From positions 15,254,001-15,318,000 of the forward strand of contig NC_087245.1 of NCBI RefSeq assembly GCF_037042905.1: a stretch of 64,000 nucleotides of DNA, in the 5' to 3' direction. The stretch comes from Lytechinus pictus (lineage: Eukaryota). A model generated the notes under the pieces. The model saw only the letters and a program-made list of their open reading frames with translations, did not search any database and was not told the DNA's origin. Each line of letters starts with the position of its first letter. Position 1 is the first letter of the stretch. Both the position numbers and the translations under genes were made by a program. Positions 1 to 64,000 of this stretch are shown one piece after another.

Positions 1-1030
1 ATGGACAGATGATCATCTTTGAAAAGTCAGTTCGTTGTTCCATTCTCTGCAGGATCAGAATAAGGTCATTTGAACTCAAATGGCATGGTGATTTAATATT
101 CAATTAGATAAGCGCCAACTTTGATGCCTTGATCATTCTATTCTTTTGAATCAGACTTTCATTAGATCCACCAGAAGCAACAATGAGTCCATGAGCGATT
201 GGTATTTAAAAGTTGGCCAAGTACATTTGAATAGCAACATGCTAATGCATTGAAAGTAGAATTGCAACAAATACCTTTATCAAGTGTCTATTGATATGTT
301 ATTCTACTCAAAAGGTCTATTTAATTTCTGCTTGCTGTGTCAGAAATATTTCGATATTATAATCTTGCTTTGAAATTTTGTCCTTATGAAAGAAAGGAAA
401 GGCCAATTGTATAAACTTGCCCATGAGGTTAAAAGGAACTTGTCTATTGCAGAAATGATAATTTCTAGTTTGGTAGTGAATGTTGATTCACTAATTGATA
501 GTTTTGATTATATGGGTTGGTGTAGTAAATGGTTACCCGAGGGGAAGAAATTCCTCAAATGCTTAGGGCCTAGGCAGCCCAGCTAAAAGTGAGGTAATGA
601 TACCATCATCATGTTTAGCAGGGCCAACTGGGAGAACATTTTTGGCAACTGAAGAGGCCACCCCTGGTCGATTTGTTGTTGATATTATTGTTATCATCAA
701 TTATCAATATTGTGTGTTCTCATGAAGGCAGCTGAATTTCTGTAAGTATTTATTTCATTTATATACATAGATGGACTTTAGTTTTATTTACATGTATATT
801 ACCTTTCTAGGAAATTTCTTATGTTGTTGTTGTTGTTGTTATTCTAATTGGTGTAAAATGAATTGCTTCACCAACGGTCTCTGAAAATTAACGACAATTG
901 TCAAACTTCTACAACTACTTCTAAAACTTGCTTTTACTACTCCATTTTATTTCACTATTACCACTTAAAGTGACTTTAGTCAATTTTTTTTTCAAAATGT
1001 AATGCTAATCCATGCCCATTTGTTCTGCAG

Positions 1031-1396
1031 AATGTGTTGAAAAAGACACTTGGCATTGTACCTGGACAATATGGTTTAATATTCATTCTACGCAAATGCA
1101 ATCTGAGAGTGCTCCAGCGGAGGAAGTTGAACTTCTTGCAGACGCCCGACACAACCCTGACTTCCCCGAAGATTGCTCAGAGCCGCAGGATATTCAATGC
1201 AGGACTGTAGACACACATGTGTTGTGGAATGAAACTGCTGATGCTGCTACCGTTGACGTTAGTACAGGTCTTCGCTGTATTAACATACCTGGAACGCCAC
1301 ATTGTCTCGACTATGAATGTTCCTATTTATGCTGCATTCGGGAAGTTGTCACTTGCTCAACACCGTCAACCACTACGGGAGAAACCACCACAGAAG
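1031..1396 (+). CDS. CysD exon 1 (type A, 366 bp)
   Basis: ttctgcag|aatgt...cagaag|gtaggc; CTWTIW, 10 Cys. Confidence 0.88.
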
Positions 1397-4300
1397 GTAG
1401 GCACATCAATCAAATATTTTCACTAATTCCTGGCTGTGTGACCTCTATCACTGTATACATGCATTTTAACCGTGTTGTTAGTAGAAAAACAGGTGTGTTG
1501 TTGTGACATGGAGATTAGGGATAAAGGTAAAATTTAAAGTTCTCTATAAGACAAATTCGATCTCTGTTTTTATTTTTAATATTTTTGGAAAAAAAGGATT
1601 CTAAGAAAGTGTTGCTCTTGTTGTCAATATCCATGTCAGATATAGTCCTTAAGGTTATTGAGTTTTGTTTAAATTTCATTCTCAAACAAGTTAATTGGAG
1701 AACCTGTACACTATTTCAGTGAACTGTTATTATGGAATATTTCATTAATATTATGAGTAGTGAGAATGGAATGAAACACAAATAAAATGTCATTTCAAAA
1801 GGAGTATTGTCAGAGGAGCGTGTCTGTGAAAGATTTACAGGATGGGAAAAATAGTAAGATAGTTTTAGATTGTAAAGAAAAGACTGTAATCCCATACAGA
1901 GATTGCAGTTTTGTCTCATACATGTAGGTAATGTCATTGAGATACATGGTAAGGACTTGCTCAATTAAATAAAAATAATTTGACAGATTTCTTTTAAACT
2001 TTATTTATCTTTTTTTTTTAATCGGATGCTTACAGACATATTATTCTGTTACCATTGTTGATTTCCTTTTAATCAGAACTTCTTATGAAAAAAAAAAAAA
2101 AAAAAAAATTACCCTAATTAAGGTGCAACTTACTTTCAAGTAGACTCTTGTCATATTTTATCCGTTATGATAATGTACATCTCGTTACTCTTTATATGTA
2201 TGAATCTAAAGGCACAACACCTGGAACAACTCTCGAAACAACAACAGGAACAACAACTGGAACCACTCCAGGAACAACTCCAGGCACTACAACAGGAACA
2301 ACAACTGGAACCACTCCAGGAACAACTCCAGGCACCACAACAGGAACAACAACTGGAACCACTCCAGGAACAACTCCAGGCACGACAAAAGGAACAACAA
2401 CTGGAACCACTCCAGGAACAACTCCAGGCACTACAACAGGAACAACAACTGGAACCACTCGGGGAACAACAACAAGCACTACTACAGGAACAACAACTGG
2501 AACCACTCCAGGAACAACTCCAGGCACTACAACAGGAACAACAACTGGAACCACTCCAGGAACAACTCCAGGCACTACAACAGAAACAACAACTGGAACC
2601 ACTCGGGGAACAACAACAGGCACTACTACAGGAACAACAACTGGAACCACTCCAGGAACAACTCCAGGCACTACAACAGGAACAACAACTGGAACCACTC
2701 CAGGAACAACTCCAGGCACCACAACAGGAACAACAACTGGAACCACTCGGGGAACAACTCCAGGCACGACAACAGGAACAACAACTGGAACCACTCCAGG
2801 AACAACTCCAGGCACTACAACAGGAACAACAACTGGAACCACTCCAGGAACAACTCCAGGCACCACAACAGGAACAACAACTGGAACCACTCCAGGAACA
2901 ACTCCAGGCACGACAACAGGAACAACAACTGGAACCACTCCTGGAACAACAACAACTGGAACAACTCCAGAAACAACTCCAGGCACCACAACAGGTACAA
3001 CACAGGAAACAATATCTGACACCACTCCAGAATATGGATGATATATAAATTGCAGCAGACACAGTTAGGTCAAGGTTGTGGGAAAAGGACCAACTCTTTT
3101 AAATGCTTGGTTTTTCTTTTAGGGTACAAGGGAAGGGTAAAGTGTCAGAGATGAGACCCTATCACTCAAAATCATGGGGATGTGGTCACCCTTCCTGCCC
3201 TTCCTTTTGTGTCACCGATTTCATATCACCAGCCAGAAAGGAGATGGACAGATGATCATCTTTGAAAAGTCAGTTCGTTGTTCCATTCTCTGCAGGATCA
3301 GAATAAGGTCATTTGAACTCAAATGGCATGGTGATTTAATATTCAATTAGATAAGCGCCAACTTTGATGCCTTGATCATTCTATTCTTTTGAATCAGACT
3401 TTCATTAGATCCACCAGAAGCAACAATGAGTCCATGAGCGATTGGTATTTAAAAGTTGGCCAAGTACATTTGAATAGCAACATGCTAATGCATTGAAAGT
3501 AGAATTGCAACAAATACCTTTATCAAGTGTCTATTGATATGTTATTCTACTCAAAAGGTCTATTTAATTTCTGCTTGCTGTGTCAGAAATATTTCGATAT
3601 TATAATCTTGCTTTGAAATTTTGTCCTTATGAAAGAAAGGAAAGGCCAATTGTATAAACTTGCCCATGAGGTTAAAAGGAACTTGTCTATTGCAGAAATG
3701 ATAATTTCTAGTTTGGTAGTGAATGTTGATTCACTAATGATAGTTTTGATTATATGTGTTGGTGAGGTAAATGGTTACCTGAGGGAAGAAATTCCTCAAA
3801 TGCATACGGCCTAGGTAGCCCAGCTAAAACTGGGGTAATGATACCATCATTATGTTTAGCAGGGCCAACTGGGAGAACATTTTTGGGAACTGAAGTGGCT
3901 ACCCCTGGTAGATTTGTTGTTCTTATTATTATTATCATCAATTATCAATATTGTGTGTTCTTATGAGGGCAGCTGGATTTCTGTAAGTATTTATTTCATT
4001 TATATACATAGATGGACTTTAGTTTTATTTACATGTATATTACCTTTCTAGGAAATTTCTTATGTTGTTGTTGTTGTTATTCTAATTGGTGTAAAATGAA
4101 TTGCTTCACCAACGGTCTCTGAAAATTAACGACAATTGTCAAACTTCTACAACTACTTCTAAAACTTTTTTACTACTCCATTTTATTTCACTATTACCAC
4201 TTAAAGTGACTTTAGTCAATTTTTTTTCTCAAAATGTAATGCTAATCCATGCCCATTTGTTCTGCAGAGTGTGTTGAAAAAGACACTTGGCATTGTACCT

Positions 4301-7300
4301 GGACAATATGGTTTAATATTCATTCTACGCAAATGCAATCTGAGAGTGCTCCAGCGGAGGAAGTTGAACTTCTTGCAGACGCCCGGCACAACCCTGACTT
4401 CCCCGAAGATTGCTCAGAGCCGCAGGATATTCAATGCAGGACTGTAGACACACATGTGTTGTGGAATGAAACTGCTGATGCTGCTACCGTTGACGTTAGT
4501 ACAGGTCTTCGCTGTATTAACATACCTGGAACGCCACATTGTCTCGACTATGAATGTTCCTATTTATGCTGTATTCGGGAAGTTGTCACTTGCTCAACAC
4601 CGTCAACCACTACGGGAGAAACCACCACAGAAGGTAGGCACATCAATCAAATATTTTCACTAATTCCCGGCTGTGTGACCTCTATCACTGTATACATGCA
4701 TTTTAACCGTGTTGTTAGTAGAAAAACAGGTGTGTTGTTGTGACATGGAGATTAGGGATAAAGGTAAAATTTAAAGTTCTCTATAAGACAAATTCGATCT
4801 CTGTTTTTATTTTTAATATTTTTGGAAAAAAAGGATTCTAAGAAAGTGTTGCTCTTGTTGTCAATATCCATGTCAGATATAGTCCTTAAGGTTATTGAGT
4901 TTTGTTAAAATTTAATTCTCAAACAAGTTAATTGGAGAACCTGTACACTATTTCAGTGAACTGTTATTATGGAATATTTCATTAATATTATGAGTAGTGA
5001 GAATGGAATGAAACACAAATAAAATGTCATTTCAAAAGGAGTATTGTCAGAGGAGCGTGTCTGTGAAAGATTTACAGGATGGGAAAAATAGTAGGATAGT
5101 TTTAGATTGTAAAGAAAAGACTGTAATCCCATACAGAGATTGCAGTTTTGTTTCATACATGTAGGTAATGTCATTGAGATACATGGTAAGGACGTGCTCA
5201 ATTAAATAAAAATAATTTGTCTGATTTCTTTGAAACTTTATTTATCTTTATTTTTTTTAATTGGATGCTTACAGACATACTATTCTGTTACTTTTTTTTA
5301 TTTCCTTTTAATCAGAACTTCTTATAAAAAAACAAAAACAAAGAATAACCCTAATTAAGGAGCAACTTACTTTCAAGCAGAATGTTGTCATATTTCATCC
5401 GTTATCATGATAATGTACATCTTGTTATTCTTTATATTTATGAATCTAGGAACAACACCTGGAACAACAACAGGCACCACAACAGGAACAACAACTGGAA
5501 CCACTCCGGGAACAACAAGAGGCACCACAACAGGTACAACAACTGGAACTACTCCAGAAACAACAACAGGTACCACAACAGGAACAACAACTGGAACCAC
5601 TCCAGGAACAACTCCAGGCACTACAACAGGAACAACAACTGGAACCACTCCAGGAACAACAACAGGCACTACAACAGGAACAACAACTGGAACCACTCCG
5701 GGAACAACAACAGGCACCACAACAGGTACAACAACTGGAACTACTCCAGAAACAACAACAGGTACCACAACAGGAACAACAACTGGAACCACTCCAGGAA
5801 CAACTCCAGGCACTACAACAGGAACAACAACTGGAACCACTCCAGGAACAACTCCAGGCACCACAACAGGAACAACAACTGGAACCACTCCAGGAACAAC
5901 AACAGGCACTACAACAGGAACAACAACTGGAACCACTCCAGGAACAACAACAGGCACTACAACAGGAACAACAACTGGAACCACTCCTGGAACAACTCCA
6001 GGCACTACAACAGAAACAACAACTGGAACCACTCGGGGAACAACAACAGGCACTACTACAGGAACAACAACTGGAACCACTCCAGAAACAACAACAGGTA
6101 CTTCAACAGGAACAACAACTGGAACCTCTCCAGAAACAACAACAGGTACCACAACAGGAACAACAACTGGAACCACTCCAGGAACAACAACAGGTTCCAC
6201 AACAGGAACCACAACTGGAACAACTCCAGAAACAACAACAGGCACCACAACAGGAACAACAACTGGAACCACTCCAGGAACAACAACAGGCACCACAACA
6301 GGAACAACGCCTGGAACCACTCCAGGAACAACAACAGGCACTACAGCAGGAACAACAACTAGAACCACTCCAGAAACAACAACAAGTACAATAACTGGAA
6401 CCACATCAGGAACAACAACTGGAACCACTCCAGAAACAACTCCAGCCACCACAACAGGTACAACACAGGGAACAATTGGCACAATATCAGGAAACATTCC
6501 AGAATAGGGATAATGTATGAATGGCAATAGACAGAGTTAGGTCAAGTTTGTGAGAAAAGGACCATTTTTTATAAATGCTTTGGTTACTTTTTTAGTGAAG
6601 AAGGTAAGGGTAAAATGTCAGAGATGAGACTTTATCACTCAAAAATCATAGGGATGAGGTCACCCTTCCTGCCCTTCCTTTTGTGTCACCGACTTGATAT
6701 CACCAGCCAGAAAGGAGATGGACAGATGATCATCTTTGAAAAGCTAGTTCATTGTTCCATTCTGTGCATGATGAGAATAAGGTCATTTGAACTCAAATAG
6801 TATGAAAGTTTTAATATTCTTTTGAATTGTGCTTTTCATTAGATCCTCCGGAATCAGAAATGAGTCAATGAGCAAGTGGTATTTAAGAGTTGGCCAGGTA
6901 CATTGGAAAGCAACATGCTAATGTATTAAAAGTAGATTTGCATTAAATACCTTATAAAGTGTTCATTGGTGTGCTATTCCAGTCACCAGTGTCGGCCACA
7001 CAGAAATGTTGTTAGCCTAACAGAACAGTAAGCCCAGTTTCATCTTCAGGATTATGAATTCAAAACATTCATTTCAATGTGTAAGTAATGCATTGCTGTA
7101 TTAAACATCGGTATTGCTGTCACATTACTGATTGTAACAGGGCTCTGTTAGCGCATTGTTAGCACTAACAATGTTTCTGTGTGGTCAGTACAGGTCTTTT
7201 CAATTTCTGCTTGCTATGTCGAGCCTATTTAGATATTAATATCTTGCTTTGTGATTTACCCATCCTTATGAAAGAAAGGAAGGGTCAATTGTATAAACTT

Positions 7301-10300
7301 GCCGATGAGGTAAAGAGGAGCTTGTCTATTGCATAAATTATAGTTTCTAGTTTGGTAGTGAATGTTGATTTACTGATTGATAGTTATAATGATATGTGTA
7401 AGTAGGTGTAATAAATGGTTACCCTGTAGGAAGAAATTCCACAAATGCTTTTGGCCTTGGCAGTCTATCAAATGCTAGGGTATGAATACCATCATCATGT
7501 TAAGCCAGACCTGCTCGGATAAAAGTTTTGTGAACTGAAGTGGCTAACCCTGGTAAATATGTTGTTATTATTATCATTATTATTGCTATGATTACTATGA
7601 TTATTAATTATTATCATTATTTTATTATTACCTGTTCCTATGAAGGCAGCTGGATTTGTTTAAGTGTGTCTTTCATCATAGTCAGAGATGGACTTGAGTT
7701 TTATTTGTATTACCTTGCTCAGGTAAATTTATTTTATTGTTATGGTACTAATTGTATCTCCCGAACAGAGTTCGGAGGATGCTATGGATTTGGCCTTATC
7801 GCGCCGCCGCAGAGATTCCCTTGTGAGTGCTCTATCAGCTGCATTTTTTCTTTGATCATCTTCAAATTTGGCATGAAGTTCAATTATGTTATAGCGAAGC
7901 CATCTATCGATTTTGTTGTAGGCGGAGACATTGTTCCATGGTAACAAAAGTTTTTGTGGGAATAGAGATTTCCTTGTGAGTGCTCTACTGGCTGCATTTC
8001 TTCTCCAATTATCTTCATATTTGTCATGAAGGTCCATTATGGTAACGTAAAGCCGCCTAATGATTTTGGAGTGGGTGGAGGCATGGTTTCCATGGTAACC
8101 ATATTTTTGTGGAAAATTTGGTAAAACCTGTAACTTGTGCTCTTTTTCCAGTTTGTCATAACAGTTGGCACACAGAAGCAATATTGGAAGGTGAAGCGAA
8201 GATGCCTATCATTTTTTATGGGGGTCTTAGGGTTAGGTTTACAATTATATCCAGATTACTCTATAATTGTATTCCCCAACAGGGGATACTGGACAATACT
8301 TTAGGTTCTGCAGAGTCACGCTACTGCGTCATATTATTGTCATCAAATTTCCTACCCAAAGGCAAATGTGGGCAGGGTCATTGTCGCCATGATAATTGTA
8401 TTTATTTGTCAAATTTCTGTGTGAGCTCTACATATCGCAAGGACGGATGACGCTGTGGGTTCGGGGGATACATGTGCTTGGCCACGCGACCCGCCGAGCA
8501 TCTCTAGTTGGTTTGAAATTACAGTAATTGCTTCACCAGATTGTCCTGATATGTAATAACAATTGCAGAATATTACGAGAACTCCTTTATACTAGAACTC
8601 CTTATACTACACTTTCTGTCACTTTTTAATGTAACACTTAAAATGACTTTTTCCAGTCATATTCTCCTACTATATTGGCAATCCAAAACTCCTTTTGTCT
8701 TGCAGAGTGTGTTCCCGGCAGAGAATACAAATGTATTTGGACTGAATGGATTAATAATGATTCTGGACAATTGCAATCTGAAAGTACTCCAGCTGAGGAA
8801 GTTGAACTTCTTGAAGATGCCCGGCACTTCCCCGGTTTCCCCAAAGTTTGCAACGTATTCGATATCCGGTGCAGGACCGTAGACACACATGTGTCGTGGA
8901 ATGAAACTACTGACGCTGTTACCGTTGATGTGAATACAGGTCTTCGCTGTATTAATATACTAGGAAGACCAATATGTCTGGACTATGAATGTAGATGGCT
9001 GTGCTGCAGTTGGCACACTGTCACTTGCTCACCACCTGGAACAACCACAGAAGGTAGTTGCATCAATCAAGTATTTTATCTAATTCCTAGCAGTATGACC
9101 AATATCACTGTAAATATGCCTTTAAAAGGTTTTGTTAATTGGAAAACATGTGTGTTGTTCTGATGCAGAAGTAAGGGATAAAGATAAAAGCTTTTTTTTA
9201 GACAAACATGATATCTACATGTATGTTTTTTTTTCTTAATATCTTAGGAAAATAAAGGATTGTGGGGAAAGTGTTGCTCTTTGTGTCAATATTCATGTCA
9301 GAGATGCTCTTTTAAGTTATTGAGATTTGTTTGAATTTCATTATCAAACAGTTTCATTGGAGGACATGTACACAAATTTAGTGAATTTACCCTTTGTTAT
9401 AGAATATTTCATGAACATTATGATTGGTGAAAATTGAATCAAACACAAATGAAATGTGATTTCCAAAGAAGAAATGTGAAAGGAGCATGATTGTGAAAGA
9501 TTTACAGGATGGGGAAAACAGTAAGATAGTTTTGAATTGTAGATTAATGATAGTAATCCTGTTTGGGGATGGAAGGGCAAGGACTTGCTCAATTCAATAG
9601 AAATGATTTGTCTGCATTTTTTAAAAAGTTAAAGATTTCTATTTTCATTTTGAATTGGATACTTGCAGACATAATATTCTGTTACCGTGGTTGATTTCCT
9701 TTTAATTGCGTTTCATTTGCTACTTACTTTGGAACAGAATATTGTCATCTTTCATCCTTTATGATAATATACATCTAGTTCTTCTTTACATGAACAAATC
9801 TAGGAACAACAACTGGAACCACTCCAGGCACAACAACAGGTACCACAACAGGAACAACAACTGGAACCACAACAGGAACAACAACAGGTACCACAACAGG
9901 AACAACAACTGGAACCACAACAGGTACCACAACAGGAACAACAACTGGAACCACTCCAGGAACAACTCCAGCCACCACAACAGGTACAACACAGGGAACA
10001 ATTGGCACAATATCTGGAAACATTCCAGAATATGGATAATGTATGAATGGCAGTAGACACAGTTAGGTCAAGTTTGTGAGAAAAGGACCATTTTTTATAA
10101 ATGCTTTGGTTACTCTTTTAATGAAGAAGGGAAGTTTTTGTCAGAGATGATACTTTATCACTCAAAAATCATAGGGATGGGGTCACCCTTCCTGCACTTC
10201 CTTTTGTGTCACCGACTTGATATCACCAGCCAGAAAGGAGATGGACAGATGATCATCTTTGAAAAGCTAGTTCGTTGTTCCACTCTGTGCATGATGAGAA

Positions 10301-13300
10301 TAAGGTCATTCGAACTCAAATAGCATGATAGTTTTAATATTCTTTTGAATTGTGCTTATCATTAGATCCTCCGGAAGCAGAAATGAGTCAATGAGCAAGT
10401 GGTATTTAAGAGTTTGCCAAGTACATTGGAAAAGCAACATGTGTAGTAGGTTTCACGGTACACCATGTATCTTTCTTGGGCATATGTTGGTCCTGAAAAG
10501 GACCACCCAATCTCGACGTTTCGACAAGTGTGTTCTTGTCGTCCTCAGGAGAATGAGCAAAGTTTGTAAAAGCAGGCCTTATATACTCTGTCGAAGTGCC
10601 GTATGCACGGTATCTCGCAGGGTACATGTCTCTGATTGGCTAGATAGGTCACATGACATCCACATATGCGGACGTGGGTGACAACACACAAATTAGGCGC
10701 GCAAAACCAGCGACGACCGGAAATGCTGTCAGTTATTATTCCCGCTAGGATTAGCATGAATGACAATAGTCACCACTTCCGCCCATGCACTGCAGTACTC
10801 ACACGTGTGTGGAACGTCCGGGTAGGCTAATTAGGCAAATTAGCCTCTTTGTCTAGAACGGTAAGCCAGATATTGCTGACTTGGAGGCCGCTGTCTTGAG
10901 GAACAGTGTTATGTTCCTCAATCTCCAATGCTTCTCTGACTCTCCGCTGATGCCAGTAGGGGACACGGGTGTCCAGTCTACTCTCATCCCAAAGAATCCG
11001 GTGATCATGCGTATGGGCATGATCGATGATTGCAGATTTTTTCCCTCTCGTCTCTCCTACCATGGGCCTTGTATTCCTTAATCCGAGTGTTGAAGGAACG
11101 ACCCGTCTCTCCGATGTAAACTTTACCGCATTCACAAGGAATTTGGTAAACTCCAGGGAGGTCCTTGGAGTTGCGCTTGTCCTTATGGGTAGTGAGGGCA
11201 GATTGAAGCTTATTTGAGGAACTATGACGAACCTCAATGTCGGCTTCTCTCAAAATCCTCTGAATTTTGTGAGAGGCTGCTCCCAGATATGGAAGAACGA
11301 CTCTCGCCTTGGGTTGTCCTACATGAGGGTTCCGCGAGGGGGGAAGATCAGTGCAGATCTTATGTGAGGGGTAGTTGTTACATTTCAAAACACATTTGAT
11401 ATGCTCAAGCTCACCTCTCAGGTGGATCTGGTCACTAACCTCATGCGCTCGTTTGACTAACGTCTTGTTGATGGATCACAGCACTGATGGGTGGTGGAAT
11501 GAACGATAGTTCAAGTACCGATCAGTGTGAGTAGGTTTCCGATAAACCTGATGGGATAGGGATCCCTGTGCCGTCCTCGTAATCTTTGTATCAAGAAGGG
11601 GGATAGACCCCTCATTCTCCATTTCCATGGTGAACTTGATACACTCGTGTTGAGAGTTGAGGTGCTGTAAGAAATTGCTAGTTTCCTCAGCACCGTGTTG
11701 CCAAACCACAAAAGTGTCGTCCACATATCTAAGCCACACTTTGGGTTTGTGGGTTGCTGACTGGAGAGCCGTCTCCTCGAAATGTTCCATGAACATGTTG
11801 GCTACCACTGGGGACAGGGGAGACCCCATGGCAGCCCCTTCCGTTTGCCTGTAGAATGTGTCTCTCCATCTGAAAGAGGTGGAATTGAGGCACATCTCAA
11901 GCAGGTCATGGATCTCTAGAGGAGACAACTGTGTCCTGTCAGGGAGAGTTCTGTCAAATTTCAATCTCTCAAGGATGATGGCGCAAGCATCCTTAACTGG
12001 TACACTTGTGAACAATGACTCAACATCAAAGCTGATGAGGAGGTCATTGTTAGAGACGTTCATCTGACAGATCTGCTCAACGAAATGTTTAGAGTTTCTC
12101 ACGTGATGCACGCCCTGACCAACAAGAGGCTGTAAGATGTAAGTCAAATGCTGAGCCAGTGTGTACGTGGGAGATCCTCTAGTAGACACAATAGGTCTGA
12201 GTGGAGTGTCTGGTTTATGAATCTTCGGTTGCCCAAAGATTATGGGACATAGACCAGACGAGCTCCGGAGTTGTCGGTAAATGGGTCTAGACAAGACATC
12301 CTTCCTCTGGAGAGAGAGGAGCTTATCGTTAACCCTACGTTCGATGGCCGGTGTGGGGTCTCTAGGAAGTTTCCTATAGGTCCCCGAATCCAGTAGTCTT
12401 TGAACCTTGGTCTCATAATCCAATCTGTCCATCACAACAGTAGCATTACCCTTGTCTGCCTTGAGAATATGAATGGAATTATCCTCTCGGAGACTAGCAA
12501 GGCCTGACTTCTCGGCTTTGGTGAGGTTGGGCCGAGGTGGGTTAACCAAAGTCAGTACTTGTGAGAATTGGATACGCACTGTGTCTGATTGAGACCGAGT
12601 AAGATGTGTGAGGCTGGGTTCAATCTTCTGGATGAATTCTTTTCCAAGAAAGATACATGGTGTACCTTGAAACCTACTACACTATTCTTCTTCGCCATGG
12701 AAACCTTCAGAAGTTATATAAAAGCAACATGCTAATGTATTAAAAAGTAGAATTGCCACAAATACCTTGATAAAGTATTTATTGATATGCTATTCTAGTC
12801 ACAAGTCCCATTCAATTTCTGCCTGCTATGTCAGGCATATTTAGATATTAATATCTTTGTGATTTACCCATCCTTATGAAAGAAAGGAAGGGTCAATTGT
12901 ATAAACTTGCCGATGAGGCAAAGAGGAGCTTGTCTATTGCAGAAATGATAATTTCTATTTTGGTAGTGAATGTTGATTTACTGATTGATAGTTATAATGA
13001 TATGTGTAGGTGTAATGAATGGTTACCCTGTAGGAAGAAATTCCACAAATGCTTTGGGCCTAGGCAGTCCATCAAATGCTAGGGTATGAATACCATCATC
13101 ATGTTAAGCCAGACCTGCTCAAATAACAGTTTTGGGAACTTAAAGTGGTTACCCCTGTTAAATATGTCGTTGTTGTTATTATTATTAATATTGCTATGGT
13201 TACTACGATTATTAATTATTAGTGTTGTTATCATTATTTTATTATTATGTGTTCTTATGAAGGCAGCTGGATTTTTGAAAGTGTTTCTTTCATCATATTC

Positions 13301-16300
13301 AGAGATGGACTTGAGTTTTATTTGTAGTACCTTGCTCAGGTAAATTTATTTCCTTGTTGTTGTGGTACTAATTGGTTTGAAATTATTTGTTTCACAAGCT
13401 TGCCCTGATATGTAATGTCAATTGAAGAATATTCAACCATTAATAGAACTCCTTATACTACACTTTCTGCCATTATTTAATGTAACACTTAAAATGACTT
13501 TTTCCAGTCATATTCTCCTACTATATTGGCAATCCAAAACTCCTTTTGTCTTGCAGAGTGTGTTCCCGGCAGAGAATACAAATGTATTTGGACTGAATGG
13601 ATTAATAATGATTCTGGACAATTGCAATCTGAAAGTGCTCCAGCTGAGGAAGTTGAACTTCTTGAAGATGCCCGGCACTTCCCCGGTTTCCCCAAAGTTT
13701 GCAACGTATTCGATATCCGGTGCAGGACCGTAGACACACATGTGTCGTGGAATGAAACTACTGACGCTGTTACCGTTGATGTGAATACAGGTCTTCGCTG
13801 TATTAATATACTAGGAAGACCAATATGTCTGGACTATGAATGTAGATGGCTGTGCTGCAGTTGGCACACTGTCACTTGCTCACCACCTGGAACAACCACA
13901 GAAGGTACATTTGCATCAATCAAGTATTTTATCTAATTCCTGGCAGTATGACCAATATCACTGTAAATATGCATTTAAAAGGTTTTGTTAATTGGAAAAC
14001 ATGTGTGTTGTTCTGACGCAGAAGTAAGGGATAAAGATAAAAGCTTTTTTTTAGACAAACATGATATCTACATGTATGTTTTTTTCTTCTTAATATCTTA
14101 GGAAAATAAAGGATTGTGGGGAAAGTGTTGCTCTTTGTGTCAATAGTCATGTCAGAGATGCTCTTTTAAGTTATTGAGATTGTTTGAATTTCATTATCAA
14201 ACAGTTTCATTGGAGGACCTGTACACAAATTTAGTGAATTTACCCTTTGTTATGGAATATTTCATGAACATTATGATTGGTGAAAATTGAATCAAACACA
14301 AATGAAATGTGATTTCCAAAGAAGAAATGTGAAAGGAGCATGATTGTGAAAGATTTACAGGATGGGGAAATCAGTAAGATAGTTTTGAATTGTAGATTAA
14401 TGATAGTAATCCTGTTTGGGGATGGAAGGGCAAGGACTTGCTCAATTAAATAGAAATGATTTGTCTGCATTTTTTAAAAAGTTAAAGATTTCTTTTTTCA
14501 TTTTGAATTGGATACTTGCAGACATAATATTCTGTTACCGTGGTTGATTTCCCTTTAATTGCGTTTCATTTGCTACTTACTTTTGAACAGAATATTGTCA
14601 TCTTTCATCCTTTATGATAATATACATCTAGTTCTTCTTTACATGAACAAATCTAGGAACAACGACTGGAACCACTCCAGAAACAACAACAGGTACCACT
14701 ACTGGAACAACAACTGGAACCACTCCAGAAACAACAACAGGTACCACTCCAGGCACAACAACAGGTACCACAACAGGAACAACAACTGGAACCACTCCAG
14801 GCACAACAACAGGTACCACAACAGGAACAACAACTGGAACCACAACAGGCACAACAACAGGTACCACAACAGGAACAACAACTGGAACCACAACAGGAAC
14901 AACAACAGGTACCACAACAGGAACAACAACTGGAACCACAACAGGTACCACAACAGGAACAACAACTGGAACCACTCCAGGAACAACTCCAGCCACCACA
15001 ACAGGTACAACACAGGGAACAATTGGCACAATATCTGGAAACATTCCAGAATATGGATAATGTATGAATGGCAGTAGACACAGTTAGGGCAAGTTTGTGA
15101 GAAAAGGACCATTTTTTATAAATGCTTTGGTTACTCTTTCAATGAAGAAGGGAAGTTTTTGTCAGAGATGATACTTTATCACTCAAAAATCATTGGGATG
15201 GGGTCACCCTTCCTGCCCTTCCTTTTGTGTCACCGACTTGATATCACCAGCCAGAAAGGAGATGGACAGATGATCATCTTTGAAAAGCTAGTTCGTTGTA
15301 CCATTCTGTGCATGATGAGAATAAGGTCATTCGAACTCAAATAGCATGATAGTTTTAATATTCTTTTGAATTGTGCTTATCATTAGATCCTCCGGAAGCA
15401 GAAATGAGTCAATGAGCAAGTGGTATTTAAGAGTTGGCCAATTACATTGGAAAAGCAACATGCTAATGTATTAAAAGTAGAATTGCCACAAATACCTTGA
15501 TAAAGTATTTATTGATATGCTATTCTAGTCACAAGTTCCATTAAATTTCTGCCTGCTATGTCAGGCATATTTAGATATTAACATCTTGCTTTGTGATTTA
15601 CCCATCCTTATGAAAGAAAGGAAGGGTCAATTGTATAAACTTGCCGATGAGGAAAAGAGGAGCTTGTCTATTGCAGAAACGATAATTTCTATTTTGGTAG
15701 TGAATGTTGATTTACTGATTGATAGTTATAATGATATGTGTAAGTAGGTGTAATAAATGGTTACCCTGTAGGAAGAAATTCCACAAATGCTTTGGGCCGA
15801 GGCAGTCCATCAAATGCTAGGGTATGAATACCAACATCATGTTAAGCCAGACCTGCTCGGATAACAGTTTTGGGAACTTAAAATGGTTACCCCTGTTTAA
15901 TATGTCGTTGTTGTTATTATTAATATTGCTATGGTTACTACGATTATTAATTATTAGTGTTGTTATCATTATTTTATTATTATGTGTTCTTATGAAGGCA
16001 GCTGGATTTTTGAAAGTGTTTCTTTCATCATATTCAGAGATGGACTTGAGTTTTATTTGTAGTACCTTGCTCAGGTAAATTTATTTCCTTGTTTTTGTGG
16101 TACTAATTGGTTTGAAATTAATTGTTTCACAAGCTTGCCCTGATATGTAATGTCAATTGAAGAATATTCAACCATTAATAGAACTCCTTATACTACACTT
16201 TCTGCCATTTTTTAATGTAATACTTAAAATGACTTTTCCCAGTCATATTCTCCTACTATATTGGCAATCCAAAACTAATTTTTGTCTTGCAGAGTGTGTT

Positions 16301-19300
16301 CCCGGCAGAGAATACAAATGTATTTGGACTGAATGGATTAATAATGATTCTGGACAATTGCAATCTGAAAGTGCTCCAGCTGAGGAAGTTGAACTTCTTG
16401 AAGATGCCCGGCACTTCCCCGGTTTCCCCAAAGTTTGCAACGTATTCGATATCCGGTGCAGGACCGTAGACACACATGTGTCGTGGAATGAAACTACTGA
16501 CGCTGTTACCGTTGATGTGAATACAGGTCTTCGCTGTATTAATATACTAGGAAGACCAATATGTCTGGACTATGAATGTAGATGGCTGTGCTGCAGTTGG
16601 CACACTGTCACTTGCTCACCACCTGGAACAACCACAGAAGGTACATTTGCATCAATCAAGTATTTTATCTAATTCCTGGCAGTATGACCAATATCACTGT
16701 AAATATGCATTTAAAAGGTTTTGTTAATTGGAAAACATGTGTGTTGTTCTGACGCAGAAGTAAGGGATAAAGATAAAAGCTTTTTTTTAGACAAACATGA
16801 TATCTACATGTATGTTTTTTTCTTCTTAATATCTTAGGAAAATAAAGGATTGTGGGGAAAGTGTTGCTCTTTGTGTCAATATTCATGTCAGAGATGCTCT
16901 TTTAAGTTATTGAGATTTGTTTGAATTTGATTATCAAACAGTTTCATTGGAGGACCTGTACACAAATTTAGTGAATTTACCCTTTGTTATGGAATATTTC
17001 ATGAACATTATGATTGGTGAAAATTGAATCAAACACAAATGAAATGTGATTTCCAAAGAAGAAATGTGAAAGGAGCATGATTGTGAAAGATTTACAGGAT
17101 GGGGAAAACAGTAAGATAGTTTTGAATTGTAGATTAATGATAGTAATCCTGTTTGGGGATGGAAGGGCAAGGACTTGCTCAATTTAATAGAAATGATTTG
17201 TCTGCATTTTTTAAAAAGTTAAAGATTTTTTTTTTCATTTTGAATTGGATACTTGCAGACATAATATTCTGTTACCGTTGTTGATTTCCCTTTAATTGCG
17301 TTTCATTTGCTACTTACTTTTGAACAGAATATTGTCATCTTTCATCCTTTATGATAATATACATCTAGTTCTTCTTTACATGAACAAATCTAGGAACAAC
17401 GACTGGAACCACTCCAGAAACAACAACAGGTACCACTACTGGAACAACAACTGGAACCACTCCAGAAACAACAACAGGTACCACTCCAGGCACAACAACA
17501 GGTACCACAACAGGAACAACAACTGGAACCACTCCAGGCACAACAACAGGTACCACAACAGGAACAACAACTGGAACCACAACAGGCACAACAACAGGTA
17601 CCACAACAGGAACAACAACTGGAACCACAACAGGAACAACAACAGGTACCACAACAGGAACAACAACTGGAACCACAACAGGTACCACAACAGGAACAAC
17701 AACTGGAACCACAACAGGTACCACAACAGGAACAACAACTGGAACCACTCCAGGAACAACTCCAGCCACCACAACAGGTACAACACAGGGAACAATTGGC
17801 ACAATATCTGGAAACATTCCAGAATATGGATAATGTATGAATGGCAGTAGACACAGTTAGGGCAAGTTTGTGAGAAAAGGACCATTTTTTATAAATGCTT
17901 TGGTTACTCTTTTAATGAAGAAGGGAAGTTTTTGTCAGAGATGATACTTTATCACTCAAAAATCATTGGGATGGGGTCACCCTTCCTGCCCTTCCTTTTG
18001 TGTCACCGACTTGATATCACCAGCCAGAAAGGAGATGGACAGATGATCATCTTTGAAAAGCTAGTTCGTTGTTCATTTCTGTGCATGATGAGAATAAGGT
18101 CATTCGAACTCAAATAGCATGATAGTTTTAATATTCTTTTGAATTGTGCTTATCATTAGATCCTCCGGAAGCAGAAATGAGTCAATGAGCAAGTGGTATT
18201 TAAGAGTTGGCCAATTACATTGGAAAAGCAACATGCTAATGTATTAAAAGTAGAATTGCCACAAATACCTTGATAAAGTATTTATTGATATGCTATTCTA
18301 GTCACAAGTTCCATTAAATTTCTGCCTGCTATGTCAGGCATATTTAGATATTAACATCTTGCTTTGTGATTTACCCATCCTTATGAAAGAAAGGAAGGGT
18401 CAATTGTATAAACTTGCCGATGAGGAAAAGAGGAGCTTGTCTATTGCAGAAACGATAATTTCTATTTTGGTAGTGAATGTTGATTTACTGATTGATAGTT
18501 ATAATGATATGTGTAAGTAGGTGTAATAAATGGTTACCCTGTAGGAAGAAATTCCACAAATGCTTTGGGCCTAGGCAGTCCATCAAATGCTAGGGTATGA
18601 ATACCAACATCATGTTAAGCCAGACCTGCTCGGATAACAGTTTTGGGAACTTAAAATGGTTACCCCTGTTTAATATGTCGTTGTTGTTTTTATTATTAAT
18701 ATTGCTATGGTTACTACGATTATTAATTATTAGTGTTGTTATCATTATTTTATTATTATGTGTTCTTATGAAGGCAGCTGGATTTTTGAAAGTGTTTCTT
18801 TCATCATATTCAGAGATGGACTTGAGTTTTATTTGTAGTACCTTGCTCAGGTAAATTTATTTCCTTGTTTTTGTGGTACTAATTGGTTTGAAATTAATTG
18901 TTTCACAAGCTTGCCCTGATATGTAATGTCAATTGAAGAATATTCAACCATTAATAGAACTCCTTATACTACACTTTCTGCCATTTTTTAATGTAATACT
19001 TAAAATGACTTTTCCCAGTCATATTCTCCTACTATATTGGCAATCCAAAACTAATTTTTGTCTTGCAGAGTGTGTTCCCGGCAGAGAATACAAATGTATT
19101 TGGACTGAATGGATTAATAATGATTCTGGACAATTGCAATCTGAAAGTGCTCCAGCTGAGGAAGTTGAACTTCTTGAAGATGCCCGGCACTTCCCCGGTT
19201 TCCCCAAAGTTTGCAACGTATTCGATATCCGGTGCAGGACCGTAGACACACATGTGTCGTGGAATGAAACTACTGACGCTGTTACCGTTGATGTGAATAC

Positions 19301-22300
19301 AGGTCTTCGCTGTATTAATATACTAGGAAGACCAATATGTCTGGACTATGAATGTAGATGGCTGTGCTGCAGTTGGCACACTGTCACTTGCTCACCACCT
19401 GGAACAACCACAGAAGGTACATTTGCATCAATCAAGTATTTTATCTAATTCCTGGCAGTATGACCAATATCACTGTAAATATGCATTTAAAAGGTTTTGT
19501 TAATTGGAAAACATGTGTGTTGTTCTGACGCAGAAGTAAGGGATAAAGATAAGAGCTTTTTTTTAAAGACAAACACGATATCTACATGTATGTTTTTTTC
19601 TTCTTAATATCATTTGAAAATAAGGTATTGTGGGGAAAGTGTCGCTCTTGGTGTCAATATTCATGTCAAAGATGCTCTTTTAAGTTATTGAAATTTGTTT
19701 GAATTTCATTATCGAACAGTTTCATTGGAGGAGCTGTACACAAATTTAGTGAATTTACCCTTTGTTATGGAATATTTCATGAACATTATGATTGGTGAAA
19801 ATTGAATCAAACACAAATGAAATGTGATTTGAAAAGAAGAAATGTGAAAGGAGCATGATTGTGAAAGATTTACAGGATGGGAAAAACAGTAGGATAGTTT
19901 TGAATTGTAGATTAATGACAGTAATCCTGTTTGGGGATTTCAGTTTTGTCACATACATGTACGTGATGTCATTGTGATATAGGGCAACGACTTGCTCAAT
20001 TTAATAGAAATGATTTGTCTGCATTTTTTTTAAAGTTAAAGATTTCCTTTTTCATTTTGAATTGGATACATGCAGACATAATATTCTGTTACCATGGTTG
20101 ATTTTCTTTTAATTGCGTTTCATTTGCTACTTACTTTGGAACAGAATATTGTCATATTTCATCCTTTATGATAATATACATCTAGTTCTTCTTTACATGA
20201 ACAAATCTAGGAACAACAACTGGAACCACTATAGAAACAACAACAGGCACTACAACAGGAACAACAACTGGAACCACTATAGAAACAACAACAGGTACCA
20301 CTACTGGAACAACAACAGGTACCACAACAGGAACAACAACTGGAACCACTCCAGGCACAACAACAGGTACCACAACAGGAACAACAACTGGAACCACAAC
20401 AGGAACAACTACAGGTACCACAACAGGAACAACAACTGGAACCACAACAGGTACCACAACAGGTACCACAACAGGAACAACAACTGGAACCACTCCAGGA
20501 ACAACTCCAGCCACCACAACAGGTACATTACAGGGAACAATTGGCACAATATCTGGAAACATTCCAGAATATGGATAATGTATGAATGGCAGTAGACACA
20601 GTAAGATCAAGTTTGTGAGAAAAGGACCATTTTTTATAAATGCTTTGGTTACTCTTTTAGTGAAGAAGGGAAGGGTAAAGTGTCCGAGATGATACTTTAT
20701 CACTCAAAAATCATAGGGATGGGGTCACCCTTCCTGCCCTTCCTTTTGTGTCACCGACTTGATATCACCAGCCAGAAAGGAGATGGACAGATGATCATCT
20801 TTGAAAAGCTAGTTCGTTGTTCCATTCTCTGCATGATGAGAATAAGGTCATTCGAACTCAAATAGCATGAAAGTTTTAATATTCTTTTGAATTGTGCTTT
20901 TCATTAGATCCTCCGGAATCAGAAATGAGTCAATGAGCAAGTGGTATTTAAGAGTTGGCCAAGTACATTGGAAAAAGTAACATGCTAATGTATTAAAAGT
21001 AGAATTGCCACAAATACCTTGATAAAGTATTTATTGATATGCTATTCTAGTCACCAGTTCCATTCAATTTCTGCCTGCTATGTCAGGCATATTTAGATAT
21101 TAATATCTTGCTTTGTGATTTACCCATCCTTATGAAAGAAAGGAAGGGTCAATTGTATAAACTTGCCGATGAGGCAAAGAGGAGCTTGTCTTTTGGAGAA
21201 ATGATAGTTTCTATGTTGGTAGTGAATGTTGATTTACTGATTGATAGTTATTGGAGGCGCGATAGCTCAGTCGGTAGAGCGGGGTACTCGTATTCCGGTG
21301 ACCCAGGTTCGATTCCCACTTTGTGCGCTAGTGCCCTTTGGTAAGGCATTAATCCTCATTACCAGGTCCTTCGGAGAGGACCTTAAGCCGTCGGTCCTCT
21401 GGTTGCTTGCTTACAAGCATTCATGCTTTCTTAGCAATCAGGTAAAAAATCACCACCATCAATATATAGATGGCTATGGTGAGATATTTATGTATGTTAT
21501 AATTATATGTGTACATGTAGGTGTAATAAATGTTTACCCTGTAGAAAGAAATTCCACAAATGCTTTGGGCCTAGGCAGTCCGTCAAATGCTAGGGTATGA
21601 ATACCATCATCATGTTAAGCCAGACCTGCTCGGATAACAGTTTTGGGAACTGAAGTGGCTACCCCTGGTAAAAATGTTGTTGTTATTATTATTATTAGTA
21701 TTATTGCTATGATTAATATGAATTTCAATTATTAGTATTATTAGCATTATTTTATCATTAGTGTTCTCATGAAGGCGTTTCTTTTATTATATTCAGAGAT
21801 GGACTTGAGTTTTATTTGTATTACCTTGCTCAGGTAAATTTATTTTCTTGTTGTTGTGGTATTAATTGGTTTGAAATTAATTGCTTCACCAGCTTGTCCT
21901 GATATGTCATGACAATTGCAGAATACTCAACTATTACTACATGTAGAACTCCTTATACTGCACTTTATCCCTCTCTTTAATGTAACACTTAAAATGACTT
22001 TTTTTCCAGTCATATTCTACTACTTTATTGGCAATCCAAAACTCCTTTTGTCTTGCAGAGTGTGTTCCCAGCAGAGATTACAAATGTATTTGGACTGACT
22101 GGATTAATAATGATTCTGGACAAATGCAATCTGAGAGTGCTCCAGCTGAGGAAGTTGAACTTCTTGCAGATGCCCGGCACTTCCCCGGTTTCCCTGAAGA
22201 TTGCAGCGTATTCGGTATCCGGTGCAGGACAGTAGACACACATGTGTTGTGGAATGAAACTACTGACGCTGTTACCGTTGATGTGAATACAGGTCTTCGT

Positions 22301-25300
22301 TGTATTAATATACTAGGAAGACCAATATGTCTGGACTATGAATGTAGCTGGCTGTGCTGCAGTTGGCACACTGTCACTTGCTCACCACCTGGAACAACCA
22401 CAGAAGGTAGTTGCATCAATCAAGTATTTTTACTAATTCGTAAATTATACAAATAGTATGAAGTATAATTAGAATTCTATTAGTAATAATGAAGTATAAG
22501 TCGAGGAGGATAGCATTTCCCAGGTGTTAGGCAGTGAAATTCACACAATGGGATTCAAAGCAATCAAAATTCCACACAGGACCAGTTCTCTATAAAAGGC
22601 CCTAACCAATGAATAGTAACCATCTTTTCAAAGACGGCTAAGGTCATACAAAAACACAAAGATCTTGTAAACAACTAAAAACAAGATTGCTTTCCAATCC
22701 ACTTAAGTAATTTTTCAAGATGTACACACCAAATAATCATTTGGTTTGCAAGAATTTGTTGTATGTGTTTGAATGGGGCGCCGTGGTCTAGTGGTTACGA
22801 CTCTCGTCTTTCAATCAGACGACATGGGTTCAAATTCCAGGCATAATGTGTTTTACTTCTGCAATGAATATACCCATCATGTGCTGCACTCAACCCAGGT
22901 GAGGAGAATGGGTACCGACAGGATCAACTCCTTGATTGCACTGAGCGCTAAGAGGCAGCTCGTGCTTAAGTCAAGGATAATATTACTAACAATGTGCCTC
23001 GGAATAGATTATTTCTAGATAGATGGCGCTATATTCCCACAAAATTCTCTCAAAATTGACTTCTGTATAATCGGGAGGGAATAAAATTGTTTTGATGCAG
23101 TCCTGCAGGGTGGGATCCTCCTCGACTTATACTTCATTATTACTAATAGAATTCTAATTATACTTCATACTATTTGTATAATTTACGAATTCTATTACGT
23201 AACATTCGTATAAGTCTTCAGAGGATAGCATGTTCAAAGCCACATATCAGAAGTCGATTTCAAACAATTTGAAAGTTATCTCCCATAATGATCTCATAAA
23301 GATCATATTATCCCAACGTGGTCATACGATGTTGCCACTTGCCAAACTAGAAATATTTATAACACTTCAGAATGAATTGACATTATGAAAATGTAATTAA
23401 GGAACACTGAATCAGCCAATGATTATATTTATATAATTATCAATAAACTGTTTCTCAATGAAGGCGAGGAAATTAATCAGTGAAATATTCCTCATCGATT
23501 CATCTTGCAAATTATCTCCAATCAAGTACATATCATACTTCTATATAATCCATTGATATAAATGTGAAATATTTTCACATAATTTTATATCATTTTAAGG
23601 TTTTCTACATCAGCAGTAGAGGCGAAAATGGCCTCACTGGAAGAGCCATATATAATAATTGACGTTTAAGATAAGAATAACTAATGTTGGAAGATTCATC
23701 GTACTATAGGATGAAAATAATATCTTGCTTCAGATATCAAAAGTCAAAATATTTCTCTATGATCAAATCAAAAGTTTATTGGTGAAGGAGGTAGTTAATT
23801 ATTGATGAAACGCGGAACAATTACTGAGGCATCATGGTCAGATGGTATAAAATGTAAAAACTAATTCAGTTTTTGATCTGAGACAAGGTTACTAAACGTT
23901 TTTAGGGGGGTTCCAATGGGTGAATACTAGAAAGTGCTCTTTGTCATGTTTGTGCACCTTTAACCTGAGAAGAGTAGTTTAGAAAAAACAATCAACAAAG
24001 AAGAATTCATAATTGAAGAGAACAGTAGTGATGTTCAAATAATTTTCTCATCGTACAAAATAACTTTCATGACAACTCTTGAAAGTGACATTTGGATGGT
24101 TCATTCAGCGTTTGAGCACGCTGGACGTAATTGCTGTCAGCAGAGAAGGGCAGAATTATTGACGTCAAAAAAATAAGAAGATATAATTTATGATTGCCCA
24201 AAAAAGATTAACATTCAACAATTTGGTACAATGAAATTGAATCAATCTTCCTTGTAATTTGGTGTGCCAAGTAAAAGGATATTCTCCCGAATTGGAAGTC
24301 CATAAAAGGCTGTAATGAACTTAGATGTAAGAATACTTGAAAAGAAAAGCTTCCTGAAAGATTTATAAACTTGATAACCATGGTTTAGATTAAATGAAAT
24401 TTCATGTTTTCAAATTTTGTTCGACTAATAAATTTTATCATTACAATTGATAAAGAGTTATATTGCTGTCAAATACTGTAATTGAGACAAGTTCAACAAG
24501 GATTTGTAGGCAGTAAATTGCCTTAATTCAATAATACTTGATTATCAGCATAGTGGTGGTCGAGGGTGTAGTTTACAGCACAGCTTGCAAAATTTGAGTT
24601 TATTCTTCTAATCAAACATACGTATCAATTTGAATAGTTAATGATATTGGTATTCATTTGATGGTGAAAAACAAACATGTTTTTTTTTTTTTTTTTTTTA
24701 ATATTGTTCTAGGGCATAGGTGCCGTGCAAGAAATTGATTCCTTAACATTTATGTTGGTAGTTAGCAGGTAAGATACCTTACAAAACATGATCGCGACAC
24801 CTATTAACATGCTAACGATATTAGCGGTGAATGAGATCATTAGTAATGAAAAAACTCAATTTCAGCGATACAAATGTACAAATCAAAGCAGCATCCTCTA
24901 GGGATCATAATGGCTTATAAAATATTTTATATCAGATGACTGATTGTTAACATTCATGAAAAGTTCTCTTGGGAATCCATGTATTATATAAAGTTACTTT
25001 ATATAGTTAAGTCTTCTTGGTAGCATATTGTATAATTTTGCATGGCACAACGTTGATGGTTCATGGTTGATAGTCTTGTACAAGATGAGTACAGGGTGGA
25101 AGAAATTTCAACTTTGATTAAACAATGGATCTCTATCCAGTGTTTTTACCAATACCAAAATTGTCGGAATGTCTGCATACATTCTAAACTTTTGAAAGGT
25201 TTAAAGGTTACTTAATCCAACTTGTTGTACACTTCGGGAATTTGGAATACTCTTAGTATCAACGGCTTGCGTTGGAAAGGATAATTAGGTGCTTTGTCAA

Positions 25301-28300
25301 GTTAGAAATCCGATCTGTTTAAATCTTCCTTGTTCAATCTTTTTAATCAAAATCTTCTTTGTTCAATGAATAGATAACAAGAATACATGTACATGTATAT
25401 AGGTCCATGGTCTGAAAAATCTTCAATGTAGGTTGTCAAGGACAACATGAATGAATGGGAAGGTCTATCAGCAAAAGAATGTTAAGGCTTGGACATGTAG
25501 CCTATTTACAAAGTCTGGAGAAAATGTACTAGCTACCTCTTTTAATATAAGAATAGGCCTATAGTAATGAGCTATTCATTTAAGCGCCTTGCACGGATGA
25601 ACTACTAGTTGGAACAATTTTGCGTGTATTATCTCTTGTTGTCTGGTCAAACTCAGACAATGTGATTTGCATCTTGGCAATTAAAATTTTCATTTCAACA
25701 TGAAGTTCCTTCCAGATCCATAATCATTTAACATGTATTAATGAAGCATTTTTTATCATGCTTTTTTCCTTTGAGGAAGTGTAAAGCTTCATATTACAAG
25801 CAACAAATGGATGATAGTTGAATTTCGTGACAAAACTTGGCTTTTCCCAGCTTAAAAGCAATTCAAATGACTATGAATTTGCCACTAACCAATCGGGTTA
25901 TGCGAATATGTAAAATGGTACAGTAGTAAGTCTAAGCATTGTCCACGCGAGTTGAGAGATATCTAGCGATAATATCGCTGTTGTGAAGCTCTTTGTACAA
26001 CTCTTTCACTTGTTTAAAACTTAACGCAAGAGCGTATCGATCATCGTTTTATAAACAGTGAAGAAGATTCCCTGCGTTGTGCAAAATGCCTTTTGTGTAC
26101 AATGCACTCTAGGTTATAAGGAGAGGCCTGCGCCAGTCCATGTTATAGCGATGTCAGTTATACTCCAAATTGATGCTTTTTAAACATGTTTAAACGAAAA
26201 TGGTTCTTGTAAAAGATTCCTATGAGGGATAATTCAAAATGTAGGCGTAACAATTTTTGTACATAGATACACATGTTCATAATGTCCGGGAATGTCACCC
26301 ATTATTATGATATGGCGAAAGATTCATGCCAATCTATGGCAAAGGAATGGTAGCATCTATAGAGTAAGAAACTCTCCATCTTTGGGATGGTGAAAACAAA
26401 ATCGACTGTCAGAGCAGTATTAACTAATACAAGTAAATCCAGTACACAGTTGGCCATGACCATCAGTATTATCGGTGCTCCGGTGTCGTATTGAATTCTT
26501 CTGTACACAATCCGATTGGAATATAGGCGTATATATAGCAATTACTCGACAACCATTTTAAGAAGGGTTAAATTAAATCCCTTGGTCCAGCACATTTGCT
26601 GTTATTGGTTGGTATACCACACATTAGAACGAGTATTGTAGAAAATTTGGCAATGCCAAGTAAGAAAAGTTGGAAGCAATTTTATTATTCGGATGAATTG
26701 AAGTCAAAATAAGGCTGTAATAAGGGTAAGGCTCGCAATCCAAATCAGTGACATGGTTCGATGTCATATCAGCATACGGCTTAATTCGATAAACCAAAGA
26801 GTTTACAGAGTAAATCATTATAATGATGTGAAGGTGTGCTGAATCAGCGAAATTTCAAAAAGAAAAGATAGGGCAGCGCCCTAATGAAGAAACAGTGTAG
26901 GGCAGCGCCCTGATGTATAAAGGTATGGCTCACGTACCAAATATATGGGTGGAGGAGCCCTCCTGCCCAAGTCAGCATGACTCGCATGCCTTAAAATATC
27001 AGAGACTGCCATGATAGCTGCCGCTTTAACTCAACTCCAGGCAGCTTTCCATGCCTGCTCCCCAACGGAGAGCAGGGCTGAAGGAGACCGTAGGCTTACG
27101 TCTCCTCAATACTCACCATGAAGATAAAGATGTGTAGTCACTGCCGTCACACTTGAAAAAGATGGTTACTATTCATTGGTTAGGGCCTTTTATAGAGAAC
27201 TGGTCCTGTGTGGAATTTTGATTGCTTTGAATCCCATTGTGTGAATTTCACTGCCTAACACCTGGGAAATGCTATCCTCTGAAGACTTATACGAATGTTA
27301 CGTAATAGAATTCCTGGTAGTATGACCAATGTCACTATAAATATGCATTTAAAAGTTTTGTTAATTGGAAAACATGTGTGTTGTCGTGATAAGGAAGTAA
27401 TGGATAAAGATAAGAGCTTTTTTTTAAAGACAAACGCGATATCTACATGTATGTTTTTTTTCTTCTTAATATCATTTGAAAATAAGGTATTGTGGGGAAA
27501 GTGTCGCTCTTGGTGTCAATATTCATGTGAAAGATGCTCTTTTAAGTTATTGAAATTTGTTTGAATTTCATTATCGAACAGTTTCATTGGAGGAGCTGTA
27601 CAGAAATTTAGTGAATTTACCCTTTGTTATGGAATATTTCATGAACATTATGATTGGTGAAAATTGAATCAAACACAAATGAAATGTGATTTGAAAAGAA
27701 GAAATGTGAAAGGAGCATGATTGTGAAAGATTTACAGGATGGGAAAAACAGTAGGATAGTTTTGAATTGTAGATTAATGACAGTAATCCTGTTTGGGGAT
27801 TTCAGTTTTGTCACATACATGTACGTGATGTCATTGTGATATAGGGCAACGACTTGCTCAATTTAATAGAAATGATTTGTCTGCATTTTTTTTAAAGTTA
27901 AAGATTTCCTTTTTCATTTTGAATTGGATACTTGCAGACATAATATTCTGTTACCATGGTTGATTTCCTTTTAATTGCGTTTCATTTGCTACTTACTTTG
28001 GAACAGAATATTGTCTTATTTCATCCTTTATGATAATATACATCTAGTTCTTCTTTACATGAACAAATCTAGGAACAACAACTGGAACCACTATAGAAAC
28101 AACAACAGGCACTACAACAGGAACAACAACTGGAACCACTATAGAAACAACAACAGGTACCACTACTGGAACAACAACAGGTACCACAACAGGAACAACA
28201 ACTGGAACCACTCCAGGCACAACAACAGGTACCACAACAGGAACAACAACTGGAACCACAACAGGAACAACTACAGGTACCACAACAGGAACAACAACTG

Positions 28301-31300
28301 GAACCACAACAGGTACCACAACAGGTACCACAACAGGAACAACAACTGGAACCACTCCAGGAACAACTCCAGCCACCACAACAGGTACATTACAGGGAAC
28401 AATTGGCACAATATCTGGAAACATTCCAGAATATGGATAATGTATGAATGGCAGTAGACACAGTAAGATCAAGTTTGTGAGAAAAGGACCATTTTTTATA
28501 AATGCTTTGGTTACTCTTTTAGTGAAGAAGGGAAGGGTAAAGTGTCCGAGATGATACTTTATCACTCAAAAATCATAGGGATGGGGTCACCTTTCCTGCC
28601 CTTCCTTTTGTGTCACCGACTTGATATCACCAGCCAGAAAGGAGATGGACAGATGATCATCTTTGAAAAGCTAGTTCGTTGTTCCATTCTCTGCATGATG
28701 AGAATAAGGTCATTCGAACTCAAATAGCATGAAAGTTTTAATATTCTTTTGAATTGTGCTTTTCATTAGATCCTCCGGAATCAGAAATGAGTCAATGAGC
28801 AAGTGGTATTTAAGAGTTGGCCAAGTACATTGGAAAAAGTAACATGCTAATGTATTAAAAGTAGAATTGCCACAAATACCTTGATAAAGTATTTATTGAT
28901 ATGCTATTCTAGTCACCAGTTCCATTCAATTTCTGCCTGCTATGTCAGGCATATTTAGATATTAATATCTTGCTTTGTGATTTACCCATCCTTATGAAAG
29001 AAAGGAAGGGTCAATTGTATAAACTTGCCGATGAGGCAAAGAGGAGCTTGTCTTTTGCAGAAATGATAGTTTCTATGTTGGTAGTGAATGTTGATTTACT
29101 GATTGATAGTTATTGGAGGCGCGATAGCTCAGTCGGTAGAGCGGGGTACTCGTATTCCGGTGACCCGGGTTCGATTCCCACTTTGTGCGCTAGTGCCCTT
29201 TGGTAAGGCATTAATCCTCATTACCAGGTCCTTCGGAGAGGACCTTAAGCCGTCGGTCCTCTGGTTGCTTGCTTACAAGCATTCATGCTTTCTTAGCAAT
29301 CAGGTAAAAAATCACCACCATCAATATATAGATGGCTATGGTGAGATATTTATGTATGTTATAATTATATGTGTACATGTAGGTGTAATAAATGTTTACC
29401 CTGTAGAAAGAAATTCCACAAATGCTTTGGGCCTAGGCAGTCCGTCAAATGCTAGGGTATGAATACCATCATCATGTTAAGCCAGACCTGCTCGGATAAC
29501 AGTTTTGGGAACTGAAGTGGCTACCCCTGGTAAAAATGTTGTTGTTATTATTATTATTAGTATTATTGCTATGATTAATATGAATTTCAATTATTAGTAT
29601 TATTAGCATTATTTTATCATTAGTGTTCTCATGAAGGCGTTTCTTTTATTATATTCAGAGATGGACTTGAGTTTTATTTGTATTACCTTGCTCAGGTAAA
29701 TTTATTTTCTTGTTGTTGTGGTATTAATTGGTTTGAAATTAATTGCTTCACCAGCTTGTCCTGATATGTCATGACAATTGCAGAATACTCAACTATTACT
29801 ACATGTAGAACTCCTTATACTGCACTTTATCCCTCTCTTTAATGTAACACTTAAAATGACTTTTTTTCCAGTCATATTCTACTACTTTATTGGCAATCCA
29901 AAACTCCTTTTGTCTTGCAGAGTGTGTTCCCAGCAGAGATTACAAATGTATTTGGACTGACTGGATTAATAATGATTCTGGACAAATGCAATCTGAGAGT
30001 GCTCCAGCTGAGGAAGTTGAACTTCTTGCAGATGCCCGGCACTTCCCCGGTTTCCCTGAAGATTGCAGCGTATTCGGTATCCGGTGCAGGACAGTAGACA
30101 CACATGTGTTGTGGAATGAAACTACTGACGCTGTTACCGTTGATGTGAATACAGGTCTTCGTTGTATTAATATACTAGGAAGACCAATATGTCTGGACTA
30201 TGAATGTAGCTGGCTGTGCTGCAGTTGGCACACTGTCACTTGCTCACCACCTGGAACAACCACAGAAGGTAGTTGCATCAATCAAGTATTTTTACTAATT
30301 CCTGGTAGTATGACCAATGTCACTATAAATATGCATTTAAAAGTTTTGTTAATTGGAAAACATGTGTGTTGTCGTGATAAGGAAGTAATGGATAAAGATA
30401 AGAGCTTTTTTTTAAAGACAAACGCGATATCTACATGTATGTTTTTTTTCTTCTTAATATCATTTGAAAATAAGGTATTGTGGGGAAAGTGTCGCTCTTG
30501 GTGTCAATATTCATGTGAAAGATGCTCTTTTAAGTTATTGAAATTTGTTTGAATTTCATTATCGAACAGTTTCATTGGAGGAGCTGTACAGAAATTTAGT
30601 GAATTTACCCTTTGTTATGGAATATTTCATGAACATTATGATTGGTGAAAATTGAATCAAACACAAATGAAATGTGATTTGAAAAGAAGAAATGTGAAAG
30701 GAGCATGATTGTGAAAGATTTACAGGATGGGAAAAACAGTAGGATAGTTTTGAATTGTAGATTAATGACAGTAATCCTGTTTGGGGATTTCAGTTTTGTC
30801 ACATACATGTACGTGATGTCATTGTGATATAGGGCAACGACTTGCTCAATTTAATAGAAATGATTTGTCTGCATTTTTTTTAAAGTTAAAGATTTCCTTT
30901 TTCATTTTGAATTGGATACTTGCAGACATAATATTCTGTTACCATGGTTGATTTCCTTTTAATTGCGTTTCATTTGCTACTTACTTTGGAACAGAATATT
31001 GTCTTATTTCATCCTTTATGATAATATACATCTAGTTCTTCTTTACATGAACAAATCTAGGAACAACAACTGGAACCACTATAGAAACAACAACAGGCAC
31101 TACAACAGGAACAACAACTGGAACCACTATAGAAACAACAACAGGTACCACAACAGGAACAACAACTGGAACCACTCCAGGCACAACAACAGGTACCACA
31201 ACAGGAACAACAACTGGAACCACAACAGGAACAACTACAGGTACAACAACAGGAACAACAACTGGAACCACAACAGGTACCACAACAGGTACCACAACAG

Positions 31301-34300
31301 GAACAACAACTGGAACCACTCCAGGAACAACTCCAGCCACCACAACAGGTACATTACAGGGAACAATTGGCACAATATCTGGAAACATTCCAGAATATGG
31401 ATAATGTATGAATGGCAGTAGACACAGTAAGATCAAGTTTGTGAGAAAAGGACCATTTTTTATAAATGCTTTGGTTACTCTTTTAGTGAAGAAGGGAAGG
31501 GTAAAGTGTCCGAGATGATACTTTATCACTCAAAAATCATAGGGATGGGGTCACCCTTCCTGCCCTTCCTTTTGTGTCACCGACTTGATATCACCAGCCA
31601 GAAAGGAGATGGACAGATGATCATCTTTGAAAAGCTAGTTCGTTGTTCCATTCTGTGCATGATGAGAATAAGGTCATTCGAACTCAAATAGCATGAAAGT
31701 TTTAATATTCTTTTGAATTGTGCTTTTCATTAGATCCTCCGGAATCAGAAATGAGTCAATGAGCAAGTGGTATTTAAGAGTTGGCCAAGTACATTGGAAA
31801 AAGTAACATGCTAATGTATTAAAAGTAGAATTGCCACAAATACCTTGATAAAGTATTTATTGATATGCTATTCTAGTCACCAGTTCCATTCAATTTCTGC
31901 CTGCTATGTCAGGCATATTTAGATATTAATATCTTGCTTTGTGATTTACCCATCCTTATGAAAGAAAGGAAGGGTCAATTGTATAAACTTGCCGATGAGG
32001 CAAAGAGGAGCTTGTCTTTTGGAGAAATGATAGTTTCTATGTTGGTAGTGAATGTTGATTTACTGATTGATAGTTATTGGAGGCGCGATAGCTCAGTCGG
32101 TAGAGCGGGGTACTCGTATTCCGGTGACCCAGGTTCGATTCCCACTTTGTGCGCTAGTGCCCTTTGGTAAGGCATTAATCCTCATTACCAGGTCCTTCGG
32201 AGAGGACCTTAAGCCGTCGGTCCTCTGGTTGCTTGCTTACAAGCATTCATGCTTTCTTAGCAATCAGGTAAAAAATCACCACCATCAATATATAGATGGC
32301 TATGGTGAGATATTTATGTATGTTATAATTATATGTGTACATGTAGGTGTAATAAATGTTTACCCTGTAGAAAGAAATTCCACAAATGCTTTGGGCCTAG
32401 GCAGTCCGTCAAATGCTAGGGTATGAATACCATCATCATGTTAAGCCAGACCTGCTCGGATAACAGTTTTGGGAACTGAAGTGGCTACCCCTGGTAAAAA
32501 TGTTGTTGTTATTATTATTATTAGTATTATTGCTATGATTAATATGAATTTCAATTATTAGTATTATTAGCATTATTTTATCATTAGTGTTCTCATGAAG
32601 GCGTTTCTTTTATTATATTCAGAGATGGACTTGAGTTTTATTTGTATTACCTTGCTCAGGTAAATTTATTTTCTTGTTGTTGTGGTATTAATTGGTTTGA
32701 AATTAATTGCTTCACCAGCTTGTCCTGATATGTCATGACAATTGCAGAATACTCAACTATTACTACATGTAGAACTCCTTATACTGCACTTTATCCCTCT
32801 CTTTAATGTAACACTTAAAATGACTTTTTTTCCAGTCATATTCTACTACTTTATTGGCAATCCAAAACTCCTTTTGTCTTGCAGAGTGTGTTCCCAGCAG
32901 AGATTACAAATGTATTTGGACTGACTGGATTAATAATGATTCTGGACAAATGCAATCTGAGAGTGCTCCAGCTGAGGAAGTTGAACTTCTTGCAGATGCC
33001 CGGCACTTCCCCGGTTTCCCTGAAGATTGCAGCGTATTCGGTATCCGGTGCAGGACAGTAGACACACATGTGTTGTGGAATGAAACTACTGACGCTGTTA
33101 CCGTTGATGTGAATACAGGTCTTCGTTGTATTAATATACTAGGAAGACCAATATGTCTGGACTATGAATGTAGCTGGCTGTGCTGCAGTTGGCACACTGT
33201 CACTTGCTCACCACCTGGAACAACCACAGAAGGTAGTTGCATCAATCAAGTATTTTTACTAATTCCTGGTAGTATGACCAATGTCACTATAAATATGCAT
33301 TTAAAAGTTTTGTTAATTGGAAAACATGTGTGTTGTCGTGATAAGGAAGTAATGGATAAAGATAAGAGCTTTTTTTTAAAGACAAACGCGATATCTACAT
33401 GTATGTTTTTTTTCTTCTTAATATCATTTGAAAATAAGGTATTGTGGGGAAAGTGTCGCTCTTGGTGTCAATATTCATGTGAAAGATGCTCTTTTAAGTT
33501 ATTGAAATTTGTTTGAATTTCATTATCGAACAGTTTCATTGGAGGAGCTGTACAGAAATTTAGTGAATTTACCCTTTGTTATGGAATATTTCATGAACAT
33601 TATGATTGGTGAAAATTGAATCAAACACAAATGAAATGTGATTTGAAAAGAAGAAATGTGAAAGGAGCATGATTGTGAAAGATTTACAGGATGGGAAAAA
33701 CAGTAGGATAGTTTTGAATTGTAGATTAATGACAGTAATCCTGTTTGGGGATTTCAGTTTTGTCACATACATGTACGTGATGTCATTGTGATATAGGGCA
33801 ACGACTTGCTCAATTTAATAGAAATGATTTGTCTGCATTTTTTTTAAAGTTAAAGATTTCCTTTTTCATTTTGAATTGGATACTTGCAGACATAATATTC
33901 TGTTACCATGGTTGATTTCCTTTTAATTGCGTTTCATTTGCTACTTACTTTGGAACAGAATATTGTCTTATTTCATCCTTTATGATAATATACATCTAGT
34001 TCTTCTTTACATGAACAAATCTAGGAACAACAACTGGAACCACTATAGAAACAACAACAGGCACTACAACAGGAACAACAACTGGAACCACTATAGAAAC
34101 AACAACAGGTACCACAACAGGAACAACAACTGGAACCACTCCAGGCACAACAACAGGTACCACAACAGGAACAACAACTGGAACCACAACAGGAACAACT
34201 ACAGGTACAACAACAGGAACAACAACTGGAACCACAACAGGTACCACAACAGGTACCACAACAGGAACAACAACTGGAACCACTCCAGGAACAACTCCAG

Positions 34301-37300
34301 CCACCACAACAGGTACATTACAGGGAACAATTGGCACAATATCTGGAAACATTCCAGAATATGGATAATGTATGAATGGCAGTAGACACAGTAAGATCAA
34401 GTTTGTGAGAAAAGGACCATTTTTTATAAATGCTTTGGTTACTCTTTTAGTGAAGAAGGGAAGGGTAAAGTGTCCGAGATGATACTTTATCACTCAAAAA
34501 TCATAGGGATGCGGTCACCCTTCCTGCCCTTCCTTTTGTGTCACCGACTTGATATCACCAGCCAGAAAGGAGATGGACAGATGATCATCTTTGAAAAGCT
34601 AGTTCGTTGTTCCATTCTGTGCATGATGAGAATAAGGTCATTCGAACTCAAATAGCATGAAAGTTTTAATATTCTTTTGAATTGTGCTTTTCATTAGATC
34701 CTCCGGAATCAGAAATGAGTCAATGAGCAAGTGGTATTTAAGAGTTGGCCAAGTACATTGGAAAAAGTAACATGCTAATGTATTAAAAGTAGAATTGCCA
34801 CAAATACCTTGATAAAGTATTTATTGATATGCTATTCTAGTCACCAGTTCCATTCAATTTCTGCCTGCTATGTCAGGCATATTTAGATATTAATATCTTG
34901 CTTTGTGATTTACCCATCCTTATGAAAGAAAGGAAGGGTCAATTGTATAAACTTGCCGATGAGGCAAAGAGGAGCTTGTCTTTTGCAGAAATGATAGTTT
35001 CTATGTTGGTAGTGAATGTTGATTTACTGATTGATAGTTATTGGAGGCGCGATAGCTCAGTCGGTAGAGCGGGGTACTCGTATTCCGGTGACCCAGGTTC
35101 GATTCCCACTTTGTGCGCTAGTGCCCTTTGGTAAGGCATTAATCCTCATTACCAGGTCCTTCGGAGAGGACCTTAAGCCGTCGGTCCTCTGGTTGCTTGC
35201 TTACAAGCATTCATGCTTTCTTAGCAATCAGGTAAAAAATCACCACCATCAATATATAGATGGCTATGGTGAGATATTTATGTATGTTATAATTATATGT
35301 GTACATGTAGGTGTAATAAATGTTTACCCTGTAGAAAGAAATTCCACAAATGCTTTGGGCCTAGGCAGTCCGTCAAATGCTAGGGTATGAATACCATCAT
35401 CATGTTAAGCCAGACCTGCTCGGATAACAGTTTTGGGAACTGAAGTGGCTACCCCTGGTAAAAATGTTGTTGTTATTATTATTATTAGTATTATTGCTAT
35501 GATTAATATGAATTTCAATTATTAGTATTATTAGCATTATTTTATCATTAGTGTTCTCATGAAGGCGTTTCTTTTATTATATTCAGAGATGGACTTGAGT
35601 TTTATTTGTATTACCTTGCTCAGGTAAATTTATTTTCTTGTTGTTGTGGTATTAATTGGTTTGAAATTAATTGCTTCACCAGCTTGTCCTGATATGTCAT
35701 GACAATTGCAGAATACTCAACTATTACTACATGTAGAACTCCTTATACTGCACTTTATCCCTCTCTTTAATGTAACACTTAAAATGACTTTTTTTCCAGT
35801 CATATTCTACTACTTTATTGGCAATCCAAAACTCCTTTTGTCTTGCAGAGTGTGTTCCCAGCAGAGATTACAAATGTATTTGGACTGACTGGATTAATAA
35901 TGATTCTGGACAAATGCAATCTGAGAGTGCTCCAGCTGAGGAAGTTGAACTTCTTGCAGATGCCCGGCACTTCCCCGGTTTCCCTGAAGATTGCAGCGTA
36001 TTCGGTATCCGGTGCAGGACAGTAGACACACATGTGTTGTGGAATGAAACTACTGACGCTGTTACCGTTGATGTGAATACAGGTCTTCGTTGTATTAATA
36101 TACTAGGAAGACCAATATGTCTGGACTATGAATGTAGCTGGCTGTGCTGCAGTTGGCACACTGTCACTTGCTCACCACCTGGAACAACCACAGAAGGTAG
36201 TTGCATCAATCAAGTATTTTTACTAATTCCTGGTAGTATGACCAATGTCACTATAAATATGCATTTAAAAGTTTTGTTAATTGGAAAACATGTGTGTTGT
36301 CGTGATAAGGAAGTAATGGATAAAGATAAGAGCTTTTTTTTAAAGACAAACGCGATATCTACATGTATGTTTTTTTTCTTCTTAATATCATTTGAAAATA
36401 AGGTATTGTGGGGAAAGTGTCGCTCTTGGTGTCAATATTCATGTGAAAGATGCTCTTTTAAGTTATTGAAATTTGTTTGAATTTCATTATCGAACAGTTT
36501 CATTGGAGGAGCTGTACAGAAATTTAGTGAATTTACCCTTTGTTATGGAATATTTCATGAACATTATGATTGGTGAAAATTGAATCAAACACAAATGAAA
36601 TGTGATTTGAAAAGAAGAAATGTGAAAGGAGCATGATTGTGAAAGATTTACAGGATGGGAAAAACAGTAGGATAGTTTTGAATTGTAGATTAATGACAGT
36701 AATCCTGTTTGGGGATTTCAGTTTTGTCACATACATGTACGTGATGTCATTGTGATATAGGGCAACGACTTGCTCAATTTAATAGAAATGATTTGTCTGC
36801 ATTTTTTTTAAAGTTAAAGATTTCCTTTTTCATTTTGAATTGGATACTTGCAGACATAATATTCTGTTACCATGGTTGATTTCCTTTTAATTGCGTTTCA
36901 TTTGCTACCTACTTTGGAACAGAATATTGTCTTATTTCATCCTTTATGATAATATACATCTAGTTCTTCTTTACATGAACAAATCTAGGAACAACAACTG
37001 GAACCACTATAGAAACAACAACAGGCACTACAACAGGAACAACAACTGGAACCACTATAGAAACAACAACAGGTACCACAACAGGAACAACAACTGGAAC
37101 CACTCCAGGCACAACAACAGGTACCACAACAGGAACAACAACTGGAACCACAACAGGAACAACTACAGGTACAACAACAGGAACAACAACTGGAACCACA
37201 ACAGGTACCACAACAGGTACCACAACAGGAACAACAACTGGAACCACTCCAGGAACAACTCCAGCCACCACAACAGGTACATTACAGGGAACAATTGGCA

Positions 37301-40300
37301 CAATATCTGGAAACATTCCAGAATATGGATAATGTATGAATGGCAGTAGACACAGTAAGATCAAGTTTGTGAGAAAAGGACCATTTTTTATAAATGCTTT
37401 GGTTACTCTTTTAGTGAAGAAGGGAAGGGTAAAGTGTCCGAGATGATACTTTATCACTCAAAAATCATAGGGATGCGGTCACCCTTCCTGCCCTTCCTTT
37501 TGTGTCACCGACTTGATATCACCAGCCAGAAAGGAGATGGACAGATGATCATCTTTGAAAAGCTAGTTCGTTGTTCCATTCTGTGCATGATGAGAATAAG
37601 GTCATTCGAACTCAAATAGCATGAAAGTTTTAATATTCTTTTGAATTGTGCTTTTCATTAGATCCTCCGGAATCAGAAATGAGTCAATGAGCAAGTGGTA
37701 TTTAAGAGTTGGCCAAGTACATTGGAAAAAGTAACATGCTAATGTATTAAAAGTAGAATTGCCACAAATACCTTGATAAAGTATTTATTGATATGCTATT
37801 CTAGTCACCAGTTCCATTCAATTTCTGCCTGCTATGTCAGGCATATTTAGATATTAATATCTTGCTTTGTGATTTACCCATCCTTATGAAAGAAAGGAAG
37901 GGTCAATTGTATAAACTTGCCGATGAGGCAAAGAGGAGCTTGTCTTTTGCAGAAATGATAGTTTCTATGTTGGTAGTGAATGTTGATTTACTGATTGATA
38001 GTTATTGGAGGCGCGATAGCTCAGTCGGTAGAGCGGGGTACTCGTATTCCGGTGACCCAGGTTCGATTCCCACTTTGTGCGCTAGTGCCCTTTGGTAAGG
38101 CATTAATCCTCATTACCAGGTCCTTCGGAGAGGACCTTAAGCCGTCGGTCCTCTGGTTGCTTGCTTACAAGCATTCATGCTTTCTTAGCAATCAGGTAAA
38201 AAATCACCACCATCAATATATAGATGGCTATGGTGAGATATTTATGTATGTTATAATTATATGTGTACATGTAGGTGTAATAAATGTTTACCCTGTAGAA
38301 AGAAATTCCACAAATGCTTTGGGCCTAGGCAGTCCGTCAAATGCTAGGGTATGAATACCATCATCATGTTAAGCCAGACCTGCTCGGATAACAGTTTTGG
38401 GAACTGAAGTGGCTACCCCTGGTAAAAATGTTGTTGTTATTATTATTATTAGTATTATTGCTATGATTAATATGAATTTCAATTATTAGTATTATTAGCA
38501 TTATTTTATCATTAGTGTTCTCATGAAGGCGTTTCTTTTATTATATTCAGAGATGGACTTGAGTTTTATTTGTATTACCTTGCTCAGGTAAATTTATTTT
38601 CTTGTTGTTGTGGTATTAATTGGTTTGAAATTAATTGCTTCACCAGCTTGTCCTGATATGTCATGACAATTGCAGAATACTCAACTATTACTACATGTAG
38701 AACTCCTTATACTGCACTTTATCCCTCTCTTTAATGTAACACTTAAAATGACTTTTTTTCCAGTCATATTCTACTACTTTATTGGCAATCCAAAACTCCT
38801 TTTGTCTTGCAGAGTGTGTTCCCAGCAGAGATTACAAATGTATTTGGACTGACTGGATTAATAATGATTCTGGACAAATGCAATCTGAGAGTGCTCCAGC
38901 TGAGGAAGTTGAACTTCTTGCAGATGCCCGGCACTTCCCCGGTTTCCCTGAAGATTGCAGCGTATTCGGTATCCGGTGCAGGACAGTAGACACACATGTG
39001 TTGTGGAATGAAACTACTGACGCTGTTACCGTTGATGTGAATACAGGTCTTCGTTGTATTAATATACTAGGAAGACCAATATGTCTGGACTATGAATGTA
39101 GCTGGCTGTGCTGCAGTTGGCACACTGTCACTTGCTCACCACCTGGAACAACCACAGAAGGTAGTTGCATCAATCAAGTATTTTTACTAATTCCTGGTAG
39201 TATGACCAATGTCACTATAAATATGCATTTAAAAGTTTTGTTAATTGGAAAACATGTGTGTTGTCGTGATAAGGAAGTAATGGATAAAGATAAGAGCTTT
39301 TTTTTAAAGACAAACGCGATATCTACATGTATGTTTTTTTTCTTCTTAATATCATTTGAAAATAAGGTATTGTGGGGAAAGTGTCGCTCTTGGTGTCAAT
39401 ATTCATGTGAAAGATGCTCTTTTAAGTTATTGAAATTTGTTTGAATTTCATTATCGAACAGTTTCATTGGAGGAGCTGTACAGAAATTTAGTGAATTTAC
39501 CCTTTGTTATGGAATATTTCATGAACATTATGATTGGTGAAAATTGAATCAAACACAAATGAAATGTGATTTGAAAAGAAGAAATGTGAAAGGAGCATGA
39601 TTGTGAAAGATTTACAGGATGGGAAAAACAGTAGGATAGTTTTGAATTGTAGATTAATGACAGTAATCCTGTTTGGGGATTTCAGTTTTGTCACATACAT
39701 GTACGTGATGTCATTGTGATATAGGGCAACGACTTGCTCAATTTAATAGAAATGATTTGTCTGCATTTTTTTTAAAGTTAAAGATTTCCTTTTTCATTTT
39801 GAATTGGATACTTGCAGACATAATATTCTGTTACCATGGTTGATTTCCTTTTAATTGCGTTTCATTTGCTACCTACTTTGGAACAGAATATTGTCTTATT
39901 TCATCCTTTATGATAATATACATCTAGTTCTTCTTTACATGAACAAATCTAGGAACAACAACTGGAACCACTATAGAAACAACAACAGGCACTACAACAG
40001 GAACAACAACTGGAACCACTATAGAAACAACAACAGGTACCACAACAGGAACAACAACTGGAACCACTCCAGGCACAACAACAGGTACCACAACAGGAAC
40101 AACAACTGGAACCACAACAGGAACAACTACAGGTACAACAACAGGAACAACAACTGGAACCACAACAGGTACCACAACAGGTACCACAACAGGAACAACA
40201 ACTGGAACCACTCCAGGAACAACTCCAGCCACCACAACAGGTACATTACAGGGAACAATTGGCACAATATCTGGAAACATTCCAGAATATGGATAATGTA

Positions 40301-43300
40301 TGAATGGCAGTAGACACAGTAAGATCAAGTTTGTGAGAAAAGGACCATTTTTTATAAATGCTTTGGTTACTCTTTTAGTGAAGAAGGGAAGGGTAAAGTG
40401 TCCGAGATGATACTTTATCACTCAAAAATCATAGGGATGGGGTCACCCTTCCTGCCCTTCCTTTTGTGTCACCGACTTGATATCACCAGCCAGAAAGGAG
40501 ATGGACAGATGATCATCTTTGAAAAGCTAGTTCGTTGTTCCATTCTGTGCATGATGAGAATAAGGTCATTCGAACTCAAATAGCATGAAAGTTTTAATAT
40601 TCTTTTGAATTGTGCTTTTCATTAGATCCTCCGGAATCAGAAATGAGTCAATGAGCAAGTGGTATTTAAGAGTTGGCCAAGTACATTGGAAAAAGTAACA
40701 TGCTAATGTATTAAAAGTAGAATTGCCACAAATACCTTGATAAAGTATTTATTGATATGCTATTCTAGTCACCAGTTCCATTCAATTTCTGCCTGCTATG
40801 TCAGGCATATTTAGATATTAATATCTTGCTTTGTGATTTACCCATCCTTATGAAAGAAAGGAAGGGTCAATTGTATAAACTTGCCGATGAGGCAAAGAGG
40901 AGCTTGTCTTTTGGAGAAATGATAGTTTCTATGTTGGTAGTGAATGTTGATTTACTGATTGATAGTTATTGGAGGCGCGATAGCTCAGTCGGTAGAGCGG
41001 GGTACTCGTATTCCGGTGACCCAGGTTCGATTCCCACTTTGTGCGCTAGTGCCCTTTGGTAAGGCATTAATCCTCATTACCAGGTCCTTCGGAGAGGACC
41101 TTAAGCCGTCGGTCCTCTGGTTGCTTGCTTACAAGCATTCATGCTTTCTTAGCAATCAGGTAAAACATCACCACCATCAATATATAGATGGCTATGGTGA
41201 GATATTTATGTATGTTATAATTATATGTGTACATGTAGGTGTAATAAATGTTTACCCTGTAGAAAGAAATTCCACAAATGCTTTGGGCCTAGGCAGTCCG
41301 TCAAATGCTAGGGTATGAATACCATCATCATGTTAAGCCAGACCTGCTCGGATAACAGTTTTGGGAACTGAAGTGGCTACCCCTGGTAAAAATGTTGTTG
41401 TTATTATTATTATTAGTATTATTGCTATGATTAATATGAATTTCAATTATTAGTATTATTAGCATTATTTTATCATTAGTGTTCTCATGAAGGCGTTTCT
41501 TTTATTATATTCAGAGATGGACTTGAGTTTTATTTGTATTACCTTGCTCAGGTAAATTTATTTTCTTGTTGTTGTGGTATTAATTGGTTTGAAATTAATT
41601 GCTTCACCAGCTTGTCCTGATATGTCATGACAATTGCAGAATACTCAACTATTACTACATGTAGAACTCCTTATACTGCACTTTATCCCTCTCTTTAATG
41701 TAACACTTAAAATGACTTTTTTTCCAGTCATATTCTACTACTTTATTGGCAATCCAAAACTCCTTTTGTCTTGCAGAGTGTGTTCCCAGCAGAGATTACA
41801 AATGTATTTGGACTGACTGGATTAATAATGATTCTGGACAAATGCAATCTGAGAGTGCTCCAGCTGAGGAAGTTGAACTTCTTGCAGATGCCCGGCACTT
41901 CCCCGGTTTCCCTGAAGATTGCAGCGTATTCGGTATCCGGTGCAGGACAGTAGACACACATGTGTTGTGGAATGAAACTACTGACGCTGTTACCGTTGAT
42001 GTGAATACAGGTCTTCGTTGTATTAATATACTAGGAAGACCAATATGTCTGGACTATGAATGTAGCTGGCTGTGCTGCAGTTGGCACACTGTCACTTGCT
42101 CACCACCTGGAACAACCACAGAAGGTAGTTGCATCAATCAAGTATTTTTACTAATTCCTGGTAGTATGACCAATGTCACTATAAATATGCATTTAAAAGT
42201 TTTGTTAATTGGAAAACATGTGTGTTGTCGTGATAAGGAAGTAATGGATAAAGATAAGAGCTTTTTTTTAAAGACAAACGCGATATCTACATTGTATGTT
42301 TTTTTTCTACTTAATATCATTTGAAAATAAGGTATTGTGGGGAAAGTGTCGCTCTTGGTGTCAATATTCATGTGAAAGATGCTCTTTTAAGTTATTGAAA
42401 TTTGTTTGAATTTCATTATCGAACAGTTTCATTGGAGGAGCTGTACAGAAATTTAGTGAATTTACCCTTTGTTATGGAATATTTCATGAACATTATGATT
42501 GGTGAAAATTGAATCAAACACAAATGAAATGTGATTTGAAAAGAAGAAATGTGAAAGGAGCATGATTGTGAAAGATTTACAGGATGGGAAAAACAGTAGG
42601 ATAGTTTTGAATTGTAGATTAATGACAGTAATCCTGTTTGGGGATTTCAGTTTTGTCACATACATGTACGTGATGTCATTGTGATATAGGGCAACGACTT
42701 GCTCAATTTAATAGAAATGATTTGTCTGCATTTTTTTTAAAGTTAAAGATTTCCTTTTTCATTTTGAATTGGATACTTGCAGACATAATATTCTGTTACC
42801 ATGGTTGATTTCCTTTTAATTGCGTTTCATTTGCTACTTACTTTGGAACAGAATATTGTCTTATTTCATCCTTTATGATAATATACATCTAGTTCTTCTT
42901 TACATGAACAAATCTAGGAACAACAACTGGAACCACTATAGAAACAACAACAGGCACTACAACAGGAACAACAACTGGAACCACTATAGAAACAACAACA
43001 GGTACCACAACAGGAACAACAACTGGAACCACTCCAGGCACAACAACAGGTACCACAACAGGAACAACAACTGGAACCACAACAGGAACAACTACAGGTA
43101 CAACAACAGGAACAACAACTGGAACCACAACAGGTACCACAACAGGTACCACAACAGGAACAACAACTGGAACCACTCCAGGAACAACTCCAGCCACCAC
43201 AACAGGTACATTACAGGGAACAATTGGCACAATATCTGGAAACATTCCAGAATATGGATAATGTATGAATGGCAGTAGACACAGTAAGATCAAGTTTGTG

Positions 43301-46300
43301 AGAAAAGGACCATTTTTTATAAATGCTTTGGTTACTCTTTTAGTGAAGAAGGGAAGGGTAAAGTGTCCGAGATGATACTTTATCACTCAAAAATCATAGG
43401 GATGGGGTCACCCTTCCTGCCCTTCCTTTTGTGTCACCGACTTGATATCACCAGCCAGAAAGGAGATGGACAGATGATCATCTTTGAAAAGCTAGTTCGT
43501 TGTTCCATTCTGTGCATGATGAGAATAAGGTCATTCGAACTCAAATAGCATGAAAGTTTTAATATTCTTTTGAATTGTGCTTTTCATTAGATCCTCCGGA
43601 ATCAGAAATGAGTCAATGAGCAAGTGGTATTTAAGAGTTGGCCAAGTACATTGGAAAAAGTAACATGCTAATGTATTAAAAGTAGAATTGCCACAAATAC
43701 CTTGATAAAGTATTTATTGATATGCTATTCTAGTCACCAGTTCCATTCAATTTCTGCCTGCTATGTCAGGCATATTTAGATATTAATATCTTGCTTTGTG
43801 ATTTACCCATCCTTATGAAAGAAAGGAAGGGTCAATTGTATAAACTTGCCGATGAGGCAAAGAGGAGCTTGTCTTTTGGAGAAATGATAGTTTCTATGTT
43901 GGTAGTGAATGTTGATTTACTGATTGATAGTTATTGGAGGCGCGATAGCTCAGTCGGTAGAGCGGGGTACTCGTATTCCGGTGACCCAGGTTCGATTCCC
44001 ACTTTGTGCGCTAGTGCCCTTTGGTAAGGCATTAATCCTCATTACCAGGTCCTTCGGAGAGGACCTTAAGCCGTCGGTCCTCTGGTTGCTTGCTTACAAG
44101 CATTCATGCTTTCTTAGCAATCAGGTAAAAAATCACCACCATCAATATATAGATGGCTATGGTGAGATATTTATGTATGTTATAATTATATGTGTACATG
44201 TAGGTGTAATAAATGTTTACCCTGTAGAAAGAAATTCCACAAATGCTTTGGGCCTAGGCAGTCCGTCAAATGCTAGGGTATGAATACCATCATCATGTTA
44301 AGCCAGACCTGCTCGGATAACAGTTTTGGGAACTGAAGTGGCTACCCCTGGTAAAAATGTTGTTGTTATTATTATTATTAGTATTATTGCTATGATTAAT
44401 ATGAATTTCAATTATTAGTATTATTAGCATTATTTATCATTAGTGTTCTCATGAAGGCGTTTCTTTTATTATATTCAGAGATGGACTTGAGTTTTATTTG
44501 TATTACCTTGCTCAGGTAAATTTATTTTCTTGTTGTTGTGGTATTAATTGGTTTGAAATTAATTGCTTCACCAGCTTGTCCTGATATGTCATGACAATTG
44601 CAGAATACTCAACTATTACTACATGTAGAACTCCTTATACTGCACTTTATCCCTCTCTTTAATGTAACACTTAAAATGACTTTTTTTCCAGTCATATTCT
44701 ACTACTTTATTGGCAATCCAAAACTCCTTTTGTCTTGCAGAGTGTGTTCCCAGCAGAGATTACAAATGTATTTGGACTGACTGGATTAATAATGATTCTG
44801 GACAAATGCAATCTGAGAGTGCTCCAGCTGAGGAAGTTGAACTTCTTGCAGATGCCCGGCACTTCCCCGGTTTCCCTGAAGATTGCAGCGTATTCGGTAT
44901 CCGGTGCAGGACAGTAGACACACATGTGTTGTGGAATGAAACTACTGACGCTGTTACCGTTGATGTGAATACAGGTCTTCGTTGTATTAATATACTAGGA
45001 AGACCAATATGTCTGGACTATGAATGTAGCTGGCTGTGCTGCAGTTGGCACACTGTCACTTGCTCACCACCTGGAACAACCACAGAAGGTAGTTGCATCA
45101 ATCAAGTATTTTTACTAATTCCTGGTAGTATGACCAATGTCACTATAAATATGCATTTAAAAGTTTTGTTAATTGGAAAACATGTGTGTTGTCGTGATAA
45201 GGAAGTAATGGATAAAGATAAGAGCTTTTTTTTAAAGACAAACGCGATATCTACATGTATGTTTTTTTTCTTCTTAATATCATTTGAAAATAAGGTATTG
45301 TGGGGAAAGTGTCGCTCTTGGTGTCAATATTCATGTGAAAGATGCTCTTTTAAGTTATTGAAATTTGTTTGAATTTCATTATCGAACAGTTTCATTGGAG
45401 GAGCTGTACAGAAATTTAGTGAATTTACCCTTTGTTATGGAATATTTCATGAACATTATGATTGGTGAAAATTGAATCAAACACAAATGAAATGTGATTT
45501 GAAAAGAAGAAATGTGAAAGGAGCATGATTGTGAAAGATTTACAGGATGGGAAAAACAGTAGGATAGTTTTGAATTGTAGATTAATGACAGTAATCCTGT
45601 TTGGGGATTTCAGTTTTGTCACATACATGTACGTGATGTCATTGTGATATAGGGCAACGACTTGCTCAATTTAATAGAAATGATTTGTCTGCATTTTTTT
45701 TAAAGTTAAAGATTTCCTTTTTCATTTTGAATTGGATACTTGCAGACATAATATTCTGTTACCATGGTTGATTTCCTTTTAATTGCGTTTCATTTGCTAC
45801 TTACTTTGGAACAGAATATTGTCTTATTTCATCCTTTATGATAATATACATCTAGTTCTTCTTTACATGAACAAATCTAGGAACAACAACTGGAACCACT
45901 ATAGAAACAACAACAGGCACTACAACAGGAACAACAACTGGAACCACTATAGAAACAACAACAGGTACCACTACTGGAACAACAACTGGAACCACAACAG
46001 GCACAACAACAGGTACCACAACAGGAACAACAACTGGAACCACTCCAGGAACAACTACAGGTACCACAACAGGAACAACAACTGGAACCACAACAGGCAC
46101 AACAACAGGTACCACAACAGGAACAACAACTGGAACCACTCCAGGCACAACAACAGGTACCACAACAGGAACAACAACTGGAACCACAACAGGTACCACA
46201 ACAGGTACCACAACAGGAACAACAACTGGAACCACTCCAGGAACAACTCCAGCCACCACAACAGGTACATTACAGGGAACAATTGGCACAATATCTGGAA

Positions 46301-49300
46301 ACATTCCAGAATATGGATAATGTATGAATGGCAGTAGACACAGTAAGATCAAGTTTGTGAGAAAAGGACCATTTTTTATAAATGCTTTGGTTACTCTTTT
46401 AGTGAAGAAGGGAAGGGTAAAGTGTCCGAGATGATACTTTATCACTCAAAAATCATAGGGATGGGGTCACCCTTCCTGCCCTTCCTTTTGTGTCACCGAC
46501 TTGATATCACCAGCCAGAAAGGAGATGGACAGATGATCATCTTTGAAAAGCTAGTTCGTTGTTCCATTCTGTGCATGATGAGAATAAGGTCATTCGAACT
46601 CAAATAGCATGAAAGTTTTAATATTCTTTTGAATTGTGCTTTTCATTAGATCCTCCGGAATCAGAAATGAGTCAATGAGCAAGTGGTATTTAAGAGTTGG
46701 CCAAGTACATTGGAAAAAGTAACATGCTAATGTATTAAAAGTAGAATTGCCACAAATACCTTGATAAAGTATTTATTGATATGCTATTCTAGTCACCAGT
46801 TCCATTCAATTTCTGCCTGCTATGTCAGGCATATTTAGATATTAATATCTTGCTTTGTGATTTACCCATCCTTATGAAAGAAAGGAAGGGTCAATTGTAT
46901 AAACTTGCCGATGAGGCAAAGAGGAGCTTGTCTTTTGGAGAAATGATAGTTTCTATGTTGGTAGTGAATGTTGATTTACTGATTGATAGTTATTGGAGGC
47001 GCGATAGCTCAGTCGGTAGAGCGGGGTACTCGTATTCCGGTGACCCAGGTTCGATTCCCACTTTGTGCGCTAGTGCCCTTTGGTAAGGCATTAATCCTCA
47101 TTACCAGGTCCTTCGGAGAGGACCTTAAGCCGTCGGTCCTCTGGTTGCTTGCTTACAAGCATTCATGCTTTCTTAGCAATCAGGTAAAAAATCACCACCA
47201 TCAATATATAGATGGCTATGGTGAGATATTTATGTATGTTATAATTATATGTGTACATGTAGGTGTAATAAATGTTTACCCTGTAGAAAGAAATTCCACA
47301 AATGCTTTGGGCCTAGGCAGTCCGTCAAATGCTAGGGTATGAATACCATCATCATGTTAAGCCAGACCTGCTCGGATAACAGTTTTGGGAACTGAAGTGG
47401 CTACCCCTGGTAAAAATGTTGTTGTTATTATTATTATTAGTATTATTGCTATGATTAATATGAATTTCAATTATTAGTATTATTAGCATTATTTATCATT
47501 AGTGTTCTCATGAAGGCGTTTCTTTTATTATATTCAGAGATGGACTTGAGTTTTATTTGTATTACCTTGCTCAGGTAAATTTATTTTCTTGTTGTTGTGG
47601 TATTAATTGGTTTGAAATTAATTGCTTCACCAGCTTGTCCTGATATGTCATGACAATTGCAGAATACTCAACTATTACTACATGTAGAACTCCTTATACT
47701 GCACTTTATCCCTCTCTTTAATGTAACACTTAAAATGACTTTTTTTCCAGTCATATTCTACTACTTTATTGGCAATCCAAAACTCCTTTTGTCTTGCAGA
47801 GTGTGTTCCCAGCAGAGATTACAAATGTATTTGGACTGACTGGATTAATAATGATTCTGGACAAATGCAATCTGAGAGTGCTCCAGCTGAGGAAGTTGAA
47901 CTTCTTGCAGATGCCCGGCACTTCCCCGGTTTCCCTGAAGATTGCAGCGTATTCGGTATCCGGTGCAGGACAGTAGACACACATGTGTTGTGGAATGAAA
48001 CTACTGACGCTGTTACCGTTGATGTGAATACAGGTCTTCGTTGTATTAATATACTAGGAAGACCAATATGTCTGGACTATGAATGTAGCTGGCTGTGCTG
48101 CAGTTGGCACACTGTCACTTGCTCACCACCTGGAACAACCACAGAAGGTAGTTTCATCAATCAAGTATTTTTACTAATTCCTGGTAGTATGACCAATGTC
48201 ACTATAAATATGCATTTAAAAGTTTTGTTAATTGGAAAACATGTGTGTTGTCGTGATAAGGAAGTAATGGATAAAGATAAGAGCTTTTTTTTAAAGACAA
48301 ACGCGATATCTACATGTATGTTTTTTTTCTTCTTAATATCATTTGAAAATAAGGTATTGTGGGGAAAGTGTCGCTCTTGGTGTCAATATTCATGTGAAAG
48401 ATGCTCTTTTAAGTTATTGAAATTTGTTTGAATTTCATTATCGAACAGTTTCATTGGAGGAGCTGTACAGAAATTTAGTGAATTTACCCTTTGTTATGGA
48501 ATATTTCATGAACATTATGATTGGTGAAAATTGAATCAAACAGAAATGAAATGTGATTTGAAAAGAAGAAATGTGAAAGGAGCATGATTGTGAAAGATTT
48601 ACAGGATGGGAAAAACAGTAGGATAGTTTTGAATTGTAGATTAATGACAGTAATCCTGTTTGGGGATTTCAGTTTTGTCACATACATGTACGTGATGTCA
48701 TTGTGATATAGGGCAACGACTTGCTCAATTTAATAGAAATGATTTGTCTGCATTTTTTTTAAAGTTAAAGATTTCCTTTTTCATTTTGAATTGGATACTT
48801 GCAGACATAATATTCTGTTACCATGGTTGATTTCCTTTTAATTGCGTTTCATTTGCTACTTACTTTGGAACAGAATATTGTCTTATTTCATCCTTTATGA
48901 TAATATACATCTAGTTCTTCTTTACATGAACAAATCTAGGAACAACAACTGGAACCACTATAGAAACAACAACAGGCACTACAACAGGAACAACAACTGG
49001 AACCACTATAGAAACAACAACAGGTACCACTACTGGAACAACAACTGGAACCACAACAGGCACAACAACAGGTACCACAACAGGAACAACAACTGGAACC
49101 ACTCCAGGAACAACTACAGGTACCACAACAGGAACAACAACTGGAACCACAACAGGCACAACAACAGGTACCACAACAGGAACAACAACTGGAACCACTC
49201 CAGGCACAACAACAGGTACCACAACAGGAACAACAACTGGAACCACAACAGGAACAACTACAGGTACCACAACAGGAACAACAACTGGAACCACAACAGG

Positions 49301-52300
49301 TACCACAACAGGTACCACAACAGGAACAACAACTGGAACCACTCCAGGAACAACTCCAGCCACCACAACAGGTACATTACAGGGAACAATTGGCACAATA
49401 TCTGGAAACCTTCCAGAATATGGATAATGTATGAATGGCAGTAGACACAGTAAGATCAAGTTTGTGAGAAAAGGACCATTTTTTATAAATGCTTTGGTTA
49501 CTCTTTTAGTGAAGAAGGGAAGGGTAAAGTGTCAGAGATGATACTTTATCACTCAAAAATCATAGGGATGGGGTCACCCTTCCTGCCCTTCCTTTTGTGT
49601 CACCGACTTGATATCACAAGCCAGAAAGCAGATGGACAGATGATCATCTTTGAAAAGCTAGTTCGTTGTTCCATTCTGTGCATGATGAGAATAAGGTCAT
49701 TCGAACTCAAATAGCATGAAAGTTTTAATATTCTTTTGAATTGTGCTTTTCATTAGATCCTCCGGAATCAGAAATGAGTCAATGAGCAAGTGGTATTTAA
49801 GAGTTGGCCAAGTACATTGGAAAAAGTAACATGCTAATGTATTAAAAGTAGAATTGCCACAAATACCTTGATAAAGTATTTATTGATATGCTATTCTAGT
49901 CACCAGTTCCATTCAATTTCTGCCTGCTATGTCAGGCATATTTAGATATTAATATCTTGCTTTGTGATTTACCCATCCTTATGAAAGAAAGGAAGGGTCA
50001 ATTGTATAAACTTGCCGATGAGGCAAAGAGGAGCTTGTCTTTTGGAGAAATGATAGTTTCTATGTTGGTAGTGAATGTTGATTTACTGATTGATAGTTAT
50101 TGGAGGCGCGATAGCTCAGTCGGTAGAGCGGGGTACTCGTATTCCGGTGACCCAGGTTCGATTCCCACTTTGTGCGCTAGTGCCCTTTGGTAAGGCATTA
50201 ATCCTCATTACCAGGTCCTTCGGAGAGGACCTTAAGCCGTCGGTCCTCTGGTTGCTTGCTTACAAGCATTCATGCTTTCTTAGCAATCAGGTAAAAAATC
50301 ACCACCATCAATATATAGATGGCTATGGTGAGATATTTATGTATGTTATAATTATATGTGTACATGTAGGTGTAATAAATGTTTACCCTGTAGAAAGAAA
50401 TTCCACAAATGCTTTGGGCCTAGGCAGTCCGTCAAATGCTAGGGTATGAATACCATCATCATGTTAAGCCAGACCTGCTCGGATAACAGTTTTGGGAACT
50501 GAAGTGGCTACCCCTGGTAAAAATGTTGTTGTTATTATTATTATTAGTATTATTGCTATGATTAATATGAATTTCAATTATTAGTATTATTAGCATTATT
50601 TTATCATTAGTGTTCTCATGAAGGCGTTTCTTTTATTATATTCAGAGATGGACTTGAGTTTTATTTGTATTACCTTGCTCAGGTAAATTTATTTTCTTGT
50701 TGTTGTGGTATTAATTGGTTTGAAATTAATTGCTTCACCAGCTTGTCCTGATATGTCATGACAATTGCAGAATACTCAACTATTACTACATGTAGAACTC
50801 CTTATACTGCACTTTATCCCTCTCTTTAATGTAACACTTAAAATGACTTTTTTTCCAGTCATATTCTACTACTTTATTGGCAATCCAAAACTCCTTTTGT
50901 CTTGCAGAGTGTGTTCCCAGCAGAGATTACAAATGTATTTGGACTGACTGGATTAATAATGATTCTGGACAAATGCAATCTGAGAGTGCTCCAGCTGAGG
51001 AAGTTGAACTTCTTGCAGATGCCCGGCACTTCCCCGGTTTCCCTGAAGATTGCAGCGTATTCGGTATCCGGTGCAGGACAGTAGACACACATGTGTTGTG
51101 GAATGAAACTACTGACGCTGTTACCGTTGATGTGAATACAGGTCTTCGTTGTATTAATATACTAGGAAGACCAATATGTCTGGACTATGAATGTAGCTGG
51201 CTGTGCTGCAGTTGGCACACTGTCACTTGCTCACCACCTGGAACAACCACAGAAGGTAGTTGCATCAATCAAGTATTTTTACTAATTCCTGGTAGTATGA
51301 CCAATGTCACTATAAATATGCATTTAAAAGTTTTGTTAATTGGAAAACATGTGTGTTGTCGTGATAAGGAAGTAATGGATAAAGATAAGAGCTTTTTTTT
51401 AAAGACAAACGCGATATCTACATGTATGTTTTTTTTCTTCTTAATATCATTTGAAAATAAGGTATTGTGGGGAAAGTGTCGCTCTTGGTGTCAATATTCA
51501 TGTGAAAGATGCTCTTTTAAGTTATTGAAATTTGTTTGAATTTCATTATCGAACAGTTTCATTGGAGGAGCTGTACAGAAATTTAGTGAATTTACCCTTT
51601 GTTATGGAATATTTCATGAACATTATGATTGGTGAAAATTGAATCAAACACAAATGAAATGTGATTTGAAAAGAAGAAATGTGAAAGGAGCATGATTGTG
51701 AAAGATTTACAGGATGGGAAAAACAGTAGGATAGTTTTGAATTGTAGATTAATGACAGTAATCCTGTTTGGGGATTTCAGTTTTGTCACATACATGTACG
51801 TGATGTCATTGTGATATAGGGCAACGACTTGCTCAATTTAATAGAAATGATTTGTCTGCATTTTTTTTAAAGTTAAAGATTTCCTTTTTCATTTTGAATT
51901 GGATACTTGCAGACATAATATTCTGTTACCATGGTTGATTTCCTTTGAATTGCGTTTCATTTGCTACTTACTTTGGAACAGAATATTGTCATATTTCATC
52001 CTTTATGATAATATACATCTAGTTCTTCTTTACATGAACAAATCTAGGAACAACAACTGGAACCACTATAGAAACAACAACAGGCACTACAACAGGAACA
52101 ACAACTGGAACCACTATAGAAACAACAACAGGTACCACAACAGGAACAACAACTGGAACCACTCCAGGCACAACAACAGGTACCACAACAGGAACAACAA
52201 CTGGAACCACAACAGGAACAACTACAGGTACCACAACAGGAACAACGACTGGAACCACAACAGGTACCACAACAGGTACCACAACAGGAACAACAACTGG

Positions 52301-55300
52301 AACCACTCCAGGAACAACTCCAGCCACCACAACAGGTACATTACAGGGAACAATTGGCACAATATCTGGAAACATTCCAGAATATGGATAATGTATGAAT
52401 GGCAGTAAACACAGTTTGGTCAAGTTTGTGAGAAAAGGACCATTTTTTATAAATGCTTTGGTTACTCTTTTAGTGAAGAAGGGAAGGGTAAAGTGTCAGA
52501 GATGATACTTTATCACTCAAAAATCATAGGGATGGGGTCACCCTTCCTGCCCTTCCTTTTGTGTCACCGACTTGATATCACAAGCCAGAAAGCAGATGGA
52601 CAGATGATCATCTTTGAAAAGCTAGTTCGTTGTTCCATTCTGTGCATGATGAGAATAAGGTCATTCGAACTCAAATAGCATGAAAGTTTTAATATTCTTT
52701 TGAATTGTGCTTTTCATTAGATCCTCCGGAATCAGAAATGAGTCAATGAGCAAGTGGTATTTAAGAGTTGGCCAAGTACATTGGAAAAAGTAACATGCTA
52801 ATGTATTAAAAGTAGAATTGCCACAAATACCTTGATAAAGTATTTATTGATATGCTATTCTAGTCACCAGTTCCATTCAATTTCTGCCTGCTATGTCAGG
52901 CATATTTAGATATTAATATCTTGCTTTGTGATTTACCCATCCTTATGAAAGAAAGGAAGGGTCAATTGTATAAACTTGCCGATGAGGCAAAGAGGAGCTT
53001 GTCTTTTGGAGAAATGATAGTTTCTATGTTGGTAGTGAATGTTGATTTACTGATTGATAGTTATTGGAGGCGCGATAGCTCAGTCGGTAGAGCGGGGTAC
53101 TCGTATTCCGGTGACCCAGGTTCGATTCCCACTTTGTGCGCTAGTGCCCTTTGGTAAGGCATTAATCCTCATTACCAGGTCCTTCGGAGAGGACCTTAAG
53201 CCGTCGGTCCTCTGGTTGCTTGCTTACAAGCATTCATGCTTTCTTAGCAATCAGGTAAAAAATCACCACCATCAATATATAGATGGCTATGGTGAGATAT
53301 TTATGTATGTTATAATTATATGTGTACATGTAGGTGTAATAAATGTTTACCCTGTAGAAAGAAATTCCACAAATGCTTTGGGCCTAGGCAGTCCGTCAAA
53401 TGCTAGGGTATGAATACCATCATCATGTTAAGCCAGACCTGCTCGGATAACAGTTTTGGGAACTGAAGTGGCTACCCCTGGTAAAAATGTTGTTGTTATT
53501 ATTATTATTAGTATTATTGCTATGATTAATATGAATTTCAATTATTAGTATTATTAGCATTATTTTATCATTAGTGTTCTCATGAAGGCGTTTCTTTTAT
53601 TATATTCAGAGATGGACTTGAGTTTTATTTGTATTACCTTGCTCAGGTAAATTTATTTTCTTGTTGTTGTGGTATTAATTGGTTTGAAATTAATTGCTTC
53701 ACCAGCTTGTCCTGATATGTCATGACAATTGCAGAATACTCAACTATTACTACATGTAGAACTCCTTATACTGCACTTTATCCCTCTCTTTAATGTAACA
53801 CTTAAAATGACTTTTTTTCCAGTCATATTCTACTACTTTATTGGCAATCCAAAACTCCTTTTGTCTTGCAGAGTGTGTTCCCAGCAGAGATTACAAATGT
53901 ATTTGGACTGACTGGATTAATAATGATTCTGGACAAATGCAATCTGAGAGTGCTCCAGCTGAGGAAGTTGAACTTCTTGCAGATGCCCGGCACTTCCCCG
54001 GTTTCCCTGAAGATTGCAGCGTATTCGGTATCCGGTGCAGGACAGTAGACACACATGTGTTGTGGAATGAAACTACTGACGCTGTTACCGTTGATGTGAA
54101 TACAGGTCTTCGTTGTATTAATATACTAGGAAGACCAATATGTCTGGACTATGAATGTAGCTGGCTGTGCTGCAGTTGGCACACTGTCACTTGCTCACCA
54201 CCTGGAACAACCACAGAAGGTAGTTGCATCAATCAAGTATTTTTACTAATTCCTGGTAGTATGACCAATGTCACTATAAATATGCATTTAAAAGTTTTGT
54301 TAATTGGAAAACATGTGTGTTGTCGTGATAAGGAAGTAATGGATAAAGATAAGAGCTTTTTTTTAAAGACAAACGCGATATCTACATGTATGTTTTTTTT
54401 CTTCTTAATATCATTTGAAAATAAGGTATTGTGGGGAAAGTGTCGCTCTTGGTGTCAATATTCATGTGAAAGATGCTCTTTTAAGTTATTGAAATTTGTT
54501 TGAATTTCATTATCGAACAGTTTCATTGGAGGAGCTGTACAGAAATTTAGTGAATTTACCCTTTGTTATGGAATATTTCATGAACATTATGATTGGTGAA
54601 AATTGAATCAAACACAAATGAAATGTGATTTGAAAAGAAGAAATCTGAAAGGAGCATGATTGTGAAAGATTTACAGGATGGGAAAAACAGTAGGATAGTT
54701 TTGAATTGTAGATTAATGACAGTAATCCTGTTTGGGGATTTCAGTTTTGTCACATACATGTACGTGATGTCATTGTGATATAGGGCAACGACTTGCTCAA
54801 TTTAATAGAAATGATTTGTCTGCATTTTTTTTAAAGTTAAAGATTTCCTTTTTCATTTTGAATTGGATACTTGCAGACATAATATTCTGTTACCATGGTT
54901 GATTTCCTTTGAATTGCGTTTCATTTGCTACTTACTTTGGAACAGAATATTGTCATATTTCATCCTTTATGATAATATACATCTAGTTCTTCTTTACATG
55001 AACAAATCTAGGAACAACAACTGGAACCACTATAGAAACAACAACAGGCACTACAACAGGAACAACAACTGGAACCACTATAGAAACAACAACAGGTACC
55101 ACAACAGGAACAACAACTGGAACCACTCCAGGCACAACAACAGGTACCACAACAGGAACAACAACTGGAACCACAACAGGAACAACTACAGGTACCACAA
55201 CAGGAACAACAACTGGAACCACAACAGGTACCACAACAGGTACCACAACAGGAACAACAACTGGAACCACTCCAGGAACAACTCCAGCCACCACAACAGG

Positions 55301-58300
55301 TACATTACAGGGAACAATTGGCACAATATCTGGAAACATTCCAGAATATGGATAATGTATGAATGGCAGTAAACACAGTTTGGTCAAGTTTGTGAGAAAA
55401 GGACCATTTTTTATAAATGCTTTGGTTACTCTTTTAGTGAAGAAGGGAAGGGTAAAGTGTCAGAGATGATACTTTATCACTCAAAAATCATAGGGATGGG
55501 GTCACCCTTCCTGCCCTTCCTTTTGTGTCACCGACTTGATATCACAAGCCAGAAAGCAGATGGACAGATGATCATCTTTGAAAAGCTAGTTCGTTGTTCC
55601 ATTCTGTGCATGATGAGAATAAGGTCATTCGAACTCAAATAGCATGAAAGTTTTAATATTCTTTTGAATTGTGCTTTTCATTAGATCCTCCGGAATCAGA
55701 AATGAGTCAATGAGCAAGTGGTATTTAAGAGTTGGCCAAGTACATTGGAAAAAGTAACATGCTAATGTATTAAAAGTAGAATTGCCACAAATACCTTGAT
55801 AAAGTATTTATTGATATGCTATTCTAGTCACCAGTTCCATTCAATTTCTGCCTGCTATGTCAGGCATATTTAGATATTAATATCTTGCTTTGTGATTTAC
55901 CCATCCTTATGAAAGAAAGGAAGGGTCAGTTGTATAAACTTGCCGATGAGGCAAAGAGGAGCTTGTCTTTTGGAGAAATGATAGTTTCTATGTTGGTAGT
56001 GAATGTTGATTTACTGATTGATAGTTATTGGAGGCGCGATAGCTCAGTCGGTAGAGCGGGGTACTTGTATTCCGGTGACCCGGGTTCGATTCCCACTTTG
56101 TGCGCTAGTGCCCTTTGGTAAGGCATTAATCCTCATTACCAGGTCCTTTGGAGAGGACCTTAAGCCGTCGGTCCTCTGGTTGCTTGCTTTGCTTACAAGC
56201 ATTCATGCTTTCTTAGCAATCAGGTAAAAAATCACCACCATCAATATATAGATGGCTATGGTGAGATATTTATGTATGTTATAATTATATATGTACATGT
56301 AGGTGTAATAAATGGTTACCCTGTAGAAAGAAATTCCACAAATGCTTTGGGCCTAGGCAGTCGGTAAAATGCTAGGGTATGAATACCATCATCATGTTAA
56401 GCCAGACCTGCTCGGATAACGGTTTTGGGAACTGAAGTGGCTACCCCTGGTAAAAATGTTGTTGTTATTATTATTATTAGTATTATTGCTATGATTAATA
56501 TGAATTTCAATTATTAGTATTATTAGCATTATTTTATCATTAGTGTTCTCATGAAGGTGTTTCTTTTATTATATTCAGAGATGGACTTGAGTTTTATTTG
56601 TATTACCTTGCTCAGGTAAATTTATTTTCTTGTTGTTGTGGTATTAATTGGTTTGAAATTAATTGCTTCACCAGCTTGTCCTGATATGTCATGACAATTG
56701 CAGAATACTCAACTATTACTACATGTAGAACTCCTTATACTGCACTTTCTCCCTCTCTTTAATGTAACACTTAAAATGACTTTTTTCCAGTCATATTCTA
56801 CTACTTTATTGGCAATCCAAAACTCCTTTTGTCTTGCAGAGTGTGTTCCCAGCAGAGATTACAAATGTATTTGGACTGACTGGATTAATGATGATTCTGG
56901 ACAAATGCAATCTGAGAGTGCTCCAGCTGAGGAAGTTGAACTTCTTGCAGATGCCCGGCACTTCCCCGGTTTCCCTGAAGATTGCAGCGTATTCGGTATC
57001 CGGTGCAGGACAGTAGACACACATGTGTTGTGGAATGAAACTACTGACGCTGTTACCGTTGATGTGAATACAGGTCTTCGTTGTATTAATATACTAGGAA
57101 GACCAATATGTCTGGACTATGAATGTAGCTGGCTGTGCTGCAGTTGGCACACTGTCACTTGCTCACCACCTGGAACAACCACAGAAGGTAGTTGCATCAA
57201 TCAAGTATTTTCACTAATTCCTGGTAGTATGACCAATGTCACTATAAATATGCATTTAAAAGTTTTGTTAATTGGAAAACATGTGTGTTGTCGTGATAAG
57301 GAAGTAATGGATAAAGATAAGAGTTTTTTTTTAAAGACAAACACGATATCTACATGTATGTTTTTTTTCTTCTTAATATCATTTGAAAATAAGGTATTGT
57401 GGGGAAAGTGTCGCTCTTGGTGTCAATATTCATGTCAAAGATGCTCTTTTAAGTTATTGAAATTTGTTTGAATTTCATTATCGAACAGTTTCATTGGAGG
57501 AGCTGTACAGAAATTTAGTGAATTTACCCTTTGTTATGGAATATTTCATGAACATTATGATTGGTGAAAATTGAATCAAACAGAAATGAAATGTGATTTG
57601 AAAAGAAGAAATGTGAAAGGAGCATGATTGTGAAAGATTTACAGGATGGGAAAAACAGTAGGATAGTTTTGAATTGTAGATTAATGACAGTAATCCTGTT
57701 TGGGGATTTCAGTTTTGTCACATACATGTACGTGATGTCATTGTGATATAGGGCAACGACTTGCTCAATTTAATAGAAATGATTTGTCTGCATTTTTTTT
57801 AAAGTTAAAGATTTCCTTTTTCATTTTGAATTGGATACTTGCAGACATAATATTCTGTTACCATGGTTGATTTCCTTTTAATTGCGTTTCATTTGCTACT
57901 TACTTTGGAACAGAATATTGTCATATTTCATCCTTTATGATAATATACATCTAGTTCTTCTTTACATGAACAAATCTAGGAACAACAACTGGAACCACTA
58001 TAGAAACAACAACAGGCACTACAACAGGAACAACAACTGGAACCACTATAGAAACAACAACAGGTACCACAACAGGAACAACAACTGGAACCACAACAGG
58101 AACAACTACAGGTACCACAACAGGAACAACAACAGGAACCACAACAGGTACCACAACAGGTACCAGAACAGGAACAACAACTGGAACCACTCCAGGAACA
58201 ACTCCAGCCACCACAACAGGTACATTACAGGGAACAATTGGCACAATATCTGGAAACATTCTAGAATTTGGATAATGTATGAATGGCAGTAGACACAGTA

Positions 58301-61300
58301 AGATCAAGTTTGTGAGAAAAGGACCATTTTTTATAAATGCTTTGGTTACTCTTTTAGTGAAGAAGGGAAGGGTAAAGTGTCAGAGATGATACTTTATCAC
58401 TCAAAAATCATAGGGATGGGGTCACCCTTCCTGCCCTTCCTTTTGTGTCACCGACTTGATATCACCAGCCAGAAAGGAGATGGACAGATGATCATCTTTG
58501 AAAAGCTAGTTCGTTGTTCCATTCTGTGCATGATGAGAATAAGGTCATTCGAACTCAAATAGCATGAAAGTTTTAATATTCTTTTGAATTGTGCTTTTCA
58601 TTAGATCCTCCGGAATCAGAAATGAGTCAATGAGCAAGTGGTATTTAAGAGTTGGCCAAGTACATTGGAAAAAGTAACATGCTAATGTATTAAAAGTAGA
58701 ATTGCCACAAATACCTTGATAAAGTATTTATTGATATGCTATTCTAGTCACCAGTTCCATTCAATTTCTGCCTGCTATGTCAGGCATATTTAGATATTAA
58801 TATCTTGCTTTGTGATTTACCCATCCTTATGAAAGAAAGGAAGGGTCAATTGTATAAACTTGCCGATGAGGCAAAGAGGAGCTTGTCTTTTGCAGAAATG
58901 ATAGTTTCTATGTTGGTAGTGAATGTTGATTTACTGATTGATAGTTATTGGAGGCGCGATAGCTCAGTCGGTAGAGCGGGGTACTCGTATTCCGGTGACC
59001 CAGGTTCGATTCCCACTTTGTGCGCTAGTGCCCTTTGGTAAGGCATTAATCCTCATTACCAGGTCCTTCGGAGAGGACCTTAAGCCGTCGGTCCTCTGGT
59101 TGCTTGCTTACAAGCATTCATGCTTTCTTAGCAATCAGGTAAAAAATCACCACCATCAATATATAGATGGCTATGGTGAGATATTTATGTATGTTATAAT
59201 TATATGTGTACATGTAGGTGTAATAAATGGTTACCCTGTAGAAAGAAATTCCACAAATGCTTTGGGCCTAGGCAGTCCGTCAAATGCTAGGGTATGAATA
59301 CCATCATCATGTTAAGCCAGACCTGCTCGGATAACAGTTTTGGGAACTGAAGTGGCTACCCCTGGTAAAAATGTTGTTGTTATTATTATTATTAGTATTA
59401 TTGCTATGATTAATATGAATTTCAATTATTAGTATTATTAGCATTATTTTATCATTAGTGTTCTCATGAAGGCATTTCTTTTATTATATTCAGAGATGGA
59501 CTTGAGTTTTATTTGCATTACCTTGCTCAGGTAAATTTATTTTCTTGTTGTTGTGGTATTAATTGTTTTGAAATTAATTGCTTCACCAGCTTGTCCTGAT
59601 ATGTCATGACAATTGCAGAATACTCAACTATTACTACATGTAGAACTCCTTATACTGCACTTTCTCCCTCTCTTTAATGTAACACTTAAAATGACTTTTT
59701 TCCAGTCATATTCTACTACTTTATTGGCAATCCAAAACTCCTTTTGTCTTGCAGAGTGTGTTCCCAGCAGAGATTACAAATGTATTTGGACTGACTGGAT
59801 TAATGATGATTCTGGACAAATGCAATCTGAGAGTGCTCCAGCTGAGGAAGTTGAACTTCTTGCAGATGCCCGGCACTTCCCCGGTTTCCCTGAAGATTGC
59901 AGCGTATTCGGTATCCGGTGCAGGACAGTAGACACACATGTGTTGTGGAATGAAACTACTGACGCTGTTACCGTTGATGTGAATACAGGTCTTCGTTGTA
60001 TTAATATACTAGGAAGACCAATATGTCTGGACTATGAATGTAGCTGGCTGTGCTGCAGTTGGCACACTGTCACTTGCTCACCACCTGGAACAACCACAGA
60101 AGGTAGTTGCATCAATCAAGTATTTTCACTAATTCCTGGTAGTATGACCAATGTCACTATAAATATGCATTTAAAAGTTTTGTTAAATGGAAAACATGTG
60201 TGTTGTCGTGATAAGGAAGTAATGGATAAAGATAAGAGCTTTTTTTTAAAGACAAACGCGATATCTACATGTATGTTTTTTTTCTTCTTAATATCATTTG
60301 AAAATAAGGTATTGTGGGGAAAGTGTCGCTCTTGGTGTCAATATTCATGTGAAAGATGCTCTTTTAAGTTATTGAAATTTGTTTGAATTTCATTATCAAA
60401 CAGTTTCATTGGAGGAGCTGTACACAAATTTAGTGAATTTACCCTTTGTTATGGAATATTTCATGAACATTATGATTGGTGAAAATTGAATCAAACACAA
60501 ATGAAATGTGATTTGAAAAGAAGAAATGTGAAAGGAGCATGATTGTGAAAGATTTACAGGATGGGAAAAACAGTAGGATAGTTTTGAATTGTAGATTAAT
60601 GACAGTAATCCTGTTTGGGGATTTCAGTTTTGTCACATACATGTACGTGATGTCATTGTGATATAGGGCAACGACTTGCTCAATTTAATAGAAATGATTT
60701 GTCTGCATTTTTTTTTAAGTTAAAGATTTCCTTTTTCATTTTGAATTGGATACTTGCAGACATAATATTGTGTTACCATGGCTGATTTCCTTTGAATTGC
60801 GTTTCATTTGCTACTTACTTTGGAACAGAATATTGTCATATTTCATCCTTTATGATAATATACATCTAGTTCTTCTTTACATGAACAAATCTAGGAACAA
60901 CAACTGGAACCACTATAGAAACAACAACAGGCACTACAACAGGAACAACAACTGGAACCACTATAGAAACAACAACAGGTACCACAACAGGAACAACAAC
61001 TGGAACCACAACAGGTACCACAACAGGAACAACAACTGGAACCACAACAGGTACCACAACAGGAACAACAACTGGAACCACTCCAGCCACCACAACAGGT
61101 ACCACACAGGGAACAATTCGCACAATATCTGGAAACATTCCAGAATATGGATAATGTATGAATGGCAGTAGACACAGTTAGGTCAAGTTTGTGAGAAAAG
61201 GACAATTTTTTATAAATGCTTTGGTTACTCTTTAAGTGAAGAAGGGAAGGGTAAAGTGTCAGAGATGATACTTTATCACTCAAAAATCATAGGGATGGGG

Positions 61301-63740
61301 TCACCCTTCCTGCCCTTCCTTTTGTGTCACCGACTTGATATCACCAGCCAGAAAGCAGATGGACATATGATCATCTTTGAAAAGCTAGTTCGTTGTTCCA
61401 TTCTGTGCATGATGAGAATAAGGTCATTTGAACTCAAATAGCATGATAGTTTTAATATTCTTTTGAATTGTGCTTATCATTAGATCCTCCGGAAGCAGAA
61501 ATTAGTCAATGAGCAAGTGGTATTTAAGAGTTGGCCAAGTACATTGGAAAAGCAACATGCTAATGTATTAAAAGTAGAATTGCGACAAATACCTTGATAA
61601 AGTCACTAGTCACTAGTCACTAGTTCCATTCAATTTCTGCCTGCTATGTCAGGCATATTTAGATATTAATATCTTGCTTTGTGATTTACCCATCCTTATG
61701 AAAGAAAGGAAGGGTCAATTGTATAAACTTGCCGATGAGGTAAAGAGGAGCTTGTCTATTGCAGAAATTATAGTTTCCAGTTTGATAGTGAATATTGATT
61801 TACTGATTGATAGATATAATGATATGTGTAGGTGTAATAAATGGTTACCCTGTAGGAAGAAATTCCACAAATGCTTTGGGCCTAGGCAGTCTGTCAAATG
61901 CTAGGGTATGAATACCATCATCATGTTAAGCCAGACCTGCTCGGATAACAGTTTTGGGAACTGAAGTGGCTACCCCTGGTAAAAATGTTGTTGTTATTAT
62001 CATTATTAATATTATTGCTATGATTAATATGATTATCGATTATTAGTATTATTAGCATTATTTTATCATTAGTGTTCTCATGAAGGTGTTTCTTTCATTA
62101 TATTCAGAGATGGACTTGAGTTTTATTTGTATTACCTTGCTCAGGTAAATTTATTTTCTTGTTGTTGCGGTATTAATTGGTTTGAAATTAATTGCTTCAC
62201 CAGCTTGTCCTGATATGGAATGACAATTGCATAATACTCAACTATTACTAGAACTCCTTATACTGCACTTTCTCCCACTCTTTAATGTAACACTTAAAAT
62301 GACTTTTTTCCAGTCATATTCTACTACTTTATTGGCAATCCAAAACTCCTTTTGTCTTGCAGAGTGTGTTCCCAGCAGAGATTACAAATGTATTTGGACT
62401 GACTGGATTAATGATGATTCTGGACAAATGCAATCTGAGAGTGCTCCAGCTGAGGAAGTTGAACTTCTTGCAGATGCCCGGCACTTCCCCGGTTTCCCCG
62501 AAGAATGCAACGTATTCGGTATCCGGTGCAGGACAGTAGACACACATGTGTCGTGGAATGAAACTACTGACGCTGTTACCGTTGATGTAAATACAGGTCT
62601 TCGCTGTATTAATATACTAGGAAGACCAATTTGTCTGGACTATGAATGTAGCTGGCTGTGCTGCAGTTGGCACACTGTCACTTGCTCACCACCTGGAACA
62701 ACCACAGAAGGTAGTTGCATCAATCAAGTATTTTCACTAATTCCTGGTAGTATGACCAATATCACTATAAATATGCATTTAAAAGTTTTGTTAATTGAAA
62801 AACATGTGTGTTGTCATGATGCGGAAGTAAAGGATAAAGAAAAAAGTTTTTTTTTAGACAAACACGGTATCTACATGTATGTTTTTTTTCTTCCTAATAT
62901 CATTTGAAAATAAGGTATTGTGGGGAAAGTGTCGCTCTTGGTGTCAATATTCATGTCAAAGATGCTCTTTTAAGTTATTGAGATTTGTTTGAATTTCATT
63001 ATCGAACAGTTTCATTGGAGGAGCTGTACAGAAATTTAGTGAATTTACCCTTTGTTATGGAATATTTCATGAACATTATGATTGGTGAAAATTGAATCAA
63101 ACACAAATGAAATGTGATTTGAAAAGAAGAAATGTGAAAGGAGCATGATTGTGAAAGATTTACAGGATGGGAAAAACAGTAGGATAGTTTTGAATTGTAG
63201 ATTAATGACAGTAATCCTGTTTGGGGATTTCAGTTTTGTCACATACATGTACGTGATGTCATTGCGATATAGGGCAACGACTTGCTCAATTTAATAGAAA
63301 TGATTTGTCTGCATTTTTTTCAAAGTTAAAGATTTCCTTTTTCATTTTGAATTGGATACTTGCAGACATAATATTCTGTTACCATGGTTCATTTCCTTTT
63401 AATTGCGTTTCATTTGCTACTTACTTTGGAACAGAATATTGTCATATTTCATCCTTTATGATAATATACATCTAGTTCTTCTTTACATGAACAAATCTAG
63501 GAACAACAACTGGAACCACTATAGAAACAACAACAGGCACTACAACAGGAACAACAACTGGAACCACTATAGAAACAACAACAGGTACCACGACAGGAAC
63601 AACAACTGGAACCACAACAGGTACCACAACAGGAACAACAACTGGAACCACAACAGGTACCACAACAGGAACAACAACTGGAACCACAACAGGTACCACA
63701 ACAGGAACAACAACTGGAACCACTCCAGCCACCACAACAG
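1031..63740 (+). CDS. Internal part of a giant mucin-like gene: 19 x (CysD/WxxW exon + Thr/Gly PTS exon); about 13.5 kb coding (~4,500 aa) if fully spliced; both ends outside the window
   Basis: All exons are bounded by AG/GT, are multiples of 3 nt, are phase 1-1 and lack stops. The CysD motifs C-x-W-x-x-W, C-R, GLxC, C-x-DYE and CC match the CysD (Mucin2_WxxW) domain of MUC2/MUC5-type mucins. Confidence 0.85.
2212..2994 (+). CDS. PTS exon 1 (GTTP/GTTT repeats, 783 bp)
   Basis: Acceptor tctaaag|gc. The GT at 2995 is the only GT I could find between the acceptor and the in-frame TGA at 3039-3041. Confidence 0.8.
3761..3940 (+). mobile_element. Old 5'-truncated SINE (3' part plus ATT tail); homologues occur in the intron upstream of the other CysD exons
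   Basis: ggtgaggtaaatggttacc...gaactgaagtggctacccctggta followed by (att)n. The start aligns with the body of the SINE at 22775-23035 (ggtgaggagaatgggtacc). Confidence 0.65.
4268..4633 (+). CDS. CysD exon 2 (type A, 366 bp)
   Basis: ctgcag|agt...gaag|gtaggc; protein identical to exon 1. Confidence 0.88.
5450..6457 (+). CDS. PTS exon 2 (up to 1008 bp)
   Basis: atctag|ga...acag|gtacaa; earlier identical donors exist, so the end is uncertain. Confidence 0.7.
6987..7193. mobile_element. ~200 bp MITE-like insertion unique to this intron
   Basis: Imperfect TIRs ggccacacagaaatgttgttag (6994-7015) and ctaacaatgtttctgtgtggtc (7165-7186); absent from paralogous introns. Confidence 0.7.
7753..8508 (+). 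mobile_element. DINE-1/Helentron-associated non-autonomous element (HINE-like), 756 bp
   Basis: Inserted between T|T of the empty site ggtactaat|tggtttg. SubTIRs tgtatctcccgaac (7753-7766) and gttcgggggataca (8459-8472); 5' hairpin ccgaac-aga-gttcgg; short GCC run; two ~153 bp internal repeats (7811, 7964); 3' hairpin tgcttggc/gccgagca; CTAGT end. Confidence 0.8.
8706..9053 (+). CDS. CysD exon 3 (type B, 348 bp)
   Basis: ttgcag|agtg...gaag|gtagtt; CIWTEW. Confidence 0.88.
9804..9983 (+). CDS. PTS exon 3 (180 bp)
   Basis: atctag|ga...acag|gtacaa. Confidence 0.72.
10508..10555 (-). ncRNA. Minimal type I hammerhead ribozyme in the Penelope pLTR
   Basis: Minus strand: cauucuc CUGAGGA cgacaag aacaca cuugucG AAA cGUC gagauug. 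Core CUGANGA, 7 bp stem II, GAAA, palindromic ACGU stem III, GUC cleavage triplet, stem I with one mismatch. Confidence 0.88.
10827..12640 (-). pseudogene. Penelope RT-GIY-YIG polyprotein remnant (5' truncated, one in-frame stop at 11476-11478, one frameshift near 11040)
   Basis: ADKGNATVV, GxPKIHK-PLRPIVS, SFDVESLFT, GAAMGSPLSP, RYVDD, VYRKPTHTDRYL, then GVYQIPCECGKVYIGETGR and SAIIDH...REALEI. Confidence 0.92.
13557..13904 (+). CDS. CysD exon 4 (type B)
   Basis: ttgcag|...gaag|gtacat. Confidence 0.88.
14657..15004 (+). CDS. PTS exon 4 (348 bp)
   Basis: atctag|...acag|gtacaa. Confidence 0.72.
16293..16640 (+). CDS. CysD exon 5 (type B)
   Basis: ttgcag|...gaag|gtacat. Confidence 0.88.
17394..17777 (+). 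CDS. PTS exon 5 (384 bp)
   Basis: atctag|...acag|gtacaa. Confidence 0.72.
19069..19416 (+). CDS. CysD exon 6 (type B)
   Basis: ttgcag|...gaag|gtacat. Confidence 0.88.
20211..20522 (+). CDS. PTS exon 6 (312 bp)
   Basis: atctag|...acag|gtacat. Confidence 0.72.
21253..21460 (+). mobile_element. tRNA-derived SINE, copy 1 of 12
   Basis: A box tagctcagtcggtagagc, B box ggttcgattcc, then a non-tRNA body with hairpin aggtcct-tcggag-aggacct; absent from units 1-6 and 19. Confidence 0.85.
22059..22406 (+). CDS. CysD exon 7 (type C)
   Basis: ttgcag|...gaag|gtagtt; CIWTDW. Confidence 0.88.
22506..22638. repeat. DIRS ITR core (3' copy); partner at 27143-27279
   Basis: gaggatagcatttcccagg...gtaaccatcttttcaa is the reverse complement of 27153-27279 (one indel seen). 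Confidence 0.95.
22775..23035 (+). mobile_element. tRNA-derived SINE nested in the DIRS element (resembles sea-urchin SINE2/SURF-type elements)
   Basis: A box gtggtctagtggtta, B box ggttcaaattcc, body gtgctgcactcaacccaggtgaggagaatgggtacc, LINE-like tail gcgctatat. Confidence 0.8.
23115..23231. other. DIRS internal complementary region (ICR)
   Basis: 23115-23191 is the reverse complement of the left terminus 22435-22511; 23187-23231 is the reverse complement of the right terminus 27269-27313; the halves meet at gaattc. Confidence 0.92.
23590..24340 (-). pseudogene. Decayed DIRS tyrosine recombinase
   Basis: Motif remnants read by eye, in the expected order: YPFTW (24267-24281), LLTAITS/QRAQTL (24106-24143), YSTM (for HSTR), SSEAIFAS; many stops and frameshifts. 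Confidence 0.6.
24480..25740 (-). pseudogene. Decayed DIRS RT/RNase H
   Basis: Motif remnants read by eye: MIMDL (~25715), YIED for YxDD (25419-25430), GF...PTQ (25267-25311), IIEL/AIY (~24520). Confidence 0.55.
27143..27279. repeat. DIRS ITR core (5' copy)
   Basis: Reverse complement of 22506-22638. Confidence 0.95.
28073..28384 (+). CDS. PTS exon 7 (312 bp)
   Basis: atctag|...acag|gtacat. Confidence 0.72.
29115..29322 (+). mobile_element. tRNA-derived SINE copy 2
   Basis: Near-identical to copy 1, same intron position. Confidence 0.85.
29921..30268 (+). CDS. CysD exon 8 (type C)
   Basis: Same splice sites and motifs as exon 7. Confidence 0.88.
31061..31348 (+). CDS. PTS exon 8 (288 bp)
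   Basis: atctag|...acag|gtacat. Confidence 0.72.
32079..32286 (+). mobile_element. tRNA-derived SINE copy 3
   Basis: As copy 1. Confidence 0.85.
32885..33232 (+). CDS. CysD exon 9 (type C)
   Basis: Same splice sites and motifs as exon 7. Confidence 0.88.
34025..34312 (+). CDS. PTS exon 9 (288 bp)
   Basis: atctag|...acag|gtacat. Confidence 0.72.
35043..35250 (+). mobile_element. tRNA-derived SINE copy 4
   Basis: As copy 1. Confidence 0.85.
35849..36196 (+). CDS. CysD exon 10 (type C)
   Basis: Same splice sites and motifs as exon 7. Confidence 0.88.
36989..37276 (+). CDS. PTS exon 10 (288 bp)
   Basis: atctag|...acag|gtacat. Confidence 0.72.
38007..38214 (+). mobile_element. tRNA-derived SINE copy 5
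   Basis: As copy 1. Confidence 0.85.
38813..39160 (+). CDS. CysD exon 11 (type C)
   Basis: Same splice sites and motifs as exon 7. Confidence 0.88.
39953..40240 (+). CDS. PTS exon 11 (288 bp)
   Basis: atctag|...acag|gtacat. Confidence 0.72.
40971..41178 (+). mobile_element. tRNA-derived SINE copy 6
   Basis: As copy 1. Confidence 0.85.
41777..42124 (+). CDS. CysD exon 12 (type C)
   Basis: Same splice sites and motifs as exon 7. Confidence 0.88.
42918..43205 (+). CDS. PTS exon 12 (288 bp)
   Basis: atctag|...acag|gtacat. Confidence 0.72.
43936..44143 (+). mobile_element. tRNA-derived SINE copy 7
   Basis: As copy 1. Confidence 0.85.
44741..45088 (+). CDS. CysD exon 13 (type C)
   Basis: Same splice sites and motifs as exon 7. 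Confidence 0.88.
45881..46264 (+). CDS. PTS exon 13 (384 bp)
   Basis: atctag|...acag|gtacat. Confidence 0.72.
46995..47202 (+). mobile_element. tRNA-derived SINE copy 8
   Basis: As copy 1. Confidence 0.85.
47800..48147 (+). CDS. CysD exon 14 (type C)
   Basis: Same splice sites and motifs as exon 7. Confidence 0.88.
48940..49371 (+). CDS. PTS exon 14 (432 bp)
   Basis: atctag|...acag|gtacat. Confidence 0.72.
50102..50309 (+). mobile_element. tRNA-derived SINE copy 9
   Basis: As copy 1. Confidence 0.85.
50908..51255 (+). CDS. CysD exon 15 (type C)
   Basis: Same splice sites and motifs as exon 7. Confidence 0.88.
52048..52335 (+). CDS. PTS exon 15 (288 bp)
   Basis: atctag|...acag|gtacat. 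Confidence 0.72.
53066..53273 (+). mobile_element. tRNA-derived SINE copy 10
   Basis: As copy 1. Confidence 0.85.
53872..54219 (+). CDS. CysD exon 16 (type C)
   Basis: Same splice sites and motifs as exon 7. Confidence 0.88.
55012..55299 (+). CDS. PTS exon 16 (288 bp)
   Basis: atctag|...acag|gtacat. Confidence 0.72.
56030..56242 (+). mobile_element. tRNA-derived SINE copy 11 (visibly diverged; 5 bp duplication)
   Basis: As copy 1, with a few substitutions and ttgcttgctttgctt. Confidence 0.85.
56840..57187 (+). CDS. CysD exon 17 (type C, WINDDS variant)
   Basis: ttgcag|...gaag|gtagtt. Confidence 0.88.
57980..58219 (+). CDS. PTS exon 17 (240 bp)
   Basis: atctag|...acag|gtacat. Confidence 0.72.
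58950..59157 (+). mobile_element. tRNA-derived SINE copy 12
   Basis: As copy 1. Confidence 0.85.
59755..60102 (+). CDS. CysD exon 18 (type C, WINDDS variant)
   Basis: ttgcag|...gaag|gtagtt. Confidence 0.88.
60895..61098 (+). CDS. PTS exon 18 (204 bp)
   Basis: atctag|...acag|gtacca. Confidence 0.68.
62363..62710 (+). CDS. CysD exon 19 (C/B mosaic: EECNVFG, HVSW)
   Basis: ttgcag|...gaag|gtagtt. Confidence 0.88.
63501..63740 (+). CDS. PTS exon 19 (240 bp)
   Basis: atctag|...acag|gtacca. Confidence 0.68.
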
Positions 63741-64000
63741 GTACCACACAGGGAACAATTGGCACAATATCTGGAAACATTCCAGAGTATGGATAATGTA
63801 TGAATGGCAGTAGACACAATTAGGTCAAGTTTGTGAGAAAAGGACCATTTTTTATAAATGCTTTGGTTACTCTTTTAGTGAAGAAGGGAAGGATAAAGTG
63901 TCAGAGATGATACTTTATCACTCAAAAATCATAGGGATGGGGTCACCCTTCCTGCCCTTCCTTTTGTGTCACCGACTTGATATCACCAGCCAGAAAGGAG

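Follow-up and report, generated by a model that had tools for sequence, protein, structure and literature searches.

An array of two-exon CysD and threonine-rich cassettes in Lytechinus pictus, likely the central domain of one gel-forming mucin gene, carries a moved CysD cysteine

Introduction

Is a long row of alternating CysD and threonine-rich exons in the echinoid Lytechinus pictus read as a single mucin transcript, or does each repeated unit stand as a small gene of its own? CysD domains are reported to be non-covalent cross-links that set pore size (PMC3195396, PMC6861317), the length of the PTS sequence between them is thought to tune their interactions (PMC7599080), and the domain is described as having arisen in Bilateria and joined PTS sequence in deuterostomes (PMC4948705). 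We analyzed a 64,000-nucleotide stretch of the L. pictus genome (NC_087245.1, positions 15,254,001 to 15,318,000), hereafter the window, with coordinates counted from its first letter. A reading made from the letters alone had proposed that 19 CysD and 19 Thr/Gly exons, duplicated together with their introns, form one spliced transcript of intron-separated cassettes, and had set this layout against that of human MUC5AC and MUC5B. The human contrast holds: MUC5AC, MUC5B and MUC2 share with the window the CysD fold (8OV0, 8OER, 6TM6 and 8S03) and the alternation of CysD with PTS, whereas their central domain is described as a single exon (PMC9712336) with reported totals of nine, seven and two CysDs, respectively (PMC11912381).

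Results

Nineteen cassettes in one reading frame

A search by translation and splice motif recovered 19 CysD exons in strict alternation with 19 Thr/Gly exons from 1031 to 63740, all on the + strand, and all 38 exons proved to be stop-free and of phase 1-1, as had been claimed. Repeats held in symmetric, in-frame exons of this kind are a feature of splice-polydisperse mucins. The CysD exons are 366 nt long in units 1-2 and 348 nt long in units 3-19, every length being divisible by three, and each of the 19 has a TGCAG acceptor, an AAG/GT donor, ten cysteines and no stop. The Thr/Gly exons range from 60 to 336 codons, with 63-72% Thr. Joined in silico, the 38 exons give 13,491 nt, or 4,496 codons with no stops, in which the CysD period is usually 212 aa. 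Positions 1-1030 (+ strand) match intron B of unit 1 at 98% identity, so that a further unit (unit 0) lies upstream, and the 3' end of the window falls inside intron B of unit 19; the array exceeds both window ends and, judged by its sequence, likely comprises at least 20 units.

Three blocks can be told apart, A (units 0-2), B (units 3-6) and C (units 7-18), followed by a transitional unit 19. Two CysD exons of the same block are 99-100% identical; the figure drops to about 95% when B is compared with C and to 75% when A is compared with the other units, and intron identity tracks exon identity along the array. Block A contains CysD exons 1 (1031-1396, 366 nt, recognized by translation, splice motifs and Pfam) and 2 (4268-4633), paired with Thr/Gly exons 1 (2212-2994, 261 codons) and 2 (5450-6457, 336 codons). 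The type B CysD exons are 3 (8706-9053, 348 nt, recognized by evidence that includes alignment and Pfam), 4 (13557-13904), 5 (16293-16640) and 6 (19069-19416), each followed by its Thr/Gly exon: 3 (9804-9983, 60 codons), 4 (14657-15004, 116 codons), 5 (17394-17777, 128 codons) and 6 (20211-20522, 104 codons).

Block C opens with CysD exon 7 (22059-22406) and Thr/Gly exon 7 (28073-28384, 104 codons), the latter preceded by an intron with a 4.9 kb insert. CysD exons 8 (29921-30268) and 9 (32885-33232) are also of type C, and further CysD exons follow at 35849-36196 (10), 38813-39160 (11), 41777-42124 (12), 44741-45088 (13), 47800-48147 (14), 50908-51255 (15), 53872-54219 (16), 56840-57187 (17, in which one change removes the first N-glycan sequon) and 59755-60102 (18). 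Seven Thr/Gly exons here have 96 codons, namely 8 (31061-31348), 9 (34025-34312), 10 (36989-37276), 11 (39953-40240), 12 (42918-43205), 15 (52048-52335) and 16 (55012-55299); the others are 13 (45881-46264, 128 codons), 14 (48940-49371, 144 codons), 17 (57980-58219, 80 codons) and 18 (60895-61098, 68 codons). Unit 19 consists of a CysD exon with eight changes from type C (62363-62710) and a Thr/Gly exon of 80 codons (63501-63740), and the window ends in the next intron.

Splice joints in RNA

The donor of the Thr/Gly exons is ambiguous from DNA alone, because these exons contain 99 internal GT sites, all in frame with the true donor and arising from glycine GGT codons, and because every Thr/Gly exon reads through to a stop about 18 codons beyond its end. 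RNA from two raw runs (X19 and X21, about 6% of each) and two contig runs (X1 and X15), four of the 21 runs listed, was mapped at low depth to one unit-length stretch, 31290-34075. A joint from 31348 to 32885 (Thr/Gly to CysD; GT..AG, 1,536 nt skipped) was present in ten X21 reads with seven different starts and in one X1 contig, and in none of the X19 reads, a run of low depth. The joint from 33232 to 34025 (CysD to Thr/Gly; GT..AG, 792 nt skipped) was carried by one X19 read and five X21 reads, as well as by contigs of both X1 and X15. Over the raw reads there are thus ten Thr/Gly-to-CysD and six CysD-to-Thr/Gly joints. Reads of the CysD exon were all of one mate strand, their first mates lying on the minus strand, an orientation that for most stranded libraries indicates + strand RNA.

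These joints match the exon borders that had been predicted, namely the donor of Thr/Gly exon 8 (between 31348 and 31349), both borders of CysD exon 9 and the acceptor of Thr/Gly exon 9. Reads joining a PTS exon to the next CysD exon, the observation on which the sequence-only reading had been staked, were found, and with both joints seen in RNA its proposal of one spliced transcript of intron-separated CysD and PTS cassettes is supported. Splicing of + strand RNA at the predicted GT..AG sites indicates that the cassettes form a single reading frame of 4,496 codons or more; with near-identical units and short reads the pairing of individual units is invisible, and back-splicing or cassette skipping would give identical junction letters.

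The stop that follows every Thr/Gly exon within about 18 codons (after exon 8, about 18 decayed repeat codons and then the stop, at 31349-31404, + strand) would also fit each cassette being a separate small gene, or an alternative terminal exon ending at that post-repeat stop. The Lytechinus variegatus model P0001 does finish in such a tail: its end is nearly identical to the translation of 31349-31404 and its equivalents, although the spacer repeats of the two are wholly different. However, the reads splice the upstream donor to the next CysD exon, RNA depth was zero across 31383-31568, at the stop and beyond, in all four runs, and the units have no signal-peptide exon. Since both joints occur in RNA, a separate gene per unit is refuted, and the wider reading, terminal exons included, is largely refuted by the joints and the zero depth past the stop; we regard it as scarcely credible. 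The P0001 ending is probably an annotation artefact, as no RNA depth spans the tail stop.

Variants in the reads matched unit types 3-6 in X19 and 7-16 in 10 of 12 X21 reads at one site, and those of units 17-19 occurred in the remaining two X21 reads at that site and in the X1 and X15 contigs. Either several blocks are transcribed or the major unit type differs among individuals. At 32935 (position 51, in CysD exon 9) a sequon-removing allele, carried in the window by units 17-19, was the sole form in the X1 and X15 contigs and was present in two of 12 X21 reads, a distribution that hints at a major unit type differing among individuals. Near 31291-31353, the matching ends of a few X19 reads flank another repeat, of Thr/Gly/Pro/Ser/Glu, and these reads point to further spacer types in other parts of the gene or in a paralog.

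The same exon layout would permit a mucin tuned by splicing, in which skipped exons or cassettes, or internal donors, yield a ladder of product lengths and cross-link spacings within one animal: all 38 exons are of phase 1-1, every one of the 99 internal GT sites is in frame, and there are reported precedents in Xenopus FIM-C.1, polymorphic through alternative splicing (PMC7177656), and in an isoform of chicken MUC2 with an in-frame PTS deletion (PMC3549977). However, in the four low-depth runs we saw no CysD-to-CysD or PTS-to-PTS joint, that is, no single-exon skip, and no use of an internal donor. Joints were listed from three reads or one contig upwards, rare forms are lost from contigs, joints between two PTS exons are difficult to place, and short reads are blind to whole-cassette skips. 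The X1 and X15 contigs run unbranched for 53 nt and 19 nt, respectively, into the upstream Thr/Gly exon end, the X15 length fitting, from how contigs break, a variant at -20 that marks units 18-19; all internal donor contexts diverge from the terminal one within 12 nt. We consider such a splice ladder unlikely. Product length looks to be set mainly by genomic copy number, with splicing constitutive where sampled.

In units 18-19 (60895-61098 and 63501-63740) several internal sites have the same 9-mer as the terminal donor. The last donor of a Thr/Gly exon is used over as many as eight look-alike internal sites, and Thr/Gly exon 1 has no internal GT at all.

The CysD fold and a relocated cysteine

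The Pfam profile Mucin2_WxxW (PF13330), which the sequence-only reading had named as a check, matched all three of the CysD exons tested (E 9e-13 to 2e-9; 38-49 bits against a cut-off of 22.4), and the WxxW motif is present in all 19. CysD exon 8 served as the query for searches and folding. Its predicted structure (pLDDT 85.6) places C55 and C95 in long strands, and a structure search returned seven mucin CysD entries at the top (Z 8.1-10.7; next best 5.0), so that the predicted fold is the CysD beta-sandwich.

Ten cysteines are present in every one of the 19 copies, and in every copy one of them has moved from its conserved position. Compared with CysD structures of MUC2 and MUC5B, position 73, just before the G-L-x-C motif, is Val and not Cys in 19/19 copies, while position 95, the Val/Ile of D-Y-E-V-R, is Cys in 19/19; the aligned human CysD structures have their cysteine at 73, not 95. 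This exchange lies beyond anything claimed from the sequence earlier, and it makes the window CysD a variant of the domain that still falls within the PF13330 family.

We surveyed 225 distinct CysD cores (286 domains). Eleven were set aside for gaps; 196 had both C55 and C73, 11 (from three proteins) had neither, four had C55 and C95 without C73, and three showed other patterns. The four C55/C95 cores are that of the window, two of P0001 and one of P0056/P0006. C95 was absent from 137 further cores, of which 127 were canonical, four had C55 only and six were gapped. In a 24-row tree the seven rows with the exchange form one branch (100/96) whose sister, P0059, is canonical. The exchange would therefore have a single origin and, among the cores surveyed, is shared only with L. 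variegatus and one ENA cluster; it appears to be lineage-specific and new. CysD repeats lacking both C55 and C73 occur in P0046, P0048 and P0044, another natural loss of the same putative disulfide.

Which partner C55 has lost and gained may be read from three lines of evidence. C55 and C73 are lost together in some cores. Charge pairs 54/96 and 56/94 are conserved, sometimes in reversed order, which places residue 55 opposite 95. A published MUC2 disulfide, C1365-C1379 (PMC11912381), maps through alignment to the CysD structures onto C81-C90, and with that pair taken C73 is left for C55 in the canonical fold. The disulfide has most likely been rewired from C55-C73 to C55-C95: CysD would keep its fold and five disulfides, the lost C73 being replaced by C95 on the adjacent strand as the partner of C55. 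On the contrary side, a mass-spectrometric map reported for MUC2 CysD2 pairs cysteines sequentially, equivalent to C48-C55 and C73-C81 here (PMC3195396); the crystal connectivity is described as differing from that map (PMC7599080). Also contrary are six cores with C55 but neither C73 nor C95, and one with the reverse, several of which look misaligned or decayed. Taking both sides together, we think it probable that one CysD disulfide has been naturally rewired.

Relatives and the type of mucin

Thr-rich tandem repeats (63-72% Thr) interrupted by CysD domains within one transcript, with both joints present in RNA, are what is expected of a gel-forming mucin. No VWD, signal peptide or cystine knot was found within the 64-kb window. 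The closest named relative is the L. variegatus 'integumentary mucin C.1-like' protein P0001 (680 aa), with CysD 81% identical to that of the window. P0001 shares the Cys73-to-Cys95 shift and the same donor use; unlike the window, it is a fragmentary automatic model of four units with a 162-aa period and another spacer repeat. Among full-length proteins the nearest relative is Diadema setosum XP_072175733.1 (P0002), a predicted VWD mucin of 6,382 aa; by eye and homology it was assigned a signal peptide, a VWD region, 17 CysDs separated by Thr-rich spacers and an end resembling a cystine knot. Mucin-5B-like models of D. antillarum (P0061, P0063 and P0007) are also related, and P0061 has four VWDs and then four CysDs of the same subfamily as the window. 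The Diadema mucins resemble the window in their homogeneous array of CysD and Thr-rich spacer, CysD subfamily and ten cysteines per core, but have canonical C73, no C95 and a different spacer repeat. Several Diadema models end in intron-like read-through right after a spacer, which suggests that exon borders follow the spacers in these genes too.

L. variegatus P0062 is a complete VWD mucin with a single canonical CysD and, by eye, a cystine-knot-like end, implying several echinoid paralogs and a possible VWD-less product. The array could then be a secreted poly-CysD/PTS glycoprotein without VWD or cystine-knot ends, a non-polymerising, mucus-stiffening additive resembling Oikosin1, which is reported to have 13 CYS domains; recombinant poly-CYS is reported to stiffen mucus (PMC6861317). 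The 64 kb contain no VWD, and no annotated protein linking the exchanged CysD to VWD was found among proteins of 63-2000 aa or 50% cluster representatives, nor up to 3,509 aa in a search by Diadema words (best 120 of 1,028 matches); above 3,509 aa the search covered 50% cluster representatives only. Against this, the Diadema models P0061 and P0002 place sister-type CysDs after four VWDs, P0001 and two VWD mucin models lie on one 96.7 Mb contig, and annotation is reported commonly to split mucin genes (PMC4948705). We judge a VWD-less product to be distinctly unlikely. In our view the window quite likely supplies the central domain of a single gel-forming mucin gene, Lytechinus-like and of the echinoid type that combines VWD, CysD/PTS and cystine knot. 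A L. pictus 'mucin-2' described as ectodermal at 24-48 h may or may not be this gene (PMC12516323).

Growth and age of the array

The introns were indeed duplicated with the exons, as units 8-12 are 99.8-100% identical across 2,964 bp, and intron and exon identity and shared variants agree with the earlier claim that the array grew by copying exons and introns together. Switches between blocks lie inside a unit, from A to B in or beside Thr/Gly exon 2 and from B to C in intron A of unit 6, between CysD exon 6 and its Thr/Gly exon. Blocks with within-unit switches are the pattern expected from unequal crossing-over. In the growth that we propose, unequal crossing-over of a two-exon unit of about 3 kb would have produced three homogeneous blocks with recombinant borders and carried an intronic SINE into 12 units, with single transposon insertions coming later.

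Units 8-13 differ at just 1-6 of 2,682 aligned columns, and such similarity could mean that units 7-17 were inflated by assembly error and that the real array is shorter. Yet every pair among units 7-17 differs (at 1-34 of the 2,682 columns) and variants are shared mostly by neighbours, which argues against a pure copying artefact of assembly, and the Thr/Gly exons of these units vary from 80 to 144 codons. An inflated array is therefore improbable.

The tree joins the L. variegatus CysD to units 3-4 (99/96) and leaves type A outside, so that the CysD subtypes look older than the split from L. variegatus and the copies within a block look young. A comparison of types A and C gives pN 0.20 and pS 0.40, indicating modest constraint.

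Insertions in the introns

A tRNA-like SINE lies in intron B of units 6-17 (32079-32290 and 11 further copies, with starts from 21253 to 58950). Rfam gave no match over 20000-33000, and the tRNA-derived label thus goes by the look of the element. In both raw RNA runs the SINE draws thousands of diverged, mostly one-strand reads, which are SINE-containing RNA from across the genome. Single insertions occur in introns of units 2, 3 and 7. That in intron B of unit 3 (10442-12719, minus strand) has a 401-codon frame with Pfam RVT_1 (E 7e-12), 39-nt inverted ends and a 12-nt target duplication at 10430 and 12720; GIY-YIG-like motifs were noted by eye in two broken downstream frames, where Pfam gave no match, and we take the element to be a Penelope-like retroelement. 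The 4.9 kb insert in intron A of unit 7 (22440-27308) has 128-nt inverted terminal arms (98%) and an internal segment (23115-23231), one half of which is perfectly complementary to the left end (77 nt) and the other to the right end (45 nt), a layout that resembles that of DIRS-type retrotransposons. It has no long frame, and none of seven frames tested matched a Pfam family above cut-off (one weak DUF220 match fell below), so that it is probably non-autonomous. In intron B of unit 2, 7755-8504, which contains a 153-nt two-copy repeat, and 6991-7190 are inserted relative to the reference unit.

Discussion

The layout of this gene is unusual yet precedented. Multi-exon repeats are found in mouse Muc19 and FIM-B.1. 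Chicken Muc13 is described as having one repeat per exon, with splice control of length proposed in 2006, and has no CysD (PMC1552070); chicken MUC2, with four CysDs, is reported to spread PTS and CysD across exons 32-45, its flanking DNA containing repeated elements (PMC3549977); and Xenopus FIM-C.1, which is splice-polymorphic, uses trefoil modules. Spider aggregate glue genes were considered as a precedent and rejected, each being reported to have a single intron (PMC6553539). In the literature searched, which comprised titles and abstract openings with few subscription papers, we found no account of this gene or of a moved CysD cysteine, and no description of a strict two-exon CysD and PTS cassette array of about 20 repeats. 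Desseyn 2009 reportedly deals with how CYS domains evolved in concert, and exon layout or cysteine exceptions may be treated there.

The suggestion that CysD number and density here are notably high did not survive comparison. Database models reach 15-32 copies, some at shorter periods: Rhinatrema has 32 CysDs at a median period of 117 aa, Diadema P0002 17 at 302 aa, amphioxus 16 at 171 aa, Synchiropus 15 at 228 aa and D. antillarum 12 at 144 aa. We therefore rejected a record in either number or density.

By analogy with MUC5-type mucins, the array would work like their central domain. The Thr-rich spacers would become stiff O-glycosylated rods, as mucin biology leads one to expect, and a CysD about every 200 residues would act as a non-covalent sticker setting the mesh size of the gel. 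Stickers at that spacing would make for a tight gel, which copy number would adjust from one individual to the next, much as the number of CysDs is reported to vary in human MUC5AC (PMC11344006). A further reading would make the mesh tunable within an animal, through selective use of cassettes or latent donors in tissues other than those sampled, together with a labile C55-C95 bond that lets CysD stickers form covalent links between chains. That the bond is labile is speculative, an idea taken from general protein chemistry, and we give this reading a low chance; if it held, a single allele would produce a series of cross-link spacings. The general understanding of mucins stays as it is unless skipping or new chemistry is demonstrated.

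The locus nevertheless bears on how mucins are built. Humans carry the CysD/PTS alternation in one giant exon; this array shows that it can also be assembled, and changed in length, from cassettes bounded by introns. Because the introns were copied along with the exons they record the history of crossovers, so that concerted evolution of CysD becomes readable unit by unit. Unit-specific variants make the idea of splice-controlled mucin length, proposed for chicken Muc13 (PMC1552070), testable with long reads in a tractable group. Finally, the CysD cysteine pattern has been treated as fixed, and a compensated Cys/Val exchange in every copy is an exception to it, offering a natural means to learn which disulfide is required for the fold and in what way CysD stickers interact.

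Follow-up and report, generated by a model that had tools for sequence, protein, structure and literature searches.

DIRS1-like retrotransposons, as described by Piednoel et al. (2011, PMC3266345), follow the layout lITR-lICR-rICR-rITR-rE with ATT ends and an AAT junction, and the element reported here shares all of these traits. Renewal of the ends from the ICR is a published model, called not fully proven by its reviewers, and deletion of the ICR has been proposed as a test of DIRS1 replication (both as stated in PMC5633606). TOC1 of Chlamydomonas reinhardtii is termed a non-autonomous DIRS retrotransposon in PMC9940879, and DIRS-N1 of zebrafish, as named in PMC5400779, carries a label suggesting a catalogued non-autonomous DIRS. 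Non-autonomous DIRS elements are already known, and for that reason the gain from the present case is moderate. We take the 'N' in DIRS-N1 to mean non-autonomous, as in Repbase usage, its likeness to our element being by name alone. In the openly accessible literature, we found no description of a full-length, gene-less family of the ITR/ICR type. Here, we describe an insert in the window (the whole stretch of DNA analysed, 64,000 nucleotides) that we read, with a probability of roughly 0.8, as a non-autonomous DIRS1-type retroelement of near-autonomous size.

Insertion site and terminal repeats

The insertion, its target and its ends comprise the following features.

22440..27313, minus strand: whole insertion, probably a non-autonomous DIRS1-type element; 4,874 bp with the 5-nt core counted once; filled unit versus 18 empty units
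22435..22439, no strand: crossover core, 5 nt; AATTC on the plus strand, GAATT on the element strand; contains ATT
22056..22406, plus strand: host mucin exon (WxxW domain), just upstream of the insert; Pfam PF13330, E 2.2e-09
27280..27313, minus strand: 34-nt divergent part of the ITR at the left terminus; complementary to the left ICR
27152..27279, minus strand: left conserved ITR; matches the right one over 123 identical nt, then a 1-nt indel
22506..22633, minus strand: right conserved ITR, partner of the left
22472..22505, minus strand: right divergent ITR part, 34 nt
22440..22471, minus strand: right extension (rE), 32 nt; complementary to the right ICR only
23187..23231, minus strand: left ICR of 45 nt, which is the 100% complement of the left end (27269-27313)
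23115..23191, minus strand: right ICR of 77 nt, which is the 100% complement of the right end (22435-22511)

The 4.9-kb insert is a real, recently inserted mobile element. It interrupts an intron in a mucin tandem array, 33 nt from the start of that intron, and fills one of 19 units; AATTC on the plus strand is single at the orthologous site in the other 18 and flanks the insert on both sides in the nineteenth (second copy at 27309-27313), which confirms the boundaries that a first-pass annotation had assigned to a DIRS element with intact cis-signals. The same 5 nt are common to the target, both element ends and the ICR junction. The GT donor of the mucin exon is at 22407, where contigs from the public sequencing runs X1 and X3 stop. 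Over 600 nt per side, right up to the junction, there were no differences to six of the 11 sister units and 1-11 differences to the other five (edge artefacts included), while sister units are 0-4 substitutions apart across ~2.5 kb. Divergence of the flanks from sister units is thereby bounded at 0.25%, and the ITR core and both ICR/terminus pairs, with no substitutions in ~245 nt, bound divergence since the last copying at ~1.2%. Given that core, pairs and flanks are identical or nearly so, the insertion is recent, and the earlier statements that it was young and that its host unit was almost identical to its empty sisters both hold.

The conserved ITRs (22506-22633 and 27152-27279) align over 128 nt at 98%, the 1-nt indel falling in a T run after 123 identical nt, much as first described (~130-bp cores with about one indel); the entire ITR reaches 93.7% over 159 columns, with a 34-nt divergent part flanking the conserved core on each side. 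The complete ICR (23115-23231) is 117 nt, its left and right parts overlapping on the 5-nt core, and the exact match to both termini that had been claimed for it was recovered. ATT, the commonest form of the NTT ends by which DIRS1-like elements complement their circular junction, stands at the element ends, and folding predicts a hairpin formed by the whole ICR (z -8.2). The terminal dimensions (divergent ITR 34, conserved ITR 123-128 and rE 32 nt) all lie within the DIRS1 ranges given in PMC3266345, as do the 45+77 ICR, the ATT ends and the AAT junction. A 6-nt motif is common to both ITRs and both ICRs, and a three-way motif extends to 11 nt. Self-comparison found no long direct repeat within the element; membership of the PAT, TOC or Ngaro groups was rejected on the absence of split direct repeats.

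Five intact-ended DIRS1 elements from metagenome contigs measure 4,706-5,083 bp, with ICRs of 115-139 nt and 5'-to-ICR distances of 4,327-4,675 nt; the computed values for the window element are 4,874 bp, 117 nt and 4,082 nt, the last being ~4,440 nt for the variant in run X1. The window ICR resembles those of two of the five, L027 (score 44, 0/200 shuffles) and L032 (1/200 shuffles); those of the remaining three gave 13-16/200.

The gene-less interior

Between the terminal structures lie three further features.

23232..26849, minus strand: non-coding interior, 31-37% GC; without ORF or detectable gag, RT, RH, MT or YR
26850..27151, minus strand: 5' leader, GC-richer (49%), with several short hairpins
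22775..23034 (about), plus strand: putative relic of a decayed tRNA-head SINE, in antisense orientation relative to the element, between the ICR and the right ITR

From the ICR to the left ITR the longest stop-free stretch is 78 aa (null 5-95% range 74-122 aa), and an 81-aa frame falls inside the SINE relic, in keeping with the earlier report of no ORF above ~80 aa. Stop codons occur in all frames of the interior (70-90 per frame), three-base periodicity is 1.12 (null 1.02; intact element 1.62), and a T21 tract occupies 24680-24700. Pfam returned no matches for six whole frames and 24 sub-windows, nor did phmmer against 1.84 billion representative proteins for one of the six frames (23230-26798). 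With DIRS1 gag, pol and YR panels, hmmsearch --max and frameshift-aware alignment, the latter proposed by the first-pass annotation itself, both placed the interior at null level. Pol (RT, RH, MT) scored at null level with 22- and 115-sequence profiles, including a composition-neutral rerun, at a sensitivity that still detected held-out elements at ~0.5 substitutions/site. For YR, a 21-sequence profile scored 19.2 against a null of 21.5 +/- 1.8, with power to ~0.3-0.4 nominal hits/site in four of five held-out loci, the fifth being uninformative. No gag ORF was found, and the sense strand scored below null with a weak gag profile; on the wrong (+) strand that profile reached 25.4 against a maximum of 20.1 in a null built for the other strand, and stricter gaps lowered the score to 20.4 against a null of 20.2.

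Similarity searches gave a comparable outcome: tblastn of 221 panel ORFs against the element stayed at null level (best E 0.011), and blastn of the element against 119 reference loci produced a single 20-nt match (E 0.01). A single RT motif served as the seed for the reference panel, in which DIRS1 lineages without that motif are therefore under-sampled. Matches obtained when 120 pol proteins were searched by tblastn (best E 0.002) were rejected because their positions contradict DIRS1 gene order, nine of the 12 matches listed putting the pol C-terminus ~750-970 nt from the 5' end. The faint RT/RH/YR motifs initially reported gained no support from Pfam, phmmer (one frame), tblastn, hmmsearch or frameshift-aware alignment. 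Our own matches to such motifs, picked out by eye in the translations, failed the profile tests and were dismissed as chance. Rfam gave four matches, all well under gathering scores.

Because no DIRS protein similarity is detectable, the interior would either have decayed beyond ~0.5-0.6 substitutions/site or never have been DIRS coding sequence. The proposal that coding decay preceded the jump thus survives in part: the interior was already non-coding before the jump, and the idea of a once-coding interior drew no backing from DIRS proteins. We lean slightly towards a DIRS1 body decayed past recognition, given that the geometry fits a compact DIRS1 clade; foreign filler is nearly as probable an origin.

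The SINE relic had been overlooked in the first-pass annotation. Its label is suggested by very high depth and tRNA-like loose ends and has no library match; ARAGORN found no tRNA gene, including at the relic. The leader contains a 29-bp two-copy repeat (26860-26915) with a short palindrome, and might tentatively be regarded as a candidate cis signal (z -2.15, 3/100 shuffles equally good). The ICR aside, z fell below -1.8 in only four of ~60 folding windows.

Variants in public runs and transcription

Reads were examined in four of the 23 public runs listed, and the run search had no RNA holder recorded among its indexed rows; X1 and X3 are RNA by the guess of the read-search tool, X9 is a DNA run of a second species (organism B), and X21 is stranded. 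Variants covering the interior were 0%, ~2% and ~7% divergent in runs of the presumed host species and ~93% identical in organism B. X1 contigs cover 23202-27279 with small gaps at 2.1% substitutions, and carry ~358 extra nt at 24839/24840. In X3, four listed pieces had no substitutions (910 nt) and three further ones had 9/227, 20/280 and 10/387. Coverage in X9 was complete (30/30 bins), with six major pieces 6.7% and two minor pieces 9.8% divergent; the major pieces reach depth 117-174, compared with ~29-33 for single SINE-bearing contigs of the same run (a rough comparison, depth not being copy number). These variants are gene-less too, because at a distance of 7% an intact element would still reach scores of hundreds of bits. 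Sequence variants, rather than mapped loci, point to multiple copies of the element, although some of the X1 and X3 variants could represent alleles of a small number of loci if the animals were pooled. A second insertion site was bridged by none of the listed contigs or joints.

The sense strand of the element is transcribed at a low level. In X21, the first mate of interior reads maps to the plus strand and that of mucin-exon reads to the minus strand, and the interior reads are on this ground element-sense RNA (depth 0.1-7.6). Those listed at 26003-26034 differ from the window by at least nine positions and hence derive from other copies. In X1, depth was 0 in the multi-copy mucin intron versus 30-60 in the interior. 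No circle-junction read was found among the joints listed from the public runs.

The presence of close copies in two related species is suggestive of a long-lived lineage borrowing enzymes from an intact relative, and the interior variants in both organisms uphold the initial view of a lineage that kept near-full length.

Alternative explanations, mechanism and known systems

Homogenisation within the mucin array is clear from its near-identical units, and an old autonomous DIRS1 could in principle have decayed in place before gene conversion evened out its flanks, the very case that the first-pass annotation had named against itself. Conversion from empty sisters cannot, however, preserve identity in the ITR core and the ICR/terminus pairs over a period in which the interior decays by more than 0.5 substitutions/site, and the flanks are identical to the junction in six of 11 sisters, which leaves this account barely credible. 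Just as hard to credit is a single hypermutation round (deaminase-type editing of RNA or cDNA) that would have destroyed an intact element in the course of its latest jump. At 15 listed sites the window departs from a state common to X1 and organism B, and 11 of these window-specific changes run from AT to GC and two from GC to AT, but this bias is post hoc (p about 0.02, with 40 of 576 rows listed); none of the 2-10% variants seen along the interior in the two organisms can be intact, AT is abundant in the interior and stops are spread over all its frames, and the ICR, part of the same transcript, is unedited relative to the ends.

The variants might instead be alleles of one or a few polymorphic loci, with no active family, as the unseen second insertion site and possible pooling of samples would allow. 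Yet alleles of a young insertion whose flanks are <0.25% from sister units cannot differ by 2-7%, and organism B holds both major and minor variants, of which the former stand at several times the depth of single SINE-bearing contigs on a rough comparison; this reading is very unlikely. Movement as DNA, in which a tyrosine recombinase would work on a folded strand or excised circle (Crypton-like) in place of reverse transcription, is unlikely: the strong ICR hairpin and the lack of an RT remnant speak for it, whereas the layout, dimensions and ICR sequence match RT-encoding DIRS1, a probable RNA run covers near-full length, sense reads are present, and templated end repair would be expected to leave the ICR and termini exactly identical, as they are.

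The element is best read as belonging to a DIRS1-type family that is long-lived and non-autonomous yet close to autonomous length, analogous to LARDs and mobilised in trans. On the DIRS1 model, transcription of a family member would proceed from the left ITR, and Gag, RT/RH and YR would come from an autonomous DIRS1 whose ends are compatible. Rebuilding of the missing ends would be templated by the ICR and left ITR, resetting end identity at each jump; the cDNA would close into a circle, and YR would recombine the circle-junction core with a matching genomic core. Interior and old SINE relic would be carried along, free of protein constraint. A 24-nt ITR word had no matches in viral contigs.

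A natural gene-less element with perfect ITR and ICR, still inserting by junction/target identity, points to these repeats as what is required in cis, and could readily serve as a reporter backbone for the DIRS1 replication model. Its retained length raises the question of a size constraint. We put forward, as a speculative idea that is less probable than not, that gene-less DIRS1-type elements of autonomous length form a standing class, corresponding among YR elements to the LARDs, persisting across species and still moving, in which a length rule (packaging or ICR-templated circle closure) holds the 5'-end-to-ICR distance near 4.1-4.4 kb and prevents shrinking to miniatures. Protein-based TE annotation would miss such repeats.

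Among known systems, LARDs such as Sukkula, as characterised in PMC7215508, likewise combine a large non-coding interior with intact cis signals, assumed trans-complementation and persistence across related species. They are, however, plant LTR/integrase elements with conserved RNA structure (PMC7215508), whereas the window element has ITR/ICR ends, YR-type insertion and little interior structure; LARD membership was rejected, the ends being inverted and the duplicated 5 nt recurring in the ICR junction, in place of direct LTRs and an integrase TSD. Like TOC1 (PMC9940879), it appears to be a non-autonomous member of the YR-retrotransposon order, combining, by the standard of TOC1, an absence of proteins with intact cis ends, recent movement and, by inference, multiple copies; TOC elements have split direct repeats according to PMC3266345, in contrast to the inverted repeats and ICR seen here. 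Unlike DIRS1-like retrotransposons, it lacks detectable gag, RT/RH/MT or YR and has a SINE relic between the ICR and the right ITR; the shared core at this site is 5 nt rather than 3 nt, and the four-way ITR/ICR motif 6 nt rather than at least 10 nt (DIRS1-like values from PMC3266345). It nevertheless agrees with them, on the description in PMC3266345, in repeat sizes, total size and insertion by junction/target identity without an ordinary TSD, and comes closest to the DIRS1-like group that is compact with non-overlapping ORFs, for example NveDIRS6b, LgDIRS and AcaDIRS (PMC3266345).

Terminal anatomy and host array

Tandem units (approximately 2.7–3.1 kb) of a mucin-type gene on the plus strand make up the window, each unit with a WxxW exon (PF13330, E 2.2e-09, Pfam) and a Thr/Gly-rich repeat exon. 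One unit carries the DIRS1-type element (22440–27313, minus strand, 4,874 bp), in which inverted terminal repeats (ITRs) and internal complementary regions (ICRs) are arranged as follows.

Left end, element strand: divergent ITR, 34 nt
Left, before the interior, element strand: ITR core, 123 nt identical, then a 1-nt indel
After the interior, element strand: left ICR, 45 nt, 100% complementary to the left end
Next to the left ICR, element strand: right ICR, 77 nt, 100% complementary to the right end
Between right ICR and right ITR core, element strand: spacer carrying a SINE relic
Right end, element strand: right ITR core, then a 34-nt divergent part, then a 32-nt right extension

The first-pass annotation's description of ITR cores matching with about one indel, and of an ICR matching both termini exactly, was thus borne out. 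Element size, ATT ends, AAT junction and every repeat length fall within the ranges given in PMC3266345; however, the four-way ITR/ICR motif is 6 nt here and at least 10 nt in the DIRS1-like elements described there. The start of the left end recurs at an inner position of the right terminus (22472–22477 and 23144–23149; 11 nt identical), a possible alternative recombination core, and a similar inner repeat was visible by eye in five ICRs of our reference panel.

In silico excision of 22440–27313 yielded the orthologous-site sequence of 18 of the 19 units examined. The insertion point is intronic, 33 nt past a donor at 22407 where contigs from two runs end; relative to the mucin gene, the element lies in antisense orientation. 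The 5-nt word AATTC (plus strand) is single in empty sites and flanks the insert on both sides; because the same word is the overlap between the two ICR halves, it is a crossover core that the target shares with the predicted circle junction, rather than an ordinary target-site duplication.

In both units flanking the insert (19452–22439 and 27314–30301) the Thr-rich repeat allele is longer by 24 bp (2,988 vs 2,964 bp), and older-type variants in the first 700 nt of the upstream one mark a boundary, beside the insert, at which old and new unit types recombined. Each unit's mucin intron holds a tRNA-like head, seen in translation (window about 21250–21450); blastn gave no match between this head and the SINE relic. 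An older mucin unit holds a second insertion (10441–12720), with an RT frame at 11476–12681 (minus strand, 401 aa, RVT_1 E 7.3e-12) followed by a frame that is GIY-YIG-like by eye, which we take to be probably a Penelope-like element. About 750 bp at 7754–8505, including a 153-bp two-copy repeat (7811–8112), lack a counterpart in sister units and are probably another inserted repeat.

Coding content of the interior

The reference panel comprised 119 loci (80 with flanks) gathered from metagenome contigs by an RT motif, which provided ORFs for pol (22), tyrosine recombinase (YR; 21) and gag (22); a further 120 pol proteins came from a search for homologues. Pfam found RT in two of two pol ORFs and YR in one of two YR ORFs tested, and 20 of 33 panel loci of at least 4.5 kb had inverted terminal or ICR matches. 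With 0.5 nominal hits per site, all five held-out elements still outscored the null maximum; with 0.6 they dropped to it. With a 115-sequence pol profile, two intact elements scored 58–104 at 0.5 substitutions per site, and the already broken panel locus L027 was at null in four of six trials.

As first reported, the interior has no ORF above about 80 aa: its longest stop-free stretch (78 aa) lies inside the null range, stops are spread evenly over frames and three-base periodicity is close to null. The faint RT/RH/YR motifs described in the same annotation found no support. Frameshift-aware alignment of the sense strand remained at null level for pol (24.2 vs 23.9 ± 2.4) and YR (19.2 vs 21.5 ± 1.8), with gag at 15.3 vs 18.4 ± 1.0, and the 115-sequence pol profile with a codon-decay model gave 22.2 vs 21.4 ± 2.3 and 26.3 vs 25.9 ± 2.6 (antisense also at null level). 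Pfam over 30 translations of the element and phmmer with one of six interior frames against 1.84 billion proteins returned no match, and tblastn and hmmsearch with DIRS1 protein panels found nothing collinear in the interior. The counter-signals were one wrong-strand gag score above a null that was unmatched, and weak tblastn matches (best E 0.002 among 120 queries) out of gene order. Given these null results and the detection limit, the interior is therefore either decayed past roughly 0.5–0.6 substitutions per site or foreign.

Variants, expression and age of the last jump

Parts of the element were present in 20 of 23 listed public runs, none with more than 40% of its words; four of the 23 were aligned to it at 80% likeness. 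Variants of the element occur in runs of two organisms, A and B, of which A is probably the window's species, since its exon pieces differ from the window by 0, 1 and 7 positions. In run X1, four contigs spanned 23202–27279 with small gaps and 2.1% substitutions. Among the X3 pieces listed, four had no substitution (910 nt) and three were at 2.6–7%; one links the right ITR with the SINE relic, showing that other variants carry the relic too. X9, a DNA run of organism B, covered 30 of 30 bins, with six major pieces 6.7% divergent (depth 117–174) and two minor pieces 9.8% divergent (18–21). Set against about 29–33 for single SINE-bearing contigs, these depths suggest, roughly, as depth is not copy number, several near-identical copies in B. 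No second insertion site was seen among the joints and pieces listed. At 15 sites among the rows listed (40 of 576; 22974–26259), X1 and organism B have the same letter and the window another; of these, 11 changes were AT to GC and 2 GC to AT, a post hoc excess possibly due to RNA editing or RT bias in the window's sub-lineage.

In stranded run X21 (about 6% of the run), first mates of interior reads fell on the plus strand (depth 0.1–7.6; almost none on the minus) and those of mucin-exon reads on the minus strand; RNA from the interior thus has the sense of the element and is not mucin pre-mRNA. Reads displayed at 26003–26034 differ from the window at 9 letters or more and so derive from other copies. 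Depth in X1 was 0 over the multi-copy mucin intron and 30–60 over the interior, which argues against DNA carry-over.

The element might have lost its genes at its current site, within an array whose homogenisation would keep flanks alike. The host unit is, as previously noted, nearly identical to its empty sisters (600 nt per side, 0 differences vs 6 of 11; 95% upper bound 0.25%). However, the ITR core and ICR pairs show 0 substitutions in about 245 nt, and because this bound (about 1.2%) is independent of array homogenisation, decay in place is excluded. All these variants must be gene-less as well, since an intact element at 7% divergence would reach a score of hundreds of bits; coding loss thus predates the separation of the A variants from those of B, barring recent cross-species transfer. 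Both points uphold the earlier view in so far as the interior was already non-coding before this jump, and the element is a member of a family, no lone relic.

Proposed mobilisation and relation to known systems

In the DIRS1 model, "not fully proven" according to PMC5633606, parts of the termini are missing from the sense transcript and are restored with the ICR as template; the cDNA then becomes a circle, which YR inserts. Likewise, the element's sense transcript would lack terminal parts that the ICR would template, resetting ITR and ICR identity at each jump; the cDNA circle would close and YR would recombine its junction core with a matching target core, using proteins supplied in trans by a putative helper, and the interior would ride along without constraint. 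The reset identity at ITR and ICR, the core common to junction and target, the sense RNA and the unconstrained interior all fit this scheme, and with it the proposed mobilisation in trans with ends renewed by replication; the helper, circle and RT step are what we infer.

Five DIRS1 elements of the panel showed all three terminal matches; they measured 4,706–5,083 bp (5' end to ICR 4,327–4,675 nt; ICR 115–139 nt), vs 4,874 bp, 4,082 nt and 117 nt here. At 24839/24840 the X1 variant is longer by about 358 nt, which would bring its distance from 5' end to ICR to about 4,440 nt. This geometry mildly favours descent from DIRS1 or a length constraint. Two of the five panel ICRs are more similar to the one in the window than mononucleotide shuffles would be (0 and 1 of 200 as good), and for the other three 13–16 of 200 were as good. 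L027, a copy with broken ORFs, has the nearest panel ICR and possibly points to the helper's clade.

Non-autonomous DIRS elements as such are already known, including TOC1 (PMC9940879) and the zebrafish DIRS-N1 label (PMC5400779), as are LARDs, large gene-less derivatives of LTR elements (PMC7215508). No published account of a full-length gene-less ITR/ICR family was found in the literature covered, most subscription papers and Repbase lying outside it. The element behaves in cis like DIRS1 elements but lacks the ORFs that define them. We therefore class it as a non-autonomous derivative of the DIRS1 type and not among the DIRS1 retrotransposons proper.
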